Shown here: positions 1 through 64,000 of the stretch, in pieces
Layout of the letters: the number at the start of each line of letters is the position of its first letter
Position numbering within the stretch: position 1 is the first letter of the stretch
Source of the DNA: a virus
Reading direction: 5' to 3' (one strand)
Virus record (IMG/VR): IMGVR_UViG_3300025101_000026
Coordinates: 20 to 64,019 of that record
Length of the DNA: 64,000 bases
Notes under the pieces: generated by a model
The model's database searches: none
The model's input: the letters and a program-made list of their open reading frames with translations, nothing else
What the model was told of the DNA's origin: nothing
Program-made: the position numbers and the translations under genes

Positions 1-573
1 GCTTTTGCCGGAGGTTACGTAGACCACGTTAATAGAGTAGTCGAATATGCACTAAAACAGCATAAATTATACTCAGAAATGGGAGGTTCAGTAGATTATT
101 CCGAAGAGGAGTTAGTATTTTCAGCATTATTTCACGATTTAGGTAAATTAGGTGATGGAGATACAGAAAATTATATACCTCAAACCGATAAATGGAGACA
201 GGATAAACTTTCAGAAATGTATACATATAATCCTAACCTTGATTTCATGTTAATTCCTGATCGTTCCTTATTTATTTTACAAAAATTCGGTATAAAAGTA
301 TCTCAAAAAGAGTTTTTAGCTATTAGATTACATGATGGAGTGTATGATAAAGCTAACGAAGCATATTTTTTTAGTAATATGGAGTCTTCAAGACAAAAAA
401 CATCTATCATTTCAGTTCTACATTCAGCAGATTTTTTAGCTTCCAAGGTTGAATATGATATTTGGAAAGCTAATGGAGGGAATACAATACCAAAAACAAA
501 AAAAACTCAATCATCAACAGGAAAAAAAGTTAATTCTTCGGAAGGATTGAGTAAAATGTTAAAAAATTTATAA
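1..573 (+). CDS. HD-domain phosphohydrolase (5'-partial)
   Basis: Frame 1 is open from base 1 (AFAGGYVDHVNRVVEY...), upstream of the track's Met at 79. Motifs DHV..., ALFHDLGKLGD, IRLHDG and LHSADFLA fit the HD family. Confidence 0.75.
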   Translation, partial: AFAGGYVDHVNRVVEYALKQHKLYSEMGGSVDYSEEELVFSALFHDLGKLGDGDTENYIPQTDKWRQDKLSEMYTYNPNLDFMLIPDRSLFILQKFGIKVSQKEFLAIRLHDGVYDKANEAYFFSNMESSRQKTSIISVLHSADFLASKVEYDIWKANGGNTIPKTKKTQSSTGKKVNSSEGLSKMLKNL

Positions 574-576
574 AAT

Positions 577-876
577 ATGTTAATTTCTATTATTATTTTA
601 TCTATAGTTATATTTATTTTATTATTGGCTATACGCAATCTTCTAGTAAAAGTAGAAAAATACGAAGACGTAACTGTAGATCAAACAGAATATTTACAGA
701 ATATATCTAATGTTATTAGAGATTCACAAAAGTACCTTAACAGCCTAGATGAAAAGGGGATATTTCAATCTGATGATGAGGTCGGTTATTTTTTTGAACA
801 ATTAAAAAACGTACAAAAAGAGCTAGACCGATACATGCTCCCTGAGAATTATGGCGAGAAAGAAATCGAAAAATAA
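577..876 (+). CDS. Small protein with N-terminal transmembrane helix and coiled coil
   Basis: Hydrophobic MLISIIILSIVIFILLLAIR followed by a charged helical region. Confidence 0.6.
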   Translation: MLISIIILSIVIFILLLAIRNLLVKVEKYEDVTVDQTEYLQNISNVIRDSQKYLNSLDEKGIFQSDDEVGYFFEQLKNVQKELDRYMLPENYGEKEIEK

Positions 877-1555
877 CTATTTTACTAAAGAGACCGAAGA
901 GTATATAGTTAGATACAACAATTCAATAGATTCGGACTACCGAGCAAAGATCTTTACTGATCATATTTACTTTCCTTTTTATAAATTAGCTGAAAATATT
1001 ATTCATACTTTTAAGTTTTATTATACCGATGTAGAACGTATAGAAGATTTAAAACATGAAGTAGTATCAATGCTATTAGAAGAAAAAATTATGAAATTTG
1101 ATCCTACTAATGGAGCAAAAGCATATTCATATTTTGGGACTATAGTAAAAAGGTGGTTAATTAATTATAATAATAAAAATTATAAAAAACTTAAACAAAT
1201 AGGTTCTTTCGATGATATGGAAGAATCTTATGAAGGTAGTATGAACGTAAAATTACCCGGAGGCATAACATTAAGCCAGTTTTTAGATATGTGGGTAGAA
1301 AAAGTTTACGACGATTTAGATAATATATTTATTAAAGATACTGAAAAACGAATAGCTGACGCAGTACTAACTATTTTTAAAACAAGACACGATTTAGATA
1401 TTTTTAAGAAAAAAGCTCTTTATATTTACATTCGTGAAATGACAGATTGTGAAACTCCACACTTAACTAAAGTTATTTCTATACTTAAAGACGATTTTTA
1501 TCAGATATACCATAGGTACCATGATAAAGGTAAAATTATAATAAAAGAACTATAA
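851..1555 (+). CDS. T4 gp55-like late-transcription sigma factor (putative)
   Basis: KNNYF..E...I..YN, KLAENIIHTFKFYY and KFDPTNGAKAYSYFGTIVKR parallel T4 gp55 features (YNYVNNKELL, LIAEGLSKRFNF, NFDETKYKNPHAYITQ). Recognised by eye. Confidence 0.55.
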   Translation: MARKKSKNNYFTKETEEYIVRYNNSIDSDYRAKIFTDHIYFPFYKLAENIIHTFKFYYTDVERIEDLKHEVVSMLLEEKIMKFDPTNGAKAYSYFGTIVKRWLINYNNKNYKKLKQIGSFDDMEESYEGSMNVKLPGGITLSQFLDMWVEKVYDDLDNIFIKDTEKRIADAVLTIFKTRHDLDIFKKKALYIYIREMTDCETPHLTKVISILKDDFYQIYHRYHDKGKIIIKEL

Positions 1556-1557
1556 TC

Positions 1558-1565
1558 TATTTATT
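1558..1565 (+). promoter_or_regulatory. Putative late promoter (TATTTATT variant)
   Basis: Intergenic, 10 nt before ATG 1576. Confidence 0.45.
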
Positions 1566-1575
1566 ATAAAAAGAT

Positions 1576-1941
1576 ATGGATTCAGATAAAGAAATATTCA
1601 AAGGTAAAACATTATCTAATCTTTTTGAAGAAATCTACAATAATTCTAAAGAGACTAAAACTCAGGTGAAAGGTCTGATTGGTGAATTAAAACCTCTTAT
1701 AGAAAATATAGGTGACGCTACTCTTTTAGTTCCTATGATTAAAGAGTATATGGAAATAGGAGTTAAGAATGATGAACACTTAATAAAACTAGCTACAGTA
1801 ATTCAAAGGATAGAAGCTATACAAGCAAAAGGAGGAGATGGAGAAATGTTCGACTTTTCAGATTTACAAGATTTGTTAGATGAACAAGAAGAAAATCAAA
1901 AAGAATTAGAGAATAAAACCGAAGATACAGAAGATAAATAA
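1576..1941 (+). CDS. Hypothetical helical protein with acidic tail
   Basis: 121-aa ORF preceded by a TATTTATT motif. Confidence 0.6.
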   Translation: MDSDKEIFKGKTLSNLFEEIYNNSKETKTQVKGLIGELKPLIENIGDATLLVPMIKEYMEIGVKNDEHLIKLATVIQRIEAIQAKGGDGEMFDFSDLQDLLDEQEENQKELENKTEDTEDK

Positions 1942-3119
1942 TGGGATTTAAAAATTCAATTTTTAATTTTGGTTCTAGTAATAAATTATCCGGAGGCGGT
2001 GGAGTATCTAGTTACTCATCGTTCGGAAGAGTACTAGATATAATATTAGACGAATCACATCCTGAATATGCAAATAAAGGAGGAGCAGCTTCTATTAATG
2101 GAGTTTTTTACAAACCTTTAGGAGCAGGTGGAAGTGAGTTGATCACAAGAGATATGAGTTTTGCTTATCAAAGTAGTTCCCATATTAAGACAGTACCCAT
2201 AGTAGGAGAGCTAATTGAAGTCACAACATTACCTAACCCAGCATTTTCAGAAAGCGAACGTAGAACTCAAAACTACTATATTAGGATACTAAACCTATAT
2301 AATAGCCCTAACTCAGCAGTTTACCCTGATATGACTCTTAATCCTAATATTGATATTACTTTAAGAGGAAAGTTCAAAGAATTAGGTACTGTAAACCCTA
2401 TATCTTCTTCTCCTGGTGATGTACAATTTGAAGGTAGACAAGGTCAATCTATACGATTTACTGGAGGAAAAGGAAACGGTAACCCTTGGGTAGATGATAC
2501 TAATTTAGGTAGTCCTATGATTATTATAAGTAATGGTCAACAAGAGACTGATAACGGTTTTAAAACTTTAGGAGAAAACATGGATCAAGATGATAGCTCT
2601 ATTTATTTAGTTTCTAATCATTCTATACCTATAACTCCTGCTAATGATAAAAGATTATCTTACGAAGATAAACCTGTAGAAGGTAATGAGTTTAAGGGAA
2701 GTCAAGTATTGATTAACGGAGGAAGGTTATTTTTCAATGCTAAATCAAGTGATATACAACTGTCAAGTGTGACGTCAATAGGAATGAATACCGGAGGTAC
2801 AGTTAATATAGATGCAACTGAATATATGTGCTTAGACGGAACTAAGATATACTTAGGAGCTTCTGCACTATCAGCTCCTGAAGTATCAAAAGAACCAGTA
2901 ATTAAAGGTAACCAACTTGAAGGGTTTCTTTTTAATTTATTAAATGTTTTAGAAGGAATGGCTAATGATATGGCAAGAGCTAAAACAGTCAAGAACCATC
3001 CTATACCTGCTATTAATAAAAGAGGGTTGCAAGCGAAACCTGTTATACTAGCTTTAAAAAGTAGAATTAATCCTAACGGTCCTTCAACTTTAAAATCTAA
3101 AAAAGTATTTACTGAATAA
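1941..3119 (+). CDS. Baseplate hub/spike protein (gp5/gpV-like, putative)
   Basis: OB-fold-like N-terminus (GRVLDIILD...PIVGELIEV), then beta-repeat segments (GDVQFEGRQGQSIRF, QVLINGGRLFFNA, TKIYLG...EPVIKG). Lies upstream of gp25 and gp6. Confidence 0.5.
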   Translation: MGFKNSIFNFGSSNKLSGGGGVSSYSSFGRVLDIILDESHPEYANKGGAASINGVFYKPLGAGGSELITRDMSFAYQSSSHIKTVPIVGELIEVTTLPNPAFSESERRTQNYYIRILNLYNSPNSAVYPDMTLNPNIDITLRGKFKELGTVNPISSSPGDVQFEGRQGQSIRFTGGKGNGNPWVDDTNLGSPMIIISNGQQETDNGFKTLGENMDQDDSSIYLVSNHSIPITPANDKRLSYEDKPVEGNEFKGSQVLINGGRLFFNAKSSDIQLSSVTSIGMNTGGTVNIDATEYMCLDGTKIYLGASALSAPEVSKEPVIKGNQLEGFLFNLLNVLEGMANDMARAKTVKNHPIPAINKRGLQAKPVILALKSRINPNGPSTLKSKKVFTE

Positions 3120-3955
3120 TGGCATTACGTTCTCAAATATCATCTATCGTAGCTAATCAACTAGGAGGTATTCAAGGTAATATAGAAGCTAGAATACAGA
3201 CTGAAACAGTAAAATTATTAGATAAATTCTCTAATAGATGCCCGGATAGGGATGAGCTTATAAAAATAATTAAAACACGTAACAGTCTTTTAAGAGTAAT
3301 AAACTCATTTCAAAAAAAAGTAAATAGATTTAATTCTATTCCTAATAAATTAAGACGGCCTATAAGTATAGCTAAAAGAATAATAAAATTATTAAAACGT
3401 AATAGAACTAAATTAGCTATAGGAAATAGACCTTCCTTCTCAGATTTTGATAGAGGGGGTCTTTTCTCTGCTAAAACAGCAGGCTTTACAAATAGACAAG
3501 CTGATAGATTAGTAAAAACTACTCTATTATTAGAAGATTTAGAAGATGACCTAGCAGCAGTAAAAGGATTACTACAAGGAGTAGCACCTTCGTTTGATAA
3601 TATTAAAGAACTTTTAGAAAGTATTAATGTTAACGTAGAAGAATGTGCTGAAGAATTACAACAATCACAAGACCAGGCTAACTTGATGGATTTAATAAAA
3701 GAAGTACAGCCTTTAGAAAATACAGGCTCTGAAGGAACTCCTGATGAAAACTTTACTTATAGAGGAGCAAATGGAAAAGATTATGCTCTTTCTATAATCG
3801 AATCACCTTCTGATGACACTACGGTACTTAGAAGAGTTGCTATCGCAAAAGATATATTTGGTATTACTGTACTTAGAGGGCAACCTTCATATAGTTCTGA
3901 TACTAAAATACTTTTAGATGAATTAAAATTTAGAATAGATAATCAACTTCCATAA
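3119..3955 (+). CDS. Hypothetical baseplate-region protein
   Basis: 278-aa ORF abutting the spike-like gene, with a coiled-coil centre. Confidence 0.5.
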   Translation: MALRSQISSIVANQLGGIQGNIEARIQTETVKLLDKFSNRCPDRDELIKIIKTRNSLLRVINSFQKKVNRFNSIPNKLRRPISIAKRIIKLLKRNRTKLAIGNRPSFSDFDRGGLFSAKTAGFTNRQADRLVKTTLLLEDLEDDLAAVKGLLQGVAPSFDNIKELLESINVNVEECAEELQQSQDQANLMDLIKEVQPLENTGSEGTPDENFTYRGANGKDYALSIIESPSDDTTVLRRVAIAKDIFGITVLRGQPSYSSDTKILLDELKFRIDNQLP

Positions 3956-3961
3956 CACAAC

Positions 3962-3969
3962 TATTTATA
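3962..3969 (+). promoter_or_regulatory. Putative late promoter TATTTATA
   Basis: Intergenic, 3 nt before ATG 3973. Confidence 0.55.
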
Positions 3970-3972
3970 ATT

Positions 3973-4419
3973 ATGAAAATAAATCAATTAAGGAAAATAA
4001 TAAAAGAAGAAGTAAAATCTGCTATTAAAGAAGAGTTACAAGATTTATTAACTGAAGCAGTTAAAATAGCAAGTAAACCTGAAACAAATAATAACAGATA
4101 CAAACCAGTTACACAAAAAGATATAAAACAAACCTGGTCTACAGGCAAAATGAGCTCAGGCACAACACCTATACAAGAAATGCTTAGTCAGACTAGAGCT
4201 TCAATGACAGGTGAAGAATATAGAAATGTGTTTGCAGGGAATGCAGATATGGTACAAAAGCCTAACTTTGCTTCATCAATGGCAAGTAATATGGGTATGA
4301 CAGATGCTAGAGGACCTATGCCAGGTATGGATATAAGTAAATTAGATTTTGTAAAAAAAGCAGGAGCTGTGTATAACAAATCAGTAGAAAAAGATAAACA
4401 AAAATACGGAGTAGCATAA
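3973..4419 (+). CDS. Hypothetical protein with MKI..L..IIKEE leader (putative internal virion protein)
   Basis: MKINQLRKIIKEEVKSAIKEELQDLLTE; TATTTATA immediately upstream. Confidence 0.55.
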   Translation: MKINQLRKIIKEEVKSAIKEELQDLLTEAVKIASKPETNNNRYKPVTQKDIKQTWSTGKMSSGTTPIQEMLSQTRASMTGEEYRNVFAGNADMVQKPNFASSMASNMGMTDARGPMPGMDISKLDFVKKAGAVYNKSVEKDKQKYGVA

Positions 4420-4420
4420 A

Positions 4421-4831
4421 ATGGCATTTAATAGTAGAAAAATAAATCCTTTAGATTTACAACCTAGAAAAGCTATAGGTGTTTCTCTACCGCTTTCTGG
4501 CAAAGCAGTTTTTAACCAAACGTTTCAAACTAAAGATGCTATAAGAACTAACCTGATTAATTATTTTTTAACTGGACAGGGAGAAAGATACTTAAACCCG
4601 ACTTTTGGTACTGAAATAAGGAACTTAATGTTTGAAAATATAACACAAGAAATGGTTAGTAGAGTAAAAAGCACAGTACAAAGAGGATTAGCAGAGTTCT
4701 TTCCATCAGTACAACCTACTGATTTTGAAGTTACAGGTAATCCTGATACTAATACGGTTTCGTTATTATTAAGATATGCAATCCAAGATACCAATATTGA
4801 AGATGAGGTATTAATAAATTTTGAGCAATAA
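4421..4831 (+). CDS. gp25: Baseplate wedge subunit, gp25-like
   Basis: DAIRTNLINYFLTGQGERYLNPTFGTEIRNLMFE is the typical GPW/gp25 signature; adjacent to gp6. Confidence 0.85.
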   Translation: MAFNSRKINPLDLQPRKAIGVSLPLSGKAVFNQTFQTKDAIRTNLINYFLTGQGERYLNPTFGTEIRNLMFENITQEMVSRVKSTVQRGLAEFFPSVQPTDFEVTGNPDTNTVSLLLRYAIQDTNIEDEVLINFEQ

Positions 4832-6657
4832 TGGCTGAAAAAAGAGACATAAAATACGTAGCTAGAGAATTTTCTGATTATAAACAGGAACTAATAGAAT
4901 TTGCTAAGAACTACTTTCCTGATAGTTATAACGACTTTTCACCTACTTCTCCCGGTATGATGTTTATAGAAATGGCTGCATACGTAGGAGATATACTATC
5001 TTTTTATCAAGATACACAGCTACAAGAGACTTTCTTACAGTATGCCAAGGATCCTAGCAACCTATATACTATGGCGTATATGATGGGGTACCGTCCTAAA
5101 GTTACTAACGTTTCCGAAGTTGAACTATCAGTAACTCAGAACGTAGGAGCCGATCCAACAACTAATCAACCTAATTGGAATCAAGCTTTGGTAGTAAATG
5201 AAAACGCTATAGTAACATCAACTTCTACAGGTAATGCAAATTTTTTCATAGAAAATAAAATAGACTTTTCTTTTTCTAGCTCTTTTGATCCTACCGACGT
5301 GGTAATAACTACTCTAGAGGGAGGAGTACCTAGTGAATTTTTACTTACTAAAAAAATTAAAGCTTTCTCAGGAGATATCAAGACAGTTACTGAAACCTAT
5401 ACAACTGCAGAAAAATTTGCTACAATTACTATCGAAGATACTAATATTATAGGAGTATTAGAAATTACAGATGATAGTAGCGATGAAGTTACTAAATGGA
5501 ATGAAGTACCTTTTTTAGGACAAGATACTGTTTTTGTTCAAGAATCAAACGTAGGTAGTGATTCAGATAAAGTACCTAATTCTATTAAATTGCAAAAAGT
5601 ATCTAAAAGATTTGTAACTAGATTTAATTCTAGCGGAAATCTAATAATTCAGTTTGGAGCTGGTACAGTAGGGGCTGATGATAGTACTTTTACACCTGAT
5701 CCTACTAATGTAGGTATGGGGACCTTACAAGGACTAAGCACTATCGATAAAGCTTATGATCCATCCAATTTTATGTATACTCAAACATATGGTTTAGCTC
5801 CTTCTAATTCTACATTGACTATAAAATACTTAGTAGGAGGAGGGGTAGAAGCTAATGTTCCTGCAAATACTCTAACAGGCTTTACAGCTACATCTACAGC
5901 AGTAGACACAACTTATCAAAATACCCTAGCTTTCAATAACCCGCAACCGGCATCAGGCGGAAAAGACGGAGATACTATAGAAGAAATAAGACAAAATTCA
6001 CTCCGTTCATTTTCAGAACAGAAAAGAACAGTTACCTTACAAGATTACACAGTTAGAGCACTTTCGTTAGATCCTAAATTTGGTACAGTAGCTAAAGTAT
6101 TTGTTACTCAAGACGAATTGAACAGTACTCAGTCTACTACTGATTCTATAATTGATAGTAACCCTCTTGCTTTATCTCTTTATGTACTGGGTTACGATGC
6201 TAATAAAAAGTTAGTAACTGCTACCGATACTTTAAAAAATAATTTAAGAACTTATATGTCGTTCTATACACCTATTACTGACGCTCTCAATATAAAAGAT
6301 GCATTCGTAGTAAATGTAGGTATTAATTTCGATATATTAGTTAGACCTAATTACAATAGTAGAGACGTACTTTTAGCTTGTAATAATACTTTACAAGAAT
6401 ACTTTGATATTTCCAGGTGGAATATAAATCAACCTATCAATATTTCTAGTATATATAGTTTATTAGATAGAGTTGTTGGAGTGCAGACGGTAAGTAAAAT
6501 AGAAATAATTAATAAACAAGGAGGAAATTATTCTCAATATGCTTATGATATTAAAGGAGCTACTCGTAATAATATAGTATATCCTTCATTTGATACGATG
6601 ATTTTTGAACTTAAATTTCCTAATTTTGATATAAAAGGAAGAACTACAACATTATAA
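4831..6657 (+). CDS. gp6: Baseplate wedge subunit, gp6/baseplate-J-like
   Basis: DFSPTSPGMMFIEMAAYVGDILSFYQD, GYRPK, IQFGAG, ASGGKDGDTIEEIRQNS...RTVTLQDY. Confidence 0.85.
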   Translation: MAEKRDIKYVAREFSDYKQELIEFAKNYFPDSYNDFSPTSPGMMFIEMAAYVGDILSFYQDTQLQETFLQYAKDPSNLYTMAYMMGYRPKVTNVSEVELSVTQNVGADPTTNQPNWNQALVVNENAIVTSTSTGNANFFIENKIDFSFSSSFDPTDVVITTLEGGVPSEFLLTKKIKAFSGDIKTVTETYTTAEKFATITIEDTNIIGVLEITDDSSDEVTKWNEVPFLGQDTVFVQESNVGSDSDKVPNSIKLQKVSKRFVTRFNSSGNLIIQFGAGTVGADDSTFTPDPTNVGMGTLQGLSTIDKAYDPSNFMYTQTYGLAPSNSTLTIKYLVGGGVEANVPANTLTGFTATSTAVDTTYQNTLAFNNPQPASGGKDGDTIEEIRQNSLRSFSEQKRTVTLQDYTVRALSLDPKFGTVAKVFVTQDELNSTQSTTDSIIDSNPLALSLYVLGYDANKKLVTATDTLKNNLRTYMSFYTPITDALNIKDAFVVNVGINFDILVRPNYNSRDVLLACNNTLQEYFDISRWNINQPINISSIYSLLDRVVGVQTVSKIEIINKQGGNYSQYAYDIKGATRNNIVYPSFDTMIFELKFPNFDIKGRTTTL

Positions 6658-6658
6658 T

Positions 6659-7792
6659 ATGGCAATTTATAGAATATTTCCCGATAAAGATTCTTTTATT
6701 TTTTCTGAAACCAATACAGGTAACGCAGGAAGAGATGAAATAGTAGAAATAGCAGGCTACAAAGGAACTATAGACGGTACCGGTCAAGCAAGTCGTATAG
6801 TAACTAAATTTTTAGATAGTGAGATAGACGATGTTATTAATAATAAAGTAACTTTAGCTTTGACTAGCTCTATGAGTGCTAGCTTAAAGATGTACCTAGC
6901 AGAAGCTTCTGACCTACCTGTAGAATACTGTTTAAAAGCGTACCCAATATTCATACCAGGAACAGGAGAATGGGATAATGGAACTGGTAAATTCGCAGAT
7001 AGTCCTGTTAATAAATCAGGAGTAAGCTGGTTATTTAAAAATTCAGCACAACTAAATGCTTGGTCTACAGCTGGATTCACATCTTTTACTACTGCTTCAT
7101 TTATTTCAGGGAAAGAAGGCGGAGGTAACTGGTATACTGCTTCAAATGGAGTAGATATGCAATTTTTCCAATCTCATAGCATATCCTCAGACCATGATAT
7201 GGATATCAACGTAACTCCTGCTATTAAACAGATTTACGATGATTTACTTCCTAATAAAGGGTTTATAATTAAATTAGAGGATCAATACGAATTTTTTACC
7301 TCTGCTTCTATAAGATTAAAGTATTTTAGTAAAGATACTAATACTATATATCCTCCGTTTTTGGAAATAGGATGGGACGATAGAGTTTATACTACAGGTA
7401 GTTTGTCTGTTTTAGATACTGATATTGCTACTATAGATATAAAAAATAATAAAGGAGAATATACTGATGAAGGTAAGCAAAGATTTAGAATTACAGCTAG
7501 ACCTGAATACCCAACTAGAACATTCACAACATCTTCAGTATTTTTGACAAACTTTGCTCTTCCATCTGCTTCGTATTGGGGATTAAGAGATGAAAATACA
7601 GAAGAAATGGTAGTAAACTTTAGCACAGACTTTACTAAAATAAGTTGTGATAGTAATGGACCATTTTTTGATGTTTATATGGATGGGTTGCAACCTGAAA
7701 GATATTATCGTATATTAATCAAGACTACTTTAGATAATAGTACCGTTATAGTAGATAATAGAAACATATTTAAAGTTGTAAGAAATGGCTAG
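6659..7792 (+). CDS. Putative structural (baseplate) protein
   Basis: 377-aa ORF inside the baseplate operon, with a beta-rich C-terminus (GLQPERYYRILIK). Confidence 0.5.
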   Translation: MAIYRIFPDKDSFIFSETNTGNAGRDEIVEIAGYKGTIDGTGQASRIVTKFLDSEIDDVINNKVTLALTSSMSASLKMYLAEASDLPVEYCLKAYPIFIPGTGEWDNGTGKFADSPVNKSGVSWLFKNSAQLNAWSTAGFTSFTTASFISGKEGGGNWYTASNGVDMQFFQSHSISSDHDMDINVTPAIKQIYDDLLPNKGFIIKLEDQYEFFTSASIRLKYFSKDTNTIYPPFLEIGWDDRVYTTGSLSVLDTDIATIDIKNNKGEYTDEGKQRFRITARPEYPTRTFTTSSVFLTNFALPSASYWGLRDENTEEMVVNFSTDFTKISCDSNGPFFDVYMDGLQPERYYRILIKTTLDNSTVIVDNRNIFKVVRNG

Positions 7793-8123
7793 AGAAAAAA
7801 TTAGAATAATTACAAAATCTAATAATCGGGAAAAGCTCCGTAACGTAATAGATACTGAATTCAAAACTTATGTAGATCCCGTAGATGTTATAGATAATGA
7901 TACAGTTGAAGAGCTTTTTAGACTTTATGATAAACTCTATTACAATATACCATTAGAAGGAGAGAATAATTCTCACGAGTATATTTTAGCTAGAAGTTCT
8001 CAACTTGTAGATTTAGAAAAAGATACTGATGAAATACAGCCTCTATTAGACGAAATAGGTCAACTTAGACAGCAATTATTAGCTGCTAATGAACAGATAT
8101 TTGAATTAGAAAAAGATGCCTAA
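7785..8123 (+). CDS. Hypothetical protein with C-terminal coiled coil
   Basis: Overlaps both neighbours by 8 nt; PLLDEIGQLRQQLLAANEQIFELEK. Confidence 0.55.
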   Translation: MAREKIRIITKSNNREKLRNVIDTEFKTYVDPVDVIDNDTVEELFRLYDKLYYNIPLEGENNSHEYILARSSQLVDLEKDTDEIQPLLDEIGQLRQQLLAANEQIFELEKDA

Positions 8124-11100
8124 AATTGAATATAACGTCTTTAAAGTTGATCCTGTAGGATTAGCAAGATTTAAAGAACTACCGAACGAAAGTTTAGAAA
8201 ATATAATTGAACCTGTAGAAGTAGCAGGGTCCTTTATTTCAAACGAAGATTTTGTAGAACTATCCTATTTTACTTTAGATAACGTTAGAGTTCAAACTGT
8301 AGCTGACTACCGTAACTACTCCGTTGTTTCAGGAGAAAGAACTTCGGGTGCTGCAGGAAATGCAGAAATATCAGTCGATCCTTTAGAAGACTACAAAATT
8401 TTTTACGGAACTACAGGAGAAGTAAAAGCTCTGTACAATTTTTTAAGAGATCCTTTCCTTACTAATAGAGTAAGACAACAATTTTTTTTCGAAAGCATTT
8501 CTTCTGACAGAAAAGAGGCTAGATTATTACCTGTTGCATTAGATTCACTGACGGTACAGCAAGTAGGTCAAAGATTAAATACAAGATTTTTTGAAGAAGT
8601 TTATAGTGTTAACTTACATTTATACCCTAGTGAAAATAATTTTCATAGTATAGTTAATGTAGATATTAAACCTTTTAGAGGAACAACTTCACTTATTTTA
8701 AAATTTGCAGAACCTTTACCTCAATCCTACGAAGTAAATAATTTAACTTTTATAGTTGAAAAAATAGCAGATTCTATAGCTTACGAAATAGAAACTGAAG
8801 TTATTCCAGATGAAGAGGTAGTACCAACATTAAGAGGAGCTAATTTTAACGTAGATGTCGAAGAGCAGAATACTGAACCTTCGCAATATTATAACTATAA
8901 TGAATTATTTAGCTTTCCTGTTAATAATACTAATAGAGAATTAAATTCACTTTTTAACGAAAAAGGAGCTGAACTTAGTATAGACTATTCTAGTTTTAGT
9001 AATTTTATTAATTTTTCATCAGCTGAAGAAAGACTAAGAAATTTTAGATATAAATTAGATCTTATAAATTCATATCAAAGTAGTTTAGATAATATAAACG
9101 ATTCTACATACACTTCCGCTGGAATATCAGGAAGTAGGAATTTTTATGAAAATTTACTCAATGGAGTAATAAATAATTTTGATCATTTTGAAAGACATTT
9201 ATATTTCGAAAGTGGTTCAACATCATGGCCTAAATTATTTTCTACTCCTAACGGAGCTGATAAACCCTATACCAATATGGCTTCTGATGAAGAAGCAGCT
9301 ATTTCTTTTTACAATACGGAAATACAGTCCGCAGTACTCTATGATTCTCAAAATCCAGATATACTTACCAATACCATACCAGCATTTTTAAAAGAAGATT
9401 CTAATAACGAACCGTATGAACTATTCATACATATGATAGCTCAACATTTCGATAATTTATGGCTGTATACTGACGCTGTTTCTAAAAAATATGATGCAGA
9501 TAATAGATTAGATAGAGGTGTGTCTAAAGATTTAGTAGAAGATCTACTTAAAAATTTCGGAGTAAAACTATATACTAGTACTAAATCAGCAGAAGATCTA
9601 TTTAGATATTTTACAGCAAACTCTTACGTAACTGATGGAGAATTTTTGCCTTCCGGTATTACTAATTCTGGAGAAGAACCATTATCGCAGAATGATTACC
9701 AAAAAGAAATTTATAAAAGGATATACCATAATTTACCTATATTATTAAAAAGTAAAGGTACTGAAAGAGGTTTAAGAGCACTTATAAATTGCTTCGGTAT
9801 ACCCTCAGACGTTCTTAAGATAAAAATTTTCGGAGGTCAATCAGTTAATGATTTACCTTATTTTGGAGGGGAACAAGCCTTTACTGGTTCGTTTGATAAA
9901 GTAAGATTAGATAATACTGGAAGTATAGTTCCGGGTGATACTATATCTTTTTATACTTCTATAAATAAAAAAGACAATAAATACACTCAAGATTTACATA
10001 GAGTTGAAGTAGGATTTTCTCCTTCTGATAATATGGATAACTATATAGTATCTCAATCAGCAGTACTTTTTCCAAACGATCCTTTTAATATAGACCAGTA
10101 TATAGGTGATCCAAGAAGTTACCCTACTAATAAGTATACTGAACTTTATTACCACGCTCAAACAGTTCTTGCTGATGTTAGTGAGTATAACGTTAAAGAC
10201 TTTGTTAGATTAATTAAATTTTTCGATAATGTTTTATTTAGAATGGTTCGTGATTTTATTCCTGCAAGAGCAGTTACGGATGCAGGTATAATAATTAAAC
10301 CACATTTATTAGAAAGAAATAAAGCTAAAGAGCCCGTAATGACATGGACTAGACCTGAATATACTGGTTCTATTAAAGTAATAACTATGTCCGGTTCTAA
10401 CGCAGGTGCATACCAGAACATAGGTTTTGGTTCAGTAGCTACTTCTACCGATAGTACAGTATTTGATAAAGAATCTAAAACTGCTTATAGTAGACAAGTT
10501 ATGACACCGTTAGGATTAAGGCCTAAGATAATAAATTCATTGTCTCAAGTTCTAGTAGAAAAGAATTTTAATGAAGCTAAATTTGACGGGGAACTAAAAA
10601 ACAGTTACTTTAGAATTACTAACGGTGAATTGAACGATGAAAATCCCTTCAAGCAGATTACATACCCTGAAGTACAATACAATACTCAATTCTGGACCGA
10701 AATACCCCCAGAACTTTGTATATTATCTACTGAAAATACTGAATACATAGTTACTAATCCTGCACAAGACTTAAATCTAGCCGCTGGAGTTTTTATAGGA
10801 GATACTCCTTTGTACAATTTTTTCGTAGACGGAGATACTCCAAATGTTAATTCTTTTACCCACAACTTTAGTGATGGTTCACAGTACGACGTTTTTAACA
10901 TAGTTGCTGAACATATTAATCATCCTAATATTTTTAACTCTGCTTCTCAAGAAGAAGGCTGTCGAGAGTCAAGAGATGTGAGGATTGTAAGTTGCTTCTT
11001 AGGATCAGTACCAACAGGAAACATACCTCCAATAGTTACTAGTAATTTACCATATAATTTATATGAAATATTTTTTAATCCTGATGATCCTAATGATCCT

Positions 11101-12318
11101 GGAACACGAAATTCTGAAATTACTTATTTTGTAAACGGAGCTGAGGTAGGAAGTACTGTTAACGGTCTAGATGATGAAGAAAATCCTAACTATAATCCTT
11201 CTAACCCTGCTACTGCATATAGTATACCTGCTGGTTATGTAGGAACTACTGTAGATTTTGAAGCAAGAGATAAGTACTCTTCGGTCTGTAGAATACTTCT
11301 TCAATTAAATTACGACTCTTGTCCTTTATTTGACCCTTCATTTTTACTTCCTGGAAGAGCATGGGCTACTGGATTGATTCCTCAAATAGAAACAGCTACA
11401 CCTCTTCAACCTGCTGTTTTTATAGCTCCTTTTACTTTCTCTGGGGTTACAACTACTACGACATTTAAATTTAGGTTAAGAGTAGTACATGCGTACAGGT
11501 TAGCTAACGGAACAGAAGTGAGTAATAGTTATCAAACTGAATTTGTAGATATTAACATTGACAATTGGAACGGTGTTACAGGTCTATCTAATGTACCTAA
11601 CAACTACTTCGATATTATAGCATCAGATGAATTTAACTTAAGTTGGTTATTCCCCGATCCTCCTCCTGCAGTAACTGGTAACTTCCCGTACGAGGAAGAT
11701 AAATATACTAGGTTTATACAATTTAAGGCTACTACTAGCGTTACATGTGATGCTTTGAGTAGATGGTACTTATTCGATAGTGCTGAAAAGTCTAAACGTG
11801 AAGTAGTAATGAAATTCTTTGGATCTCCAAATGGAGGTGCAATTAACGATTTTGCTTTAGGTAATATATGTACTATTGCTAACGATAAGACAGTATATGT
11901 AAATTTACCTATATCTCAACCTACTCCTGATCCTATAACTATAATTTTACAACCGTCTGATTTTCCAATTTTTGAAAATGGACTTGATGGTGATTCAACA
12001 CCAGCTGAATTCGGAGTATATGGAGCGGTAAATTCAAGTGATGGAGAAAATAGGGGTCGTAGATGGAATGTAGAAACAACTGTTGGCGGAGCACAGTTTG
12101 GAGCGTGGGATCAAGAAACTGCGTTTGACCCTAACTTCGGAGGTAACGAAGGTTATGATTTCACTGTAGTTAACGGTAAAATAATTTGCTCTGAGCCTGG
12201 CGGAGATACTTTTACAGAAGTAGGAGGTGACGATAACGACGTTGATAACCCAGGAGAAAGCGGGGTTGGTGGTCATGATAGTCAAAATCCTAATATAAGC
12301 TCAGGAAATTACGGATAA
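8116..12318 (+). CDS. Large baseplate wedge protein (gp7/P2 gpI-like core plus long C-terminal extension)
   Basis: MIAQHFDNLW...HNLPILLKSKGTERGLRALINCFGIP resembles the P2 gpI/gp7 KGT..G motif; follows gp6. Confidence 0.55.
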   Translation: MPKIEYNVFKVDPVGLARFKELPNESLENIIEPVEVAGSFISNEDFVELSYFTLDNVRVQTVADYRNYSVVSGERTSGAAGNAEISVDPLEDYKIFYGTTGEVKALYNFLRDPFLTNRVRQQFFFESISSDRKEARLLPVALDSLTVQQVGQRLNTRFFEEVYSVNLHLYPSENNFHSIVNVDIKPFRGTTSLILKFAEPLPQSYEVNNLTFIVEKIADSIAYEIETEVIPDEEVVPTLRGANFNVDVEEQNTEPSQYYNYNELFSFPVNNTNRELNSLFNEKGAELSIDYSSFSNFINFSSAEERLRNFRYKLDLINSYQSSLDNINDSTYTSAGISGSRNFYENLLNGVINNFDHFERHLYFESGSTSWPKLFSTPNGADKPYTNMASDEEAAISFYNTEIQSAVLYDSQNPDILTNTIPAFLKEDSNNEPYELFIHMIAQHFDNLWLYTDAVSKKYDADNRLDRGVSKDLVEDLLKNFGVKLYTSTKSAEDLFRYFTANSYVTDGEFLPSGITNSGEEPLSQNDYQKEIYKRIYHNLPILLKSKGTERGLRALINCFGIPSDVLKIKIFGGQSVNDLPYFGGEQAFTGSFDKVRLDNTGSIVPGDTISFYTSINKKDNKYTQDLHRVEVGFSPSDNMDNYIVSQSAVLFPNDPFNIDQYIGDPRSYPTNKYTELYYHAQTVLADVSEYNVKDFVRLIKFFDNVLFRMVRDFIPARAVTDAGIIIKPHLLERNKAKEPVMTWTRPEYTGSIKVITMSGSNAGAYQNIGFGSVATSTDSTVFDKESKTAYSRQVMTPLGLRPKIINSLSQVLVEKNFNEAKFDGELKNSYFRITNGELNDENPFKQITYPEVQYNTQFWTEIPPELCILSTENTEYIVTNPAQDLNLAAGVFIGDTPLYNFFVDGDTPNVNSFTHNFSDGSQYDVFNIVAEHINHPNIFNSASQEEGCRESRDVRIVSCFLGSVPTGNIPPIVTSNLPYNLYEIFFNPDDPNDPGTRNSEITYFVNGAEVGSTVNGLDDEENPNYNPSNPATAYSIPAGYVGTTVDFEARDKYSSVCRILLQLNYDSCPLFDPSFLLPGRAWATGLIPQIETATPLQPAVFIAPFTFSGVTTTTTFKFRLRVVHAYRLANGTEVSNSYQTEFVDINIDNWNGVTGLSNVPNNYFDIIASDEFNLSWLFPDPPPAVTGNFPYEEDKYTRFIQFKATTSVTCDALSRWYLFDSAEKSKREVVMKFFGSPNGGAINDFALGNICTIANDKTVYVNLPISQPTPDPITIILQPSDFPIFENGLDGDSTPAEFGVYGAVNSSDGENRGRRWNVETTVGGAQFGAWDQETAFDPNFGGNEGYDFTVVNGKIICSEPGGDTFTEVGGDDNDVDNPGESGVGGHDSQNPNISSGNYG

Positions 12319-12321
12319 AAA

Positions 12322-12329
12322 TATTTATA
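12322..12329 (+). promoter_or_regulatory. Putative late promoter TATTTATA
   Basis: Intergenic, 4 nt before ATG 12334. Confidence 0.55.
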
Positions 12330-12333
12330 AAAG

Positions 12334-13563
12334 ATGACAGTAGCAGAATTTTTATTATTACATACCTCAGGACCGTTGAACTTTTCCAATTGGATAAATG
12401 TTCTATATAACTCTGTAGGTATTAATCCCGATACAGGGCTAGAAGAAGGTAGGATAGATGCCATTACAGTAACTGCAAATGCTCTATCTTTTAACGGAGT
12501 AACTACCCAACCCGATATAGATTTATTAACAATTCTTCAACAAGTAGAAACAGTAAACTTAATATTTGATAATGTAAATTATACGTTTACGATTACAGCA
12601 GTAGATTTCATAGATGGGCAAAATGCATTTTTCTTTTTTCAAGTTACTTCTGATACTTTAGTACCTAATGTGAATGACGCTAGCTTGACTAATGCTCAAT
12701 ACAATACAGTAGTAAACTTAAACCCTATTTTATCTTCAGCCACATTTTTGAATTCTGATTACAATATTACAATAAATAACGGTACTGTATTAAGGGAACA
12801 TCCAAATAAACTTATTGCTGATAGAGAAGCTGGTTTTACGAACCCTTCTAACTTTTCAGCTATACTTAGTACTTCAGCTTCGAAAGCTAATTTGCAAGAA
12901 AGTTTCTATACTTCTACCGGTTTAACTAATGCTAGATACGAAGGTACTACAACTGACGCTGAAGATTTTGCAGGAGTACTACCAAGCTTTAGTGCAAGAG
13001 AATTTACTGGAGAAATACACCCTCCTAATGCTAATAGAGATTATGCATGCGGTATAGGATTAAATACTAATAGAGTTTTAGTTCCAATGTTGCATACAGG
13101 AAAAGCTACTAATCCTCTCTTTAGTTCTAGTTCTACTAATATTGAAACTTCTGATTTAATTAATTCTACACAAACTACAATAGAATATAATTTAATAAAT
13201 AATTTAACTGCTACTAATGCATCTTTAGTAGAAGTAGGAGACTTATTAAAGACCTCAGATTCAAATGAAATTTTAAAAGTAGTGCAGAATAATTTAGATA
13301 CTAAAATACTTCAAGTTAATAGAGGACATTTGCAAACAACTGCAGCACCTATTCAAGCTACTAGAACTATTGAAAAAATAGATAGAACCGATCTATTTAG
13401 ATTTGATCAGTTTGGTACTAATTTATCTACTGTAGGAGAAGCTATAGTATATGTACAGGAAAATAATTCTCTACTGAATACTGATGAATTTGGAACAGTA
13501 TTTAGTTCATCAATTTGTCCTGATCCTCTTCTATTAGGAATAGATAATCCAAATTCAAATTAA
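12334..13563 (+). CDS. Putative structural protein
   Basis: 409 aa, Thr/Asn-rich, TATTTATA 4 nt upstream, within the tail module. Confidence 0.5.
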   Translation: MTVAEFLLLHTSGPLNFSNWINVLYNSVGINPDTGLEEGRIDAITVTANALSFNGVTTQPDIDLLTILQQVETVNLIFDNVNYTFTITAVDFIDGQNAFFFFQVTSDTLVPNVNDASLTNAQYNTVVNLNPILSSATFLNSDYNITINNGTVLREHPNKLIADREAGFTNPSNFSAILSTSASKANLQESFYTSTGLTNARYEGTTTDAEDFAGVLPSFSAREFTGEIHPPNANRDYACGIGLNTNRVLVPMLHTGKATNPLFSSSSTNIETSDLINSTQTTIEYNLINNLTATNASLVEVGDLLKTSDSNEILKVVQNNLDTKILQVNRGHLQTTAAPIQATRTIEKIDRTDLFRFDQFGTNLSTVGEAIVYVQENNSLLNTDEFGTVFSSSICPDPLLLGIDNPNSN

Positions 13564-13581
13564 TAAAACATTAAAATAAGA

Positions 13582-13589
13582 TATTTATA
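13582..13589 (+). promoter_or_regulatory. Putative late promoter TATTTATA
   Basis: Intergenic, before ATG 13610. Confidence 0.55.
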
Positions 13590-13609
13590 TAAAAAGAAAA
13601 AAATAAAAA

Positions 13610-14269
13610 ATGGGATATTTAGATAATTCAATCGTAACAGTAGATGCAATTCTTACTAAAAAAGGAAGAGAATTGTTAGCTAGAGGAGATGGTTCCTTCA
13701 AGATTACTCAATTTGCTTTATCCGACGATGAAATTGACTATACTTTGTATAACCCTACTCATAATTTAGGGTCTCAATTTTACGGTCAAGCAATAGAAAA
13801 CTTACCTATGCTAGAAGCATTTCCAGATGAAACTCAGGTAATGAAATATAAACTTACTACCTTACCTAGAGGTACTGCAAAATTACCTATCCTAGATTTA
13901 GGATATACATCGATTAGACTAAAACAAGGAGCTTCTTTAGCAGTAACTCCACAGACTTTAAATTATTTAGGTTCATCCCAAACCTTCGAAGCTGGTGGTT
14001 ATGTAGCTACTTTAGCAGATGCTAGAGTATTACAGACTTATAATGGAGTAGGTATTAATACTCCTGAAGCTGAAAGATTAAATTCTACAACTACTTTAGG
14101 TACTAACGTTTCTAAAACAGTTATAGGTACATCTATAAATTTAACAGCAACAACTGTCAATACTTTATTTGGTACCCAAACTACATTACAAACAACACTT
14201 ACAGTTATAGGTAGAGATTCTGGAGCTAGAATTACTATACCGGTAACAATTGTAAAAGTAAATAATTAA
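13610..14269 (+). CDS. Tail/baseplate protein resembling the N-terminus of tail-collar fibre proteins
   Basis: VDAILTKKGRELLARG..SFKITQFALSDDEIDY matches the lT..G...la....IT..A.gD pattern of P2 gpH-type fibre N-termini. Confidence 0.5.
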   Translation: MGYLDNSIVTVDAILTKKGRELLARGDGSFKITQFALSDDEIDYTLYNPTHNLGSQFYGQAIENLPMLEAFPDETQVMKYKLTTLPRGTAKLPILDLGYTSIRLKQGASLAVTPQTLNYLGSSQTFEAGGYVATLADARVLQTYNGVGINTPEAERLNSTTTLGTNVSKTVIGTSINLTATTVNTLFGTQTTLQTTLTVIGRDSGARITIPVTIVKVNN

Positions 14270-14276
14270 TTAAGAT

Positions 14277-15293
14277 ATGTCATTTAAAAGATTAGATCCA
14301 GAAGATATTTCGATTAGTGCAGAATCAGTAGTTTCTCCAGCATGGACAGGAGGTAATGTCACTCTTTCTGAATTCCATCTCAACGCTAATCAAACAGCTA
14401 ATAACACAGGTAATTTTTATTTTGAAGTTTACCACCAAGCATCACCATCAAATACTACTGCAAGAGTACAATTTGCTTTAGCATACGGACATAAAAATGG
14501 ATTAGGTAGTATTCCTTATGATTCTAGTGAAGCAGGGAAATCTCCTTCATCTACTATTTACGGTCAATATAGAAATTTAGTATTTGGAGATGAAGAACAA
14601 GATTTTACTTTTCAAGGTCAAACGTCTGACGACATTTACGTTATAACTGTTGATAGAGCTAGATACAAAGAAAAACTATTTCCAGGTACTTTTAATTTAA
14701 AGTTAGTTAGTGGTTCAAATGTACTACACTTAACCGATAATAGTAACGATTTATCTACAGTATCGTATGTTGATGCCGGTAGAGTATTCGATGTAGTAAG
14801 CGGTTCTAACGGATCAGGTTACGGCTCTACTACCGGGTATAACACAGCTGGAGGTAGCTATGGAAAGTTTTTACCAGATGTAGGAATAATAATACTTAAC
14901 GGAACAGCTTTAAATTCTTCTACTGATGGTGTAGCTATACAAACTAACTTCGGTACAACTAATTCTGCAATAGGAATGAAAAATATGCAAAGAATCTTTA
15001 ATGTGATAGATGCTGGTGATGCATTTTCTTTGCAATCAGAAGAAACAGTTTCTTCTAACTTTGTTTTTGTACGAGTAAGAAACAGTGAATTTAACTACTC
15101 TACTAATCCATCTAACATTACCTCTTCAGGAGAATTACGTCACGATGTTATGATCAATACTCCTCAAGCGTATATAACAACAGTTGGATTATATAATGAT
15201 AATAACGATCTTTTAGGGGTAGCTAAACTTTCTAGGCCTTTACTTAAAGACTTTACTAAAGAAGCGTTAATCAGAATCAAACTTGATTATTAA
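14277..15293 (+). CDS. Tail/baseplate protein with fibre-attachment-type C-terminal motif
   Basis: Ends in YITTVGLYNDNNDLLGVAKLSRPLLKDFTKEALIRIKLDY. Confidence 0.55.
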   Translation: MSFKRLDPEDISISAESVVSPAWTGGNVTLSEFHLNANQTANNTGNFYFEVYHQASPSNTTARVQFALAYGHKNGLGSIPYDSSEAGKSPSSTIYGQYRNLVFGDEEQDFTFQGQTSDDIYVITVDRARYKEKLFPGTFNLKLVSGSNVLHLTDNSNDLSTVSYVDAGRVFDVVSGSNGSGYGSTTGYNTAGGSYGKFLPDVGIIILNGTALNSSTDGVAIQTNFGTTNSAIGMKNMQRIFNVIDAGDAFSLQSEETVSSNFVFVRVRNSEFNYSTNPSNITSSGELRHDVMINTPQAYITTVGLYNDNNDLLGVAKLSRPLLKDFTKEALIRIKLDY

Positions 15294-15296
15294 TGA

Positions 15297-16988
15297 ATGA
15301 GTGCTTACAAAAAATTAAACCAACAAGATTCGTATATATCAACTTATGTCTCCCGAAAGTCTTGGATAGCTAGCGGTAGTCAATATAGAGAGTTAGGTAT
15401 AAACAATATAGTTGGTCTTTCTGGTTCTAGAAATACTTATCTATATTCTGCAGATAATGTAACTGCAGGTAATGCTATAACAACAGCAAGTTCAGCTTTT
15501 AACAGAAGATTAATTTTCGATAGTGTTAACCACCTATACTATAACGAATTCAAAAACTCTGTTCTTATAACTTCTAGTTCATATGAAGCTTATTTACAAT
15601 CATCTTATGAAGTAAGCGGTTCAAGATATTTAAATACTAGAGTTGCTATTTTTTCTCTACCAAAAGAGATGTACGGAACTAATATAGAACCATTTTCAGT
15701 TTCTATAACTCCTGATTTTATTAACAGCGGTAGCGCTGAAACAGGTAGTTTTGACAACTACGTTCATAATAACTACTCTACTGAAGAAGGTATTAATTCT
15801 ATAGCAGCAGATAGAAATCTGTATATAGAAAATATAGAATTTTTATTTGGTTCAACTGGAGCTAATTGTAGTTTTGATCATCCTGATTATATAGAAAACG
15901 AATCGACTTATGTAGATGAAAGTAGTAATGAATATTTAGATACTACAGGTAATGCTAGAAACTGTAATGAAATATGCGACGATGGAGAAGGTAGATTATA
16001 CTTCAAATATTCTATACCTAGAGTTTACGTAGGTAATGTTATATATACTCACGGTCAAATTATAATTACTGATGAAATAGTAGCTATGTACTATAATCAC
16101 TATTTTGATGCAGTATTAAAATGGAAATCAAACCTACCTATATATACTCACAATTTTCACTGTAAACTTAAAAGTCATGAATTTAACTATAGTTTAAATA
16201 AAACAGCTTTTGAAACTACAGATGGAAAGCTATCAAATCTTCTTTCTGGCTCTAGTTTTGCACCCTACTTTACTACTGTAGGTTTATATAATGATGCTAA
16301 TGAACTAGTAGCTGTAGGAAAATTAGGTAGACCTACTCCTAAATCGACCGAAACTGATATGTCTGTTTTAGTTAAGTTAGACATGAATTTTGGCTCAGAT
16401 AGATTAATAGGAAGTAGAACAACAGAATTTATTGCATCTGATCCTGAGGAAGATAACGTAGTAGTTAATGAACCTCGTTGTATATATTATTTTACTTTTC
16501 GTAATTATTACTACAAAGGAAGCACTGGTACAAATCAATCTTTACACGGCTCTCCTTACTACCGTAAGAAATCACAAACTAAAAGAGTATTAAGGGACGA
16601 TGGAGATTATATACTTTATAGGAAAGCATCATCGACTACTGATATTTGTAAAAAATCTAATGATAACAGAAAAGTTTTTAATACTGAAAATTTTACAATA
16701 CTTCAAAGAAGTCCTAATTTTAAAGTAAAAAAAGGACTAACTAGTGTCTGTTATGTTGACGTAACAGTTGAAAAAGTAGATAATATAACGGATAATATTA
16801 ATGCAGACTTCAATGGTTTTGTTTTTGACTTTACACAAAAAGATGGTTCTCAATACAATGAAACCAGTAACGTAAATAATAGAACAAAACAATTTTTTAG
16901 AGATAAGATTACAAGCTATTTATTATCAAATAAAGCGCCTTGTACGTTTGAAGCATCGCAAGATGCAGTAAGTTGCTTGCCTTCATAG
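15297..16988 (+). CDS. Tail/baseplate protein, paralogue of the upstream gene with extra C-terminal domain; 3' end overlaps a group I intron
   Basis: Contains YFTTVGLYNDANELVAVGKLGRPTPKSTETDMSVLVKLD, followed by about 195 additional residues. Confidence 0.6.
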   Translation: MSAYKKLNQQDSYISTYVSRKSWIASGSQYRELGINNIVGLSGSRNTYLYSADNVTAGNAITTASSAFNRRLIFDSVNHLYYNEFKNSVLITSSSYEAYLQSSYEVSGSRYLNTRVAIFSLPKEMYGTNIEPFSVSITPDFINSGSAETGSFDNYVHNNYSTEEGINSIAADRNLYIENIEFLFGSTGANCSFDHPDYIENESTYVDESSNEYLDTTGNARNCNEICDDGEGRLYFKYSIPRVYVGNVIYTHGQIIITDEIVAMYYNHYFDAVLKWKSNLPIYTHNFHCKLKSHEFNYSLNKTAFETTDGKLSNLLSGSSFAPYFTTVGLYNDANELVAVGKLGRPTPKSTETDMSVLVKLDMNFGSDRLIGSRTTEFIASDPEEDNVVVNEPRCIYYFTFRNYYYKGSTGTNQSLHGSPYYRKKSQTKRVLRDDGDYILYRKASSTTDICKKSNDNRKVFNTENFTILQRSPNFKVKKGLTSVCYVDVTVEKVDNITDNINADFNGFVFDFTQKDGSQYNETSNVNNRTKQFFRDKITSYLLSNKAPCTFEASQDAVSCLPS

Positions 16989-17257
16989 CAAATATAAAGG
17001 TAAGTAGAATTGAAATATTGAATAAAAAGTCCAGATTAAACTGGGTGAATTGCTGGGAACTCTTTAGAGCTTTAACTACCGAAGCGTAACAATGTTAAAG
17101 ATTAGACAATCAGCAGCCAAGCTACAAGCCATCTTGTAGAAGGTTCAGAGACTACTGGAGGGAAAATGGCTTCCCTTAATAACCAGATTAGCGCCCAGCA
17201 GGAGTAATCCTGATGATATAGTCCGATCTTTATGGAGACATAAAGTTAACAGTAATG
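16978..17257 (+). ncRNA. Group I self-splicing intron (IA-like, no ORF); boundaries provisional
   Basis: P3 CTGGGTG 17041-47 / CGCCCAG 17192-98. P4 TGCTGG / TCAGCA. P5 extension CTTTAAC/GTTAAAG. P6a CTACAAG/CTTGTAG. P7 G-A(bulge)-GACTA 17148-54 / TAGTCC 17219-24. P7.1 CTGG..CCAG with inner AGGGAA/TTCCCT. P8 CAGGA-GTAA-TCCTG. P9 CTTTATG-GAGA-CATAAAG. Conserved P/Q/R/S elements AATTGCTGGGAAC, AATCAGCAG, GTTCAGAGACTA and GATATAGTCC are present. Confidence 0.9.
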
Positions 17258-17327
17258 AGTGTAGCGGTAACCTTAGGTAGGATAAAACAAGCACCACTGG
17301 ATTAACATTACATTAAAATAGATAATA

Positions 17328-19061
17328 ATGAGTAAACAAATAGTTCTTAGAGTCAACAAAGGATCCGCTCTTACTTATGATGAGATGGACAGAAACCAGT
17401 CTCAATTTTATTATTCGAGCTCTACGGATCCATCAGGAACTCAACTTCGATTACATTACTCAGGAAGTAATTCATTAAATGGATCGGGTGTTGACTATTC
17501 ACCTGGCTTTCATACTGTACAATTTCCTAGCGTAGATATTACTATTCCTGAAGCAGTAGCAGCAGGGGATAATACACAAGTCCAATACAACAAAAACGGA
17601 GCATTTGCTGCAGATAGTTTATTTACTTTCAACGAAGACAGTAACTTTTTAGGAATTGGTACAGGAGCTCCAACCTACAGATTACATTTAGAAGCTGACG
17701 AAACTAATAAAGCTGAAATTTACTTAAACGGTAAATCTACAGCCAATAGCAATTTAACTGTACCTTCTTTTGTATCATTTGCAGAAAATAATGACATACT
17801 GGGTAAAGTCGGTAGAATTAATACAAACGAAAAACATACATATTTAACCAATAATAATTTTTCACAAGGTAGTGATATATACGGGCAAGTAGTAATAGGC
17901 ATAACAGGTAATACCGGTGATGAATTAAATAGTGTAGCTAGTTTTGACTTTAGCGGTAATTTTCCAACTTTAGGAATAGGAACAGGTAATACAGTATTAG
18001 ACGGTGAAGCAAGAAATATATCAGTAGTAGGTTCGCGAGGAGTTGGATTCGGTACTTCTACTAACTATGGATTAGCTTCTTATATTAAACCTATACCAAC
18101 AGAATTAATTTCTCAAACTAATTCTGACGGTACTAGAAAATTTATTCCTAATTTAAGTACTGTTGATACTGATGGTCTATTAATATCTTCACCCGATGAC
18201 GCTGAAGGAGGTAATTTAATTTTAAATATTAATACCGATTCATTAAAGCATGAAGCGTTTAATATTATTCAATCAGTAAATAGAGATTATACTAATTCAG
18301 GTTTAATAGCTTCTTTTCCAGCTAGTGGTAAAGTAGGTATAAATACAAGTAATGCTGATGATGTAGGATTAACAGTATCTGGTATAGTATCTAGTTCAGG
18401 TAACTTTACAACTGAAGGTACTGCTACTATAGGTACTTTAGCAGCCGGTACATCTGATTCAACGAGTGCCCTAGTTGCTACTACAGCAGGACTAGTACAA
18501 AAAATAGCTGCAGCACCGGTACCTCTAGGAGGTATAATTATGTGGTCAGGCGCTCCAAACGCTGTTCCAGATGGATGGACATTATGTAATGGTTCAGGAG
18601 GAGCTAATGGTGTAACAGTACCTGATCTAAGAAATAAATTTGTAGTAGCTGCTGGTAGTTCAGGTGGAACCGCTACTACTAATATAGAAGGAACAGATCA
18701 ATCTAGTGGAGGAAGTAATACACATAATCATGGAGGCAGTACAGGAAATACTACATTAACCATATCACAACTACCTGCACATAGTCACGGTTATGATGAT
18801 GCATACTATGCTGAAGCTCGTAGTGGAGTTCAATATAACGTTAGAGGAGATGCTGATGGTGGTGGTACAGATGGTGATAATGAATTTTTCTGGAGAACTC
18901 GTGATAACGACGGACAACCCTTTGGAAATCCTCCAAGTGGAAATGACCAACCTTTAACTGAAACTACAGGAAGTGGTAACTCTCACAATCATTCAATAAC
19001 CAGTGTTAATAATATACCAGAGTATTATGCATTAGCATTTATAATTTACGTAGGAGCATAA
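17328..19061 (+). CDS. Tail fibre protein with C-terminal phage tail-collar domain
   Basis: VPLGGIIMWSGAPNAVPDGWTLCNG...VPDLRNKFVVAAG...LTISQLPAHSH...NIPEYYALAFII. N-terminus LRVNKGSALTYDEMD. Confidence 0.8.
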   Translation: MSKQIVLRVNKGSALTYDEMDRNQSQFYYSSSTDPSGTQLRLHYSGSNSLNGSGVDYSPGFHTVQFPSVDITIPEAVAAGDNTQVQYNKNGAFAADSLFTFNEDSNFLGIGTGAPTYRLHLEADETNKAEIYLNGKSTANSNLTVPSFVSFAENNDILGKVGRINTNEKHTYLTNNNFSQGSDIYGQVVIGITGNTGDELNSVASFDFSGNFPTLGIGTGNTVLDGEARNISVVGSRGVGFGTSTNYGLASYIKPIPTELISQTNSDGTRKFIPNLSTVDTDGLLISSPDDAEGGNLILNINTDSLKHEAFNIIQSVNRDYTNSGLIASFPASGKVGINTSNADDVGLTVSGIVSSSGNFTTEGTATIGTLAAGTSDSTSALVATTAGLVQKIAAAPVPLGGIIMWSGAPNAVPDGWTLCNGSGGANGVTVPDLRNKFVVAAGSSGGTATTNIEGTDQSSGGSNTHNHGGSTGNTTLTISQLPAHSHGYDDAYYAEARSGVQYNVRGDADGGGTDGDNEFFWRTRDNDGQPFGNPPSGNDQPLTETTGSGNSHNHSITSVNNIPEYYALAFIIYVGA

Positions 19062-19075
19062 AGAACAAGAAAAGA

Positions 19076-19083
19076 TATTTATA
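19076..19083 (+). promoter_or_regulatory. Putative late promoter TATTTATA
   Basis: Intergenic, before fibre gene ATG 19097. Confidence 0.55.
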
Positions 19084-19096
19084 ATAAAGATATAAA

Positions 19097-21556
19097 ATGG
19101 CAATACCAGGATTAACATATAGATTAGCAAAAGGATCATCTCTTACTCATACAGAGATGGATAATAACTTTAGATCATTAATCTATTCTAGTTCTATACA
19201 AGATGGAGGAGATACACTTCATTTACATTTTGATACTTTAGCAGGTACAGATAAACATATCATACCTCTTGCTGGAGGGACAGGAGGACTTACTATTAGT
19301 AATAATATTGATAATAGGGTAGTAACAGCTACAGGTACTGCAGGATTGATTCAAGGAGAAGGAAACTTAACATTTGACGGTAGTAATTTAACAGTAGTAG
19401 GAAAGATAAGTGTAGAAGATAGTGATAAAAATATTCTTATAGGTAATCTAGCTGGTACTGATATAGTAGGAGGCGAATGTATAATTGCTATAGGTAAAGA
19501 AGCAGGAAAAAAATTAACTACTAATAATAATGTTGTAATTGGAACTGGTGCATTAATAGCAGCAGAAGCATCTGCAGGTAGTGTAGTAGTCGGAGATAGT
19601 GCGTTACCGGCCTTAACCTCCGGTGATAATAATGTAGCTATAGGAGTTGGAGCAGCTACTAATGTAAGCTCAGGTGCAAGTAATATCTATATAGGAGCAA
19701 ACGCTGGACCTACTTCTACAACATCACAAAATAATAAACTTTATATAAATAATGCACAGTCAGATACTCCTTTAATATTAGGAGATTTTTCTACTCAACA
19801 AATTACTTTTCCAGCAGGAGTAACAGGTTCATCATTTACAGGTTCTTTCTTCGGTGACGGATCTAATTTAACTGGTTTATCAGTTTCTTCTGAATGGGAT
19901 GGTTCGAGAAATGGCGATGCTGAAATAACCGGATCATTCGTAGTATCAGGTTCAGGAGCTGTAGTAAACTTTACTAACACAACTGCTATCTCAGGTTCAA
20001 TATTTTCAGGTTCATTCTCAGGTGATGGTTCAGGTTTAACAGGAGTGACTGCAAACGCTTTTCCTCATACAGGTTCGGCTGTTATATCAGGTAGTTTAAC
20101 TGTTATAAATTACCCTGCTAATACTACTATTATTTCAGGTTCTACTGCTATTAGTGGTTCATTAACCGTAAATAATTTATCAGGTTCATTTTTCAAAGAG
20201 TATATTACAGTTGGTAATAATATTAAAATACATCAACCTAACGTACAGTCTATAGGTATAGGTTGCGATACTTTCAAAGAAAATAACGGTTCTGGAGGCT
20301 CTACTGCAATAGGATTTAAAGCAATGTGTTTAGGAGGGGGTGTAAGGAATGTTGCAGTTGGAAACGCAGCTATGCAATGCGGAGGTTACGACTCAGTAGC
20401 TATAGGTAATTGTGCTATGAGACAGAATTTCGGTACCAATAATGTTGGTATCGGCTCTAACGCTTTAGCTACAGGAAAAGTTTGTAATTTATTAGGTAAT
20501 AGAAATTTAGCCATAGGAGCTTATGCATTGAACGGTACTGGTCCAGGTAGCTTTAACGTAGGTTTAGGAACTAATTCTCTCTGTACTAACAGATTCGGTT
20601 CATGTAATACAGCAGTAGGGCAATTTTCTTTAGATAAATTAAGATCTATAGTAGCAGGAGTAAGTGATAGAAATACTGCTATTGGAGCTTTTGCAGGTAG
20701 AAACTTAAGAGACGGTAAAAATAATGTATTTATTGGATTCTGTGCAGGACCTGCTGTATTGAATACAGATGAATCGAATCAACTATATATAGCATCTAGT
20801 TCAGGAGATCCGCTAATAAAAGGAGACTTCTTATTAAGAACATTAAATATAAGTGGTTCGATGAAAGTTAGCCAATCTATTTCAGCTTCTGCTTTTTCAG
20901 GAGATGGATCAGGATTAACTAACTTACCAGGAACTGAATGGGATGGTACAAGAAACGGAGATGCAGAAATTACAGGTTCTCTAATAGTTTCAGGAGCTGC
21001 TACTACTACAGTTGACTTTACAGGAACAAACGCAATATCAGGTTCTACATTCTCAGGCTCATTTGTAGGAGATGGATCTGGACTAACCGGAGTTACTTCA
21101 GAATGGGATGGAACTAGGAACGGTAACTCAAGTATAACTGGTTCTTTAGTAGTTTCAGGTTCCTTAGATGCATCAGGAACAGTAACTTTAGCTTCATCAG
21201 GTTTCCCAGGAGGCCCAGGAGTAGAAATTATACATTTCCATTCTTCTAGTTTATCAGGTATCCATAATATTCATTCATTTGCTATTCATAATACTACCGG
21301 CTATACCGGTTTTAAAGCAGATTATGCTTTAACTAATGCTAATGAAAGTGAAAAAAGAGTAGGTACGTTATTAGGTGCATGGGATCAATCAGGAGGAGAA
21401 ACTATAAATGATTCTCATACTATATCGACCGGAGCTATTAATACTACAGCATTTAGTATAGACTCAGACGGCTCGACTGCAATATTAAAATTAAATGCAT
21501 CATCAGGAACTTATGAAGTTAATATGTTAATAACAGCATTTAAACGACAAGTATAA
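19097..21556 (+). CDS. Tail fibre/adhesin with YadA-head-like (NxAxG) repeats
   Basis: N-terminus YRLAKGSSLTHTEMDNNF (paralogous to 17328). Repeats of about 14 aa (NVAIG/NTAVG) and SGSFSGDGSGLT...EWDG modules. Confidence 0.7.
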   Translation: MAIPGLTYRLAKGSSLTHTEMDNNFRSLIYSSSIQDGGDTLHLHFDTLAGTDKHIIPLAGGTGGLTISNNIDNRVVTATGTAGLIQGEGNLTFDGSNLTVVGKISVEDSDKNILIGNLAGTDIVGGECIIAIGKEAGKKLTTNNNVVIGTGALIAAEASAGSVVVGDSALPALTSGDNNVAIGVGAATNVSSGASNIYIGANAGPTSTTSQNNKLYINNAQSDTPLILGDFSTQQITFPAGVTGSSFTGSFFGDGSNLTGLSVSSEWDGSRNGDAEITGSFVVSGSGAVVNFTNTTAISGSIFSGSFSGDGSGLTGVTANAFPHTGSAVISGSLTVINYPANTTIISGSTAISGSLTVNNLSGSFFKEYITVGNNIKIHQPNVQSIGIGCDTFKENNGSGGSTAIGFKAMCLGGGVRNVAVGNAAMQCGGYDSVAIGNCAMRQNFGTNNVGIGSNALATGKVCNLLGNRNLAIGAYALNGTGPGSFNVGLGTNSLCTNRFGSCNTAVGQFSLDKLRSIVAGVSDRNTAIGAFAGRNLRDGKNNVFIGFCAGPAVLNTDESNQLYIASSSGDPLIKGDFLLRTLNISGSMKVSQSISASAFSGDGSGLTNLPGTEWDGTRNGDAEITGSLIVSGAATTTVDFTGTNAISGSTFSGSFVGDGSGLTGVTSEWDGTRNGNSSITGSLVVSGSLDASGTVTLASSGFPGGPGVEIIHFHSSSLSGIHNIHSFAIHNTTGYTGFKADYALTNANESEKRVGTLLGAWDQSGGETINDSHTISTGAINTTAFSIDSDGSTAILKLNASSGTYEVNMLITAFKRQV

Positions 21557-21567
21557 AAAAATAAAAC

Positions 21568-23253
21568 ATGGCTAACGAACACATTTTAAAAAATTCACTG
21601 ATAGTTACTGGAAGTATAACAGCCTCTGATGGGTTTTTCGGTGACGGTTCAGGTTTAACTAATATTACCTCTACTTCGGAATGGGACGGTAGTAGAAATG
21701 GTAATGCAAGTATTACAGGTTCTTTAGATGTTTCAGGTTCAGGAGCTATAGTAGACTTTACCAATACCTCAGCTATTTCAGGTTCTACTTTTTCAGGTTC
21801 ATTCTCAGGAAACGGTTCAGGACTAACTAATCTTAATATTAATGGAATTACGGGTAATAATTTAATCCTATCAGGAGCTTTTTCTGGTTCATTCTCCGGT
21901 GACGGTAGTAACTTAACCGGTATAACAATATTTCCTTTTACAGGTAGTGCCGTAATAACAGGTTCATTATTAGTTTCAGGTTCAAATACTACAGTAAATT
22001 TTGTAGATGTAGCGGCTATATCTGGTTCAATATTTTCAGGATCATTTGTTGGAGATGCATCAGGTTTAACTAATTTACCTGAAACTGAATGGGATGGTTC
22101 AAGAAACGGTAACGCTTCTATTACAGGTTCTTTTGTAGTATCAGGATCAAGTCCGTTAATAGATTTAAAAGGTCTAACTACTATAGATAGAAATATAGAA
22201 ATATCTAATCGTGGAGAAGATAAGTCTTTAGGATTAGGTAGCGAAGCTTTACCTACTTCTACTATACTTAATAGACAAGCTATAGCTTTAGGACATAGAG
22301 CTATGCGTCTTCAAGTATCGGGTTCTAATTCATGTAACTTAGCTATAGGACAATGCGCATTAGCTTCTAATGTTAAAGGTGTAAATGTTATAGCTATAGG
22401 AGCTTGTAGTTTACGAAACTCTGTAGGGTTAAGCTCTTCAGGAAATATTAATTTTAGTCATAATTTAGCTATAGGTATATTAGCAGGTCATTGTATGACT
22501 ATTGGTAGATATAATACTATCTTAGGTCATGAAGCTTTAGCTGATGGAACGGGAGCAAGTAATAGTGTTGTTATAGGATATAAAGCAGGTAAAAAGAATA
22601 GTACTTCTAATAACGTCTTTATTGGAATGTGCTCAGGTCAGATGAACCTAGGGAATAATAATACTTTTTTAGGTTATAAGACCGGAAATTGTTCTACTAC
22701 TGCTAGATGTAATGTAGCTATAGGGGATAGAGCATTACAAAGTAATTCTAATAACTGCTTAACAGGTTGTTGTAATGTTGCATTAGGGATTATGGCCGGT
22801 GGTGAAGCAAATAAAGCTTCAAGCAAGAACGTATATATAGGACCAGAAGCAGGACCTAGTACAGGAACAATACAGAGTTGTCAATTTTATTTAGGTATCG
22901 GTCAAGGAGAAAGCCCTTTGATGAGAGGAGATTTCGGCACTGGTCATTTAGTAATCAATACTCACGTATCAGCTTCAGCATTTAGTGGTTCATTTATAGG
23001 AGACGGTTCTCAACTTACAGGAGTTGCAGGTCAAGGATTTCCTTTCGTTGGAGATGCTGTAATAACTGGTTCTTTAGAAGTTTCTCAAAGTCTTAGAACT
23101 AGCGTAGCTCTATCGATACCAGCTGGTCATGTAGTGTTGAGACAAGTATCTGAATCGTTAAACTTTACTAAAGATTCTCAAGCTGCTGCTGCAGGTGTAC
23201 CGTTAGGAGGTTTGTATAGAAGTGGTAATTTTATAGCAATAAGAATAGAATAA
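21568..23253 (+). CDS. Tail fibre/adhesin with YadA-head-like repeats
   Basis: Same GDGSGLT/EWDGSRNG modules and Cys-containing NxAIG repeats; C-terminus AAAAGVPLGGLYRSG. Confidence 0.7.
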   Translation: MANEHILKNSLIVTGSITASDGFFGDGSGLTNITSTSEWDGSRNGNASITGSLDVSGSGAIVDFTNTSAISGSTFSGSFSGNGSGLTNLNINGITGNNLILSGAFSGSFSGDGSNLTGITIFPFTGSAVITGSLLVSGSNTTVNFVDVAAISGSIFSGSFVGDASGLTNLPETEWDGSRNGNASITGSFVVSGSSPLIDLKGLTTIDRNIEISNRGEDKSLGLGSEALPTSTILNRQAIALGHRAMRLQVSGSNSCNLAIGQCALASNVKGVNVIAIGACSLRNSVGLSSSGNINFSHNLAIGILAGHCMTIGRYNTILGHEALADGTGASNSVVIGYKAGKKNSTSNNVFIGMCSGQMNLGNNNTFLGYKTGNCSTTARCNVAIGDRALQSNSNNCLTGCCNVALGIMAGGEANKASSKNVYIGPEAGPSTGTIQSCQFYLGIGQGESPLMRGDFGTGHLVINTHVSASAFSGSFIGDGSQLTGVAGQGFPFVGDAVITGSLEVSQSLRTSVALSIPAGHVVLRQVSESLNFTKDSQAAAAGVPLGGLYRSGNFIAIRIE

Positions 23254-23262
23254 TAATATAAT

Positions 23263-26082
23263 ATGGGATTAAAAGTAGGAGATATAGACATAACAGGTGC
23301 ATTGAACCTTTCCGGTTCCTTTGCTATATCAGGATCATCAGGTGCTTTTACCGGATCGTTTTCTGGTGATGGCTCAGGATTGACTAAAGTGACTGGTTCA
23401 TGGTCTGGATTTAGAACAGGAGATGCTCAACTCTCAGGATCTTTAAGTGTTAGTAGTTCAATAACTGCTTCTGCTTTTAGTGGAGATGGCTCAGGACTAA
23501 CAGGTGTAACTGGAGAATGGGACGGTACCTTTACTGGTTCAGCTGAAATATCAGGCTCTTTGAGAGTAGAAGGTAGAGTAAGTCAAATCGGATTAGGTAA
23601 TAGTTCGTATTTCGGTTTTGGAGCTGGAGAAAGCGACGATAAATCTAACAATGGCAACTCAGCCTTTGGACATAACGCATTTAAAAATAACGAAACAGGA
23701 GCTCAAAATACAGCTGTAGGATTTGAAGCTTTAAAAACTAACACAAACGGTTCTGGTAATACATCAGTAGGGTATATAACCTTAACTTCCAATACAGGTC
23801 AATTTAATACAGCAGTCGGTAATATAGCTTTAGGTAGTGATAACTCAGGAGACTGTAATGTTGCTGTCGGTAATGCAGCCCTATTTGGAAATACCTCAGG
23901 AGACCTTAATACTGCTATAGGTTCTTGTGCTCTCATAGCTAATAATTCAGGTAATAATAATACTGCTTTAGGTTTTAATGCAGGAGGTCATAATACAGGA
24001 AGTGGTGCTAATAATATATTCATAGGCTATAATGCAGGACCTACTAGTGGTTCTTCAGTATCAAATAAATTATATATTCATAATAATAGCGGTAGTGCTT
24101 TAATAGAAGGAGATTTTTCTACTTCTTCTGTTACTATAAACGGATCAATTACTGCATCAGGAAATATAAGTTCATCAGGTACGATTTTTGCTTCTAAATT
24201 TGAATCAGCAGGTGCTTCTAATGAAACTATATCGTTTAACGATAATTTAAATATAACCGGTGATATAACAGCATCAGGACATATAAGTTCGAGTGGTACT
24301 ATTACAGGTAACTCTATTACAGTTAATGACGACGGTTATAATTTTACTAAACATAATATGAGGATGACACCTCAATCTACTGGGATACTTCTCTTCTCAG
24401 GAGTTACAACAGCAAAATTTGAAGGTATTGTTAGTGCAAGTGGAGCTATAACAGCTAGTGCTTATAAAGGAGACGGCTCAGGTCTAACTAATATACCTGC
24501 AGCTTACAGTGCAGCAACTATATCAGGTTCTTTTACTTCGGTATCTAGTTCTATCGCTGAAGATATAGCATTTAATTTAAGAGGTGCAGTATTTACATCT
24601 TCAATCGATGGGAGTTCAACCGAATACGGCAGTATAGTTCCTACTTCAGGCTCAAACATAATAACCGATGCTCAGAATTCCTCGATTTTAGGAGGTAATC
24701 GTAACATCATTACACAAGGAGCTTCAGACTGCGCTACAATTGCAGGAGGTTCAGATAATCTGATAAGCGTATCAAACAGAACATTTATAGGTTCTGGGTG
24801 TAGCAATACTATTGCTCCTAATAGTCTTAAATCTGCTATAGTAGGAGGATCAGGAAATACAGTAAATAGCGGTTCAATCAGTGCTTTTATAGGAGCTGGT
24901 GGTTGTAACGACGTTGAAGCAGATATGGCATCGGTAGTAGGAGGATGTAGAAACTCAGGTTCATCTGATTATTCATTTATCGGTGGTGGTTGTGGTAACT
25001 GTATTTCAGGTTCTAACAATGCCGAGTACGGAGTTGTAGCAGGCGGTTTTTCAAACACTATCAGGGAACCATATACTTTCTTAGGCGGTGGTTCTAATAA
25101 TGAAATAGTGAAAGCAGTAAATGACGTAGGATATTCAGTCTTAGTAGGAGGTCAACTTAACACAGTTGGTTTTGGTGGTGCAGCATTAGTAGGAGGAGGT
25201 CAAAACGATGCTTGTGGATGTTTATCATTTGTAGGTGGAGGTTTCTGTAACAACAATAATGGATGTTATGGAATAGTAGCAGGTGGTTGTAAAAACGATA
25301 TTGCTTCTTCAACTTGTTACGGTATAGCTGTAGGAGGACAATTAAATGAAATGTCTGGTAGTTACTCTGCAATAGTTGGAGGTAGAAGTAATAAAACTGA
25401 ATCGCCTTATTCGTTTATTGGTGGAGGTTGTTCTAACCATATTATGTCAGGTTCAGACTGCTTTGGTGTAATTGCAGGTGGACAAAATAACTGCGTTTCT
25501 GGTTCAGGAGCTCCATCATCTGATAACGGACACCAATTTATTGGGGGTGGTAAAAATAATAAAGCAATGGAAATATTTGCTTCTGTAGTAGGAGGTAATA
25601 TTAACAAAGCATGTCAGTTCTTTAGTTTTGTTGGAGGTGGAGAAGATAACTTAACTTGCTATCATGATAATTCTTATTTCTCTGCAATCGTTGCCGGATG
25701 TCAGAATATAGTAGAAGGTGATCACGCTTTTATAGGAGGAGGTTCAAGAAATTACAGCTCAGGAAGTTCTGGTGTAGTTGTAGGAGGGTCTATAAATTCT
25801 AGTTCTGCTGAATACGGAGGAATATTAGGAGGTAAAAATAACTGTAACCAACACGATTGTTCTTTCGTAGTAGGTTCAGATATTACTTCTGCTAGAGACT
25901 GTACTACACACGTTAATAACTTATTAGTTTCAGGGTCAACAACTGCTAATGCTATATTACAATTAACTAGAAGAACGACTAATCCAACTCCAGCAGTAGA
26001 AGGAATGGTAATAGCATCAGGATCAGCAGGAAGTAGTAAACTATATTACTTTAATGGGTCTACTTGGAACGCATTACACTAA
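23263..26082 (+). CDS. Tail fibre/adhesin with NTAVG repeats and a long GGxxN repeat domain
   Basis: NTAVG..AL..N repeats, then many (I/V)(V/A)GG..N units; C-terminus GSSKLYYFNGSTWNAL. Confidence 0.7.
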   Translation: MGLKVGDIDITGALNLSGSFAISGSSGAFTGSFSGDGSGLTKVTGSWSGFRTGDAQLSGSLSVSSSITASAFSGDGSGLTGVTGEWDGTFTGSAEISGSLRVEGRVSQIGLGNSSYFGFGAGESDDKSNNGNSAFGHNAFKNNETGAQNTAVGFEALKTNTNGSGNTSVGYITLTSNTGQFNTAVGNIALGSDNSGDCNVAVGNAALFGNTSGDLNTAIGSCALIANNSGNNNTALGFNAGGHNTGSGANNIFIGYNAGPTSGSSVSNKLYIHNNSGSALIEGDFSTSSVTINGSITASGNISSSGTIFASKFESAGASNETISFNDNLNITGDITASGHISSSGTITGNSITVNDDGYNFTKHNMRMTPQSTGILLFSGVTTAKFEGIVSASGAITASAYKGDGSGLTNIPAAYSAATISGSFTSVSSSIAEDIAFNLRGAVFTSSIDGSSTEYGSIVPTSGSNIITDAQNSSILGGNRNIITQGASDCATIAGGSDNLISVSNRTFIGSGCSNTIAPNSLKSAIVGGSGNTVNSGSISAFIGAGGCNDVEADMASVVGGCRNSGSSDYSFIGGGCGNCISGSNNAEYGVVAGGFSNTIREPYTFLGGGSNNEIVKAVNDVGYSVLVGGQLNTVGFGGAALVGGGQNDACGCLSFVGGGFCNNNNGCYGIVAGGCKNDIASSTCYGIAVGGQLNEMSGSYSAIVGGRSNKTESPYSFIGGGCSNHIMSGSDCFGVIAGGQNNCVSGSGAPSSDNGHQFIGGGKNNKAMEIFASVVGGNINKACQFFSFVGGGEDNLTCYHDNSYFSAIVAGCQNIVEGDHAFIGGGSRNYSSGSSGVVVGGSINSSSAEYGGILGGKNNCNQHDCSFVVGSDITSARDCTTHVNNLLVSGSTTANAILQLTRRTTNPTPAVEGMVIASGSAGSSKLYYFNGSTWNALH

Positions 26083-26102
26083 AATAAATAACAACTAAAA
26101 AA

Positions 26103-26411
26103 ATGCAACATACTTGGAAAATATACGAACTTGAAAGAAATCTTTCTGACGGAGTAGTAAATAAAGTTACTTACGGATGTGAATCATTAGATTCTGGTTT
26201 TACTACTAGAACTATAGGAAATTTTGAAATTTCAGGTTCAGCCGAAGATGCTGGCTTTATAGCTTATGAATCGCTTAATGAAAATAATGTTTTAGGATGG
26301 TTAGATTCTAACGTTGATAAAAATGCTATAGAAAATGAAAACTCTAATAAATTAGCAGGTTCTATCGCAGCAGCTTCTAAAATTACTTCTGGAAACGGTA
26401 TTCCTTGGTAA
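26103..26411 (+). CDS. Small tail-fibre-associated protein (chaperone-like), copy 1
   Basis: TWKIYELERNLSDGVV...FIAYESLNENNVLGWL...GIPW; directly after the fibre genes. Confidence 0.55.
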   Translation: MQHTWKIYELERNLSDGVVNKVTYGCESLDSGFTTRTIGNFEISGSAEDAGFIAYESLNENNVLGWLDSNVDKNAIENENSNKLAGSIAAASKITSGNGIPW

Positions 26412-26414
26412 TAG

Positions 26415-26443
26415 TTGTTTTTAAATAATTTTTTAACTATATT
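26415..26443 (+). promoter_or_regulatory. Putative host-RNAP promoter TTG-N20-TATATT
   Basis: GTTGTT...TATATT with the same spacing as three other sites. Confidence 0.5.
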
Positions 26444-26469
26444 ATATAAAACTAAATAAATTTTAAACT

Positions 26470-26784
26470 ATGATTCATAGATGGTATATAGATAATTTAA
26501 AAAGAAATCTATCAGACGGTTTAATAACTACTGCTTCATATCACTGCAAAAGTAGAGAAGATGATATGTTTGCTTCCATAACTCATGGAGATTTTAATCT
26601 ACCTTCTAAAGACTCTTCAGATGCAGACTTCGTACAATACGAAAATCTAACTCAAAATATTGTTTTAGGATGGATTACAGGTAGTTTAGATGTAAACGCT
26701 ATACAAACAGCAAATTCAGCTTCAGTAGCAGCTAAAATAGCAGCTCATAATGCTAAAACTGAAGATACCGGAGTACCTTGGTAG
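26470..26784 (+). CDS. Small tail-fibre-associated protein (chaperone-like), copy 2
   Basis: WYIDNLKRNLSDGLI...FVQYENLTQNIVLGWI...GVPW; clear paralogue of 26103..26411. Confidence 0.55.
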   Translation: MIHRWYIDNLKRNLSDGLITTASYHCKSREDDMFASITHGDFNLPSKDSSDADFVQYENLTQNIVLGWITGSLDVNAIQTANSASVAAKIAAHNAKTEDTGVPW

Positions 26785-26802
26785 ATTATAAATTAAATTA
26801 AT

Positions 26803-27678
26803 ATGACGGTTATATTTCACGTAGAAGGTGGCCTAGGTAAGCATATCATGGCTACTGCACTTCTAAAAGTTATACACAAAAAACATTCAAAAGACGATAT
26901 TCACGTAGTATGTTCATATCCTGATGTCTTTAAACATAATCCACTAGTTAAAAAAGTTCATGCAAATGGAAAGCATGGTGATTTTTATACTAGGTACATA
27001 AAAGGTAAAGAAAGTAACTGTAAACTATACTTTAGCGATCCTTATACTCATTCGGACTTTATATTAGAACAAGACCATTTATTTAATATATGGGCTAAAC
27101 AATGGGGATTTGAATACGAGGGAGAATCACCTCAAATATATTTAACTGAAGCAGAGATACAATATTTTAAACCTTTTTATAAAACTGATAAACCTATCTT
27201 AGCAATACAGCCTAACGGAGGTCCACAAAATCAAGGATATAATTATTCATGGACTAGAGATATACCCGAACCTGCTATGTTAAAAGTTATAGAAGAATTT
27301 AAAAAAGATTATTCTATAGTTCATATTAAGCGAGACGACCAGAAAAAATACCCCGATACTCTACATGCTTTAGATGGATTTAGAAGTATAGGTATTTTAT
27401 TACAACTAGCAAATAAAAGATTACTTATCGATTCATTTGCACAGCATCTAGCTACAGCTTTTAATCTTCCTTCTACTGTCTGTTGGGTTACAACTAAACC
27501 TGAAGTTTTCGGATACGAATTACATTCTAATATCAGAGCTAATAAATTTAACTTACCAGTAGAGTTTCCAAATAATTTATATCAACCGTTTAATCTTGCT
27601 CAAGATATTTCTTCTTGCCCTTACAGTAAATTAGAAGATGTATTCGATGTCGATAAAATTATCAAATCTCTTAAATAA
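26803..27678 (+). CDS. Glycosyltransferase-like protein (GT9/GT-B-like)
   Basis: VEGGLGKHIMAT, PQIYLT, AIQPNGG, LLIDSFAQHLATAFNLPSTVCW..PEVFGY resemble heptosyltransferase-like GT9 motifs. Confidence 0.6.
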   Translation: MTVIFHVEGGLGKHIMATALLKVIHKKHSKDDIHVVCSYPDVFKHNPLVKKVHANGKHGDFYTRYIKGKESNCKLYFSDPYTHSDFILEQDHLFNIWAKQWGFEYEGESPQIYLTEAEIQYFKPFYKTDKPILAIQPNGGPQNQGYNYSWTRDIPEPAMLKVIEEFKKDYSIVHIKRDDQKKYPDTLHALDGFRSIGILLQLANKRLLIDSFAQHLATAFNLPSTVCWVTTKPEVFGYELHSNIRANKFNLPVEFPNNLYQPFNLAQDISSCPYSKLEDVFDVDKIIKSLK

Positions 27679-28160
27679 TGACTGATCCTACTTGGACTTA
27701 CCAAGGTCTACCTATTTTATCTATTGAAGGTATGCCTAAAGATACTTACGGTTTTATCTATCAAGTTACTCATATTCCTACTGGCAGAAAGTATTTAGGA
27801 AAAAAAGTATTATTTTTTGAAAGAAATAAAAAATTAGGTAAAAAAGAACTACAAGCATTAAAAGAAGAAAGAAAAGCTAAAGGTATAGGAGGAAGAGTAC
27901 CCTTAAAAAAGAAAGTTATAAAAGAATCAGATTGGGTAACTTATTATGGTTCTCAAAAAGAGATCCTTGAATTAGTAAAGAACGGTAATAAAAAAGATTT
28001 CAGGAGAGAAATCCTCAAATATGTAACTGATAAAAAACAATTAACATATTTTGAATGTAAATACCTATTTATAAATGAGGTATTGGAGACTCGTAATAAT
28101 TATATTAACGATAATATCCTCGGTAAATTTTACAGAAAAGATTTTTTAAATGAAAATTAA
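27678..28160 (+). CDS. GIY-YIG family endonuclease (free-standing, Seg-like)
   Basis: YGFIYQVTHIPTGRKYLGKK, ESDWVTYYGS, FRREIL, YINDNI. Confidence 0.65.
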   Translation: MTDPTWTYQGLPILSIEGMPKDTYGFIYQVTHIPTGRKYLGKKVLFFERNKKLGKKELQALKEERKAKGIGGRVPLKKKVIKESDWVTYYGSQKEILELVKNGNKKDFRREILKYVTDKKQLTYFECKYLFINEVLETRNNYINDNILGKFYRKDFLNEN

Positions 28161-28452
28161 AGATATATTATTAGAAGAATACGAAAAAGGTAACGTAAAG
28201 CTTATGGGCGATGTTATCTTACCGATTGGTAAGCAAATGGTACTACAAGCTGAAGAGGATACATATAATAGAGGTCTGTTAGTTACTAACAATAAAGATA
28301 AAAGCTACGATATAGCATATTGGGCTGATAAATTCGAACCTTACCCAATAGAAGTAGAAATAGACGGTAAATCAGTCTCTAAAGATGCTAAAGTAATCAA
28401 ACTATTATTTCACCCTGAAATGGATGAATCTACCTCAAAAGATATAAAATGA
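28150..28452 (+). CDS. Hypothetical protein with MKIKDILLEE leader
   Basis: 100-aa ORF; leader shared with many neighbours. Confidence 0.55.
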   Translation: MKIKDILLEEYEKGNVKLMGDVILPIGKQMVLQAEEDTYNRGLLVTNNKDKSYDIAYWADKFEPYPIEVEIDGKSVSKDAKVIKLLFHPEMDESTSKDIK

Positions 28453-28997
28453 TTAAAATTAAAGACATAGTAGGGCTTCCATCTTTAACTTATCATTTAG
28501 AAAACGATCTCTCGTTATATGAGAATGTCTATCGTTATTCAAGTGATAAATTTATACAACTATTTGCTGAAGCAAGAGATGCTTGGAGAGACGGTTATAT
28601 ACAGTTAAACGAAGAAGATACTAAATTACTAGAAGAAACTAATATAGGTGAGTACGGGGTATTCGAAGGAGAAAAAGTACCTTTAGATTTACCTATGGTA
28701 GACGAAGCAGAGTATAAAGGTAAGAATGTAGCTTTAAATAAACCAAAAAGAGGAGGACCTAAAAAGTTTTACGTCTATGTTAAGAATCCAAAAACAGGAA
28801 ATGTTAAAAAAGTAAATTTCGGAGATAGCGGAAACCTTTCCGTTAAGTTAAATGAGCCAGGAGCTAGAGCTTCTTTCGCAGCTAGACATAAATGTGCTCA
28901 AAAGAAAGATAAAACTAAACCTGGTTATTGGTCCTGTAATATAGGTCGTTATTGGAAATCATTAGGAGGTTCTAGAAATTTCAGTGGATACTGGTAG
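28449..28997 (+). CDS. Modular basic protein (putative internal head protein)
   Basis: Acidic N-half, then KPKRGGPKKFYVYVKNPKTGNVKKVNFGD...ARASFAARHKC...GYWSC basic module. Confidence 0.55.
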   Translation: MIKIKDIVGLPSLTYHLENDLSLYENVYRYSSDKFIQLFAEARDAWRDGYIQLNEEDTKLLEETNIGEYGVFEGEKVPLDLPMVDEAEYKGKNVALNKPKRGGPKKFYVYVKNPKTGNVKKVNFGDSGNLSVKLNEPGARASFAARHKCAQKKDKTKPGYWSCNIGRYWKSLGGSRNFSGYW

Positions 28998-29235
28998 ACC
29001 ATATACAGAAAAAGGCGAAATAAGAACTTTTTTAGTTGATACTAAAGAAGAAGAATTAGTTTGGCATAGAGATTACGAAGATAGAATTATAGAACCACTC
29101 CACGAAACTGATTGGAAATTTCAATACGATAACAATACTCCGGAGAGTTTAAAACGACTATTTATTAGAAAGGGTGTATATCATAGGTTGATTAAAGGCT
29201 CTGGAGATTTAAAATTAAAAGTAATAAAACTGTAA
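28984..29235 (+). CDS. Small cupin-like protein
   Basis: ELVWHRD.EDR...LFIRKGVYHRLIKG resembles cupin metal motifs. Confidence 0.5.
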   Translation: MDTGRPYTEKGEIRTFLVDTKEEELVWHRDYEDRIIEPLHETDWKFQYDNNTPESLKRLFIRKGVYHRLIKGSGDLKLKVIKL

Positions 29236-29370
29236 ATGGCTAAAATAGTACTTAGCGATTACTTAGGTTCTAAGAGTAGAAAAAGACCAGGTATACACGC
29301 TAAAAGTAAAACATCTAAGCTTAAAAATAGTAGAAACTATAAAAAAGCTTATAAAGGACAAGGTAGATGA
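29236..29370 (+). CDS. 44-aa highly basic peptide (missing from ORF track)
   Basis: MAKIVLSDYLGSKSRKRPGIHAKSKTSKLKNSRNYKKAYKGQGR. It fills the gap exactly, and its TGA overlaps the next ATG (ATGA). Confidence 0.65.
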   Translation: MAKIVLSDYLGSKSRKRPGIHAKSKTSKLKNSRNYKKAYKGQGR

Positions 29371-29798
29371 AACTTTCACAAATCATATTAGAGGGACCCC
29401 TAGAATATGATCCTGATTTTAATCGTGAGATAGATAAGATACAAGATCAGGGCGGAAAGTACTTAGGTTCAGGCGATTATGGTTCAGTATACCTTTTAAA
29501 AGGAAAGGCAGTTAAAGTAACAACAGATTCTATTGAATTAGATCACGCTGAAAAACTTAAAGGCAAAAAAACTAATAATTTTGTTTATATTTTTGACGTT
29601 AATAGGTTGAATAATAAACTAGGAATTATTACAATGGAGGTTATGGGAGAATACAAAGGGGATATTCCGGAAGATTTTATTGATAAATTAGAAAAAGAAG
29701 CTGTTAGATTTAATATAGATCCAACAGAGTTAGACATAAGACCTGATAATTTCATGGTACATCCTAAATCAGGTAAGTTAAAAATGACTGACGTTTAG
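29367..29798 (+). CDS. Minimal protein-kinase-like enzyme with MKLSQIILE leader
   Basis: LGSGDYGSVY (Gly loop), AVKV (Lys), DIRPDNFM (catalytic loop), KMTD (metal-binding Asp). Confidence 0.65.
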   Translation: MKLSQIILEGPLEYDPDFNREIDKIQDQGGKYLGSGDYGSVYLLKGKAVKVTTDSIELDHAEKLKGKKTNNFVYIFDVNRLNNKLGIITMEVMGEYKGDIPEDFIDKLEKEAVRFNIDPTELDIRPDNFMVHPKSGKLKMTDV

Positions 29799-29827
29799 TT
29801 GGTAAATACAATATTTTTTCATATATT
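29799..29827 (+). promoter_or_regulatory. Putative host-RNAP promoter TTG-N20-TATATT upstream of primase
   Basis: GTTGGT...TATATT. Confidence 0.55.
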
Positions 29828-29846
29828 ATAGAGTTAACTATGAAGT

Positions 29847-30773
29847 ATGGATTATAGTTTTTTATTAGGTTCTATAGAAAATATACTAGGAAAAAGCAAT
29901 AAAAGAGCAAGAGATAATTACGCTTTTCATTGCCCCTTTTGCAACCATCGAAAGCCTAAGTTAGAAATTAACATGGCTACAAATGATGAAGGTAAAAACT
30001 TTTGGGAATGTTGGGTATGTAAAACTAGAGGACAGTCAATATTTTCTCTTTTAAGACAACTGAAAGTACCTAAAGTTGAAGCTAATGAAGTACTCAAGTA
30101 TGTTAAAAGAGGTAAGAAGTATGAGTATAAAAATACGGAAGTAGCAGAATTACCAAAAGAATTTCAACTACTTTACTCAGCTTCTAGTACTTCTATTATT
30201 GCTAATAAAGTTAAAAAATATTTATATGAACGAGGACTTACCGACAATGATTTTATTAAATATAGTATTGGATACACAACAGGTGGAGACTATGGAGGAA
30301 GAATCATTATCCCAAGCTATTCTTCATCCAATAGGCTCAACTATTTTGTTGGGAGAACTTATGAGAGAGCTTACTTTAAATATAAAAATCCCGAAACTTC
30401 CAAGGACATAGTATTTTTTGAAAACTTAATTAACTGGAATCAACCTATTATTTTATGTGAAGGAGCATTTGATGCTATTGCCATTCGTAGAAATGCAGTA
30501 CCTATATTAGGTAAAAGTCTTTCCCCTTCATTATTAAAAAAAATTATTACTTCTAAACTAAAAGATATCTACATAGCTTTAGATAAAGATGCTCAAAAAG
30601 ATGCATTAGAAATAGCAGAAAATTTACTTAACTTAGGTAAGAGGGTCTTCCTAGTTGATTTAAAACAAAAAGACCCTAGCGAGATGGGCTTCGAAGCTTT
30701 TACTCGTCTTATACAATCAGCAGATGAATTAGACTTATCAAGTTTAATGCTGCATAAAATGGAAGCCATATGA
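29847..30773 (+). CDS. DNA primase (Zn finger plus TOPRIM)
   Basis: HCPFCNH...ECWVC, GRIIIP, YFVGR, LCEGAFDA, ALDKDA, KDPSEM. Confidence 0.85.
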   Translation: MDYSFLLGSIENILGKSNKRARDNYAFHCPFCNHRKPKLEINMATNDEGKNFWECWVCKTRGQSIFSLLRQLKVPKVEANEVLKYVKRGKKYEYKNTEVAELPKEFQLLYSASSTSIIANKVKKYLYERGLTDNDFIKYSIGYTTGGDYGGRIIIPSYSSSNRLNYFVGRTYERAYFKYKNPETSKDIVFFENLINWNQPIILCEGAFDAIAIRRNAVPILGKSLSPSLLKKIITSKLKDIYIALDKDAQKDALEIAENLLNLGKRVFLVDLKQKDPSEMGFEAFTRLIQSADELDLSSLMLHKMEAI

Positions 30774-31552
30774 TAAGGCAAGGAACTAATATCCTAAAAG
30801 AAAATTCAAAAAATAGATTAAATTTTAAACCTGAATTAAAACAAATTAATTTTTTAGATCGTAGAGTCTACAAAAGGGACGAAGGAGTTTATTATCCTTC
30901 TGTTACTACTATACTACAATATATGCCAAAAAATAAATTTTTTGATAACTGGTTAAAAGATGTAGGTCATAACGCTGATCTTATAATGAGAAAAGCAGGA
31001 AAGGAAGGTACACAAGTTCATGAAGCAGCAGAAGCTTTAGTAAAAGGTGAAGAAGTCAATTGGATGGATGATTACGGTAACGCTAAATATTCTCAAATAG
31101 TATGGGAAATGATCTTAAAATTTCATGATTTTTGGTCTACTTATAAACCTAAACTTATATCTACCGAAGAATTTGTATTTTCAGATAAATTTAAGTATGC
31201 CGGTACTGCCGATTTATTAGTTGAAATGGACGGTGAAATTTGGTTATTAGATTTAAAAACTTCAAACAATCTACATAGATCGTATGATCTTCAACTTGCA
31301 GCATACGCTAAAGCAATCGAAGAAGCAAAAGGAATAAAAATACAAAGAACAGGAATAATTTGGTTAAAAGCTAATACTAGATCAGCATCTAAAAAGAAAG
31401 GTGTTTACCAAGGTAAAGGTTGGCAAATTAAAATTATAGATAAAATAGATTATAATTTTGACTTATTTCAGACGATTTATAAACTTTACTTATTAGATAA
31501 CCCTAAGACTGAACCTATTTATAAGAGTTACCCAACAACTCTTAAAATATGA
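30770..31552 (+). CDS. PD-(D/E)XK (Cas4-like) exonuclease
   Basis: YYPSVTTIL, GTQVHEA, YAGTADLL, LDLKTS, QLAAYA. Confidence 0.8.
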   Translation: MIRQGTNILKENSKNRLNFKPELKQINFLDRRVYKRDEGVYYPSVTTILQYMPKNKFFDNWLKDVGHNADLIMRKAGKEGTQVHEAAEALVKGEEVNWMDDYGNAKYSQIVWEMILKFHDFWSTYKPKLISTEEFVFSDKFKYAGTADLLVEMDGEIWLLDLKTSNNLHRSYDLQLAAYAKAIEEAKGIKIQRTGIIWLKANTRSASKKKGVYQGKGWQIKIIDKIDYNFDLFQTIYKLYLLDNPKTEPIYKSYPTTLKI

Positions 31553-32481
31553 AAAAAATAATAGAATGGCATCAAAATATGGTTTTTAATTTTATGGCCA
31601 AGCTTAACTTAGGAGTATATGAAATAGCTTGGATATCATGGCTGAAAGGTTTATTGATGGGAGCTGTATTTACATTACTATGTAGCTGTGGAGTACAGTT
31701 TCAATATGGAGTATTAAATACGGCAGGACAAATAGACGGTATATACCAGACTCCAAATACTAAAGTAGATACTATTAGCTCAGTTTTTGATTTAAAAAGG
31801 AAGCTCAGAAACGACTTTAATTTTAGGTACGATTTTGCAACTTATGCAATGAACCAACCTTATTCTTTCTACTGGAATAATCCTAGATTAGAGGGTATTT
31901 GGAGACCATATAATAGGTTTGATGTTTATTTTCATAGCAACTGGTTTTGGAACGATTGGGCTTTTAATTACCCTTTCCATCATACTTGGGGTTGGAATAA
32001 TTGGTATAGTTGGAATAGACCATATTACTACTACGGATGGATTAGACCTTATAGTCCATGGAATAATTGGTATCAAGGACCTTTTAATAACCAGAGTTAC
32101 AATATAGTCTATAATGCTAGTAGAAGAGGTAGCTTAACTTCTAATCTTAATTCAAGTATTTCTAATAGAATTCAAACTAATAGAGTATTAAACGTAAGTA
32201 AAAGACCAGTAAACAATAATGCTGTAAATACATTAATTAATAATTATAAACCTAATAACAACTATAATTATAAACCTAGTAACAATAATACTATAATTGT
32301 AAAACCTAATAACAATAATAATTGGAAACCGAGTAATAATAATAACTATAAACCTAGTAATAACTATTCTAGACCAAGCAACAATTACTCAAGACCAAGT
32401 AATAACTATTCTAAACCTAGTAATAGCAGTATGTCAAGATCATCATCTTCATCTAGAGGTGGTAAAATAAATAGAGAATAA
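31549..32481 (+). CDS. Putative lipoprotein/membrane protein with Trp/Tyr-rich core and N/S/P-rich disordered tail
   Basis: Hydrophobic helix ending LLCSCG (lipobox-like), W/Y/N-rich centre, NNYSRPS repeats and an SRSSSSSRGG end. Confidence 0.55.
   Translation: MKKIIEWHQNMVFNFMAKLNLGVYEIAWISWLKGLLMGAVFTLLCSCGVQFQYGVLNTAGQIDGIYQTPNTKVDTISSVFDLKRKLRNDFNFRYDFATYAMNQPYSFYWNNPRLEGIWRPYNRFDVYFHSNWFWNDWAFNYPFHHTWGWNNWYSWNRPYYYYGWIRPYSPWNNWYQGPFNNQSYNIVYNASRRGSLTSNLNSSISNRIQTNRVLNVSKRPVNNNAVNTLINNYKPNNNYNYKPSNNNTIIVKPNNNNNWKPSNNNNYKPSNNYSRPSNNYSRPSNNYSKPSNSSMSRSSSSSRGGKINRE
32239..32426 (+). repeat. Imperfect 21-nt tandem repeats encoding NNY(K/S)(K/R)PS
   Basis: For example aataactataaacctagt / aataactattctagaccaagc / aacaattactcaagaccaagt / aataactattctaaacctagt. 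Confidence 0.75.
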
Positions 32482-33410
32482 TGATAGAATTACTGAGCCT
32501 TATACGAGAACAAATTGAAAAACCTAAAGCAGTAGTAATGGCCGGTGGTGGAGGTACAGGTAAAACATTTCTATTAAAACAGTTAGACTTACCTTCTCTA
32601 ACTCAATTTAATCCTGACAAATACGTAGAAGATCCAAACCACCGTTTTCATCGTAATTTAGGAGCAGCTTCAATACAGGTAGGTAAGGACGTAGAAGATG
32701 CAGCTGAAAAAGGAATTAGCTTTGTTTGGGATACAACTGCTTCTAATCCTTCTAAAATAAAAAGCTTAATAGATAAAGGATATGATGTTTATATGATTAT
32801 GGTATATGCTCATCCTATGATTTCATATATTGCTAATTTTGGAAGAGATAGATCTTTACCTTCTATAGCAGTTTTCTCTACTTGGCGTAACGTATACCAG
32901 TTAATATCTCAATACCAAGAAATGTTAGGAGATAATTTATCTATTTTTATTAACGATAGAGGTGGTAAATTTAATAAAGAAATCGAAGATTTTAATAAAG
33001 CTGCTGAAAGAGGAGTTAAAGGTATAACTGAATATCTTAAGTCTTATAACGAAAAAATGGGTACAGGTAAATCTTCATTTTTTGAACCTGTAAAAATGTC
33101 TTCCGAAGAAGAAAAAGCTTTTCAAGCAGCAGTAGCTGATGTTGATTACGATAGAAATAACAGATCTGAAGATAAAGCTATGAAACAAGAGTTTTTAAAA
33201 CTATACCGCAAAAACGGAGTAGGTCCTGGTGACGACCAGTTATTAAAAGCCCGTAATAAATTCAGAGATAAAAAAGCTAGTTTAGATAAAAAAACTGAAG
33301 ATGTTTTAAAAAATATAGCCGAACTACTTTTTAGCTCAGACTTTCAAAATTTACTCAAATCTTCTTCAGTTGCTGATATAGATAAAAAAGTACAAAAATT
33401 CTTAGCATGA
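32481..33410 (+). CDS. P-loop kinase (zeta-toxin/AAA_33-like) with leader
   Basis: KPKAVVMAGGGGTGKT, FNPDKYVE, SFVWDTT, GYDVYMIMV. Confidence 0.65.
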   Translation: MIELLSLIREQIEKPKAVVMAGGGGTGKTFLLKQLDLPSLTQFNPDKYVEDPNHRFHRNLGAASIQVGKDVEDAAEKGISFVWDTTASNPSKIKSLIDKGYDVYMIMVYAHPMISYIANFGRDRSLPSIAVFSTWRNVYQLISQYQEMLGDNLSIFINDRGGKFNKEIEDFNKAAERGVKGITEYLKSYNEKMGTGKSSFFEPVKMSSEEEKAFQAAVADVDYDRNNRSEDKAMKQEFLKLYRKNGVGPGDDQLLKARNKFRDKKASLDKKTEDVLKNIAELLFSSDFQNLLKSSSVADIDKKVQKFLA

Positions 33411-34597
33411 TAGCATTATATCCAGGAGCTTTTAAACCACCGCATAGAGGTCATTTTGAAGTAGTAAAAAGTTTACTACAAGGAAATCATGGAGGTAAAG
33501 TTTATGATATAGATAATTATGCTTCAGCAGGTTCTAGTGTATTAAAAGGAGATAGTGATAAATTACAAAAAATTCGAAAAGTTTTAGTATTTATAGGAGA
33601 AGGAGGAAGAAATGGTATAACTAGAGGTGAATCTACTAAAGTATGGAAAATATATGCTAAATATATTCCTGGAGTAGTAATAATGGACGGAGGAAAAAAT
33701 CCAATGTTGACAGCTAAAGATTATGCCAAAGCAAACCAACAAGAAAAATTTTATGCTGTAACAGGAGTTAGATCAGAAGAAGATTTACCGGATCTTAAAA
33801 GAGTTACAACTTTTAAAAATAGAGATAATGTACAAGGGTTAGTAATTCCATCTGCTGAAGGTTCAAAAGTTAGAGCAACTGATTTTAGAAAAGCAATCCT
33901 TTCAGGTAACTTAGATGAAGTTTTAGATTTTTTTCCTAGTGAATTATCAAAAGAAGAAATTTTAAATATTATAAGTATGTTAAAGTCAAGTATTATAGCG
34001 GAAAAAATGAGCGACGATTTGGATAACGTTATGGAAAATATTTTCAAAACCGAAGGGTCATCAGGAACTGCAACAGCACCTAAAAGTATTATACGCTCTG
34101 AAGATAGAGATAAGTTATTAAAAGTATTTACTCAACTAAGAAAAACTTTAGACCCTGAAACATTTGAATTAATATTTAATCAAAATCATATTAGAATACA
34201 AATCAAAGATATTGACTTAAAGATAGGATTCGATTATACCCCTTTTATGGCATCTCTTTTAGAATATATGATTAACGAAGGACATAATATAGTGCCCCTT
34301 CCTGAAGTTAAAATTAAGAAAGATATGGTTGAATCATCTGATTTTTTCGGTAAAACAGCTTATTATGAACCTACTAAGCAAGAAGTAGTTTTGTATGTTG
34401 AAGGCCGGCATCCTAAAGATGTAATGAGATCATTTGCTCATGAAATGATTCACCATAAACAAAATATTGAAGGTAGGTTAGGTAAAATTAGTACAACTGA
34501 TACAAATAAAGACGATAATCTACTAGAACTAGAAAAAGAAGCTTATTTAGAAGGTAATATTGCTTTTAGAAACTGGGAAGACTCAGTAAAAAATTAA
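33407..34597 (+). CDS. HxGH nucleotidyltransferase fused to a C-terminal HExxH (zincin-like) domain
   Basis: LYPGAFKPPHRGHFEV at the N-terminus, VRATDFRKA, and RSFAHEMIHHKQ...EKEAY near the C-terminus. Confidence 0.65.
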   Translation: MIALYPGAFKPPHRGHFEVVKSLLQGNHGGKVYDIDNYASAGSSVLKGDSDKLQKIRKVLVFIGEGGRNGITRGESTKVWKIYAKYIPGVVIMDGGKNPMLTAKDYAKANQQEKFYAVTGVRSEEDLPDLKRVTTFKNRDNVQGLVIPSAEGSKVRATDFRKAILSGNLDEVLDFFPSELSKEEILNIISMLKSSIIAEKMSDDLDNVMENIFKTEGSSGTATAPKSIIRSEDRDKLLKVFTQLRKTLDPETFELIFNQNHIRIQIKDIDLKIGFDYTPFMASLLEYMINEGHNIVPLPEVKIKKDMVESSDFFGKTAYYEPTKQEVVLYVEGRHPKDVMRSFAHEMIHHKQNIEGRLGKISTTDTNKDDNLLELEKEAYLEGNIAFRNWEDSVKN

Positions 34598-34605
34598 TTA
34601 AAAAG

Positions 34606-34634
34606 TTGGATAATTGTATGGAATTTCTTATATT
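34606..34634 (+). promoter_or_regulatory. Putative host-RNAP promoter TTG-N20-TATATT upstream of the HAD phosphatase
   Basis: GTTGGA...TATATT. Confidence 0.55.
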
Positions 34635-34665
34635 TAATAAAATACTATATTAAAATAAAGGTTAT

Positions 34666-35211
34666 ATGAATACAAGTATTGTAGATTTATTAGAAGCATA
34701 TCCGCTTCCGGAACAAAAAGAAATGCCACCATATAAAATATACTGTGATATGGATGGAGTTTTAACTGATTTTGAATCTCGCTTCGAACATTTTACTGGA
34801 ATGTCACCAAAAGAGTATGAAAATAATTACGGCACAGCAGCATTTTGGAATCTTATAGATGTTGAAGTAGGAGTAAGATTTTGGGTTGGAATGGATTGGA
34901 TGCCTCAAGGAAAGGAATTATGGAACTTTATTCTTCCTTACAAACCTGATTTATTAACTTCACCGTCTAGAGATAATAATTCTAGATTAGGTAAAAATTT
35001 ATGGGTTAAAAATAATTTAAATCCAAAACCGAAAGTAATTTTTGCTTATTCTGCTGACAAACAAAGATATGCTAATGAAAATAGTATATTAATTGATGAT
35101 AAAAAATCTAATATTAATGAATGGATAGCAAAAGGTGGAATAGCTTTTAGAGTAAAAGGAGGAGACATAACACCAGCAATTCAAGGACTTAAAGAACTAG
35201 GATATGAATAA
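34666..35211 (+). CDS. HAD-family 5'(3')-deoxyribonucleotidase-like phosphatase
   Basis: IYCDMDGVLTDF, LLTSP, GKNLW, ILIDDKKSNINEWIAKGG. Confidence 0.8.
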   Translation: MNTSIVDLLEAYPLPEQKEMPPYKIYCDMDGVLTDFESRFEHFTGMSPKEYENNYGTAAFWNLIDVEVGVRFWVGMDWMPQGKELWNFILPYKPDLLTSPSRDNNSRLGKNLWVKNNLNPKPKVIFAYSADKQRYANENSILIDDKKSNINEWIAKGGIAFRVKGGDITPAIQGLKELGYE

Positions 35212-35779
35212 CGATTCAGTACTAAAAAAGGAATTTAAAAAATCTGACGTACAGAGAGTTAGAAACTTAGTTAATAAAGATTTTACCGGAGCTACTAAAT
35301 CACAATCAGGATATAAAAAATCTTACAAAAGATATAAGGAAGGTGATATTTGGGAAGTAGATGGAAGAAAATGGACTATTAAAAATGGTATCAAACAAAA
35401 TATTACTAAATTAGATTCTGCAAAAAAATCAATTAGAATTCCTTTAATTTGTCCTAAATGTAGCAAATCTCTTAAACATCATCTACATACTAAAATGTAT
35501 AAAATACATGGATTCTGCTTAGACTGTACTGTAGATATGGAACATAAACTTAAACTAGCAGGATTATATAAGCAATACGAACAGCGTATGCTTCAAGGAA
35601 ATATGAAAGTTTTTGCTCAAGATATAGAAGCATGGGCTGGAGAATTAGTTAATACTAATGATAGTTATGTTACCGAAGGTGGAGATATAGAAGATTGGAG
35701 ATCTAATAATCAAAAAAATAAAGAGTTTTTAAGTGATATAAAAGAATATATCCAACATCTTTCTAAACACATAAAATAG
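35204..35779 (+). CDS. Hypothetical protein with Zn-ribbon
   Basis: CPKC...HGFCLDC. Confidence 0.55.
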   Translation: MNNDSVLKKEFKKSDVQRVRNLVNKDFTGATKSQSGYKKSYKRYKEGDIWEVDGRKWTIKNGIKQNITKLDSAKKSIRIPLICPKCSKSLKHHLHTKMYKIHGFCLDCTVDMEHKLKLAGLYKQYEQRMLQGNMKVFAQDIEAWAGELVNTNDSYVTEGGDIEDWRSNNQKNKEFLSDIKEYIQHLSKHIK

Positions 35780-35782
35780 GTA

Positions 35783-35790
35783 TATTTATA
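35783..35790 (+). promoter_or_regulatory. Putative late promoter TATTTATA
   Basis: Intergenic, before ATG 35810. Confidence 0.55.
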
Positions 35791-35809
35791 TATAAACCTA
35801 TTTAATACT

Positions 35810-36157
35810 ATGACACAGAAACAATTATTAGAATCTGTACTTTCTGAAATAGTTCATATCAAAAAACATATGCCTAATGGAGAATTAAAGCAAATGCAAA
35901 AAGATATGGAAGATTTAAAAGAAAACATTTCAGACCTTAAATATACTTTACTTAATCCTGATAATGGAGTTATAGTTACTACTAATAAAAATACTGCCTT
36001 TCGCAAATCTATGGAAAGTAATGAAAGAGACTTTTTAGCAAAAATGATTGAATTAGAAGGTATAAAACGTTGGAAGGAAGGAGTTACTAAAGCTCTGTGG
36101 ATACTATTCACAGCACTAGCAGGCATAATAATAAGATTATTAACTGAAGTAGTATAA
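35810..36157 (+). CDS. Coiled-coil protein with C-terminal transmembrane helix
   Basis: KALWILFTALAGIIIRLL at the C-terminus; TATTTATA upstream. Confidence 0.55.
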   Translation: MTQKQLLESVLSEIVHIKKHMPNGELKQMQKDMEDLKENISDLKYTLLNPDNGVIVTTNKNTAFRKSMESNERDFLAKMIELEGIKRWKEGVTKALWILFTALAGIIIRLLTEVV

Positions 36158-37146
36158 TGGAAAGTAAGAAGAGAATATCACCCGATATGTATGCTTTTAT
36201 GAGAGAACTTATAAGAGAATCTCTTCGTGATTGGTTTAAAAAAGAAAAATGGGTTAGAATATCTACCTCCGGTAACATAGCCGGTCCATGCGGTACTTCT
36301 AAAAATAAAAAAAATCCTGATAGATGTTTACCTGCAGCAAAAGCTAGAAGCTTAACTAAAGCTCAAAGAGCTGCAACAGCTAGAAAAAAGAAAAAAGCAG
36401 GAGCTAAAGGTCAAACAGTAGTTAAAAATACAAAAAAGGCAACAGTGAAAAAAGAAAATTTAGATCCGTCTTATAAACATGACGGTAAATCTGCACCTTA
36501 TGGTTCAGGTTATAGACCAATCAAGAAAGAAGACGTTAAAAATTTAATAGTAGGTCTACTACAAGAATATAAAAAAGAAAAAGTAGTTACTGAAAAAGAT
36601 GATAGATGTACTCGTATAGCTAAAAGAAAGTATGATACTTGGCCATCAGCTTATGCTTCAGGAGCAGTAGTAAGATGTAGAAGAGGGGAAATATGGAAAG
36701 GTGTTAAAGAAGAAACTTTGAAAGAAATGGACGGTGGTCAATTATTTGACTATTTCGCTAAAAAAGGATATAAAGTAACAGAACGTAGACCAGATGGAAA
36801 AGAAGCTGGATTTGAAGGGTATATGGTAAGTAAAGGGGATGGCCCGTACCCTCAAACAGTAATATTTCAATATGATAAAGATGTTGATCAATTTATGATT
36901 AGTAGAATGGGTGGTTATAGAATCGATCAAAAAGAAGCTATTAAAGCAGGAATGAGAGAACCAGGCTACTCAGGTGTTGTTGGAAGGGATTCTTATATGA
37001 CAGACGGAAATTATACTCCAGTTGATATTTCAGCTGAAGGATTAAAAGATATAGTTGATCATGTAATGACCGGGTTAGATCGAGAAGGTCAAGCACAAGC
37101 TGATTTTTATAAAGCCAGAGGCCGTACATCAGGTACTATAGATTAA
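36157..37146 (+). CDS. Modular Lys-rich protein (putative internal head polyprotein)
   Basis: Short modules SLRDWFKKEKWVRI, GKSAPYGSGY and WPSAYASGAVVRCR, separated by (I/L/V)-x-E sites. Confidence 0.55.
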   Translation: MESKKRISPDMYAFMRELIRESLRDWFKKEKWVRISTSGNIAGPCGTSKNKKNPDRCLPAAKARSLTKAQRAATARKKKKAGAKGQTVVKNTKKATVKKENLDPSYKHDGKSAPYGSGYRPIKKEDVKNLIVGLLQEYKKEKVVTEKDDRCTRIAKRKYDTWPSAYASGAVVRCRRGEIWKGVKEETLKEMDGGQLFDYFAKKGYKVTERRPDGKEAGFEGYMVSKGDGPYPQTVIFQYDKDVDQFMISRMGGYRIDQKEAIKAGMREPGYSGVVGRDSYMTDGNYTPVDISAEGLKDIVDHVMTGLDREGQAQADFYKARGRTSGTID

Positions 37147-37159
37147 TGAACTGTAAAGA

Positions 37160-37807
37160 ATGAAATTATCTAAATTAATATTGGAAAATAAAGAATTTAA
37201 GCTACCAGCACTATCCTTTGGCTATGATGCATTGGAACCTCATATAGATGAAGAAACTATGAGAGAGCATCATACTAAGCATCATAAAGGATATGTTACT
37301 AAGCTTAACGATGCTATGAAAGGCAAAGGTAAAAGTATAGAAGATATTTTATCTAATATTAAAAAATATGATGATAAAGTTAGAAATAATGCCGGTGGAG
37401 TTTATAATCATACTCTATATTTTAATTTAATGTCACCTGATGCTACTACAAATCCAGTCGGTCAATTAAAAGAAGATATAGATAAAGCTTTTGGTTCTTA
37501 TCAAAATTTTAAAGAAGAATTTTCTAACGCCGGTACAGGACAGTTTGGTTCCGGTTGGGCTTGGTTAACTCTTACTAATGAAGGACTAAAAATACATAGT
37601 ACTCCTAATCAAGATAATCCATTAATGAGCTACTCTGAAATTAAAGGAGATCCTATAATAGGTATGGATGTTTGGGAGCATGCTTATTATCTTAAACATA
37701 AAAGTCAAAGAGCAAAATATATTAAGGATTTTTTCAAAGTACTGTGTTGGAAAACAGCAGAAGAAAATTATCAAAAATTAATTAACAAAGACAATGAAGA
37801 TAATTAA
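37160..37807 (+). CDS. sodA: Fe/Mn superoxide dismutase, Mn-type signature
   Basis: HHTKHHKGYV, NNAGGVYNH, FGSGWAWL, NQDNP, DVWEHAYYL. The GGxxNH plus QDNP pattern fits Mn/cambialistic enzymes. Confidence 0.9.
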   Translation: MKLSKLILENKEFKLPALSFGYDALEPHIDEETMREHHTKHHKGYVTKLNDAMKGKGKSIEDILSNIKKYDDKVRNNAGGVYNHTLYFNLMSPDATTNPVGQLKEDIDKAFGSYQNFKEEFSNAGTGQFGSGWAWLTLTNEGLKIHSTPNQDNPLMSYSEIKGDPIIGMDVWEHAYYLKHKSQRAKYIKDFFKVLCWKTAEENYQKLINKDNEDN

Positions 37808-38267
37808 ACTTATTAAAGACTTAGTGCTGGAGGGTAAACTATCGGATTACGGTAAAAATAATACCCCTGCAGCATTAAATAAAGAAAAAGCTTTAGGTAA
37901 TAAAAAAGTAGATCCGATGGATTCTATACAAGACCTAGATCTTAATACATTAGGTAGAAACGTAACAGTAAAAGAATACAGATACGGTCCTCTTAATCCT
38001 AACGACGAAAAAGGTTCTAAAAAATTCTGGGAAGATAAAGCTGAAATGTGGGATACAACAGTAGAACACGCTAAGACTTCAAGATGTTCCAATTGTTCTG
38101 CTTTTAATCAAAAGCCTGCTACTCTTAAAAAAATAGCTAAAGCAATAGGAGATGAGGGTGAAAAGATAGTCAAACAGTCTAATATAGGTTTTTGCGAATT
38201 TTTCTGGTTTAAATGTGCAGGTGCTAGATCATGCGATGCATGGGTCGGAGGCGGTCCTTTAAAATAA
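37794..38267 (+). CDS. Hypothetical Cys-motif protein with leader
   Basis: MKIIKLIKDLVLEG; CSNC...FCEFFWFKCAGARSCDAW. Confidence 0.55.
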   Translation: MKIIKLIKDLVLEGKLSDYGKNNTPAALNKEKALGNKKVDPMDSIQDLDLNTLGRNVTVKEYRYGPLNPNDEKGSKKFWEDKAEMWDTTVEHAKTSRCSNCSAFNQKPATLKKIAKAIGDEGEKIVKQSNIGFCEFFWFKCAGARSCDAWVGGGPLK

Positions 38268-38273
38268 TTTATT

Positions 38274-39074
38274 ATGCCATTAGGTAAAAAAGCAGACGCA
38301 GGAGATTATATAAAAGACTTTCGAAAATCAGATGCACCTCAGTTTAAAGGTAAGTCTAAGAAAAAGAGAGATCAAATGGCTGTAGCTGCTTATTTAGCTA
38401 AAAAAGACGAAATCGTAGATATAGTTAAAGAATTACTACAAGAAGCTGATCCAAAAAAAGGTACAGGTAAAAAACCTAAAGGCTCTGACCGTAGATTATA
38501 TACTGATGAAAATCCTAAGGATACAGTCTCAGTAAAATTTTCTTCAAGACAAGATATAGTTGATACTTTAAATAAAAAATCGTTCAAAGCTAAATCTCAT
38601 GCTCGCCAATCTCAAATTATTAATTTAATTCATCAAAGAGTAAGAGCAGCATACGGTAGAGCAAAAGATCCAAAAGTTAAGAAAAGATTAAAAACTGCAT
38701 TAGATTATGCTGAGCAAAGAAAAGAATCATCTAAGAAAAAAACTCAAAGATTGAAAAAAGTTAAAAACGAAAGTTTATGGGCTAATATTAATGCTAAAAA
38801 GAAAAGAGGTGAAAAATCTTCTCATAAAAATTCTAAAGCTTATAAAGCTGCTAAAAAGGCAGGTGTAGCATTAAAAAAATCTAAAGTTAAAGAAATAGTT
38901 TTAGATGTACTGTACGAAAAAAGTGTACATGATCCTGTTAAACCAGGTATACTAAAGAAACGATTAGGTGATCTATCATGCTCAAAAGTAAGATCAGCAA
39001 AAAGTAAATTAAAAAATAAAGGCACTCATTATGCCAAAGCATTACAGAGATACTTAAATTACCATTGTCAATGA
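38274..39074 (+). CDS. Very basic modular protein (putative DNA-binding internal head protein)
   Basis: Modules DYIKDFRKSDAPQFKGK, DPKKGTGKKPKGSDRRLYTDE, SLWANINAKKKRG and VKPGILKKRLG, separated by LQE/KNE/LYE. Confidence 0.55.
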   Translation: MPLGKKADAGDYIKDFRKSDAPQFKGKSKKKRDQMAVAAYLAKKDEIVDIVKELLQEADPKKGTGKKPKGSDRRLYTDENPKDTVSVKFSSRQDIVDTLNKKSFKAKSHARQSQIINLIHQRVRAAYGRAKDPKVKKRLKTALDYAEQRKESSKKKTQRLKKVKNESLWANINAKKKRGEKSSHKNSKAYKAAKKAGVALKKSKVKEIVLDVLYEKSVHDPVKPGILKKRLGDLSCSKVRSAKSKLKNKGTHYAKALQRYLNYHCQ

Positions 39075-39697
39075 TATTAACAGATAATAAACTTAATGAA
39101 AAAGCCTGTTTTACAGAGCCTACGTTAAATATAGATACTCTAATAGATAATAATAGCGTAGACTTATTTGATCAAAACGGATATCATTTAACTAAAGCTG
39201 AACAAGCTTATTTGCAATACAACGGATACAAACCAATTGAAAGGAGACATGAAGACTGTCTTAGATATGATTGGTTAGTCTGGGATAAAAGAGAAGGTGC
39301 TCATATAAACCATTCTGATTTATTTGAAAGAAAAGGGTTTGATGAAGATGCTAAAAAACAGTTATTAGAAATAGCTAAAATTAACCCTATGTTGTATAAA
39401 CTTATCAAAATGAAACCTAAATGGGGTATAGATATTTCTATAGATTACGTATCTGAAAACGCAGTATTTGAAGTTTTTCATTACGAATGGGATTCTTTTA
39501 ATTATAACGCTGTAATAGAAAAAAAACAAGAAATAGAAGAATTTATGTTATCAAAAGATTGGGATGATATTGCAATAACTCTTTGGAAAAAGAAAGATGA
39601 GTGGTATGATTTAGATTTCTTTGATCAAACTCAATGGAGAACTGATTATTTCGGACTATCCCCTGAAAACTTTAAAAACGTTATTTGGGAAGATTAA
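39065..39697 (+). CDS. Hypothetical protein
   Basis: 210-aa aromatic/acidic ORF overlapping the upstream gene. Confidence 0.55.
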   Translation: MSMILTDNKLNEKACFTEPTLNIDTLIDNNSVDLFDQNGYHLTKAEQAYLQYNGYKPIERRHEDCLRYDWLVWDKREGAHINHSDLFERKGFDEDAKKQLLEIAKINPMLYKLIKMKPKWGIDISIDYVSENAVFEVFHYEWDSFNYNAVIEKKQEIEEFMLSKDWDDIAITLWKKKDEWYDLDFFDQTQWRTDYFGLSPENFKNVIWED

Positions 39698-39703
39698 TCT
39701 ATT

Positions 39704-39711
39704 TATTTATA
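39704..39711 (+). promoter_or_regulatory. Putative late promoter TATTTATA
   Basis: Intergenic, before ATG 39735. Confidence 0.55.
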
Positions 39712-39734
39712 TAGCTATATTAAACTGACATATA

Positions 39735-41816
39735 ATGACCTACCAAGAAATCAAAAACCGTTTAGCTAAGTGTGAATTAGCATTATCAAAAATAAAAGAC
39801 GGTACATACTCTTCAATATCTACTTTAGATCAGAAAATTACTAAAGAAAAGTTAGAAGTATTAAAAGAATCATATTTAAAATTACTTAAAGAACAAGATG
39901 GAGAAATAGGTGATGATGGTTTTGTATCAACTGATGATGAAAAAAAAGCTGCTGATCTAGCTAAAGATGGAGTAAAAGTAAAACTAACTAGCGAGCAAGA
40001 AGGAGTTTTATTTTCAGTAGAAGAAACCAAAGCTATAGCTAAAGAAGTAGGAAAAGCTTTAATCGAAGCTTTGAGAGCTGCAGGAGACGAAATAGAAACT
40101 ATCAAAGCTCATCATATAGAAGAAAATACTTTTGATGTTTATGTTAGATATAAAAATGATTTCGAAGATGAATTTACTTTTGATATAAGAGATGATAAAT
40201 TACATCTTGTAGATTTTTCATTCGATAAAGAATTAGTTGATGTTGGTATTAAACCTTCAGGACAGCCTATAATTAATGTGGATGTTTTAAAAAATGAATT
40301 ATTGAAGCATTTTAAATCATTAAATGAAGAAGAAACCGATAGACAAAAATATCTACGAATGTTAGATATGTACAAAAAATCTTCAGGACAGGAAAGAAAA
40401 GATCTTAAAGATAAAGTTCTGAAAGCAGCTAATCAAGTAGGTATAAAATTACAATTATCTGAAGCACCCGAAGGAATGTTTTATCTAAAAGTAGACATAA
40501 GAGATGCAAGACATGCTATACAGATATTAGATGATAAATATAGAAAACAAGTTGAATTTAGCGGTTCAGATACTTACTACTTTAATGATGAATCTACTGC
40601 GTACGATGCAATGATGGATCTTAAAGCTCATGATATAGGAATAGCCGATACTAATTTAGATTTATTTTCGGAAGAAGAAGAATTTATTAATCATCCTCAA
40701 CTAGCTTTAAATATTTTAAAAAAAATAGGTAGAGAAACTTTTGTTAATATATACAAAAAATACCAAGGAACAGGACAAAGTCGTAATCAAGAACTGAAAA
40801 AAGAACTTATGGATCTTGTTATGCCTGAAGTTAAAAAATTAAATCTTAACGATAGTGACGAAGAAAAAGTTATGAATATGCTTAAAAGAGGATTAGCTTC
40901 ACTTGAAGCATCTATGATGAGACAAAGAATGAAACTACAAGAAGGTAGAGGAGTAATGGCTTCCATTAAAAATGCTATAGAAGAGTTGATGTTTAATGGT
41001 GATATGAGCGAAAAAGAAGCTGCTATGGAATTAGTTATTGCTATATCAGATGAATATGGATTTGATTTAGCAGGAAGAGAGTTTGATTTATTCCATGGAA
41101 ATGATGGAGATGTTGATGAAAATAATCTTAAAAAACTTGGAGACCAAGGATTCAATATAGGTCCATCTAAAAAAGAAAGAAAAGCAAAAGCTTTAGTTCA
41201 AGCATTAAAAGCTAAAAGAGCTCAAGTAATGAAAGATATGGAGCAAGAAGCAGAACCTGAAGGAGGCCCAATGGCTGATAAATATGGAGATATGCTTAAT
41301 AAAATTGATGCTGCCATAGAAAAATTACAAGGTCAAAAACAAAAGGTAAACGAAGAAAGTAAATTAATGATCAATGGCAAACCAGTTGATGTTAGTTCTA
41401 TAGAGATAGATGGAGTAGATAAATCTCAAGGGTATGATGATGGTACTGTAGATGCATTTGCTGTATATGCTGAATTTGAAGATGGTAGTAAATTAACTGA
41501 TAGTGAATTAGAGGAACTTACAGATGACAATCCTGATTTAATTCATAATCTTGCTATAGATACTTTTCATGAATCAGCTCCTGGTTACAAACATGATTGT
41601 GCAGCTCATGTAGTTCATGAAACTTACGGACATGGAATGTGTATACCTGAAAAACATACCTTAATTAAAGAAGGAAATAAATATGTAGTAACTCATTACG
41701 ACGTAGTTTTCAAAAAAGATAAAAAAGTAGTAAGAGATATACCAGTAAACGAACTGAAAATAATTACTCAGAATGAGCACTGGCATAAAAATTACAAAAA
41801 GAAAAAGAAAGACTAA
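39735..41816 (+). CDS. Large acidic modular protein with His/Cys C-terminal module
   Basis: Multiple LKE/LSE/LNE/LQE junctions; C-terminal HDCAAHVVHETYGHGMC...HTL...THYDVVF. Confidence 0.55.
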   Translation: MTYQEIKNRLAKCELALSKIKDGTYSSISTLDQKITKEKLEVLKESYLKLLKEQDGEIGDDGFVSTDDEKKAADLAKDGVKVKLTSEQEGVLFSVEETKAIAKEVGKALIEALRAAGDEIETIKAHHIEENTFDVYVRYKNDFEDEFTFDIRDDKLHLVDFSFDKELVDVGIKPSGQPIINVDVLKNELLKHFKSLNEEETDRQKYLRMLDMYKKSSGQERKDLKDKVLKAANQVGIKLQLSEAPEGMFYLKVDIRDARHAIQILDDKYRKQVEFSGSDTYYFNDESTAYDAMMDLKAHDIGIADTNLDLFSEEEEFINHPQLALNILKKIGRETFVNIYKKYQGTGQSRNQELKKELMDLVMPEVKKLNLNDSDEEKVMNMLKRGLASLEASMMRQRMKLQEGRGVMASIKNAIEELMFNGDMSEKEAAMELVIAISDEYGFDLAGREFDLFHGNDGDVDENNLKKLGDQGFNIGPSKKERKAKALVQALKAKRAQVMKDMEQEAEPEGGPMADKYGDMLNKIDAAIEKLQGQKQKVNEESKLMINGKPVDVSSIEIDGVDKSQGYDDGTVDAFAVYAEFEDGSKLTDSELEELTDDNPDLIHNLAIDTFHESAPGYKHDCAAHVVHETYGHGMCIPEKHTLIKEGNKYVVTHYDVVFKKDKKVVRDIPVNELKIITQNEHWHKNYKKKKKD

Positions 41817-41817
41817 T

Positions 41818-42423
41818 ATGAAAGTTAAACATCTAAAAGAATTAATAGAAGAAGCATACATACAAGTTCTTAGAGAAGCTGAAGAACCTAAACCTGAAGA
41901 TCCTATAGGGGACCAGGAAGCAAGTGATGAAACAGTTTTAGAGGATGCTACTGATACAATGTTAGAAAAGTTCCCTACTCTTAAAAAAACTTTAACTAAA
42001 TTAATGACTGAGGATTTCAAAGAGTTTGTAGATACTATAGATTGGGTATCGCCAAAACCTACAACCTTTAGAGTTAATTTAGTAAACGGCCAAGACTTTA
42101 CTTTAAAATGGACCGGTAATAATTTTCAAGCACAAATATTAGGTAAAAGATACATGCTAGGATTCATTAGTGAATTCCAACAAGCATTAGATAAATTAGC
42201 ACGTTTGTATCAAGAAGCACCTCTTAAAGGAGCTGGAGAAGGCGACGCTGAAAGTAGTCCTGAAGCTGATTTCGGCGGAGGTGGCGGAGGCGGAGATTTC
42301 CCCGGTGAAGAAGGTGGAGGAGCAGATGCTGCTTTTGATGATGCAGGTGGTGAAGAAGGTGGAGGAGCTGATTTAGGCGGAGAAGAAATAGACTTCGAAG
42401 CAGGAGAAGAACCAGAAGCATAA
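41818..42423 (+). CDS. Hypothetical protein with leader and Gly/Glu/Asp tail (start probably 41818, not 41773)
   Basis: MKVKHLKELIEEAY begins just after the upstream stop; low-complexity GGGGGGDFPGEEGGG tail. Confidence 0.55.
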   Translation: MKVKHLKELIEEAYIQVLREAEEPKPEDPIGDQEASDETVLEDATDTMLEKFPTLKKTLTKLMTEDFKEFVDTIDWVSPKPTTFRVNLVNGQDFTLKWTGNNFQAQILGKRYMLGFISEFQQALDKLARLYQEAPLKGAGEGDAESSPEADFGGGGGGGDFPGEEGGGADAAFDDAGGEEGGGADLGGEEIDFEAGEEPEA

Positions 42424-43607
42424 TGAACCTTATAGATAAAGTCATATTAGAATGGTCGTACCAGACCAAGAAAGGATACCCTGATCTTAATAATAAAGAA
42501 GATTTAAAGGTATTTGAATCTATGTTCGGCTTTAATATCAACGAAGCAATATATAATAAGAGTAAATCAATAGCTGCAGCAAAAGATTTTGCAGATAGTC
42601 CAGCGGCAGAAAAACTTAATATCTTTAAATTTAAATCGGGTAAATACGAAAACAGATTAAATTCAACAGAAGTAAAAGATTTTAATACTCTTAAAACTCT
42701 TCTAATGAAACATTTTAATCTTGAAGAAAAAGATGTAATATTTCATAATAAAGGAGAAGGATTAGCCTCAAGAGATTCAGTTCCAGGATTCCAATTAAAT
42801 ACAAAAAAATACGGTGATGTTTATATAGCTATAAGCACTGGTAGAAAAGGAACCGGAGGATTAAAAGCAGAAATATCTCTTACTAACGGTATAAATAACA
42901 TTACTAAAAATATTGAAGTAATTACCGTAAAGTTAGAAAGTAGTAAAAGAAATGTAGTGATTGACGGAGTAATGTCAGCAAAAAGAGTTGGGTCTCAAAC
43001 AGCAGATGGATCTAAAGCAGACGTTTCTCTTTACTCACAACCAGAAGGAAAAGGTACTCCTATAGCTAATATTTCAGTTAAAGAAGACGGTAAAAGTGAA
43101 TCTGAATTTAGATGGGCCTCTGTAAATAATGATAAAACTCCTTTTAGAAAAGGATTTGTAAATAAAGCGTTAAACGATCCCAATTTTCCTATAGAGTTAA
43201 AAAGAACAGGACATCATTTAGATACCGATAAATCTCCTAAATATGAAATGTTTAAAAAAGGAACTAATGAAAGAATTACTATAGTAGTAGTAAAAAACGC
43301 TCCTACTGATGCTAATGAAGATTATTTATTTGGTACTGATCAACCTAAAACAATAATTGCTACAAGATCATTTGAAGATAAAGATTTTGAATATGATGAT
43401 AATACGAGAGTATTGACTATAACTTGTACTTCATTATACACCGATATAGACCAAATTCAGGATACAAATATTGAACCTGCATTTACTATTACTCAGCATC
43501 AAAAACAACCGTATGGATTAGACTTTAGAATAGTACCTAAAGGTATGGCTAGTTATGGTCCAAACGCAAAAGGAATAGATATAGAATATTCAACAGTTTT
43601 TAAGTAA
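42423..43607 (+). CDS. Hypothetical protein, possible PD-(D/E)XK nuclease fold, with leader
   Basis: KAE...SKADVSLY...NISVKE pattern; N-terminal MNLIDKVILEWSY. Confidence 0.4.
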   Translation: MNLIDKVILEWSYQTKKGYPDLNNKEDLKVFESMFGFNINEAIYNKSKSIAAAKDFADSPAAEKLNIFKFKSGKYENRLNSTEVKDFNTLKTLLMKHFNLEEKDVIFHNKGEGLASRDSVPGFQLNTKKYGDVYIAISTGRKGTGGLKAEISLTNGINNITKNIEVITVKLESSKRNVVIDGVMSAKRVGSQTADGSKADVSLYSQPEGKGTPIANISVKEDGKSESEFRWASVNNDKTPFRKGFVNKALNDPNFPIELKRTGHHLDTDKSPKYEMFKKGTNERITIVVVKNAPTDANEDYLFGTDQPKTIIATRSFEDKDFEYDDNTRVLTITCTSLYTDIDQIQDTNIEPAFTITQHQKQPYGLDFRIVPKGMASYGPNAKGIDIEYSTVFK

Positions 43608-43610
43608 GTT

Positions 43611-45185
43611 ATGGCAAAAGATATTAAAAAAATAATAGCACAGGAGTATATTAAATGTGCTAAAGATCCGGCGTACTTTATGAGAAAGTATTGCCATATA
43701 CAACATCCTACTAGAGGTAGAATACTCTTCAACTTATACCCTTTTCAATCAGAGGTTCTACATTTATTTAAAGAACATCAATATATCATTACTTTAAAAT
43801 CAAGACAGCTAGGTATATCAACTTTAGCTTCTGCTTATAGTTTATGGTTAATGCTCTTTCATAAAGATAAAAACGTATTAGCTCTAGCAACTACTCAAGC
43901 AACAGCTAGAAATCTTGTTACTAAGACAATGTTTATGTATGATGAGTTACCTAAGTGGTTGAAGTTACCCGCATTAGAAAAAAATAAATTATCTCTTAGA
44001 CTAAAAAACGGATCAAAAATTACAGCAAAATCATCTAATGCAGATGCTGCAAGATCTGAAGCAGTATCATTACTTTTGATAGATGAGGCAGCGTTTATAG
44101 ATAATATTGCCGAAACCTTTACAGCTGCACAACAAACGTTAGCTACAGGAGGTCAGTGTATGGCTTTATCAACTCCTAATGGTATAGGAAACTGGTTCCA
44201 TCAAACTTGGGATAAAGCAGAAGCTGGAGATAATTCGTTTTTACCTATAAGACTACCATGGACGGTTCATCCGGAAAGAGATAAGGAATGGAGAGAACAG
44301 CAAGATAGAGACTTAGGACCTAGAATGGCAGGACAAGAATGTGATTGCGATTTTCTAGCTTCAGGTGATACAGTATTCGAACCAGATGACTTAAGTTTTT
44401 ATGAACAAACTTATCAAAAGGATCCTGTAGAAAAAAGAGGAGTTGACGGTAATTTGTGGATTTGGGAGCAACCTGACTACTCTAAATCATATATGGTAGT
44501 AGCTGATGTATCTAGAGGAGACTCAGTAGATTATTCAGCGTTTCATGTATTTGATATAGAAACTTGTGTACAAGTAGGAGAGTATAAAGGCAAATTATCT
44601 CCTAAAGATTTCGGAAATGTACTTGTAGCTATAGCAGCTGAATATAACGATGCTTTACTAGTAGTAGAAAATGCAAACATAGGCTGGGCGACTATAGAAC
44701 AAATATTAGAAAGAGAATATCGTAATTTATACTATAGTCCTAAAAGTCAAATGGACACAGTAGAATCTTATATGACTAAATATGAGAGAGATCAACTAGT
44801 ACCTGGATTTACTATGTCAGTTAGAACCCGTCCTTTAGTTATAGCTAAGATGATGGAGTATATAAGGGAAAAAGGGGTGACTATTCAATCTAAACGATTG
44901 ATGGGAGAAATGAGAGTTTTTGTATGGAAAAACGGTAAAGCTCAAGCTCAAACTAATTATAACGATGATTTACTAATGTCTTGTGCAACTGCACTATATG
45001 TTAGAGATACAGCGTTAAAACTAAGACAACAAGGTATGGACCTTGCTAGAGCAAGACTTTCTTCGTTTCAAAACTTAAATGCTCGTAACCAATCTGTCAT
45101 ATCATCAGTTGGATCCCAAATAAATAATCCTTATATTATAAAGACGGACCATGGAAATGAAGATATCTCATGGTTAATTAGATAA
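43611..45185 (+). CDS. gp17: Terminase large subunit
   Basis: KSRQLGIST (Walker A), LLLIDEAAF (Walker B), STPNG, VVADVSRG..DYSAF, NDDLLM. Confidence 0.92.
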   Translation: MAKDIKKIIAQEYIKCAKDPAYFMRKYCHIQHPTRGRILFNLYPFQSEVLHLFKEHQYIITLKSRQLGISTLASAYSLWLMLFHKDKNVLALATTQATARNLVTKTMFMYDELPKWLKLPALEKNKLSLRLKNGSKITAKSSNADAARSEAVSLLLIDEAAFIDNIAETFTAAQQTLATGGQCMALSTPNGIGNWFHQTWDKAEAGDNSFLPIRLPWTVHPERDKEWREQQDRDLGPRMAGQECDCDFLASGDTVFEPDDLSFYEQTYQKDPVEKRGVDGNLWIWEQPDYSKSYMVVADVSRGDSVDYSAFHVFDIETCVQVGEYKGKLSPKDFGNVLVAIAAEYNDALLVVENANIGWATIEQILEREYRNLYYSPKSQMDTVESYMTKYERDQLVPGFTMSVRTRPLVIAKMMEYIREKGVTIQSKRLMGEMRVFVWKNGKAQAQTNYNDDLLMSCATALYVRDTALKLRQQGMDLARARLSSFQNLNARNQSVISSVGSQINNPYIIKTDHGNEDISWLIR

Positions 45186-45189
45186 ACGA

Positions 45190-45197
45190 TATTTATT
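45190..45197 (+). promoter_or_regulatory. Putative late promoter (TATTTATT variant) before portal
   Basis: Intergenic, before ATG 45212. Confidence 0.45.
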
Positions 45198-45211
45198 AAT
45201 AAACTGTATTA

Positions 45212-47134
45212 ATGGCAGATACTTCACTTTTTAAACGATTAGGCAGACTTTTTTCTTCAGACGTAGTAATAAGAAACGTAGGAGGAAACCAACTTAAAGT
45301 AGCCGATGTTAATCAAATACAAACTACAGGTAGATATAAAACTAATTCTCTTATAGATAGGTTTAGTAGATTATATTTGTATAACAATAAAAATATATTT
45401 AATCCTAACCTTAATTATCAAACTTTAAGAATACAGTTATATTCTGATTATGAAGCTATGGACACTGACCCGTTAATAGCATCAACACTAGATATTATTT
45501 CAGATGAAGCTACTTTAAAAAACGATATGGGTGAAGTTTTAACTATAAAATCTTCAGATGAGAATATTCAAAAAATACTTTACAACCTTTACTACGATGT
45601 ATTAAATATTGAATTTAATTTATGGTCATGGACTCGTAACATGTGTAAATACGGAGATTTCTTTTTAAAATTAGAAATCGCTGAAGAGTTCGGAGTATAT
45701 AATGTTATGCCTTATACAGTTTATCATATGACCAGACAGGAAGGTTTAGACCCTGATAATCCTGCTAAAGTAACTTTTCAACTAGATCCTGATGGTTTAG
45801 CATCATCTCAAGATCCAAACTATATTCCTAAAAGTAACAGAAGAGTTATTCAATTCGATAATTATGAAGTAGCCCACTTCAGATTAATATCAGATACTAA
45901 TTACTTACCTTACGGTAGATCTTTTATAGAGCCAGCTAGGAAAATATTTAAACAACTTACTCTTATGGAAGATGCGATGTTAATTCATCGTATTATGAGA
46001 GCGCCTGAAAAGAGAACTTTCTATATAAATGTAGGTCAAATACCTCCTAACGAAGTTGAGCAGTTTATGCAAAAAACTATTACTCAAATGAAAAAAACTC
46101 CTTTCGTTGATCCGAATACAGGAGATTATAATCTTAGGTTCAATATGATGAATATGATGGAAGATTATTATATTCCAATGAGAGGTGGAGATACTCAAAC
46201 TAAAATTGATACTACTAAAGGATTAGATTATGATGGTACTAATGATATAGAATATCTTAGAGATAAAATGTTTGCTGCTCTTAAAGTACCGAAAGCGTAT
46301 TTTGGGTATGAAGGAGATTTACAAGGAAAAGCTACATTAGCAGCTGAAGATATAAGGTTTGCTAGAACAGTTGAAAGAATACAAAGAATTTTAGAATCTG
46401 AATTAACTAAGATAGCTTTAGTACATTTATATGTTCAAGGATTTAAAGGAGAATCATTAACTAATTTTGAAATAAAGCTTACTAATCCTTCTATAATATT
46501 CGAACAAGAAAAGGTAGCACTCTTAAAAGAAAAAGTAGATTTAGCTTCCCAGATGATGGATACTAAATTATTTCCAACTGATTATATATACGACCATATA
46601 TTTAATCTGTCTGAAGACCAGTATATGGAAATGAGAGACTTAGTAGCTGAAGATTATAAACGTATCTTTAGATTAGGTCAAATTGAAAATGAAGGTAATG
46701 ACCCTGCTAAATCTGGCAAATCGTACGGTACTCCTCATGATCTAGCTTCTTTATATGGTAGAAGACAAGGAGATCAAAAAGGTATGCCTTTTGGAAGAGT
46801 TCCTGCAGGATATGAAGATGATACTCCTGGTATAGGTAAAATAGGACCTGAAGGAGGACGTCCTAGAATTCATGCTTCACATTACGGTACTAACGATGGT
46901 TTAGGAGGTAGAGATCCTCTTGGACAGGATGCAATGAAAGGAGGCTTCGATTCTGATAACGAAAACGTTAACGAAAACGAATCAAGCAAAAAAATAGATA
47001 ATACACTTGCTAGATCTTTATTTTATCAAAACAAAGAAATGTTTAATGATAAAAAGCAAATAATTTTTGAAAATAAAGACGAAGAAGAAGATAATTTATT
47101 AGATGAATCACAAATACAAGATTTAGATAATTAA
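45212..47134 (+). CDS. gp20: Portal protein (T4 gp20-like)
   Basis: KQLTLMEDAMLIHRIMRAPEKRTFYINVG, MMEDYYIP.RGG, LKVPKAY, EDIRFARTVERIQ. Confidence 0.92.
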   Translation: MADTSLFKRLGRLFSSDVVIRNVGGNQLKVADVNQIQTTGRYKTNSLIDRFSRLYLYNNKNIFNPNLNYQTLRIQLYSDYEAMDTDPLIASTLDIISDEATLKNDMGEVLTIKSSDENIQKILYNLYYDVLNIEFNLWSWTRNMCKYGDFFLKLEIAEEFGVYNVMPYTVYHMTRQEGLDPDNPAKVTFQLDPDGLASSQDPNYIPKSNRRVIQFDNYEVAHFRLISDTNYLPYGRSFIEPARKIFKQLTLMEDAMLIHRIMRAPEKRTFYINVGQIPPNEVEQFMQKTITQMKKTPFVDPNTGDYNLRFNMMNMMEDYYIPMRGGDTQTKIDTTKGLDYDGTNDIEYLRDKMFAALKVPKAYFGYEGDLQGKATLAAEDIRFARTVERIQRILESELTKIALVHLYVQGFKGESLTNFEIKLTNPSIIFEQEKVALLKEKVDLASQMMDTKLFPTDYIYDHIFNLSEDQYMEMRDLVAEDYKRIFRLGQIENEGNDPAKSGKSYGTPHDLASLYGRRQGDQKGMPFGRVPAGYEDDTPGIGKIGPEGGRPRIHASHYGTNDGLGGRDPLGQDAMKGGFDSDNENVNENESSKKIDNTLARSLFYQNKEMFNDKKQIIFENKDEEEDNLLDESQIQDLDN

Positions 47135-47138
47135 TTAC

Positions 47139-47146
47139 TATTTATA
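47139..47146 (+). promoter_or_regulatory. Putative late promoter TATTTATA
   Basis: Intergenic, before ATG 47187. Confidence 0.55.
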
Positions 47147-47186
47147 AAGGTAAGGTGTACTATGTGTACAACAAAACAATATAATA

Positions 47187-48041
47187 ATGCGCATTAAACA
47201 TAGTAAGTACAAAAATACTGGGCTAATATTTGAACTATTAGTTAAGCAGATAGCTGCAGATACTTTAAATAAAAAAGACTCTCCAGCTGTCAACATTCTT
47301 AAGAACTTTTATACTGGTAGGTCTACATTCGTACGTGAATTTAAATTATATGAATTTATCTTAAAAAATAAATCTATTTCACAGTCAAAAGCAGAGTCTA
47401 TAGTTTCTACCATAATTGAAGTATCGCGAAATATTAACCCATCGTTATTAAAAAAGCAAAAATATAATTTAATAAAAGAGATTAAAAATCACTATAGTTT
47501 AGAAGAATTTTTCTCTATTAGTGTGAAAGATTATAAACCATTAGCAGCTCTATACTGTTTGATGGAAGCTCATAAAATTTCTGATGTAGTTGATCCTAAT
47601 TTTTTAGTAGATAATAAAACTACTATATTAGAACATTTAACTAAGGAAGTACAAAATAAAAAAGAAGTAAGAGATAACTTAATAGAAGAGTACGGTAAGT
47701 ATGACAAAGATCTTAAATTATTAACTTTTAAGATTCTATTAGAAAAATTTAATTCTAAATATGAAACACTACTTCCCGAACAAAAAAATATCTTAAAAGA
47801 ATTTATTACATCAGTTGATTCTTCTACTAGACTACGTAATTTAGTCAATGAGGAATTATTAAAATTAAAAAAAGTAATAAATACTTTAAAAGACGCAGTA
47901 AAAGATGATATTGTTGCTATAAAGTTACAAGAAGTAGCTAAAACTATTGAACCTATTTCTAAAACTAAAAGAGTAACTGATGATCATCTTGTAAATATTA
48001 TGACTTACTACGAACTAGTTCAAGAATTAAAAGGATTATGA
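47187..48041 (+). CDS. Conserved-looking head-module protein of unknown function
   Basis: IKHSKYKNTGLIFELLVKQI; between portal and protease; TATTTATA upstream. Confidence 0.55.
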   Translation: MRIKHSKYKNTGLIFELLVKQIAADTLNKKDSPAVNILKNFYTGRSTFVREFKLYEFILKNKSISQSKAESIVSTIIEVSRNINPSLLKKQKYNLIKEIKNHYSLEEFFSISVKDYKPLAALYCLMEAHKISDVVDPNFLVDNKTTILEHLTKEVQNKKEVRDNLIEEYGKYDKDLKLLTFKILLEKFNSKYETLLPEQKNILKEFITSVDSSTRLRNLVNEELLKLKKVINTLKDAVKDDIVAIKLQEVAKTIEPISKTKRVTDDHLVNIMTYYELVQELKGL

Positions 48042-48277
48042 AAATTAGTCAATTAAGAGAATTAGTTAAAGAAGTAATGCAAGAGATGAATGAAATGAGT
48101 ACTACTGCAGGAGCAGGTGCTTATCATACTCCTTTTGCTTTCAGTAAAAACCAAAGAAAAAATAGAGCTACTAAGTATGGTGAGAAGCTCGGTTATATTA
48201 CAGTAAAAAGAAAAAAAAGACCATACAATACAAAAATGATTGATTATTTAGATGAAAACTCTACAAGAAAAATATAA
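48038..48277 (+). CDS. Small head-module protein with leader
   Basis: [19 protein letters not shown] followed by [15 protein letters not shown] and a basic tail. Confidence 0.55.
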
Positions 48278-50741
48278 CGCTATACAAGAAGGTAATTATA
48301 GCAAGACTCAATTCGTAAGAGACGCTAAAAGAGAATTACCTCAATTTATTTCTCCTTATAATGGATTTGAAGATTCAATTACTATACTTAAAAGAAAAGG
48401 TATATTAACTGAAAATAAAACTTTAGAGTACGACATACCGGGAAAAAAATATTCTGATGAGGCACTAAGAAGAGGTGTAGATTATGAACTAGAAGGAATG
48501 GGTTTAATGTCTCAAGAAACTATATCTGAAAAAGATTTTTTCAAAGCTGAGAAAAAAGCTAAGAAAAATTTAGAAAAAGATCCTCTACACTACCTTAACT
48601 TACTATCAGGAGAATCTAATAAAGTCAATAAGCATGATAAAATGATACCTGTTAAAAAAAATAATCACGTAGATGTTTTTAACGGGTTGAAAAAAGCTAA
48701 CTTAAGAGAAGTTAAAAGTTTACTAAAAGAAGGCAAAGTTGAGGACTTAGCAAAAAAGCTTAATATATCTGTAGATCAACTACAAGCAGCTATGGATAAA
48801 ATTAGAAAAGGAGAAGAAAGAGCAGCAGACGCAGCAGCTAAAAAAGCTAAATTCTCTGAAGAAGTAGATGAATCAGCATCTAAAAAATTAGATATGATTA
48901 GACAACACCTTCATAAAAAATTTACTGACCCTAATAATCCTAGCAATAAAGTTATTGATGATGAAATGATAGACGGATTCTTTTCAGTAGCTCCTGACAA
49001 TCTTTTAGATATGGATATGGAGGAAGTTGAAAACGAGTACGATCTTTATGTTGATGCTAATTACGATTTAGATGAAAAGAAAGGCAAAGACCATGACGGC
49101 GATGGAGATATAGACTCAGATGATTATATGGCTGCTAAAGACAAAGCTATTAAAAAAGCAATGGGCAAAGATGTTGAAGAAACTAAAGGAGCTCCAAAAG
49201 GACATTACTTTACTAAATCAGGTAACTTAGTAAAAGGTAAACTAACACCCGATGCTAGAGAAAGAGGTGCTAGATTAAGTGATCCATTAGATAAACAAAG
49301 ATCTAAAGTACCTCCAGTAACTCAATACAACGAAGGAGATTTAGACGTTGGTCATCAAGATGATGAGCCAGATATGCTTAAGCAGTATGCTTATGATATA
49401 GCAACATATGGAGCTAAATTATATAAAAGATTACATAAGTATGATCAAATGGATGGAGAAGTTGATTTTCCAAACTGGTGGCAAGCTAAAGTAATTTTAG
49501 CTAGAGATTATATTTCAAAAGCTCAACATTATTTAGAATTTGAAGAAAAACAACCTGCTATAGATCAAATGGCCTTAGAAGAAGGTAGACGTAGAAAGAT
49601 GAAAGGTGGTAAAGTAGTAACTGAAAACGATTATGAAACTGGAGGATATGTAGAGTCTATGGCACCAATGCTTGAAAAGGCAGTAAGACAGTTAGAAGCA
49701 GTATGGGAAGAGTGGAAAGCTGGACCAGCAACTGAAGCTGCTATGGTACCTCATGCGAAAAAAGATCTAATCAATTATTTAGAAAGCAGAATATCGATGG
49801 GCGAAGAAGTGATAGATGAAGTCTCCGAAGAGGATGAAAAAGTCAAAGAAGCTTTTAAATCTATTATAACTAAAGTTCTTCAAGAAGAAATAATTAACGA
49901 AGCAGCTACAGAAAATTTATCTAAAATGGCTAATCAATATAATGATTTCGAAGGTATGCAAGCAGCTGTAAATGATTTAGAGAATATAGTTACTGATGTA
50001 GAGTCTTATTATGCAAAAACAAAAGATAAAATTCAAAAAGTATACGATAGCTTTAAAGATATCAAAAATACTGAAGGATTAGTTATAGGACCTATGTTAG
50101 GACCTGCAATTGAAACTGCTTTTAGAAAAGATTTGATGCCTGTAACCGAAAAAGGATTTACTAGAGGTTTAGAAATGCCTAAGGTAAAAATGCTTGAAAC
50201 TGATGGAATAGAGGAAGAAGAGTTAGAAGAAAAAGAAACAGTATTTAAACCTATTAATGAAGCTTTAAATAAAGAATTAAGAAAATTTGGACCTGATTTG
50301 AAGAAAAGACTAGAAGCTGCAGGATTTAAAACAGGTTTATTCTCAGGAGAAAATATGGTTCCAGTAGAAGCTCAAAAGAAAATACAAAATGACCCAAGTT
50401 TAGCAGGTATTGCATATAATAAATACCCTGATGGATATGAATTTCTTGAAGTATCAGTTAATAAATCTAAAGCTGATGAGTTAGTAAAAGTTGCAAAATA
50501 CTTTTCAACACCTGAAGGTCAATATGGACCAGATAAAGATGCAGGATGGGTTGTTAAAAACGTTCGTAATGTGAATCCTGGAGACATTTATAGAAGTAAA
50601 TTGGGAGGAATGAATAATTTAGCTACTATTACTTATTTTAGAGCAGAAGAAGCAGGTAGTAGAATGGGTACTGATAAAATAAAATCTACAGATAAAATAG
50701 CTGCAGAAGGTAAGAAGTATAAATACTCTAAAAGAAAGTAA
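48252..50741 (+). CDS. Large charged modular protein (putative prohead core/internal polyprotein)
   Basis: MKTLQEKY start (compare T4 CTS MKTYQEF), many (L/I/V)-x-E junctions, [12 protein letters not shown] Ca-binding-like motif. Confidence 0.55.
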
Positions 50742-50744
50742 ACT

Positions 50745-51323
50745 ATGGCAAATGTATTAGTAAATGTAACACCGTTCAAACCTATTCTTCGAGAATCTAA
50801 GGAAAGACCTGGAGTATTTGAAGTAGAAGGAGTTATGCAAAGAGCTGGTGCAAAGAACCAAAACGGAAGAATATACGAAAAAGAACTTTTAGAAAGAGAA
50901 GTTGAAAAGTATATGGAAGAGTTTGTTAAGAATGGAAACGCTTTCGGCGAACTAGATCATCCTGAATCTGCTGTAGTATCTTTAAAAAATGCATCTCACG
51001 TAGTAAAAGATTTACATTGGGATGGAGATGATTTAATGGGTAAGGTAGAATTACTTAATACTCCTGCAGGTAATATAGTAAAAGAAATTATTAAAGCTGG
51101 TCATACTATAGGTATTTCATCTAGAGGTACTGGATCAGTTCAACAAACAAACGAAGGGTATTTAGAAGTTCAACCAGACTTCGAACTAGTTTGTTGGGAT
51201 TTCGTATCTAACCCTTCTACTCATGGAGCATTTATGAACCCTGTATCGTTAAACGAAGGAAAAGCTTTAGCAGACAAATTTGCTAAAGTTAACAGTTTAA
51301 TTAACGATATACTCAGATCCTAA
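50745..51323 (+). CDS. gp21: Prohead protease (T4 gp21-like)
   Basis: NQNGRIY, GELDHP, GISSRGTGS, WDFVSNPST. Confidence 0.9.
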   Translation: MANVLVNVTPFKPILRESKERPGVFEVEGVMQRAGAKNQNGRIYEKELLEREVEKYMEEFVKNGNAFGELDHPESAVVSLKNASHVVKDLHWDGDDLMGKVELLNTPAGNIVKEIIKAGHTIGISSRGTGSVQQTNEGYLEVQPDFELVCWDFVSNPSTHGAFMNPVSLNEGKALADKFAKVNSLINDILRS

Positions 51324-51829
51324 TGAAACTTTCTCAAATTATATTTGAAAACGATGAAAAAGAACTAGCTTTAAGTTTTAAAGCGGCTTTGGATAAAGAA
51401 ATGGAAGATGGTAAACTCGATGAGATTGCCATTTCAGCATTAGGTGTATTGACTTGGGCTTTAGCATCTAATACAGTACTAAACATGCTAGGTAAATATG
51501 CTAGCAAAAAGTTAAAGAAAATAGGTTTTGATAAAACTGCTGATAAAGCATCTGCATTACAAAACTGGGCTCATAACAATGAACAAAACTTTATTAGATT
51601 TATAGGAGGGATTATTAGCCCTTTCGTAAAAGATGTCCAGAAAAGAAAAACAGTGGCTAAAGGATTATTTTTATTAGTATTAGTTGGTTTAGGTATAAAA
51701 GCGGGGGTTGGAGTAGCTAAAGCATTAAAAGCTACGAGTGCTAGTAGTGCTACAGTAGCAGCTCTTAAAGGTGCATTAAAAGGTAGAGATATAGCTAATA
51801 TAGGAAAAGAATTAGCTGCAGCACTTTAA
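51323..51829 (+). CDS. Hydrophobic/amphipathic protein with MKLSQIIFE leader
   Basis: Charged leader to LDE, then IAISALGVLTWALAS and GLFLLVLVGLGIKAGVGVA hydrophobic segments. Confidence 0.55.
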   Translation: MKLSQIIFENDEKELALSFKAALDKEMEDGKLDEIAISALGVLTWALASNTVLNMLGKYASKKLKKIGFDKTADKASALQNWAHNNEQNFIRFIGGIISPFVKDVQKRKTVAKGLFLLVLVGLGIKAGVGVAKALKATSASSATVAALKGALKGRDIANIGKELAAAL

Positions 51830-51853
51830 TTTTAGTTTTTTGTAAATAGTATA

Positions 51854-51861
51854 TATTTATA
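51854..51861 (+). promoter_or_regulatory. Putative late promoter TATTTATA for scaffold-MCP operon
   Basis: Intergenic, 95 nt before ATG 51957. Confidence 0.55.
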
Positions 51862-51956
51862 TACGAATATACAGTTCCTTATACTGTATCAAAGAAATTA
51901 AAAAACTTCACATTACGATTTAAAATAATCGTACGAAATCACAAATTTTATTAAAA

Positions 51957-53291
51957 ATGGCAAACAAAGATTTATTCAAGCAAGCTATTGCTGAAGCTAA
52001 ATCTGTAAGAGAAGCCGCTATTGCTAACGCTAAAGAAGCTTTAGAAGAGACTTTAACTCCTCATCTTAAAGATATGTTAGCTGCTAAACTTCAAGAGATG
52101 GAAGATTCCACTGTAGAAGAAGAAGTAGTAAACGAAATCGAAGGAGAGGTAGAAGAAGGAATGGATAAAGACAAAAAAGACGAAGCTATAGAGGAAGATA
52201 TTGCAGAAGTAGAAGAAGCAATGGAAGGCGAAGATGATGCTGACCATGATTCAGAAGAATCTGATGAGGAAGCAGAAGACGATCTAGAGGTAAAAGACAT
52301 GGAAGTCGACGACCTTAAAGACCTAATTCGTGATATCATAGCACAGGAAATGGGCGATGGAGCAGCTGACGATGAACTCCCAGTTGATGACATGCCTGCT
52401 GATGATATGGTAGGAGCGGATGACGAAGAAGAAATCGACTTAGACGAACTTCTTAAAGAAATCGCTGAAATATCTGAAGAAGATAAGAAAGAAAAAAAGA
52501 TGGAAGAAGAAGTAGAAGAAGGTAAGAAAGAAGAAATGGACGAAGCTAAACATGACGACGACATGGATGAGGCTATGCACCACGACAAAAAAGACGAGGC
52601 TATGCATCATGATAAAAAAGATGAAGCAATGCACGACGACAAAGAAAAAATGGAAGAAGCACCACTTAACGAGTTTGGCGGTGTTGATCCTGTTACTGTT
52701 GCATTAGGTATTGCAGCTGTCTTTGGAGGATCTGCTCTTACTGTAAAGCTAATGGATGACGCTAAAGCTGGTAAGTATGGTGATATGGGTAAAAAGATTG
52801 CAGCACATTTTGAAGAAATGGGCAAAGCAGCTGGAGACGCAGTACATCACCGTAGAGAAGAAGTAGAAGAAGCTATGAAAGATAAGGACATGGACGAAGC
52901 AATGAAAGACAAGGACATGGACGAAAATACTGAATTAGAAGAAGCTATGGAAACTATTACTAACTTAAAAGGTCAACTACAAGAAGTTAATCTTCTAAAT
53001 GCTAAGTTACTTTATGTAAATAAAGTCTTCAAAGCAAATAATTTAACTGAATCTCAAAAAGTAAATGTTATCGCTGCATTCGATAAAGCTGAGACAGTTA
53101 AAGAAGTAAAATTAGTATTCGAGACTGTTGCTGATAATGTAGTTACTAAATCTACAAAAAGCACAATCAAAGAAGCTAAATTAGGTATGGCTAGTAAAGC
53201 TACAGGAACAACTGCTTCTAAACCAGAAGTAATTGCAGAAGTAAGCGATACTGTCAGAAGAATGCAAAAATTAGCTGGAATTATTAAATAA
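51957..53291 (+). CDS. Prohead scaffold/core protein (gp22-like)
   Basis: Highly acidic coiled coil between protease and MCP; EVNLLNAKLLYVNK and RMQKLAGIIK at the C-terminus. Confidence 0.75.
   Translation: MANKDLFKQAIAEAKSVREAAIANAKEALEETLTPHLKDMLAAKLQEMEDSTVEEEVVNEIEGEVEEGMDKDKKDEAIEEDIAEVEEAMEGEDDADHDSEESDEEAEDDLEVKDMEVDDLKDLIRDIIAQEMGDGAADDELPVDDMPADDMVGADDEEEIDLDELLKEIAEISEEDKKEKKMEEEVEEGKKEEMDEAKHDDDMDEAMHHDKKDEAMHHDKKDEAMHDDKEKMEEAPLNEFGGVDPVTVALGIAAVFGGSALTVKLMDDAKAGKYGDMGKKIAAHFEEMGKAAGDAVHHRREEVEEAMKDKDMDEAMKDKDMDENTELEEAMETITNLKGQLQEVNLLNAKLLYVNKVFKANNLTESQKVNVIAAFDKAETVKEVKLVFETVADNVVTKSTKSTIKEAKLGMASKATGTTASKPEVIAEVSDTVRRMQKLAGIIK
52536..52661 (+). repeat. Imperfect tandem repeats encoding DEAMHHDKK-like units in the scaffold
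   Basis: MDEAKHDDD MDEAMHHDKK DEAMHHDKK DEAMHDDKEK; also EAMKDKDMD twice near 52868-52924. Confidence 0.75.
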
Positions 53292-53314
53292 ATTTAAAAA
53301 GACAAATTTTAATC

Positions 53315-55015
53315 ATGGAAATTAATCAATTATTAGAAGGGTCTAACAACTTCAAGAACGTACAAGCTGATGCTGCACGTCTTGCTGATAAGTGGGCTCA
53401 ATCTGGACTCTTAGAAGGATATTCTAACGAGATCGAGAAAAATAACATGGCTATGATCTTAGAAAACCAAGCAAAGCAAATCGTTGCAGAGCAATCATCT
53501 AACAATCAAGGTGGTGCTTCTCACGGTGGTGGAGCTGGTGAGCAGTGGGCAGGAGTTGCTTTACCTTTAGTAAGAAAGGTATTCGCTCAAATCGCTGCTA
53601 AAGACTTTGTATCAGTACAGCCAATGAACCTTCCTTCAGGTCTAATTTTTTACTTAGACTTTAAGTATGGTACTAGTACTGCGAATAATCAATTCGAAGC
53701 ACTAGATAATATGTACGGTAACGTATCTACTGCTCTTTCAAAAATGGAAGAAGATATCGACGTAAAAGGTGGATTATATGGAGCAGGAAGATTTGCTTAC
53801 TCTGTAAGTTCATCTATAAAAGCAGGTTTACAAATGCAAGCGAACTCAGCTGCTTTAGCAACTACTAAGTTCCAAACTGCTTCTGTAAACTTAAATTCAG
53901 ATTTTTACAGATTTAATTTTGACCAAGACTTTTCATCATCTATTGCTGCATTAGGAAGTGGTTCACAAGTTAAAGCTGTAACAGTTTTAAGTTCAGACTT
54001 AGAGCGTCCTGATTTAACTGCATTAAGAGCTTTCAACTTAGAAAGTACAAATGCTGGAGATGTACAAGAAGTATTCGGTAAGTTAACTAAGCACGATCCT
54101 GCTACTAACGTAATAACGTTCATCGTTATTGAATCAGCAGCAGCAGCGATTGATAGTAATACAAGACTTACAGTATCAGCACCTACTCAGCCAACTGAGA
54201 ACCAAAGAGGTGACTTTGAAGACAATCCTGCAGGTGCTATCAGCATCCCAGAAATCAACGTAGAGCTTTCTTCAGAAGCTATTGTTGCTAAAACTAGAAA
54301 GTTAAAAGCACAATGGACTCCAGAATTTGCTCAAGATCTTAACGCTTACCACAGTATTGATGCTGAGGCTGAGTTAACTTCTTTATTGAGTGAGTATATC
54401 TCAATGGAAATTGATCTAGAGATTTTAGGTATGTTAATTGAAAATGCTGTAACAACTGAAAGATGGTCAGCTTCAAGTAACAAAGTATGGGGCGGATCAA
54501 CAACTGCTGCAGGTGGTGCTTGGACAACTAGCGCTGTAGATGGCGGTGGATACTATAATACTCAAGGACAGTGGTTCCAAACTTTAGGAACTAAAATCCA
54601 AAAAGTATCTAACAAAATTCATCAAAAAACTCTTAGAGGTGGAGCTAACTTCTTAGTTGTATCTCCAACAGTTTCAACTATCCTAGAATCTATTCCAGGA
54701 TATGCAGCTGGAGATCCAGGTGATAAGATGGATTACGCTTTCGGAGTACAGAGAGTAGGTCAATTTAACGGAAGATATAAAGTATATAAGAACCCTTATA
54801 TGACTGAAAACACAATCCTTATGGGATACAGAGGTTCTCAGTTCTTAGAGACTGGTGCGGTATATGCTCCTTATGTTCCATTAATGATGACTCCTCTAGT
54901 ATACGATCCAAATACCTTTACACCAAGAAAAGGTATCATGACTCGTTATGCTAAGAAGATGATCAGACCAGAATTCTACGGTAAGATTTTTGTTAGCGAT
55001 GTAGCTACTATCTAA
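53315..55015 (+). CDS. gp23: Major capsid protein (T4 gp23-like)
   Basis: VSVQPMNLPSGLIFYL, AKTRKLKAQWTPEFAQDLNAYH, VYAPYVPL, GIMTRYA. Confidence 0.95.
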   Translation: MEINQLLEGSNNFKNVQADAARLADKWAQSGLLEGYSNEIEKNNMAMILENQAKQIVAEQSSNNQGGASHGGGAGEQWAGVALPLVRKVFAQIAAKDFVSVQPMNLPSGLIFYLDFKYGTSTANNQFEALDNMYGNVSTALSKMEEDIDVKGGLYGAGRFAYSVSSSIKAGLQMQANSAALATTKFQTASVNLNSDFYRFNFDQDFSSSIAALGSGSQVKAVTVLSSDLERPDLTALRAFNLESTNAGDVQEVFGKLTKHDPATNVITFIVIESAAAAIDSNTRLTVSAPTQPTENQRGDFEDNPAGAISIPEINVELSSEAIVAKTRKLKAQWTPEFAQDLNAYHSIDAEAELTSLLSEYISMEIDLEILGMLIENAVTTERWSASSNKVWGGSTTAAGGAWTTSAVDGGGYYNTQGQWFQTLGTKIQKVSNKIHQKTLRGGANFLVVSPTVSTILESIPGYAAGDPGDKMDYAFGVQRVGQFNGRYKVYKNPYMTENTILMGYRGSQFLETGAVYAPYVPLMMTPLVYDPNTFTPRKGIMTRYAKKMIRPEFYGKIFVSDVATI

Positions 55016-55043
55016 TCTAACTTAGATTTTCTATAAATTAAAA

Positions 55044-55070
55044 GAGAGGCTTTCGGGCCTCTTTTTTTTT
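55044..55070 (+). terminator. Rho-independent terminator after the MCP gene
   Basis: GAGAGGCT-TTCG-GGCCTCTT hairpin followed by a T-tract. Confidence 0.85.
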
Positions 55071-55093
55071 GGTTATATACTTTATTTTTACGA

Positions 55094-55101
55094 TATTTAT
55101 A
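55094..55101 (+). promoter_or_regulatory. Putative late promoter TATTTATA before phoH
   Basis: Just after the MCP terminator. Confidence 0.55.
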
Positions 55102-55124
55102 TAAGTAACCAATATTGTTATTAT

Positions 55125-55811
55125 ATGCCTTCAAAACACCACACTGACGACGTGTTCGTTCAAAAAAGAAGACCAAAAAGACCTATTAAATTTAACATTC
55201 AGCTTAACGAAGAGCAAAAACAAGCAAAAGCTTTAATTATAGATAATCCTATAACTATGCTTAAAGGTATGGCTGGTTCAGGTAAAACACTTGTTGCTAC
55301 TCAAGTAGCATTAGATATGCTTTTTACAAAGCAAGTTGATAAAGTAATTATTACCAGACCAACCGTAGCTAAAGAAGAAATAGGATTTTTACCAGGAGAT
55401 ATAAGAGAAAAGATGGACCCTTGGTTAGCTCCAATATATCATAACTTATTTATGCTATATAATGAAGTTAAAGTACGTAAAGAAATAGAAGCAGGAAATA
55501 TCGAAATAGTACCATTTGCTTTTATGAGAGGAAGAACTTTTGTAAATTCATTCGTTATAGTAGATGAAGCTCAAAACGTAACTCATAGTCAAATGGAAAC
55601 TGTAATAGGTAGATTAGGTCAAGGTTCTAAAATGGTAATATGCGGAGATTTAGCACAAATAGATTTAAAAAATAAAAGAGATACTGGTTTTTCTTTTTTA
55701 GCTAGACTTGAAGAAAATGTAGCTGGATTTAAAACAGCCTCATTAGAATATAACCATAGACATCATATTGTTGCACCTATACTTGAAGTATATAAAACCT
55801 TCAGGGATTAA
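55125..55811 (+). CDS. phoH: PhoH-family ATPase
   Basis: GMAGSGKT, IITRP, IGFLPGDIREKMDPW, FMRGRTF, IVDEAQN, TRLG-like GRLGQGSKMVICGD..QID. Confidence 0.9.
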   Translation: MPSKHHTDDVFVQKRRPKRPIKFNIQLNEEQKQAKALIIDNPITMLKGMAGSGKTLVATQVALDMLFTKQVDKVIITRPTVAKEEIGFLPGDIREKMDPWLAPIYHNLFMLYNEVKVRKEIEAGNIEIVPFAFMRGRTFVNSFVIVDEAQNVTHSQMETVIGRLGQGSKMVICGDLAQIDLKNKRDTGFSFLARLEENVAGFKTASLEYNHRHHIVAPILEVYKTFRD

Positions 55812-55815
55812 TTGC

Positions 55816-55823
55816 TATTTATA
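55816..55823 (+). promoter_or_regulatory. Putative late promoter TATTTATA before neck operon
   Basis: Intergenic; part of the palindrome TATTTATAAATA. Confidence 0.55.
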
Positions 55824-55839
55824 AATAAACTATACAAAA

Positions 55840-56265
55840 ATGGCTAACTTTACATACTTTATAAGAGAAAGAGTAAAACTCAACGGACTAGAAAGAGGTA
55901 CTAGTGTTGAAAAAACTATCACTGGTGTTAACTTTGCTGATAGTAGAGTAATGACTATACCTACAGGTTCAGTAACTGAAATAATAAATTTAAATAATCT
56001 TCCAGGAGCAGGTACTTTTGTTTCAAGTAGTGTTAAGTATGCAAGAATAACTAACTTATCTACAGGTTCAATAAATTTAGAAGTTTCTGGTTCTTTATCA
56101 ACTATGCATTTTCTAGTTTCAGGAAGCGGTACTTTTATGTTTAGTACTGAATTTGTTGATAGTGGAAGTTTTGACCCTAGTTTTAGTTACGGTGATTTAA
56201 AAGCTGTAAAAGGTAGCCCTACGGATACAAGCGCAACTTTAAGTTATTTTATTTGTACAACTTAA
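55840..56265 (+). CDS. Putative structural protein
   Basis: 141 aa, beta-rich, TATTTATA upstream, precedes the neck genes. Confidence 0.5.
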   Translation: MANFTYFIRERVKLNGLERGTSVEKTITGVNFADSRVMTIPTGSVTEIINLNNLPGAGTFVSSSVKYARITNLSTGSINLEVSGSLSTMHFLVSGSGTFMFSTEFVDSGSFDPSFSYGDLKAVKGSPTDTSATLSYFICTT

Positions 56266-56275
56266 TTTATAAATT

Positions 56276-57475
56276 ATGGCTGAAATTCAAATATGGGACG
56301 GTACTACTAATTTCGTAGCCGGGGAGTCTACTCCTTTCGGATTTTACGATGATGATTTAGCATTTCAAGAAGATGCTCCTAAAGTAGCTCGTTACTGTGC
56401 TGAAAAGCTTGGGTATCCTGTATTGGATATAGAGCTTAATGAAAAACAATTTTATACTGCTTTTGAAGAAGCTGTAACTGCTTACGGTAAAGAAGTAATA
56501 GAAGCCATAGCAGCTGAAACAGTATCAAGTCAAATCGGAGGTTCAGCTTCAGGAACTGCTGTTAATCAAACTTTATTCAAACCTAGTTTAAAAAGTGTAA
56601 TAGAAACTAGTAAGCAGTACGGTATGGAAGCTGGTGTAGGAGGAGATGTAGATATGAAAAGTGCTCTGATAGATTTAGTAGCTAATCAACAACAGTATGA
56701 TTTAGAAACTTTGATAGACGATGGAGATATAGAAATAAGAAAAATATTTTATGAAGCACCACCAGCTATTTTAAGATACTTTGACCCTTATGCTGGTACA
56801 GGTACAGGTATTCAATCACTAATGGATGCATTTGATTTCGGTTCATTTAGTCCTGGTGTAAATTTCTTATTAATGCCTGCATCTTATGATATGTTAAAAG
56901 TACAGGCTATAGAATTCAACGATCAAATAAGAAGATCAGCATATTCGTTCCAAATAAATAATAATAAGTTAAGAATATTTCCTGTTCCAAAAGAAGCAGG
57001 TAAATTAAGAGTTGAGTATTATAGAGTAGACGATAAAACTTACGATACTAATGACGGTGTAGATTTTGAAGCAAGTGCTAATACACAAGGTTCGGTATCA
57101 GGAACAGGAGGAAGTACAGGTACTACAGGAGTCTCAACTAATATATCAAACGTAAATGCTCAAAATTTAGTATATACTGAAATAAATGCTATTGGTAGAC
57201 AATGGATATTCAAATATACAGTGGCTACTTGTAAAGAAATGCTAGCGTATATTAGAGGTAAGTACCAAACAGTACCAGTACCAGGAGCTGAAGTAACTAT
57301 GAATGCAGCAGATTTGCTAGCTGATGCAAGAGAAGAGAAAGTATTTTTAGTAGAAGACTTGAAAGCTACTATGCAAACAGCTTCTATGACTAATCAATTA
57401 GAATTAGCAGCTACTCAAACTAAATTTATTAACGATGCAATGCAAGGAGTACCTATGCACATCTATATAGGATAA
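56276..57475 (+). CDS. Neck protein (gp13-like head-tail adaptor)
   Basis: KLGYPVLDIELNEKQ...FEEA, WIFKYTVATCKEMLAYIRGKY, VTMNAADLL; located after the capsid genes. Confidence 0.7.
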   Translation: MAEIQIWDGTTNFVAGESTPFGFYDDDLAFQEDAPKVARYCAEKLGYPVLDIELNEKQFYTAFEEAVTAYGKEVIEAIAAETVSSQIGGSASGTAVNQTLFKPSLKSVIETSKQYGMEAGVGGDVDMKSALIDLVANQQQYDLETLIDDGDIEIRKIFYEAPPAILRYFDPYAGTGTGIQSLMDAFDFGSFSPGVNFLLMPASYDMLKVQAIEFNDQIRRSAYSFQINNNKLRIFPVPKEAGKLRVEYYRVDDKTYDTNDGVDFEASANTQGSVSGTGGSTGTTGVSTNISNVNAQNLVYTEINAIGRQWIFKYTVATCKEMLAYIRGKYQTVPVPGAEVTMNAADLLADAREEKVFLVEDLKATMQTASMTNQLELAATQTKFINDAMQGVPMHIYIG

Positions 57476-57780
57476 TGAAATTAATAAACATAATATCAGA
57501 AATACAGTTTTCTATTTACCAAGCAATGGTTAGAATAGGACATTCTGAAGATGTAACCGTACAGGATATAGGAGAAATGCTTAGAGCCATGCCCGGAGTT
57601 TTAACCGTAGGTCAGGTATCTCACGATAGTAATAATAATACTGCTATTATGAAAGTTAAGCTTTTAACAACTAAACCTGCTAGTGAAGCTTTTTCTTCAT
57701 TTAAAAATACTTCTATAAAAAGAATACCTGAAGTAAAAAGAGTAGAAGTAGCTGAAAAAACAATTGAAAAGAAAAAATAA
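57475..57780 (+). CDS. Small protein with MKLINIISE leader
   Basis: 101 aa; ferredoxin-like alpha/beta pattern (IGEMLRAMPGVLTV). Confidence 0.5.
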   Translation: MKLINIISEIQFSIYQAMVRIGHSEDVTVQDIGEMLRAMPGVLTVGQVSHDSNNNTAIMKVKLLTTKPASEAFSSFKNTSIKRIPEVKRVEVAEKTIEKKK

Positions 57781-57783
57781 TAT

Positions 57784-58272
57784 ATGCTATTCGGAAGTCA
57801 AAAAGATTTCAACGTACTTTCTACTCATATCAGTAGAGAGATTCTTAAAGACATAGTAGAACAAGAAGTAGGCTACTATAAACTTTCTTTGACTGATACT
57901 CAAGCAAATTTATACGGTGAAGCAGTAGATAAAGTATACCTAGACCCAGTAAAATTAAATTGTTTAATTACTAGAGGAGATCAAGTCATTACTGTAGATG
58001 ATTTTGGACCTGATTTAGGTAGAGAAGCATCATTTGCTTTTGTAAGACAAGATTTAGTGGATGCTAATACCGTACCTGAAGTAGGTGATATAGTTATGTG
58101 GCATGAAGATTATTATGAAGTCGATACAGTTAGAGAGAACCAATTATTTGTAGGTAGAGATAGTAGTTATAACTTAACTAACTATGGTCATAGATTTGGC
58201 TCTTCCGTATCTATTATAGTTGATTGTCATTTAACAAGAACAGAAAAAGTAGGAATAGTTAGAGCACGATAA
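57784..58272 (+). CDS. Neck/head-closure protein (gp14-like)
   Basis: VGYYKL...NLYGEA, PEVGDIVMW..DYYEV; follows the gp13-like gene. Confidence 0.6.
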   Translation: MLFGSQKDFNVLSTHISREILKDIVEQEVGYYKLSLTDTQANLYGEAVDKVYLDPVKLNCLITRGDQVITVDDFGPDLGREASFAFVRQDLVDANTVPEVGDIVMWHEDYYEVDTVRENQLFVGRDSSYNLTNYGHRFGSSVSIIVDCHLTRTEKVGIVRAR

Positions 58273-58275
58273 TAT

Positions 58276-59535
58276 ATGACCAGAAGAACTAAAATATTAC
58301 CTAAAAGACAGTCTCAAATATCCCAAGAGTCTATTAAAACTTACAAGAATGCTGCTAAATCACCGACACCTGACGTAAGACGTAAAAACAGAGGGTACCA
58401 AACCTCAGTAAAAAACGATGATGTTAAGCAATTTCACATAGGATTAAGGGATATAGACGAAACTATAGTATATTATTTCAATAATGTCATTAAACCATCA
58501 GTTATACAGAACGGTAAACGAATAAACGTTCCTATTTTGTACGGTTCTCCTGAAAGATGGGCGGCAGTACAGAAAGATGGGTTCTATAGAGATAAAAATG
58601 GCAAAATACAGACGCCTTTAATTATGTTTAAAAGGGATTCTATAGAAAAAAATAGAAATTTAGGTAATAAATTAGATGCTAACAACCCAAACAATTTTTC
58701 CATCTTTCAAAAAAAGTTTTCGAAGAAGAATGTCTACGATAAATTCTCTGTACTCAATAATAGAGAACCAGTTAACGAATTATACGGGGTTATTATACCT
58801 GATTACGTTAATATTACCTATTCTTGTGTAATTTTTACTGAATATGTAGAGCAAATGAACAAAATAGTCGAATCTATCAACTTTGCCTCAGATGCTTACT
58901 GGGGAGACCCTGAAAAATTCAATTTTAGGGCTATGATAGATAATTATACTACTGTAACTGAGATGAATCAAGGTGAAGATCGTACAGTTAAGACTAATTT
59001 CGATATAAAAATGATGGGACACATAGTACCTGATAGTATTAACACGGCAATTTCGAATATGAATAAGTTTTACTCTAAATCTTCAGTTAGTTTTGGTTTA
59101 GAAATAGCTGGAACAGAGGAAATACTTCAAGCTAGTGCAGCATCACCAGCTTCTAAGAACTTTAAAGGAAGATTTTACGATGCATTAACTGGTAGAACTG
59201 AAGTTACTATACAATCAAGTGGTATGACAGATGCAGAAAGAACTTTCCTTGCATTAACTACTATAATAGATACAAATAATCAAGGATTTAGTATTAACTC
59301 AGGTGATAATAGTATTACTTTTAATAGTGTTACTATAGCTACACCTCCTGCTAACTTCCCTGATTTAGAAAAAGACGACTTTCAGGTATTTATTAACGGA
59401 ATAATAACTGAACCATCAGCTATAACTTCTATTACTCAATCTGGAGGAAACGTAGTAATAGATTTTAATGATGATTTAGGATATACTATTACAGATCAAA
59501 TGGAAATAACAGCAGTAGGAAAATTTGAGATATAA
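58276..59535 (+). CDS. Tail terminator/sheath stabiliser (gp15-like) with C-terminal extension
   Basis: VPILYGSPERW, PDYVNITY, QMNKIVESI pattern; position after the neck genes. Confidence 0.6.
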   Translation: MTRRTKILPKRQSQISQESIKTYKNAAKSPTPDVRRKNRGYQTSVKNDDVKQFHIGLRDIDETIVYYFNNVIKPSVIQNGKRINVPILYGSPERWAAVQKDGFYRDKNGKIQTPLIMFKRDSIEKNRNLGNKLDANNPNNFSIFQKKFSKKNVYDKFSVLNNREPVNELYGVIIPDYVNITYSCVIFTEYVEQMNKIVESINFASDAYWGDPEKFNFRAMIDNYTTVTEMNQGEDRTVKTNFDIKMMGHIVPDSINTAISNMNKFYSKSSVSFGLEIAGTEEILQASAASPASKNFKGRFYDALTGRTEVTIQSSGMTDAERTFLALTTIIDTNNQGFSINSGDNSITFNSVTIATPPANFPDLEKDDFQVFINGIITEPSAITSITQSGGNVVIDFNDDLGYTITDQMEITAVGKFEI

Positions 59536-60119
59536 TGGCACAGATATTTTGGGAACAAATAAGAAATAAATTACCTGATGTAGGAGAATTCCTCACAGGT
59601 TCTCTTACTGTTTCAGGTTCCTTTACTACTACTGGTTCTCTATCGGTAAAAGGTAATTTTGGAATAGATGGTGAATTTGATATAGATGGAGATTTATTAG
59701 TCGGACAATACATAAAACATAAGGGTGACGAAAACACTTTTATTAATTTTACTGATGATCAGATAAGACTTAATGCTGGCGGTATTAATTTCTTAAGCTT
59801 AGAAAAAGATGATGCCGCTCCTTACCCTCTTACAGTTAATAATGGAGGTAATAGAGTTAACTTTAGAGTCGTGGACAGGAATAGTGCTCTTCTTCTAAAA
59901 ACTGATTCTGAAGCATTCAAAGTTAACCTATATCATGCAGGAAATCAAAAATTAGAAACAGCTGCAGGAGGTATTAATATAACAGGTAATGTAACAGCCT
60001 CACAAGATATTGAAGCAGGACGTATTTTAAAAATGGTTTCTCAATCAGCTACTCCGACTGCTACAGAGGGAGGTATCTTTTACAGTTCTAGTAATGATTA
60101 CTTTTTTGGTTTTTCTTAA
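59535..60119 (+). CDS. Short fibre-like virion protein
   Basis: TGSLTVSGS repeats, GDENTFINF, KLETAAGGINITG. Confidence 0.55.
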   Translation: MAQIFWEQIRNKLPDVGEFLTGSLTVSGSFTTTGSLSVKGNFGIDGEFDIDGDLLVGQYIKHKGDENTFINFTDDQIRLNAGGINFLSLEKDDAAPYPLTVNNGGNRVNFRVVDRNSALLLKTDSEAFKVNLYHAGNQKLETAAGGINITGNVTASQDIEAGRILKMVSQSATPTATEGGIFYSSSNDYFFGFS

Positions 60120-60158
60120 TATTTATATATACAGTAAAAAAACAATTTTATATTTATA
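60120..60158 (+). promoter_or_regulatory. Two tandem TATTTATA motifs (60120-27, 60151-58)
   Basis: Both lie in the 43-nt gap before ATG 60163. Confidence 0.55.
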
Positions 60159-60162
60159 GCAC

Positions 60163-61152
60163 ATGGCAACTTGGAAAAAATTAATAGTATCGGGATCTAA
60201 TATATCTCAATTAAATAACGATTCAGGATACTTAACGTCGGTAACGGCACAACCTGCTTTTGTCTCAGCTTCAGCTGGAGGAACAGCATTAATAGCAAAT
60301 AATTCATTAGGTAATCTTATTTTTAGTACTGGAAGTAGCAGTACTGGTGTTGTAATATCAGGTAGTGCGAGTAATGATACTATTACATTTACTTTAACTT
60401 CTATACCTAATACAGCTTTAGCAAATGACGGAATAACTATAGCAGGAGCTGATACCTCATTAGGGGGTACTATTACAGCAGCAGCTATTGGTAATGCAGG
60501 AGGATTTCTTTCAAGCTCAGCTCAAATAGCTTCTAATATATCAGGATCAATCACAGCAACTTCAGCTTCAATAGCAGAAGATATTGCAGCATTTCCATCA
60601 GCAGCAACAATATCAGGTTCTTTATCAGCAGATGGTATAGCAGGTTTAGCTGCAGGAATAGTTTCTGCTTCAGCTTTCTCTTCACCATCTCAAGGTACAG
60701 TTAGAGCTACTATAAACGGAACAGTTACTAATGTAGATACTGGATTACAAACAGGAGATTCACCTACATTTACAGATTTAACTCTTACAGGAGACTTAAC
60801 TGTACAAGGTGACCAAACTATCTTAAATACTACTAATTTAGCAGTAGAAGATAAATTTATATTAATAAATTCAGGTTCTGGTACTGCAACAGACGAATCT
60901 GGTATTATTTTCGGTGGGGCAAATGGAGCTAAAAATGCAGGTGCAGCATTAATATGGAATGGTGACTATAATGGTAATGACGGACGATTAGCAGTAGCCA
61001 ACGCTTTAAATGCAACAGCTTCTTCTGCTACTGTTTCATATTACGTAGGTGGAGTATTTGACGGAACTGTGAATGATGCAGCAACAGCACAAGCAGATCA
61101 TAGAGGAAATATTAGAGTAGATGGCTCAGATGATATTTTTATCTATGTATAA
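60163..61152 (+). CDS. Fibre-like virion protein
   Basis: MATWKKLIVSGS start; DSPTFTDLTLTGDLTVQG..TNLAVEDKFILIN fibre motif. Confidence 0.6.
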   Translation: MATWKKLIVSGSNISQLNNDSGYLTSVTAQPAFVSASAGGTALIANNSLGNLIFSTGSSSTGVVISGSASNDTITFTLTSIPNTALANDGITIAGADTSLGGTITAAAIGNAGGFLSSSAQIASNISGSITATSASIAEDIAAFPSAATISGSLSADGIAGLAAGIVSASAFSSPSQGTVRATINGTVTNVDTGLQTGDSPTFTDLTLTGDLTVQGDQTILNTTNLAVEDKFILINSGSGTATDESGIIFGGANGAKNAGAALIWNGDYNGNDGRLAVANALNATASSATVSYYVGGVFDGTVNDAATAQADHRGNIRVDGSDDIFIYV

Positions 61153-61179
61153 AAACATTAATCAGTTATAATAAAATTT

Positions 61180-61347
61180 ATGGGACTATTAGACAAGGTT
61201 AAACCTAAAAAAGATCAAGGTTTAACAAAAATTGAATCGGAATTCATACTAGCTAAATTACGAACAGCTGACTATAAAGGAAACGAATTCGAAATGTTTT
61301 ACACTATATTTAAAAAAATAGGTCAACATATTAAGACATTAGATTAA
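61180..61347 (+). CDS. 55-aa hypothetical protein (missing from ORF track)
   Basis: MGLLDKVKPKKDQGLTKIESEFILAKLRTADYKGNEFEMFYTIFKKIGQHIKTLD; followed by a terminator. Confidence 0.6.
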   Translation: MGLLDKVKPKKDQGLTKIESEFILAKLRTADYKGNEFEMFYTIFKKIGQHIKTLD

Positions 61348-61352
61348 GCACA

Positions 61353-61371
61353 AGGTCCTTCGGGATCTTTT
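61353..61371 (+). terminator. Rho-independent terminator
   Basis: AGGTCC-TTCG-GGATCT hairpin followed by TTT. Confidence 0.7.
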
Positions 61372-61398
61372 GCTATTTATAAAATATATCCGTATATT
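61370..61398 (+). promoter_or_regulatory. Overlapping TTG-N20-TATATT promoter and TATTTATA (61374-81)
   Basis: TTGCTATTTATAAAATATATCCGTATATT, directly after the terminator. Confidence 0.5.
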
Positions 61399-61405
61399 AT
61401 ACGTA

Positions 61406-61461
61406 TATTATTGGCCCGGAAGGGAAGTGGGCTAGAAAATTTCTAGTTACCAACCATAATA
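61406..61461 (+). ncRNA. Candidate structured RNA leader (3-way junction/alternative hairpin)
   Basis: GC-rich island in an AT-rich intergenic region: TTGG/CCAA, CCC-GGAA-GGG, GGCTAGAA/TTCTAGTT, and outer TATTAT/ATAATA. Confidence 0.45.
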
Positions 61462-61470
61462 GAACTGAAT

Positions 61471-64000
61471 ATGCCTAATTGGAAAAAAGTCATTACGAGT
61501 GGCTCTATAGCAGAGCTAAATTCCCTATCTTTAGATTCACATCTAACAGCTTCTGGTAACATAAGTTCAAGTGGTACTATTACAGCAAATGAGTTTGTAG
61601 GAAGAACTTCATTATCAACTACTGGTAATATAACAATGGGAGGTAGTCTTATCCACGAAGGGGATACTAATACTAAAATAACATTTGACACCGATGATAT
61701 AAACCTTACAGTTGCTGGTAAAACTGCGTTAGACATTACTTATGATGGCGATGGTGGAGGTGATATAAGAGAAATAACTTTTAATGAAGGTCATGCAGAT
61801 ATTGATGTTAGAATAGAAGGAGACGAAGATACTCATTTATTTTTTACAAATGCTGGAACTGATAGAGTTGGTATAGGAAAAAGTGCACCAAGCTCTAAGC
61901 TCGAAGTAGACGGTGATATTACATCAACACACATAACAGCAAGTGGAAATATAACTTTTACAGGTACTTTAAGCGGAAGCTCTAGTTCACATTTAGTAGG
62001 AGAAAATTTTATAGCTCACGGTAATAATGCAAACTCAGGATTTTCTATTGCATCTTTAGGAGGAAAACCTACTCTATTCGATACAAGCGGCATATTACAT
62101 ATAGGTGCAGGTCCTAATACAGACCACAAAGGAATTTCTTTAAATAGACCAGTTACAGCTTCTATAATAAGTGCTTCAGGCAATATGATAGCAAATACCT
62201 TTGTAGGTAGTGCATCAGGTCTAACTGATATTCCAGGTTCAAGAACCGATGCAACTATATCAGGTTCATTTACTTCTTTAAGCTCTTCTATAGCTTCTGA
62301 CGTAGCATTAAATACAGTAAAACTTACGGCTAATACTTCTAATGTAACTTCAGCTGGAGCATTAATGGATTCTGAACTTGCCGAAATAGCAACAGTAAAG
62401 AATCTAAAAAAAGCTTCTATATCAGGTTCGTTTACTTCAGTTAGTTCTTCTATAGCCTCCGACGTAGCATTGAATACTGCTAAGCTTACAGCTAATACTT
62501 CAAATGTAACTAGTGCAGGAGCATTGATGGATTCTGAATTAGCTGAAATAAATACTATAAAAACTTTAAAAAGAGCTTCTATATCTGGTTCATCTACTGA
62601 ATTGAGTGCTTCTATAGCTAGTGATGTAGCATTAAATACTGCTAAATTAACAGCCAATACTACTAACGTAAGAAATGCTGGAGCATTAATGGATGATGAA
62701 CTTACTGATATAAGTGCAGTAAAAGGTCTCAACCAAGCTCTTACTACTACTTCAGATGTTACTTTTGGTAGTGTAGAAGCAACATCTTTAAATGTTACTC
62801 ATATTACTTCTTCTTTTGTAACTTCTTCAATTATTCAAACTGAAGGTTCGAATGAATTTGGTGACGCTATAAACGATACACAAACTTTTAACGGTCATAT
62901 AACTGCCTCAGGTAATATAAGTGCTTCAGGAGATATTATTGGATCAAGATTTATTAATACAGGAGTAGCAGGTAATTCATTAATAGTAATAAATGGACCT
63001 CGTGGTGAAATAACATCTTCAGGTAATATAAGTTCTAGTGCTACTATATTTGCTAATAAAGCACAATTCGGTAGTTCCACAATTAAAATAGATGGTCCGG
63101 CAGGACATATAACAGCTTCTGGAAATATAAGTGCAAGTGGTGGATTTGTAACTAAAGAAATTACATCACATAAAGATTTTACTATAAACGCTGCTGGTGA
63201 TATCGTATTAGATACTGACGGTACTGATATTATACTAAAAGATGATGGTACAGCATTTGGTAGATTCAAAAGAGATTCCTCAGATTTTATCATTAAATCA
63301 GAGGCAAACAATAACGATATAATATTTAGAGGTCAAGATGGTGGTGCTACCATTACTGCAATGACTATAGATATGTCAGAAGGCGGTAAAGTAGGTATAG
63401 GTAATTTAGTTCCGCCTGAAAAATTAACAGTAGAAGGTAATATAAGCGGTAGTGGTGATTTAATACTACAAGGTGCAGTCTCTTCATCAGGATTACCCCA
63501 AGGTACATCTGAAACTAGAATATTAGTAAGTAATACTTCTGGTCATATAAAATATAGAACTAATTTATCATTACAAGGTGCAACAGGAGCTACAGGAGCT
63601 CAAGGTGCTACCGGCTCTACTGGCCCAACTGGATCACAAGGACCTACCGGATCAACCGGACCAACTGGTTCTCAAGGACCAACAGGAGCAACTGGATCAC
63701 AAGGACCAACGGGTTCAACAGGTCCAACAGGAAGTCAAGGACCAACAGGTCCGACAGGTCCAACAGGAAGTCAAGGTGCTACCGGAGCAACAGGTTCACA
63801 AGGTCCAACAGGACCTACTGGCCCTACTGGTAGTCAAGGCCCTACGGGACCAACTGGACCTACCGGATCTCAAGGCGCTACCGGAGCGACTGGTTCTCAA
63901 GGACCGACAGGACCAACAGGTCCGACAGGATCTCAAGGTCCTACTGGACCGACAGGACCAACAGGAAGTCAAGGAGCGACAGGTGCTACCGGATCTCAAG
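61471..64000 (+). CDS. Long fibre protein with 54-aa repeats and collagen-like domain (3'-partial; missing from ORF track)
   Basis: [18 protein letters not shown]... stays in frame to the window end; [15 protein letters not shown] motifs, and G-X-Y repeats from 63577. Confidence 0.85.
62257..62730 (+). repeat. Three 162-nt (54-aa) tandem repeats
   Basis: Units start at 62257, 62419 and 62581: [39 protein letters not shown]. Confidence 0.85.
63577..64000 (+). repeat. Collagen-like Gly-X-Y repeat (47 uninterrupted triplets to window end)
   Basis: [15 protein letters not shown] triplets; Y is always Thr or Gln. Confidence 0.92.

Follow-up and report, generated by a model that had tools for sequence, protein, structure and literature searches.

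Leader-bearing genes in the window

The window, by which we mean the whole 64,000-nucleotide stretch of virus record IMGVR_UViG_3300025101_000026 that was analysed, comes from a T4-like phage of marine Bacteroidota that is part of a large environmental clade. About a dozen of its unrelated proteins, including a superoxide dismutase (SOD), carry short interchangeable N-terminal tags that end at a predicted cutting site of the head protease. These leaders are genuine, occur far above chance, and fall into at least three classes: class A (MKLSxIILE), class B (MKxSQLRxxIKE) and class C (MENFDLKKFLxE), the last found in relatives. Genes are named below by their first coordinate. Those of the head module are:

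48038..48277, + strand: 79-aa prohead-core candidate at the gp67 position; class B leader (12 residues) at 48038-48073, class B score 22
48252..50741, + strand: 829-aa protein at the gp68 position; leader of its own (13 residues) at 48252-48290; moderate support
50745..51323, + strand: gp21-type prohead protease (Peptidase_S77); Pfam PF03420, E 6e-35; T4 gp21 structure 5JBL, E 4e-23
51323..51829, + strand: 168-aa basic protein between protease and scaffold; class A leader MKLSQIIFE at 51323-51349, profile score 19
51957..53291, + strand: candidate scaffold (gp22-position) protein; N-terminus MANKDLFKQAIAE; 15 [IL]-x-E sites
53315..55015, + strand: major capsid protein (MCP); PHROG 138, E 9e-72; predicted maturation site between IVAE and QSS near residue 59

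The other leader-bearing candidates are:

3973..4419, + strand: 148-aa protein upstream of baseplate genes; class B leader MKINQLRKIIKE at 3973-4008, class B score 22
28150..28452, + strand: 100-aa protein; class A leader MKIKDILLE at 28150-28176, profile score 16.6
29367..29798, + strand: 143-aa kinase-like protein; class A leader MKLSQIILE at 29367-29393, profile score 20
32481..33410, + strand: P-loop (Zeta_toxin-like) kinase; leader MIELLSLIRE at 32481-32510; Pfam Zeta_toxin, E 3e-10
34666..35211, + strand: 5'-nucleotidase (NT5C/HAD); leader MNTSIVDLLE at 34666-34695; PHROG 2643, E 3e-22
35810..36157, + strand: 115-aa protein; MTQKQLLE; profile p = 0.008; ambiguous
37160..37807, + strand: Fe/Mn superoxide dismutase; class A leader MKLSKLILE at 37160-37186; two Pfam SOD domains
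37794..38267, + strand: 157-aa protein; leader MKIIKLIKDLVLE at 37794-37832; profile p = 0.002; moderate support
41818..42423, + strand: acidic 201-aa protein; class B-like leader MKVKHLKELIE at 41818-41850, class B score 11.4, just over threshold
42423..43607, + strand: 394-aa protein upstream of terminase; MNLIDKVILE at 42423-42452, profile score 11.9; ambiguous
57475..57780, + strand: 101-aa conserved protein after the head-completion gene; class A leader MKLINIISE at 57475-57501, profile score 16

The first-pass annotation had proposed about 16 proteins with one shared leader, and every N-terminus that it quoted is found at the coordinates it gave. Most of its 15 examples hold up, nine with strong support (29367, 37160, 51323, 28150, 57475, 3973, 48038, 41818 and, by its family, 32481) and five with moderate support (34666, 37794, 42423, 48252 and 35810). 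The internal MRELIRE of 36157 is unsupported as a leader. The count of 16 was slightly high, and the single leader resolves into several classes. The nine strong cases together with 34666 make up what we regard, from their sequences, as the core tagged set in the window.

Specificity of the leaders

An [IL]-x-E ending at residues 5–14 is present at 19 of 63 N-termini in the window, against 5.9–8.7 expected. The same scan of T4 also flagged ligase, RNase H, clamp loader and lysozyme, and the loose motif is about 1.7-fold enriched at T4 N-termini, non-capsid proteins included. By itself the loose (I/L)-x-E motif is therefore unspecific, and its statistics were dropped as a main argument. An unbiased all-versus-all comparison of N-termini picks out {29367, 37160, 51323} and {3973, 48038} with pair scores of 29–31, where zero pairs are expected at a score of 25 or more. 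Leave-one-family-out leader profiles give 10 matches in the window versus about 0.1 expected, and a profile built from nine unrelated body families recognises 62–100% of the members of the held-out tenth, at a cut-off above 99.9% of the null.

Across the 242 body families compared, 14 are leader-positive, and the distribution of the motif among families is bimodal, with frequencies close to either 0 or 1. The first-pass annotation had asked for primase, terminase and baseplate proteins as controls; with portal, PhoH, head-completion and tail-fibre families included as well, the strict profile matches none of 789 control proteins. Pfam was uninformative for ten more families of the clade that bear leaders.

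Within families, positions P4 and P3 stay hydrophobic and [ILV]-x-Glu is held at a fixed position in almost every member, while P2 and P1' vary. The Glu itself moves among positions 9, 10 and 12, and these shifts of register leave [IL]-x-E intact, with I/L persisting at P3. The 29367 family alignment is one such case, and among 28150 orthologues [ILV]-x-E is found in 17 of 19 distinct N-termini, some shifted by one residue. The motif is missing from none of the 65 distinct N-termini of 57475 orthologues and none of the 41 of the 3973 family, 97% of which pass the held-out profile. The leader of 32481 scores weakly on its own; the held-out profile nevertheless accepts 87% of the family, whose leaders include MKLSTLILE and MIKLTDLILE. 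In the nucleotidase 34666 the PHROG 2643 match begins at residue 21, past the leader, and 40 of 42 distinct orthologue N-termini have the motif; in Flavobacterium phage immuto, a related phage, the leader of the orthologue differs in sequence but follows this pattern. The acidic protein 41818 starts at an internal Met of open reading frame 41773, which we take as the true start because orthologues begin there. The family of 37794 is small (motif in 5/5 distinct N-termini).

Two matches are harder to read. In 42423 conservation extends beyond the Glu and residues 1–35 alone are shared with immuto; this N-terminus may be a folded module. The 35810 family has the motif in 35/35 distinct N-termini, but its conserved helix runs on and the first Glu is sometimes substituted. 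Matches of this type may be ordinary N-terminal helices, since T4 enzymes that are not packaged also bear an N-terminal [IL]-x-E. As for the bodies, 29367 had been called a kinase, for which we see hints (SteC N-lobe, E 0.049; atlas neighbours that include T7-kinase clusters) that point only weakly in that direction.

Head module and prohead core

The proposed gp21 homologue at 50745 is confirmed by the matches listed above and by conservation of the equivalents of the catalytic T4 His85 and Ser140. Around it, gene order, sizes and N-termini of the prohead-core candidates fit T4 gp22, gp67 and gp68, and 48038 is placed between the portal and protease genes, where T4 has gene 67. BLAST against T4 gp22, gp67 and gp68 returned no significant match, including for 48038 against gp67; the gp67-like and scaffold proteins are thus candidates by position and size. 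The class B profile finds the scaffold protein although it was absent from the training set, and likewise finds that of immuto. In two phages, class B leaders stand at the N-termini of both the scaffold and the protein at the gp67 position.

Homologous bodies swap leaders between classes, as is seen in the 51323 and 48252 families. Orthologues of 51323 retain the leader, except that in one of them it is replaced by the class C leader MENSFNLRKFLSE. Neither the class A nor the class B profile picks up the 48252 leader; near residue 13 its homologues retain [IV]-x-E, and in one of them the leader is MNNFDLKKFLTE instead. The tag is a modular add-on, selected at the peptide level and common to unrelated proteins and prohead-core candidates. 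The MCP N-terminus MEINQLLE was rejected as a cargo-type leader: as the T4 gp23 cleavage site aligns with the predicted maturation site near residue 59, it lies inside a propeptide of about 59 residues homologous to that of gp23.

The superoxide dismutase

Among the tagged proteins is the SOD 37160, with full-length Sod_Fe_N (E 7.6e-26, profile positions 1–82 of 82) and Sod_Fe_C (E 5.8e-36, 2–102 of 102) domains and a leader profile score of 19 (p<1e-4). The enzyme domain had been said to begin right after the Glu, which is nearly so: the first residue of the Pfam domain is number 12, three past Glu9. Comparison with cellular homologues indicates that the leader is a phage-only extension, as anticipated: 86 of 95 cellular SODs begin at the enzyme core without it, and it is borne by all 19 of the N-terminally complete sequences among the 20 closest homologues. 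The leaders of SOD orthologues differ in sequence and length, and every one ends in a hydrophobic residue followed by [IL]-x-E. In a second lineage the gene order is protease, scaffold-like protein, MCP and then a leader-bearing SOD directly after the MCP. A contig with a leaderless SOD gave no S77 match, an absence that is only suggestive because the contig is about 27% complete. Complex prediction with the protease and SOD residues 1–45 gave a score of 0.00, with the partner folded poorly, and counts neither for nor against cleavage.

A probable T4-type targeting and processing system

The reading that we think fits these data best, and a probable one, is that the phage targets proteins to the capsid and processes them as T4 does, with a cargo set that is enlarged and partly enzymatic. 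In T4, ten residues are enough for packaging and the cut falls after Glu (PMC9026906, PMC5694885, PMC3012670). By analogy, propeptides of 9–13 residues would act as capsid-targeting tags in this phage and its environmental clade, each with an amphipathic stretch and a hydrophobic-[I/L]-x-Glu end. A tagged protein would join the scaffolding core during prohead assembly, and the gp21-type protease would then cut after the tag Glu, freeing the mature protein inside the head. Core binding, cleavage, presence in the virion and ejection into the host are steps that we infer, and the circumstantial case for a targeting tag combined with a protease site is a good one. Capsid loading, as for T4 internal proteins, is the most likely purpose of the tags. 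Service of the set as a counter-defence or stress toolkit, as the first-pass annotation proposed, would go a step beyond this reading.

The gp21-removed capsid-targeting sequences of T4 IPI, IPII, IPIII and Alt are likewise short N-terminal propeptides on otherwise unrelated proteins, of 10–20 residues in T4 (PMC9026906, PMC3012670). Both systems share the (L/I)-x-Glu end, together with a homologous S77 protease, a T4-type head gene order, cargo genes in variable regions, and leaders that are conserved while bodies are exchanged. In contrast to T4, the leaders here show no relationship to MKTYQEFIAE, three or more classes coexist, about 10–14 carriers are found in 64 kb as compared with 4–5 in all of T4, and the putative cargo includes recognisable cell-derived enzymes (SOD, 5'-nucleotidase, P-loop kinase). 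In the giant phages phiKZ, 201phi2-1 and SPN3US, many head proteins are also cut after Glu by a gp21-related protease, with propeptides thought to target the prohead, but these propeptides, which frequently exceed 100 residues, have A/S/G-x-E as their motif (PMC5694885), whereas ours are T4-sized with I/L at P3.

A broader proposal is that throughout this abundant clade of marine Bacteroidota phages interchangeable leader cassettes load at least a dozen proteins per genome into the capsid, with active enzymes of cellular origin among the cargo, namely SOD, 5'-nucleotidase, a minimal protein kinase and a P-loop kinase. We put this forward tentatively, as plausible with the balance slightly against it; were it true, the infecting particle would deliver a ready-made enzymatic kit.

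Alternative functions of the leaders

Core targeting could be limited to head-module proteins (48038, 51323, the scaffold and perhaps 57475 and 3973), with the SOD, NT5C and kinases staying in the cytoplasm and their leader serving for dimerisation as a helix, or for inhibition or regulation as a propeptide that a protease can remove. The nucleotidase, P-loop kinase and others do have plausible, obvious cytoplasmic roles, the enzymes of the window sit in a variable region beside primase and nuclease, and T4 enzymes that bear the motif need not be packaged. Nevertheless, the near-identical leaders of the SOD, 29367 and 51323 are all recognised by one profile, and the location of the SOD directly after the MCP in the second lineage also argues against such a division, as does the fact that T4 gp21 works inside proheads (PMC9026906). 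We therefore regard this explanation as unlikely, though the most serious of the alternatives.

Recognition by another partner (a chaperone, a modifying enzyme, or an anchor at the membrane or assembly site) is improbable as the function of the leaders. The GroEL and GroES encoded by immuto would suit a chaperone partner, but the near-invariant Glu and the I/L at P3 suit a gp21 site, and the gp67-like protein has the leader class in common with the scaffold. The variable region of the window showed neither a radical-SAM enzyme nor any other that modifies peptides, and no candidate for a modifying enzyme that would use the leader as its tag was found within the window.

The enrichment of the loose motif at T4 N-termini, non-capsid proteins included, would suit leaders that resemble each other without common function, through AT-rich composition or because amphipathic helices are generally favoured at N-termini; against the bimodal families, the leave-one-family-out success, the 0/789 controls and the phage-only SOD extension, we give this very little weight. 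Least credible is an RNA signal just past the start codon (a translational operator or enhancer): many genes do have the element where their translation begins, and T4 RegA-type operators overlap start codons, but the codons of invariant residues vary synonymously (Leu CTA/TTA/CTT/CTC, Arg AGA/CGA/CGT, Lys AAA/AAG) and the Glu position shifts, so that an RNA element was rejected and the peptide is the object of selection.

Implications of a possible packaged cargo

If the leaders act as in T4, capsid-delivered proteins would be a widespread and much enlarged strategy of abundant ocean phages rather than a T-even curiosity. Among the many phage genes of unknown function, those that act within seconds of infection could then be predicted by a simple sequence rule; this is the class where anti-defence functions such as those of T4 IPI* and Alt occur. 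Our literature search found no report of a packaged phage SOD, which would, as far as that search showed, be a new kind of bacteriophage virion cargo; it might protect DNA from oxidative damage inside the virion, or act on entry. The leaders could also provide a packaging tag for engineering Bacteroidota phages.

The packaging prediction is directly testable, as a cultured relative, immuto, exists; a literature search found no virion proteomics of immuto-like phages. A whole-genome profile check in immuto gave seven matches, namely NT5C, the scaffold and five hypothetical proteins. None of its annotated replication genes was matched, and NT5C was the sole nucleotide-metabolism enzyme among the matches. 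Immuto also encodes both GroEL and GroES.

Near-identical leaders on unrelated proteins

The first-pass annotation listed about 16 proteins with a capsid-targeting-like leader ending in (I/L)-x-E and proposed them as packaged enzyme cargo; every N-terminus that it quoted is found in the window sequence. [IL]-x-E ending at residues 5–14 occurs in 19 of 63 window N-termini, against 5.9 (internal windows) or 8.7 (internal-Met windows) expected, and a stricter amphipathic form occurs in 10, against 0.6–0.9. The pattern recurs in the complete genome of a cultured relative, Flavobacterium phage vB_FspM_immuto (immuto; MW353175; host Flavobacterium sp. LMO8), with 14 of 233 where about 1–1.6 are expected. 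T4, scanned identically as a calibration, yields IPII, IPIII, Alt, gp68, gp21, gp22, gp24 and Inh, and likewise DNA ligase, RNase H, the clamp loader and lysozyme; thus, the loose motif is unspecific. Some of the listed proteins could have ordinary N-terminal helices.

True T4 tags stand out in that unrelated proteins have nearly the same leader. In an unbiased comparison of every N-terminus with every other over residues 2–10, MKLS[QK][IL]I[LF]E proved common to the proteins starting at 29367 (kinase-like), 37160 (SOD) and 51323 (168 aa), and MKI[NS]QLR to 3973 and 48038 (gp67 position). Pairs within these sets score 29–31, and by expectation no pair would reach 25. Applied to immuto, the method additionally brought out the signal peptides, an internal control. 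As a side observation, T4 gp61.1 (54 aa; NC_000866, 18966–19130, minus strand) begins MKTFKEFIKE, almost identical to the capsid-targeting leaders of IPI, IPII and IPIII.

Distribution across the clade

We collected about 350 related loci (3 Mb) and clustered their 2,661 distinct proteins only on sequence beyond residue 20. The motif is bimodally distributed by family, being present in about 90–100% of members or about 0%. For class A (MKLSxIILE), nine families with unrelated bodies served to train a position-specific profile over eight residues, the Glu being the last, with internal-Met sequences as the null and the 99.9th percentile of this null as the cut-off. When a tenth family was held out, 62–100% of its members exceeded this percentile. 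By the class A profile, 14 of the 242 body families are positive, including five outside the training set. Among terminase, portal, baseplate, primase, PhoH, head-completion and tail-fibre families, which include the controls proposed in the first-pass annotation, 0 of 789 members are positive, and the leader profiles give two marginal matches among the 285 proteins of T4.

Ten window proteins match the class A or class B (MKxSQLRxxIKE) profile, against an expectation of about 0.1: 3973, 28150, 29367, 37160, 42423, 48038, 51323, 57475, 41818 and the scaffold. The leaders of 32481 (P-loop kinase) and 34666 (NT5C) qualify through their families; support is moderate for those of 37794, 48252 and 35810 and absent for the one proposed within 36157 (internal MRELIRE). 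In immuto, the candidate carriers are the proteins that start at 81525, 102294, 103366, 109856 (NT5C), 113188 and 123355 of MW353175, together with those headed by a MENFDL leader. The longest ORF at 41773–42423 opens at 41773, overlapping the preceding gene; orthologues place its real start at the Met at 41818. The 29367–29798 family has kinase-like motifs (GSGDYGSVY, AVKV, DIRPDN, KMTD) within 143 aa; among PDB entries SteC, a minimal effector kinase, matches best (E 0.049).

Constraint on the leader

Hardly any member of a leader family is without [ILV]-x-E (none among 65, 48, 45 or 41 distinct N-termini). Hydrophobic residues occupy P4 and P3, and P2 and P1' are variable. Gain of one residue shifts the Glu with the motif retained, as in ILE/G to LSE/I or LGE/I (slash after the Glu) and ILLE to ILLKE. 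Leader classes also swap on homologous bodies: the class C leader, MENxFxLxKFLxE, which heads five immuto proteins, begins one orthologue of 51323 and one homologue of 48252. Those five (L002 of the stitched immuto genome, 1803–2318; stitched positions 103806, 117631, 118632 and 125241) have MENFDLKKFLVEN in common, and their likeness runs about 13 residues beyond the Glu (NKLTxNSxLL), so the class C leader is longer or two-part. Window 42423–43607 and immuto 116531–117592, each immediately upstream of the terminase, are alike only in their first 35 residues (43% identity) and unrelated thereafter.

SOD with and without the leader

Both SOD domains of 37160 are intact and start at residue 12. 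Nineteen of its 20 closest homologues have a complete N-terminus, and each of these 19 carries a 10–11-residue extension ending in LILE, ILLE or ILFE. Beyond these, identity falls to 59% or less, among cellular Bacteroidota SODs, 86 of 95 of which begin MAFELP and have the core motif at offset 3–6; the phage-only extension that the first-pass annotation had suggested seeking by cellular comparison is thereby borne out. Across phage lineages the SOD gene stands in three different contexts and always keeps its leader. A distant lineage has the order S77 protease, 47-aa ORF, 281-aa scaffold-like protein, major capsid protein and SOD, the last with the N-terminus MRFSKLSNIILE. None of the genes around the one leaderless viral SOD has a match among the window genes, and its contig, only about 27% complete, yielded no S77 protease. 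At L090 and L091, two related loci, the SOD reading frame stays open ahead of the leader and extends to 356 aa (MEKRKMIKITDILLE...), which is either an in-frame upstream extension or a miscalled start.

Head machinery and the proposed route

The window covers almost all of a 64.3-kb viral contig (G+C about 32%, all genes on the + strand) of a T4-like myovirus. Immuto (160 kb), syntenic with the window, is its closest cultured relative. Terminase relatives occur in at least 598 IMG/VR contigs (identity 86–93% among the matches listed), and we therefore regard the clade as abundant in the environment. Contigs of 160–190 kb underlie the clade loci L030, L079, L161 and L235.

Head module of the window phage, in gene order
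43611, + strand: terminase, first in order
45212, + strand: portal, after the terminase
47187–48041, + strand: 284-aa conserved protein, between the portal and the gp67-like gene
48038, + strand: 79-aa protein, after the 284-aa protein
48252, + strand: 829-aa protein, after the 79-aa protein
50745, + strand: Peptidase_S77 protease, after the 829-aa protein
51323, + strand: 168-aa protein, between the protease and the scaffold
51957–53291, + strand: scaffold, ahead of the major capsid protein
53315, + strand: major capsid protein, last in order

The 50745 protease matches the structure of T4 gp21, with His85 and Ser140 kept. The gp67-position protein is headed by a class B leader, and the class B profile, whose training set excluded the scaffold, detects the scaffold by its N-terminus in the window as well as in immuto; T4 gp22 begins MLKEQLIAE. 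The T4 gp23 maturation site aligns to ..IVAE/QSS, at about residue 59 of the window capsid protein.

In T4, CTS propeptides of 10–20 residues head diverse cargo. Entry of IPIII into the prohead core needs no more than its first 10 residues, of which 4 and 7 bear on targeting and 8 and 10 on processing; with Asp at position 10 the protein is uncut yet still packaged (PMC9026906, PMC5694885, PMC3012670). By analogy, we think it probable that the leaders attach their proteins to the scaffolding core and are then cut off after the Glu (Glu9 in the SOD) by the 50745 protease.

A split function, with head proteins targeted and enzymes not, is unlikely. That the leader is a tag for another partner is less likely still; the window holds no candidate enzyme for this. 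Set beside the profile matches, a likeness due to composition or chance is very improbable, and an RNA signal at the start codon hardly credible, since codons of the invariant residues vary synonymously and freely, so that selection is on the peptide.

The leader-tag principle is already known in T4 and its close relatives. What is new is the leader sequences and classes, the presence of recognisable enzymes among the carriers, and the scale, with about 10–14 carriers in the 64 kb of the window and at least 14 body families in class A alone.

Additional features

Of the 17 window copies of the octamer TATTTATA, 12 stand no more than 60 nt ahead of a gene start, for example upstream of 3973, 12334, 13610, 19097, 31549, 35810, 39735, 47187, 55125, 55840 and 60163. 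At this distance it precedes structural operons and also candidate-cargo units (from 31549, 35810 and 47187 onward). This placement fits a late-promoter-like element. A SegE-type GIY-YIG homing endonuclease (27678–28160; Pfam E 1.3e-27) borders the variable cargo region. [IL]-x-E sites number 13 in the 284-aa protein, where its own composition would predict 5.2 (P = 0.0025), and the protein may be a core protein cut into fragments. Finally, 36157, 38274, 39735, 41773, 48252 and the scaffold are chained together in a single 356-member BLAST cluster, which points to short modules or low-complexity segments in common.

What the first reader, a model, noticed from the sequence alone, without database searches (positions are those of the whole stretch)
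16978..17257. ORF-less group I intron at the very end of a tail gene, apparently inserted in its stop codon
Seen: a full catalytic core (P3-P9, bulged-A G-binding site in P7, GNRA loops on P8 and P9, P7.1 extension typical of subgroup IA) fills what looks like an intergenic gap, with no homing endonuclease ORF. Best splice model: 5' site after T16977 (P1 UUGCU paired to IGS GGUAA 16999-17003 with a U-G wobble) and omega-G 17257 (P9.0 AU 17226-27 with AU 17255-56; weak P10 UGUA/UAUA). Ligated exons read TGC-T|AG, recreating a TAG stop. Unspliced RNA stops at TAG 16986, only 3 aa later, so the intron is nearly silent for the protein. An alternative omega-G at 17252 would instead add LMSVAVTLGRIKQAPLD. 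Established: phage group I introns usually sit at conserved sites in essential genes such as td, nrdB/nrdD or DNA polymerase. Inference: either a safe-haven insertion, or a retained ribozyme that processes the late tail/fibre polycistron or yields a circular RNA.
Basis: partly seen in the sequence, partly recalled or inferred. Interest (0 to 1): 0.8.

Follow-up and report, generated by a model that had tools for sequence, protein, structure and literature searches.

The report
Circularly permuted phage group I ribozyme
The gap between two phage tail genes holds a genuine group I self-splicing ribozyme whose cutting site lies behind its catalytic core instead of in front, so it should cut the tail-gene message in two (and perhaps release a tiny RNA ring) rather than splice a gene together.

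Summary
The group I ribozyme is real: RF00028 scores 91.6 bits at 16971-17245. The stop-codon splice model does not hold.

Comparison of 22 distinct relatives in IMG/VR contigs, including Flavobacterium phage immuto, gives these results:
- **Guide sequence.** It lies at 17028-17034, directly 5' of P3.
- **P1 partner.** The guide pairs with C17297-U17303, which is 40 nt downstream of omega-G, not with anything upstream.
- **Support.** The G.U wobble is invariant, the flanking pairs covary, and 0 of 20,000 shuffles match the observed pairing.
- **Controls.** Canonical relatives place the same substrate 14-19 nt upstream of the guide.

The element is therefore a naturally circularly permuted group I intron in which the 3' splice site precedes the 5' splice site.
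- The predicted cut is U17302|U17303, 25 nt before the next tail-fibre gene's ATG.
- The 45-nt linker between the two sites is non-coding and could be released as a circle.
- A second covarying helix (17252-57 with 17306-11) clamps the two reaction sites together.

The core is 93% identical among phages whose flanking genes are 64-74% identical. No RNA evidence for cleavage was obtained.

Print holds only a mitochondrial back-splicing case (PMC6545197) and permuted group II ribozymes. This scan has noted permuted group I introns before on other, unrelated DNA.

The parts
15297..16988 (+). Upstream structural gene (563 aa) with its own TAG stop at 16986-88. Residues ~371-563 occur only in relatives that also carry the ribozyme.
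   Evidence: No Pfam or PHROG hit. It lies in a baseplate/tail-fibre cluster.
16989..17027 (+). Variable A-rich spacer between the stop codon and the ribozyme.
   Evidence: Spacer identity is 67% against 93% for the core. In other subfamilies the stop codon lies only 5-24 nt before the guide.
17028..17034 (+). Internal guide sequence (P1 3' strand), A-G-U-C-C-A-G. G17029 is the wobble G. It joins P3 directly through AUUAAA (17035-17040); there is no P2.
   Evidence: RNAalifold helix with covariation. 13 distinct guide/substrate combinations. The canonical relative L052 has the same guide-UUAAA-P3 layout.
17041..17245 (+). Catalytic core. P3 17041-47/17192-98; P4 17051-56/17110-15; P5/P5a 17061-76/17094-17106; P6/P6a 17116-28/17133-44; P7 ~17150-54/17219-23; P7.1 17155-86; P8 17199-17212; P9 17228-45.
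   Evidence: RF00028 at 91.6 bits. Compensatory changes in P3, P5, P5a, P6a, P7.1 and P8. Mean pairwise identity 92.8%.
17246..17257 (+). Conserved 3' terminal segment UUAACAGUAAUG ending in omega-G (G17257), which is the 3' splice site.
   Evidence: Conservation boundary. Homologous AACAUAAAUG| terminus of the canonical RNR intron L052, whose exon junction restores the reading frame.
17258..17302 (+). 45-nt linker (the permuted 'exon') between the 3' and 5' splice sites. Closing stem 17259-62/17291-94, inner hairpin 17271-73/17279-81. It is the candidate circular product.
   Evidence: Length is 17-80 nt across the family, in all classes modulo 3, at 56% identity. The hairpin shows compensatory changes, CCU/AGG against CCUCC/GGAGG.
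17297..17303 (+). P1 substrate strand C-U-G-G-A-U|U. The predicted 5'-splice-site-type cleavage lies between U17302 and U17303.
   Evidence: G17029.U17302 is invariant. The neighbouring pairs take 3 and 4 Watson-Crick types. 31 of 39 variable cells are paired against a shuffle mean of 16.8, and 0 of 20,000 shuffles reach that. The downstream site is always the best match; upstream matches are weak and scattered.
17306..17311 (+). 3' strand (CAUUAC) of helix b, which pairs with GUAAUG 17252-17257 (including omega-G). It brings the two reaction sites together.
   Evidence: Present in 22 of 22 members at 5-8 bp, in at least 8 sequence versions such as UAAUGGU/ACCAUUA, AAGUGU/ACACUU and UAAAUGC/GCAUUUA.
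17303..17327 (+). 25-nt A/U-rich leader that would remain on the downstream mRNA after the cut.
   Evidence: The cut-to-ATG distance is 24-30 nt in 17 distinct members from two different downstream-gene contexts.
17328..19061 (+). Downstream tail-fibre / collar-fibre gene (577 aa) with its own ATG and a conserved N-terminus (MSxxIVLRxNKGSALTY).
   Evidence: PHROG tail protein and tail-collar-fibre hits. N-terminus conserved in all relatives.

Best explanation
This is a naturally circularly permuted group I ribozyme.

**Layout.** Reading 5' to 3', the RNA holds the guide sequence, the whole P3-P9 core, omega-G (the 3' splice site), a short non-coding linker, and only then the P1 substrate strand with the U.G cleavage site (the 5' splice site). 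Almost the entire intron is the '3' half', opened in what would be the P1 loop.

**Predicted reaction.** This is inferred from group I chemistry and from engineered permuted intron-exon constructs.
1. A free guanosine nucleotide attacks between U17302 and U17303. That severs the late polycistronic transcript 25 nt before the start codon of the next tail-fibre gene and leaves the added G (pppG if GTP is used) on the downstream mRNA.
2. The new 3'-OH of U17302 may attack the bond after omega-G17257. That would release the 45-nt linker as a small circle and leave the upstream mRNA ending in the folded ribozyme.

**Helix b.** This helix (17252-57 with 17306-11) holds the downstream piece next to omega-G and appears to stand in for the missing P1 loop and P10.

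**What is shown and what is inferred.** Shown: the core, the permuted P1, helix b, the non-coding linker, and conservation in a fixed intergenic position. Inferred: catalysis in vivo, the second step and circle, and the biological role. I take that role to be a programmed cut that uncouples the two tail-gene messages and gives each a protected end.
For: - **Core.** RF00028 scores 91.6 bits.
- **Same position in relatives.** The element sits in the same place in every relative that keeps the upstream gene's C-terminal domain, at 81-94 bits across 50-99% protein identity.
- **Long-range helix.** RNAalifold finds the helix 17028-33 / 17298-17303 on its own, with a covarying pair.
- **P1 statistics.** Over 13 distinct guide/substrate combinations the G.U is 13/13. 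The pair above it is A-U, U-A or G-C (12/13). The pair below the CC/GG block is A-U, U-A, G-C or C-G (13/13). 0 of 20,000 shuffles match.
- **Controls.** Canonical introns L052 and L046 have an 8/8 substrate 14-19 nt upstream of the guide. The family has its best substrate 11-74 nt downstream of omega-G and only weak, scattered upstream matches.
- **Homology to L052.** L052 shares the guide-UUAAA-P3 layout, starts U|UAAC and ends AACAUAAAUG|, and its exons join in frame.
- **No room upstream.** In five subfamilies the upstream stop codon is 5-24 nt from the guide, which leaves no room for an upstream P1.
- **Helix b.** Found in 22 of 22 members with many compensatory versions.
- **Conservation.** The core is 92.8% identical, against 64-74% for flanking coding DNA and 56% for the linker.
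- **Cut position.** 24-30 nt before the ATG in two gene contexts.
Against: - **No RNA evidence.** Contigs from four RNA libraries showed only uncut, relative-derived sequence across both sites and no joints, and they may be DNA carry-over.
- **No P10.** No P10-type pairing for the second step: observed run 3.2 against 3.4 for shuffles.
- **Omega-G is paired.** It sits inside helix b and would have to be released before it could act.
- **Short linkers.** In four subfamilies the linker is only 17-20 nt, which may be tight for circle formation.
- **Terminator-like hairpin.** In immuto and L049 the element is followed by such a hairpin rather than a nearby start codon, so 'cut just before a gene' is not universal.
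- **Limits on the pairing support.** Invariant pairs (GUCC/GGAU) say nothing for or against pairing on their own. The covariation support rests on 2-3 positions in P1.
Confidence: 0.62

Rival explanations
1. It is a canonical intron. The 5' splice site lies upstream in or near the end of the 563-aa gene, the 3' splice site is at G17257 (or 17252), and the exons are ligated with little or no effect on the protein.
For: The Rfam alignment places a 9-bp hairpin (16975-83 with 16997-17005) in the P1 slot. Omega-G 17257 is correct.
Against: That hairpin has no U.G pair and is absent from all relatives below 99% identity. No relative has a consistent upstream substrate for its own guide, whereas the canonical controls do. 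In several subfamilies the stop codon is 5-24 nt from the guide. Relatives without the ribozyme show no matching junction. The proposed 17-aa exon is non-coding.
Confidence: 0.04
2. It is a domesticated, largely non-catalytic RNA fold. The long-range helix simply closes a stable structure that acts as a 3' stabiliser of the upstream mRNA or as a translational insulator for the downstream start. At most it undergoes hydrolysis at omega-G.
For: Only unprocessed RNA-library contigs were seen. No P10 is present. Omega-G is paired in helix b. Immuto-type members are followed by a terminator-like hairpin, which fits a role at the 3' end of a transcript.
Against: A merely structural helix has no reason to keep an invariant G.U at exactly the P1 wobble position while its neighbours covary. 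The catalytic-core joining regions (J4/5, J6/7, J8/7, P7) are invariant at 93% overall identity, far above the flanks. The omega-G segment is conserved as in active canonical relatives.
Confidence: 0.2
3. It is a lariat-capping (GIR1-like) branching ribozyme that caps the downstream mRNA with a tiny lariat.
For: The topology is similar: a group I-derived core upstream of an ORF, a reaction site 3' of the core, and a three-way junction near the site (linker stem, helix b, long-range helix).
Against: The full Rfam scan gave only RF00028 at gathering score. The element keeps a standard P1-type helix with a U.G wobble and a standard guide, which GIR1 lacks (from knowledge of Meyer et al. 2014, as summarised in PMC8637638). 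Its closest relatives are ordinary splicing introns.
Confidence: 0.03
4. It is an evolutionarily recent, functionless rearrangement product, for example from a tandem duplication of an intron-bearing segment, that persists only because it is harmless between genes.
For: Permuted group II ribozymes were also discussed as possibly futile (PMC8637638). No mobility gene is present.
Against: The same permuted layout is kept in at least 5 sequence subfamilies and at least 4 gene contexts, with compensatory changes in P1 and helix b. The core is far better conserved than the neighbouring coding DNA, while the linker and spacer drift.
Confidence: 0.1

Closest known systems
Canonical ORF-less phage group I introns of the same sequence subgroup, e.g. 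the 255-nt intron in a ribonucleotide-reductase small-subunit gene on IMG/VR contig 3300025769_000138 (L052), and more distantly the S-PM2 psbA intron
   Same: Same core (nhmmer and blastn similarity). Same guide-UUAAA-P3 junction without P2, same P7.1, same U|UAAC start and AACAUAAAUG| end.
   Different: In those introns the P1 substrate is the 5' exon, 14-19 nt upstream of the guide, and splicing restores a reading frame. Here the substrate lies downstream of omega-G, both neighbouring genes are complete without splicing, and the reaction should break the transcript rather than mend it.
ND5-717 giant mitochondrial group I intron of corallimorpharians, removed by back-splicing (Chi et al. 2019, PMC6545197)
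   Same: A natural group I intron acting on a permuted intron-exon precursor, with a circular exon-containing RNA (abstract).
   Different: That permutation arises from how a circular mitochondrial genome is transcribed. The exons are real ND5 coding exons and the purpose is still mRNA splicing. Here the permutation is fixed in a linear phage operon, the 'exon' is a 17-80 nt non-coding linker, and no gene needs the ligation.
Engineered permuted intron-exon (PIE) constructs from T4 td, Anabaena and Tetrahymena introns (reviewed in PMC4344496)
   Same: Same order of elements (3' splice site, then exon, then 5' splice site) and therefore the same predicted products: a circular exon and two linear intron pieces.
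   Different: PIE constructs are usually opened in a peripheral loop such as P6 or P8, so each half carries part of the core. This natural form is opened in the P1 loop and has an extra helix (b) that ties the short 3' piece to omega-G.
Circularly permuted group II ribozymes of bacteria (Roth et al. 2021, PMC8637638)
   Same: Natural permutation of a self-splicing ribozyme. Splice sites are in reversed order and separated by a short, poorly conserved linker (15-86 nt there, 17-80 nt here). There are extra pseudoknots or helices unique to the permuted form, and the biological role is unknown.
   Different: A different ribozyme class and chemistry (branching against guanosine attack). Those are chromosomal or plasmid-borne, while these sit in phage tail-gene clusters.
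Lariat-capping ribozyme (GIR1) and the c-di-GMP-dependent group I ribozyme of Clostridioides difficile (the latter from memory, not checked here)
   Same: Group I-derived RNAs placed upstream of an ORF whose reaction defines or remodels the 5' end or leader of the downstream message.
   Different: GIR1 lacks P1 and makes a 2',5' branch. The C. difficile ribozyme is a normally ordered intron under riboswitch control. Neither has the 5' splice site behind omega-G.

Membership tests
Group I intron catalytic core (Rfam RF00028) | Covariance-model score above the curated gathering threshold over the full model | tested here: met
   91.6 bits against 50, model positions 1-253. 18 relatives score 81-94 bits.
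Group I intron catalytic core (Rfam RF00028) | P3-P9 helices supported by compensatory changes | tested here: met
   Both-side changes in P3, P5, P5a, P6a, P7.1 and P8.
Group I intron catalytic core (Rfam RF00028) | P1 helix with a U.G wobble at the cleavage site, formed with a guide strand next to the core | tested here: met
   G17029.U17302 is invariant in 13/13 combinations and the flanking pairs covary. The position of the guide matches canonical L052.
Canonical (splicing) group I intron | 5' splice site and P1 substrate upstream of the core, 3' splice site downstream | tested here: not met
   The substrate lies 40 nt downstream of omega-G. No consistent upstream substrate exists, while controls L052 and L046 score 8/8 upstream.
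Canonical (splicing) group I intron | Interrupts a gene whose function or frame is restored by exon ligation | tested here: not met
   Both neighbouring ORFs are complete in all relatives. Ribozyme-free relatives have the two genes 14-54 nt apart.
Canonical (splicing) group I intron | P10 pairing between the guide's 5' extension and the 3' exon | tested here: not met
   Best complementary run 3.2 against 3.4 for shuffles.
Permuted intron-exon / circularly permuted self-splicing ribozyme | 3' splice site precedes the 5' splice site on one transcript, separated by a short segment | tested here: met
   Omega-G 17257, then a 45-nt linker, then the cut after U17302. The linker is 17-80 nt across the family.
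Permuted intron-exon / circularly permuted self-splicing ribozyme | Produces a circular RNA from the segment between the sites | not testable with these tools
   RNA-library contigs showed no joints. Contigs cannot show small circles.
Lariat-capping ribozyme (GIR1) | No P1; match to the GIR1 model; branching at a site after omega-G | tested here: not met
   Only RF00028 passed in a scan of all 4227 Rfam families. A P1-type helix with wobble is present. Branching itself is not testable here.

The most novel reading that the evidence does not exclude
Marine phages, probably of Bacteroidota, have domesticated a circularly permuted group I ribozyme as a protein-free RNA-processing device. Using cellular GTP, it cuts the late tail-gene polycistron at a fixed point about 25 nt before a tail-fibre start codon. 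The downstream mRNA gains a triphosphate-G 5' end that mimics a primary transcript. The upstream mRNA ends in a compact ribozyme fold. The 17-80 nt linker is shed as one of the smallest natural RNA circles. This would be the first natural genome-encoded permuted group I ribozyme family in viruses or bacteria with a gene-expression role.
Probability: 0.35. Interest if true: 0.9.

Novelty: new variant of a known kind. Interest (0 to 1): 0.8.

Why it matters
Group I introns are textbook selfish splicing elements whose order of parts was thought fixed. Permuted versions are known as laboratory tools for making circular RNA, and from one mitochondrial special case.

A conserved, genome-encoded permuted form in phage tail operons would show that nature re-wired this ribozyme from 'mend the message' to 'cut the message (and make a ring)'. 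That parallels the permuted group II ribozymes, whose role is still unknown.

It offers a directly testable system, because Flavobacterium phage immuto is cultured and carries a homologue. It also gives a compact natural scaffold (about 275 nt from guide to cut site, opened in the P1 loop, with a built-in clamp helix) for RNA circularisation or programmed mRNA cleavage.

It is also a warning for annotation. Rfam reports such elements as ordinary introns, or misses them altogether as in immuto.

Tried and rejected
- **Near-identity search.** A megablast of the region against INPHARED phages found nothing. The distant mode found only core similarity to other introns.
- **RNA evidence.** Two run searches and one laying of four RNA libraries gave only contigs of relatives running uncut through the omega-G junction (17257|17258), and no joints. 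One 388-nt contig starts within a few nt of the predicted cut, but contig ends are not evidence. The result is inconclusive and is not counted for or against.
- **Fusion of the two tail genes by splicing.** Rejected. No G is available near the ATG in some relatives (L008), and the frames do not fit.
- **Long-range helix as P10 of a canonical intron with a long P9 extension.** Rejected. No G directly precedes the strand, the guide's 3' side (AUUAAA) has no wobble G for a separate P1, and L052 uses the equivalent nucleotides as P1.
- **P10 search.** Negative.
- **Permuted layout in prokaryotic genomes.** Among 21 loci sharing the P7/P7.1 word, 20 are canonical introns in tRNA or protein genes and one (L107) has no ribozyme match.
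- **Rfam on phage immuto.** No hit at gathering score even though the element is homologous. nhmmer finds it at 127 bits.
- **Family searches on the upstream 563-aa protein.** Pfam and PHROG found nothing.
Full report
**What is there.** The window is an IMG/VR viral contig of 64.3 kb, estimated at about 39% complete. It has 33% G+C and no close cultured relative. Rfam's group I intron model matches 16971-17245 on the + strand at 91.6 bits against a gathering score of 50, E 3.5e-22, over the full model length. It is the only family above threshold in the window. The element fills the 339-nt gap between a 563-aa ORF (15297-16988) and a 577-aa tail-fibre / collar-fibre gene (17328-19061). Both lie in a baseplate and tail-fibre cluster. 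The observation of a complete, ORF-less group I core is therefore confirmed.

**Relatives.** A search with the upstream protein returned 25 viral loci. Every locus that keeps the C-terminal part of that protein, at 50-99% identity, carries the same ribozyme directly after the gene at 81-94 bits.
- In all of them the upstream gene has its own stop, the downstream gene has its own ATG with a highly conserved N-terminus, and the gap is 313-392 nt.
- Seven loci whose upstream protein matches only residues 1-370 have no ribozyme. There the gene is 372-375 aa long and the same downstream gene follows after 14-54 nt.

**Where the edges are.** In a 13-sequence alignment the block from 17028 to 17257 is almost invariant, while both sides diverge.
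- Downstream of 17257 the sequence varies in length and content. A 1-nt deletion in L004 and hairpins with compensatory changes show that it is structured RNA and not a 17-aa coding exon.

**The permuted P1.**
- RNAalifold, run without prior assumptions, paired A17028-A17033 (directly 5' of P3) with U17298-U17303. One of those pairs occurs as U-A (7 sequences), A-U (5) or G-C (1).
- I enlarged the family with two core-pattern scans of IMG/VR. Using an nhmmer profile of the core, I scored each member's own guide against 250 nt upstream and 220 nt downstream.
- Two canonical controls behaved as textbook introns. L052 sits in a ribonucleotide-reductase gene and L046 precedes a GIY-YIG-type ORF. 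Each has a perfect 8/8 substrate 14-19 nt upstream of the guide.
- Every member of the window's family has its best substrate 11-74 nt downstream of the core. Upstream matches are weaker and sit at scattered distances of 36-241 nt.
- Over 13 distinct guide/substrate combinations the G.U pair is invariant. The pair above it is A-U, U-A or G-C (12/13 paired). The pair below the CC/GG block takes all four Watson-Crick forms (13/13). In total 31 of 39 variable cells pair, against a shuffle mean of 16.8, and none of 20,000 shuffles reaches that.
- In five subfamilies the upstream stop codon is only 5-24 nt from the guide, so there is no room for an upstream P1 in non-coding RNA.

**Homology fixes both reaction sites.** L052 is a 255-nt canonical intron. 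Its guide is followed by UUAAAU and then P3, with no P2, exactly as here. It begins U|UAAC and ends AACAUAAAUG|, and joining its exons gives an open ribonucleotide-reductase frame (...GQIVSWSIRDESLHVE...). The order on the RNA is therefore guide, core, 3' splice site, 45-nt linker, 5' splice site. That is the arrangement of an engineered permuted intron-exon construct opened in the P1 loop.

**A second family-specific helix.** The last 3-6 nt of the intron including omega-G, often with 1-3 nt beyond it, pair with the RNA 1-7 nt downstream of the cut. In the window this is GUAAUG 17252-57 with CAUUAC 17306-11. The helix exists in all 22 distinct members at 5-8 bp and in at least eight sequence versions. 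Together with the linker's closing stem (17259-62 / 17291-94) and P1, it forms a three-way junction that holds the two reaction sites side by side. No P10-type pairing was found: observed 3.2 against 3.4 for shuffles. Helix b may replace it.

**Selection.** Among 11 members of the tail-fibre clade:

| Region | Mean pairwise identity |
|---|---|
| Ribozyme core | 92.8% |
| First 300 nt of the downstream gene | 73.5% |
| 300 nt within the 3' part of the upstream gene | 64.1% |
| 5' spacer | 67% |
| Linker | 56% |

Linker types follow the clades of the flanking genes, which argues for vertical descent with strong constraint on the core rather than recent spread. Linker length is 17-80 nt and falls in all classes modulo 3.

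**Contexts.** The permuted element occurs in at least four gene contexts, all in late structural clusters:
- between the two tail-fibre genes, as in the window;
- before a 350-366-aa gene beginning MTELEF (L055, L084, L094, L096);
- after a virion structural protein and before a 113-aa gene followed by a tail-fibre gene (L083);
- before an 80-aa gene followed by a tail-sheath gene (L061);
- after a tail-fibre gene plus a small ORF in L042 and in Flavobacterium phage immuto / L049.

In the first two contexts the predicted cut is 24-30 nt before the start codon. In immuto and L049 a terminator-like hairpin follows helix b. Only 3 of 56 gene starts in the window have a Shine-Dalgarno-like word, and the leaders are 80% A+U. 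Together with the immuto similarity, this suggests a Bacteroidota host; that is an inference.

**Mechanism (inferred).**
- From established group I chemistry, an exogenous guanosine nucleotide bound in P7 should attack the bond after the wobble U. Here that severs the polycistronic RNA and adds G to the leader of the downstream gene.
- If the second step follows, as in permuted constructs, U17302 attacks the bond after G17257. The 45-nt linker then circularises, and the upstream mRNA ends in the ribozyme.
- Because the linker is the least conserved part, I think the cut, not the circle, is the selected product. Roth et al. argued the same for permuted group II ribozymes.

**RNA data.** About 20 marine RNA libraries hold words of the conserved core. 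Laying four of them showed contigs of relatives running uncut through the omega-G junction, and no joints. Contigs cannot show ends or small circles, and DNA carry-over is possible, so this neither supports nor refutes activity.

**Literature and earlier notes.**
- Searches for natural permuted group I introns found one case. [quoted passage not shown]
- Permuted group II ribozymes are also described (PMC8637638).
- Everything else concerned engineered constructs.
- This scan's notebook holds two agent reports of permuted group I introns in other genomes, e1-3729962 and e1-2303837.
- Prokaryotic genomes sharing the P7/P7.1 word carry only canonical introns, with one locus (L107) showing no ribozyme match at all.

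**Verdict.** The ribozyme and its omega-G are real. The stop-codon splice model is wrong. The best-supported reading is a conserved, naturally circularly permuted group I ribozyme that should cleave the tail-gene transcript just upstream of the next gene. I put the permuted architecture at about 0.85, and the whole mechanism including in vivo catalysis at about 0.6. It is a new variant of a known kind and merits bench testing.

Noticed in passing
window 15297-16988 (residues ~371-563) against L019-L025: The C-terminal ~190 aa of the upstream protein and the ribozyme are present or absent together. Relatives without the ribozyme end at 372-375 aa. The two may have been acquired as one ~0.9-kb module. 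The domain has no Pfam or PHROG match.
   Followed up: partly
window 14277-15293 and 15297-16988; 17328-19061 and 19097-21556: Residues 267-362 of the 563-aa protein resemble the C-terminal part of the preceding ORF (33-42% identity). The first ~40 residues of the 577-aa fibre resemble the start of the next gene (40-52%). This looks like modular paralogy among consecutive tail proteins.
   Followed up: no
L028 2441-2680 (Flavobacterium phage vB_FspM_immuto_2-6A, MW353175.1 ~145039-145278): A cultured phage carries a homologous permuted ribozyme between tail-region genes. GenBank annotates a 44-aa 'hypothetical protein' (immuto26A_226) across it, and RF00028 misses it at gathering score. It is followed by a terminator-like hairpin.
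   Followed up: partly
L047 (IMGVR_UViG_3300032053_000045), ~3660-9990: Five separate matches to the group I core profile within about 6.3 kb of one viral contig. L046 and L063 have three each. These loci are unusually rich in introns.
   Followed up: no
window 9936-10078 (- strand): A weak sub-threshold RF00028 match (21 bits, E 1e-4) inside the 1400-aa ORF. Probably noise.
   Followed up: no
window 16975-17005: A 9-bp hairpin spans the upstream gene's stop codon in the window and in its 99% relative L003. L005 and L026 have different hairpins at the same place. It is not part of the conserved ribozyme and its function is unknown.
   Followed up: partly
L099-L119 (prokaryotic MAG contigs): Group I introns with the same P7/P7.1 word sit in the anticodon loop of initiator/Met-type tRNA genes of many Clostridia MAGs, and in tRNA genes of Burkholderiales MAGs. 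These are canonical and already a known kind.
   Followed up: no
window, all gene starts: Only 3 of 56 ORF starts have a Shine-Dalgarno-like tetramer. Positions -20..-1 are 50% A and 30% T. This fits a Bacteroidota-type host.
   Followed up: partly

Follow-up and report, generated by a model that had tools for sequence, protein, structure and literature searches.

Since the 1990s the capsid-targeting sequence (CTS) of bacteriophage T4 has been known, chiefly through a handful of small anti-restriction proteins and through engineered fusions. Foreign proteins, including GFP, a nuclease and beta-galactosidase, are packaged when they bear no more than the first 10 residues of IPIII, a tag that gp21 removes, and the internal proteins of T-even phages are diverse, with the CTS as their only common part (PMC9026906; PMC3012670). 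T4-type prohead proteases cut C-terminal to Glu within the motif hydrophobic-x-Glu (PMC5694885; PMC9026906). Among the propeptide-processed head and ejection proteins of the jumbo phages phiKZ, 201phi2-1 and SPN3US, many head-internal ones undergo cleavage after Glu by a gp21-related protease, and paralogues share identical N-terminal stretches (PMC5694885). In a chlorovirus, the PBCV-1 protein A245R is a Cu/Zn superoxide dismutase (SOD), a late protein that is packaged in the virion and is thought to lower superoxide early in infection (PMC7019647). It is the one precedent for what a packaged SOD would do.

In our literature search, we found no published account of a phage Fe/Mn SOD that resides in virions or bears a CTS. 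Here we analyzed a stretch of viral DNA of 64,000 nucleotides (“the window”) that encodes an Fe/Mn SOD with a short N-terminal leader. This leader is translated, phage-specific, conserved and located outside the SOD fold; it is common to unrelated proteins, and it ends in a gp21-type motif.

The superoxide dismutase gene and its genomic setting

The window comes from an IMG/VR record of 64.3 kb with a CheckV completeness of ~39%. All of its genes lie on one strand and its GC content is ~32%. It represents a fragment of the genome of a T4-like phage and carries the following head genes:

43611-45185, + strand: large terminase of the T4-type head module, 6 kb downstream of the SOD gene
45212-47134, + strand: gp20 portal (PF07230 match)
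50745..51323, + strand: prohead protease of the T4 gp21 family (S77), the proposed processing enzyme (PF03420, E 6.1e-35; aligns to the T4 gp21 structure 5JBL, E 4e-23)
51957..53291, + strand: putative scaffold or prohead core protein, the presumed docking partner of the leader; acidic and helical with many hydrophobic-x-E sites, encoded between the protease and the capsid protein, and syntenic with immuto26A_204
53315..55015, + strand: gp23-type major capsid protein (PF07068, E 1.2e-79)

Position and composition suggest the scaffold role of ORF 51957..53291, for which we found no Pfam match. In the capsid protein, a candidate maturation site, I-V-A-E59/Q (the slash marks the cut; pattern [IL][VIL]xE), aligns with F-L-T-E/A of a Straboviridae capsid protein, in which we take FLTE/AE to be the T4-type maturation site of gp23. 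On this alignment, IVAE59/Q is more likely to be the homologous cleavage position than ILE50/N. The latter was rejected as a maturation site because the alignment with the Straboviridae capsid protein shows ILENQ to be a conserved propeptide motif. Judged by the capsid protein, Flavobacterium phage vB_FspM_immuto is the nearest isolate (62% identity), and its gene order is syntenic with that of the window. Together with the Bacteroidota origin of the best cellular SOD relatives, this points to a likely Flavobacteriia-type host.

The SOD gene and its parts are as follows:

37160..37807, + strand: Fe/Mn SOD precursor, 215 aa, with an ATG start and a stop codon at 37805-37807 (PF00081 and PF02777 above cut-off, PDB matches, AF2 model)
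37160..37186, + strand: leader M1-E9 (MKLSKLILE), a proposed capsid-targeting propeptide with proposed cleavage after Glu9 (homologue conservation, absence in cellular SODs, low pLDDT, occurrence on other ORFs)
37187..37804, + strand: predicted mature SOD, N10-N215 (invariant alignment columns; solved SODs align from residue 12-13)

With the Pfam gathering cut-offs as the threshold for membership, Sod_Fe_N (PF00081) spans residues 12-92 of the protein (E 7.6e-26; 90.8 bits against a cut-off of 27) and Sod_Fe_C (PF02777) spans residues 100-203 (E 5.8e-36; 123.1 bits against a cut-off of 20.9). A sequence search of the PDB returned Mn or cambialistic SODs as the best solved relatives, with E values of 1e-62 to 1e-50. 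The AF2 model (mean pLDDT 87.6, pTM 0.86) shows the two-domain SOD fold, in which helices at residues 31-53 and 72-89 are followed by a three-stranded sheet at residues 132-170.

Taking H26, H81, D167 and H171 to be the ligands of E. coli SodA, we assigned the metal ligands of the phage enzyme to H37 (CAT, 37268-37270), H84 (CAT, 37409-37411), D170 (GAT, 37667-37669) and H174 (CAT, 37679-37681). All four residues are invariant in an alignment of 34 sequences, and they sit in HH.KHH, NH and D.WEH motifs that match those of solved Mn SODs. The protein also carries the Mn-type signature, AGGVYNH (residues 78-84, with Gly-Gly at 79-80) and NQDNP (residues 150-154, with Gln151 in NQD). The initial annotation of this locus had described an intact Fe/Mn SOD with H, H, D, H ligands and a Mn-type GGxxNH/QDNP signature, and our searches bear out both statements. 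From its sequence, the SOD looks like a functional Mn-type or cambialistic Fe/Mn enzyme, with signatures that do not tell Mn-specific from cambialistic enzymes. It is an ordinary member of its family.

The same annotation had placed the gene among putative internal-head genes. This placement is a guess, since the neighboring ORFs match no informative family: searches of Pfam and PHROGs with the five neighbors at 36157, 37794, 38274, 39065 and 39735 gave no informative match. Two of them encode basic proteins (36157, pI 9.7; 38274, pI 10.2 and 28% K+R), which is only suggestive of a head role, and nucleotide-handling genes lie 2-5 kb upstream of the SOD gene, namely a 5'-3' deoxyribonucleotidase-like ORF (34666) and a zeta-toxin-like P-loop ORF (32481). 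One further element precedes the SOD:

35783..35790, + strand: promoter-like motif TATTTATA, the only intergenic copy upstream of the tightly packed gene string 35810-39697, which includes the SOD gene

Of the 17 copies of TATTTATA on the + strand, 13 fall within the intergenic 6.6% of the window (binomial p 8.5e-13), and the intergenic copies lie mostly 11-48 nt 5' of tail and head genes. The gene string that contains the SOD is preceded by the same promoter-like motif as these tail and head genes. We rejected TATTTATW as an enriched motif, with 47 matches against 39 +/- 6 expected; only the + strand copies of TATTTATA concentrate in intergenic DNA.

The best cellular relatives of the SOD belong to Bacteroidota, at 53-58% identity (Vicingaceae, Owenweeksia, Cryomorphaceae, Saprospirales, Salinimicrobium and others). 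Set against Bacteroidota SODs in a phylogeny, as the initial annotation had envisaged, the leader-bearing SODs form one branch of their own with an SH-aLRT of 99, and their nearest relatives among the sampled sequences are Bacteroidota-type cellular SODs. This clade stands apart from a second viral SOD clade, and it has clade-specific substitutions, for example YYLKHKS in the phage SODs as against YYLKYQN in the cellular ones. An ancestor of this marine T4-like phage group may have taken the SOD gene from a Bacteroidota-type host, and the phage lineage would then have gained a 9-10-residue N-terminal leader, M-K-(L/I)-S-x-(L/I)-(I/L)-(L/F)-E.

In a tblastn search of isolate phage records with the SOD as query, the best matches had 42-48% identity, and none was a member of the leader clade. 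These matches are mostly unannotated or short records under phage names, along with two Salmonella genome contigs and a few annotated sod genes, and they look like bacterial or prophage DNA. The clearly phage-encoded SODs of jumbo phages (PA5oct group, Vibrio 2.275.O) have only 24-26% identity to the window’s SOD. Megablast of positions 34000-42000 against 50,697 phage records gave no match, and no PHROGs family matched the SOD or the other leader-bearing ORFs.

The leader and its occurrence on unrelated proteins

The N-terminus of the SOD consists of M1-E9, followed by N10-K11-E12 and then by F13-K-L-P. Since F13 corresponds in the alignment to residue 3 of those cellular SODs whose start is MAFELP, the extension is 10 residues long. 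The initial annotation had recognized a leader ahead of the usual SOD start, with the trivial omission of E12 from its string. All 19 of the closest homologues, which are metagenomic sequences with 64-92% identity, have the leader; in the leaders of 20 SOD sequences, E9 and K11 never vary, and the consensus across the SOD clade is M-K-(L/I)-S-x-(L/I)-(I/L)-(L/F)-E-x-K. In the AF2 model, pLDDT is below 50 for residues 1-9 and ~90 from residue 11. Cellular and solved SODs begin at residues 11-13 of the phage protein, which places the leader outside the fold. The end of the leader, I7-L8-E9, fits the hydrophobic-x-Glu motif of T4 gp21-type proteases. This motif is short, and it is common in the window’s AT-rich, Glu/Lys-rich proteome.

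Cellular Bacteroidota homologues begin with MAFELP, and the longer ones bear Tat/Sec-type signals and not the phage leader. When compared with host homologues, the extension is thus specific to the phages; its presence in hosts, which the initial annotation had named as evidence against a virion-targeting role, was not observed. The Tat/Sec-like signals of some cellular homologues (P0027, P0031, P0051, P0094) lend some plausibility to a different role, in which the leader would act as a secretion or membrane signal that exports the SOD to the periplasm or anchors it, like periplasmic bacterial SODs. The leader is, however, unlike those signals: it has only 9-10 residues, carries charges at K2, K5, E9, K11 and E12, and contains no uninterrupted hydrophobic core, twin-arginine motif or lipobox Cys. 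Moreover, the other bearers of the tag otherwise look soluble. Composition and comparison with the real Tat/Sec leaders of cellular homologues led us to reject the signal-peptide reading, and we consider export or anchoring very improbable.

The leader codons vary synonymously between orthologues (AAA/AAG, TTA/CTA, TTG/TTA, ATA/ATT), and the DNA 5' of the SOD ATG is unrelated between them, which together indicate selection at the protein level. The same data bear on whether the leader is an annotation artefact, with the true SOD start located downstream and the leader left untranslated. Codon 8 of the window’s SOD is TTG, a possible start codon, but in relatives this codon is TTA or TTC; because TTG occurs there only in the window’s SOD, a start at codon 8 is ruled out. 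The next in-frame Met is M34, which lies within the fold, and the leader residues are kept through synonymous changes while the DNA 5' of the ATG is not conserved. We therefore attach next to no credence to a downstream start.

By listing the N-termini of all ORFs in the window, we noticed that the SOD shares its leader with other proteins:

51323..51829, + strand: 168-aa ORF with the leader MKLSQIIFE; top profile score, 23.0 bits at residue 2; directly 3' of the prohead protease and 5' of the putative scaffold
29367..29798, + strand: 143-aa ORF with the leader MKLSQIILE; second profile score, 21.0 bits at residue 2
28150..28452, + strand: 100-aa ORF with the leader variant MKIKDILLE; third profile score, 18.9 bits at residue 2
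37794..38267, + strand: 157-aa ORF with a weaker and longer leader-like start, MKIIKLIKDLVLE; overlaps the SOD stop by 14 nt and is conserved in the relatives L005 and L007

The scores are from a profile built from 20 SOD leaders and run over 19,219 nine-residue positions in the window’s other 61 ORFs. The best three of the 19,219 scores are all at residue 2 of their ORFs, and the next, at 13.7 bits, is at an internal position. A BLOSUM62 scan of the same 19,219 positions with residues 2-10 of the SOD likewise placed residue 2 of ORFs 51323 and 29367 at ranks 1 and 2. A run of three hydrophobic residues and then Glu, with its end at residues 7-14, was found at 6 of 496 positions, as against 23 of 19,240 in the remaining proteome, a 10-fold N-terminal enrichment (Fisher p 7e-5). 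As a control, we ran the same leader profile on phage immuto (150 kb, 223 ORFs, 44,344 positions), where the maximum was 13.0 and there was no N-terminal top match; a regex scan of immuto did not find the leader either, and we found no SOD in this phage. The four leaders in the window use different codons and so do not stem from a recent DNA duplication.

ORF 51323 belongs by position to the head-assembly module, with the prohead protease on one side and the putative scaffold on the other; neither Pfam nor PHROGs gave a family for it. Orthologues of ORF 29367 in the relatives L005, L007 and L009 retain the leader, and the variant MKIKDILLE of ORF 28150 is the one found on the SODs of Tara-type relatives. 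In these Tara-type relatives (L002-L004, L013-L017), the SOD gene occupies another genomic site, between a SegE-like endonuclease gene and the primase, where it is surrounded by small ORFs starting with MKLSSIIFE, MKLSKVILE and MKLSKIILH; the SOD leader is kept at this site. Further bearers of the leader in relatives are a zeta-toxin-like P-loop protein and several small ORFs. The window’s own zeta-toxin-like P-loop ORF 32481 has a diverged start, MIELLSLIRE.

Proposed capsid targeting and a possible cytoplasmic role of the enzyme

By analogy with T4, we favor with moderate confidence an explanation in which the leader would be a CTS-like capsid-targeting propeptide with proteolytic release, and the SOD thereby a head cargo. 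We base this preference on a leader that is short, lies outside the fold, occurs on unrelated proteins and ends in I-L-E, and on the gp21-family protease encoded in the window; the candidate capsid maturation site and the promoter-like motif also speak for it. Because the tag is common to unrelated phage proteins and ends in the head protease motif, the SOD is probably loaded into the capsid. The virion-targeting propeptide of the initial annotation survives in what concerns the leader itself, with its conservation in the phage clade and absence in hosts, its presence on unrelated ORFs, its location outside the fold, its hydrophobic-x-Glu end and a protease of the matching type encoded by the phage, while the internal-head neighborhood that had been put forward with it is a guess. 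A complex prediction of the prohead protease with SOD residues 1-40, run without controls, gave a score of 0.00, which speaks neither for nor against capsid targeting.

We infer docking, cleavage, packaging, ejection and a physiological benefit along the following lines. The leader would dock the SOD precursor on the scaffolding core during prohead assembly, in analogy to the T4 CTS. The S77 prohead protease (50745-51323) would then cut after Glu9 and free the mature SOD, whose N-terminus would be ~1 residue longer than that of cellular SODs. The mature SOD would stay in the head beside the DNA and would probably be ejected into the next host cell, where it could remove superoxide at the very start of infection. 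Conceivably, a packaged SOD might also protect the packaged DNA or the particle, or damp the host oxidative response, as the initial annotation had imagined.

The SOD could instead be the product of an auxiliary metabolic gene that acts in the cytoplasm of the infected cell during replication, for example by guarding phage Fe-dependent enzymes or by sustaining the host under light or oxygen stress. The leader would then have nothing to do with the capsid and might, for instance, make translation initiation efficient, stabilize the protein, bind a common partner or time its degradation. Such a role would suit the occurrence of relatives of the SOD gene in at least 589 IMG/VR contigs and the presence of nucleotide-metabolism genes 2-5 kb upstream, and it would suit a P-loop enzyme of a normally cytoplasmic kind as one leader bearer in relatives. 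A signal at the level of translation would, however, be expected in the DNA, whereas we saw synonymous variation in the leader codons and no conservation of the DNA upstream. A cytoplasmic role also fails to explain the invariant Glu just ahead of the start of the fold, and it fails to explain why leader-bearing ORF 51323 lies beside the protease in the head-assembly module; moreover, the design of the leader matches that of T4 head cargo (PMC9026906). For these reasons, we judge a purely cytoplasmic role to be rather unlikely.

Some leader bearers, such as the P-loop protein in relatives, resemble ordinary cytoplasmic enzymes, and the tag could thus serve another shared purpose. Head packaging and a late cytoplasmic role of the SOD are mutually compatible.

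Comparison with known systems

The second viral SOD clade (L018-L086, from T4-like phages of ~290 kb) forms a separate long branch with an SH-aLRT of 100. In contrast to the window’s SOD, its SOD domain is embedded in proteins of 360-750 aa, whose additional regions contain HExxH or are of unknown kind, and does not follow a 10-residue tag. Of 41 distinct junctions, 36 have two hydrophobic residues-x-Glu at a fixed distance, 9 residues ahead of the LPY with which the domain starts. We found an S77 protease in two records of this clade (149 and 104 kb; CheckV completeness 51% and 36%), both fragments of ~290-kb genomes, and a gp23-type capsid protein in three of the five records tested.

A broader proposal, which we put forward only tentatively, is that natural evolution may repeatedly have made SOD a capsid cargo in environmental T4-like phages. 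Both viral SOD lineages, the clade with the 10-residue leader and the multi-domain precursors of the ~290-kb phages, would be loaded into the prohead, released by the head protease and injected with the DNA as part of a wider enzyme kit, blunting superoxide-dependent host defense or photo-oxidative damage in the first minutes of infection. If the SOD of the window is truly packaged, marine T4-like phages use the CTS trick to carry a host-derived housekeeping enzyme, and the leader would mark a whole, largely unexplored set of injected proteins. Bacteriophages would then have their first counterpart to the SOD that chloroviruses package in the virion, which would point to superoxide as an early obstacle to infection. 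The leader could also allow head cargo of uncultured phages to be predicted by a simple rule on sequence, and it could serve as a second tag, of natural origin, with which to load proteins into phage capsids.

Among solved and cellular enzymes, the phage SOD shares its two-domain fold, ligands and GG..NH/NQD signature with the Mn-type or cambialistic (SodA-like) SODs of Bacteroidota and with the solved structures 6PRO, 1JR9 and 2RCV; the 10-residue leader is found only in the phage clade. With PBCV-1 A245R it would share the presence of a virus-encoded SOD in the particle. A245R comes from a eukaryotic virus and belongs to the unrelated Cu/Zn family of SODs, and loading by way of a propeptide has not been described for it. 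The propeptides of phiKZ, 201phi2-1 and SPN3US differ from the window’s leader of 10 residues in that they are mostly longer than 100 residues and have the motif A/S-x-E, and there is no SOD among their known cargo.

The closest parallel is the CTS of T4, found on IPI, IPII and IPIII and in the propeptides of Alt and gp24, and removed by gp21. Like the leader in the window, it is short (10-20 aa), ends in hydrophobic-x-Glu and forms the N-terminal propeptide of proteins that are otherwise unrelated; an S77 protease, a gp20 portal and a gp23-type capsid protein occur both in T4 and in the window’s phage. The consensus of the window’s leader, MKLSxLILE, differs from that of the T4 CTS, and there is no detectable homology between the two, nine residues being too short for such a test. 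The likeness to the T4 CTS is limited to the M-K start, hydrophobic residues at P3/P2 and Glu at P1, with 9 residues as against 10. The cargo differs as well: that of T4 consists of small basic anti-restriction proteins or an ADP-ribosyltransferase, whereas the putative cargo here is a host-derived housekeeping redox enzyme. Overall, the loading principle is already known from T4; what is new is the leader consensus, a host-derived redox enzyme as proposed cargo, and the spread of this arrangement in environmental T4-like phages.

Leader variants and the SegE-like gene neighborhood

Variants of the leader (the N-terminal MKLSKLILE of the window's superoxide dismutase, SOD, proposed as a capsid-targeting propeptide) were found on a zeta-toxin-like P-loop protein (Pfam PF06414, E 3e-10) encoded both in the window and in related IMG/VR contigs. 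The copies in relatives carry a clean leader, MIKLTDLILEA or MIKLSDIILEQ, and the window copy carries a diverged one, MIELLSLIRE. In the window, a cluster of small leader-bearing ORFs lies directly downstream of a gene for a SegE-like GIY-YIG homing endonuclease (PF19835, E 1.3e-27). The same arrangement of endonuclease and small-ORF cluster is seen in relatives, and in the Tara-type subgroup of these phages the SOD itself lies within the leader cluster beside the endonuclease.

Zeta-toxin-like and SegE-like genes
Window 32481-33410, zeta-toxin-like P-loop protein
L002:14070-14999, zeta-toxin-like P-loop protein
L010:565-1506, zeta-toxin-like P-loop protein
Window 27678-28160, SegE-like GIY-YIG homing endonuclease

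Possible SOD fusions, chimeras and multi-domain relatives

In two contigs (L007:9578-10648 and L008:9578-10648), the SOD is preceded by an ORF that continues into it in frame without a stop codon, giving 356 aa in total, and that preceding ORF starts with the same type of leader (M..IKITDILLEA). Two readings fit this frame: a natural precursor carrying two cargoes, or two genes with an internal start site. Two further SOD homologues, P0021 (870-bp contig) and P0071 (1465-bp contig), are chimeric: their N-terminal halves are host-like, starting with MSFSLP or MAFELP and lacking the leader, and their C-terminal halves have exactly the phage-clade style (YYLKHKSQR...IING). Both could have arisen by recombination between host and phage, or as assembly chimeras joined at the conserved NQDNPLM stretch.

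IMG/VR contigs L018-L086 (examples: L029:694-2226, L056:9533-11662 and L024:9536-10627) encode a second viral SOD clade, in which the SOD is embedded in larger proteins. These proteins fall into three types by length: about 365 aa, comprising an HExxH region and the SOD; about 510 aa, with a helical N-terminal extension of ~35 aa, the SOD and ~280 aa of unknown sequence; and about 700-750 aa, with an HExxH-motif N-terminal region, the SOD and a C-terminal region. At 36 of 41 junctions, a conserved motif (two hydrophobic positions, one position open to any residue, then Glu) occurs 9 residues ahead of the SOD start. An S77 (gp21-family) protease is encoded in two of the five source records tested, and a gp23-type capsid protein in three.

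A promoter-like motif

On the window's + strand, 13 of 17 copies of TATTTATA fall in intergenic DNA, which makes up 6.6% of the window (p 8.5e-13), mostly 11-48 nt upstream of tail, head and unknown genes. TATTTATA is thus a promoter-like motif, and its letters correspond to the T4 late promoter TATAAATA in reverse complement.

Examples of TATTTATA sites in the window, + strand
3962, 12322, 13582, 19076, 35783, 39704, 47139, 51854, 55094, 55816, 60120, 60151, 61374

Capsid propeptide and other possible N-terminal tags

The propeptide of the capsid protein (window 53315-55015) contains MAMILENQAKQ at residues 44-53. This sequence is kept in Flavobacterium phage immuto, the nearest isolate, and lines up with KILENQE in the capsid protein of a member of the Straboviridae, which makes ILENQ an ancient motif of the propeptide and not necessarily a site of cleavage. 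Several small ORFs of the window and immuto share a recurring N-terminus distinct from the SOD leader, MK(I/K)(S/N)Q(L/I)R..(I/V)KE, which may represent another leader family.

ORFs with the recurring N-terminus
Window 3973-4419
Window 48038-48277
Immuto 113188-113946
Immuto 123355-123576

A large ORF between portal and protease (window 48252-50741; immuto counterpart 123578-124660) may carry a second, older tag type. Its N-terminus is more similar to the T4 capsid targeting sequence MKTYQEFIAE than the SOD leader is.
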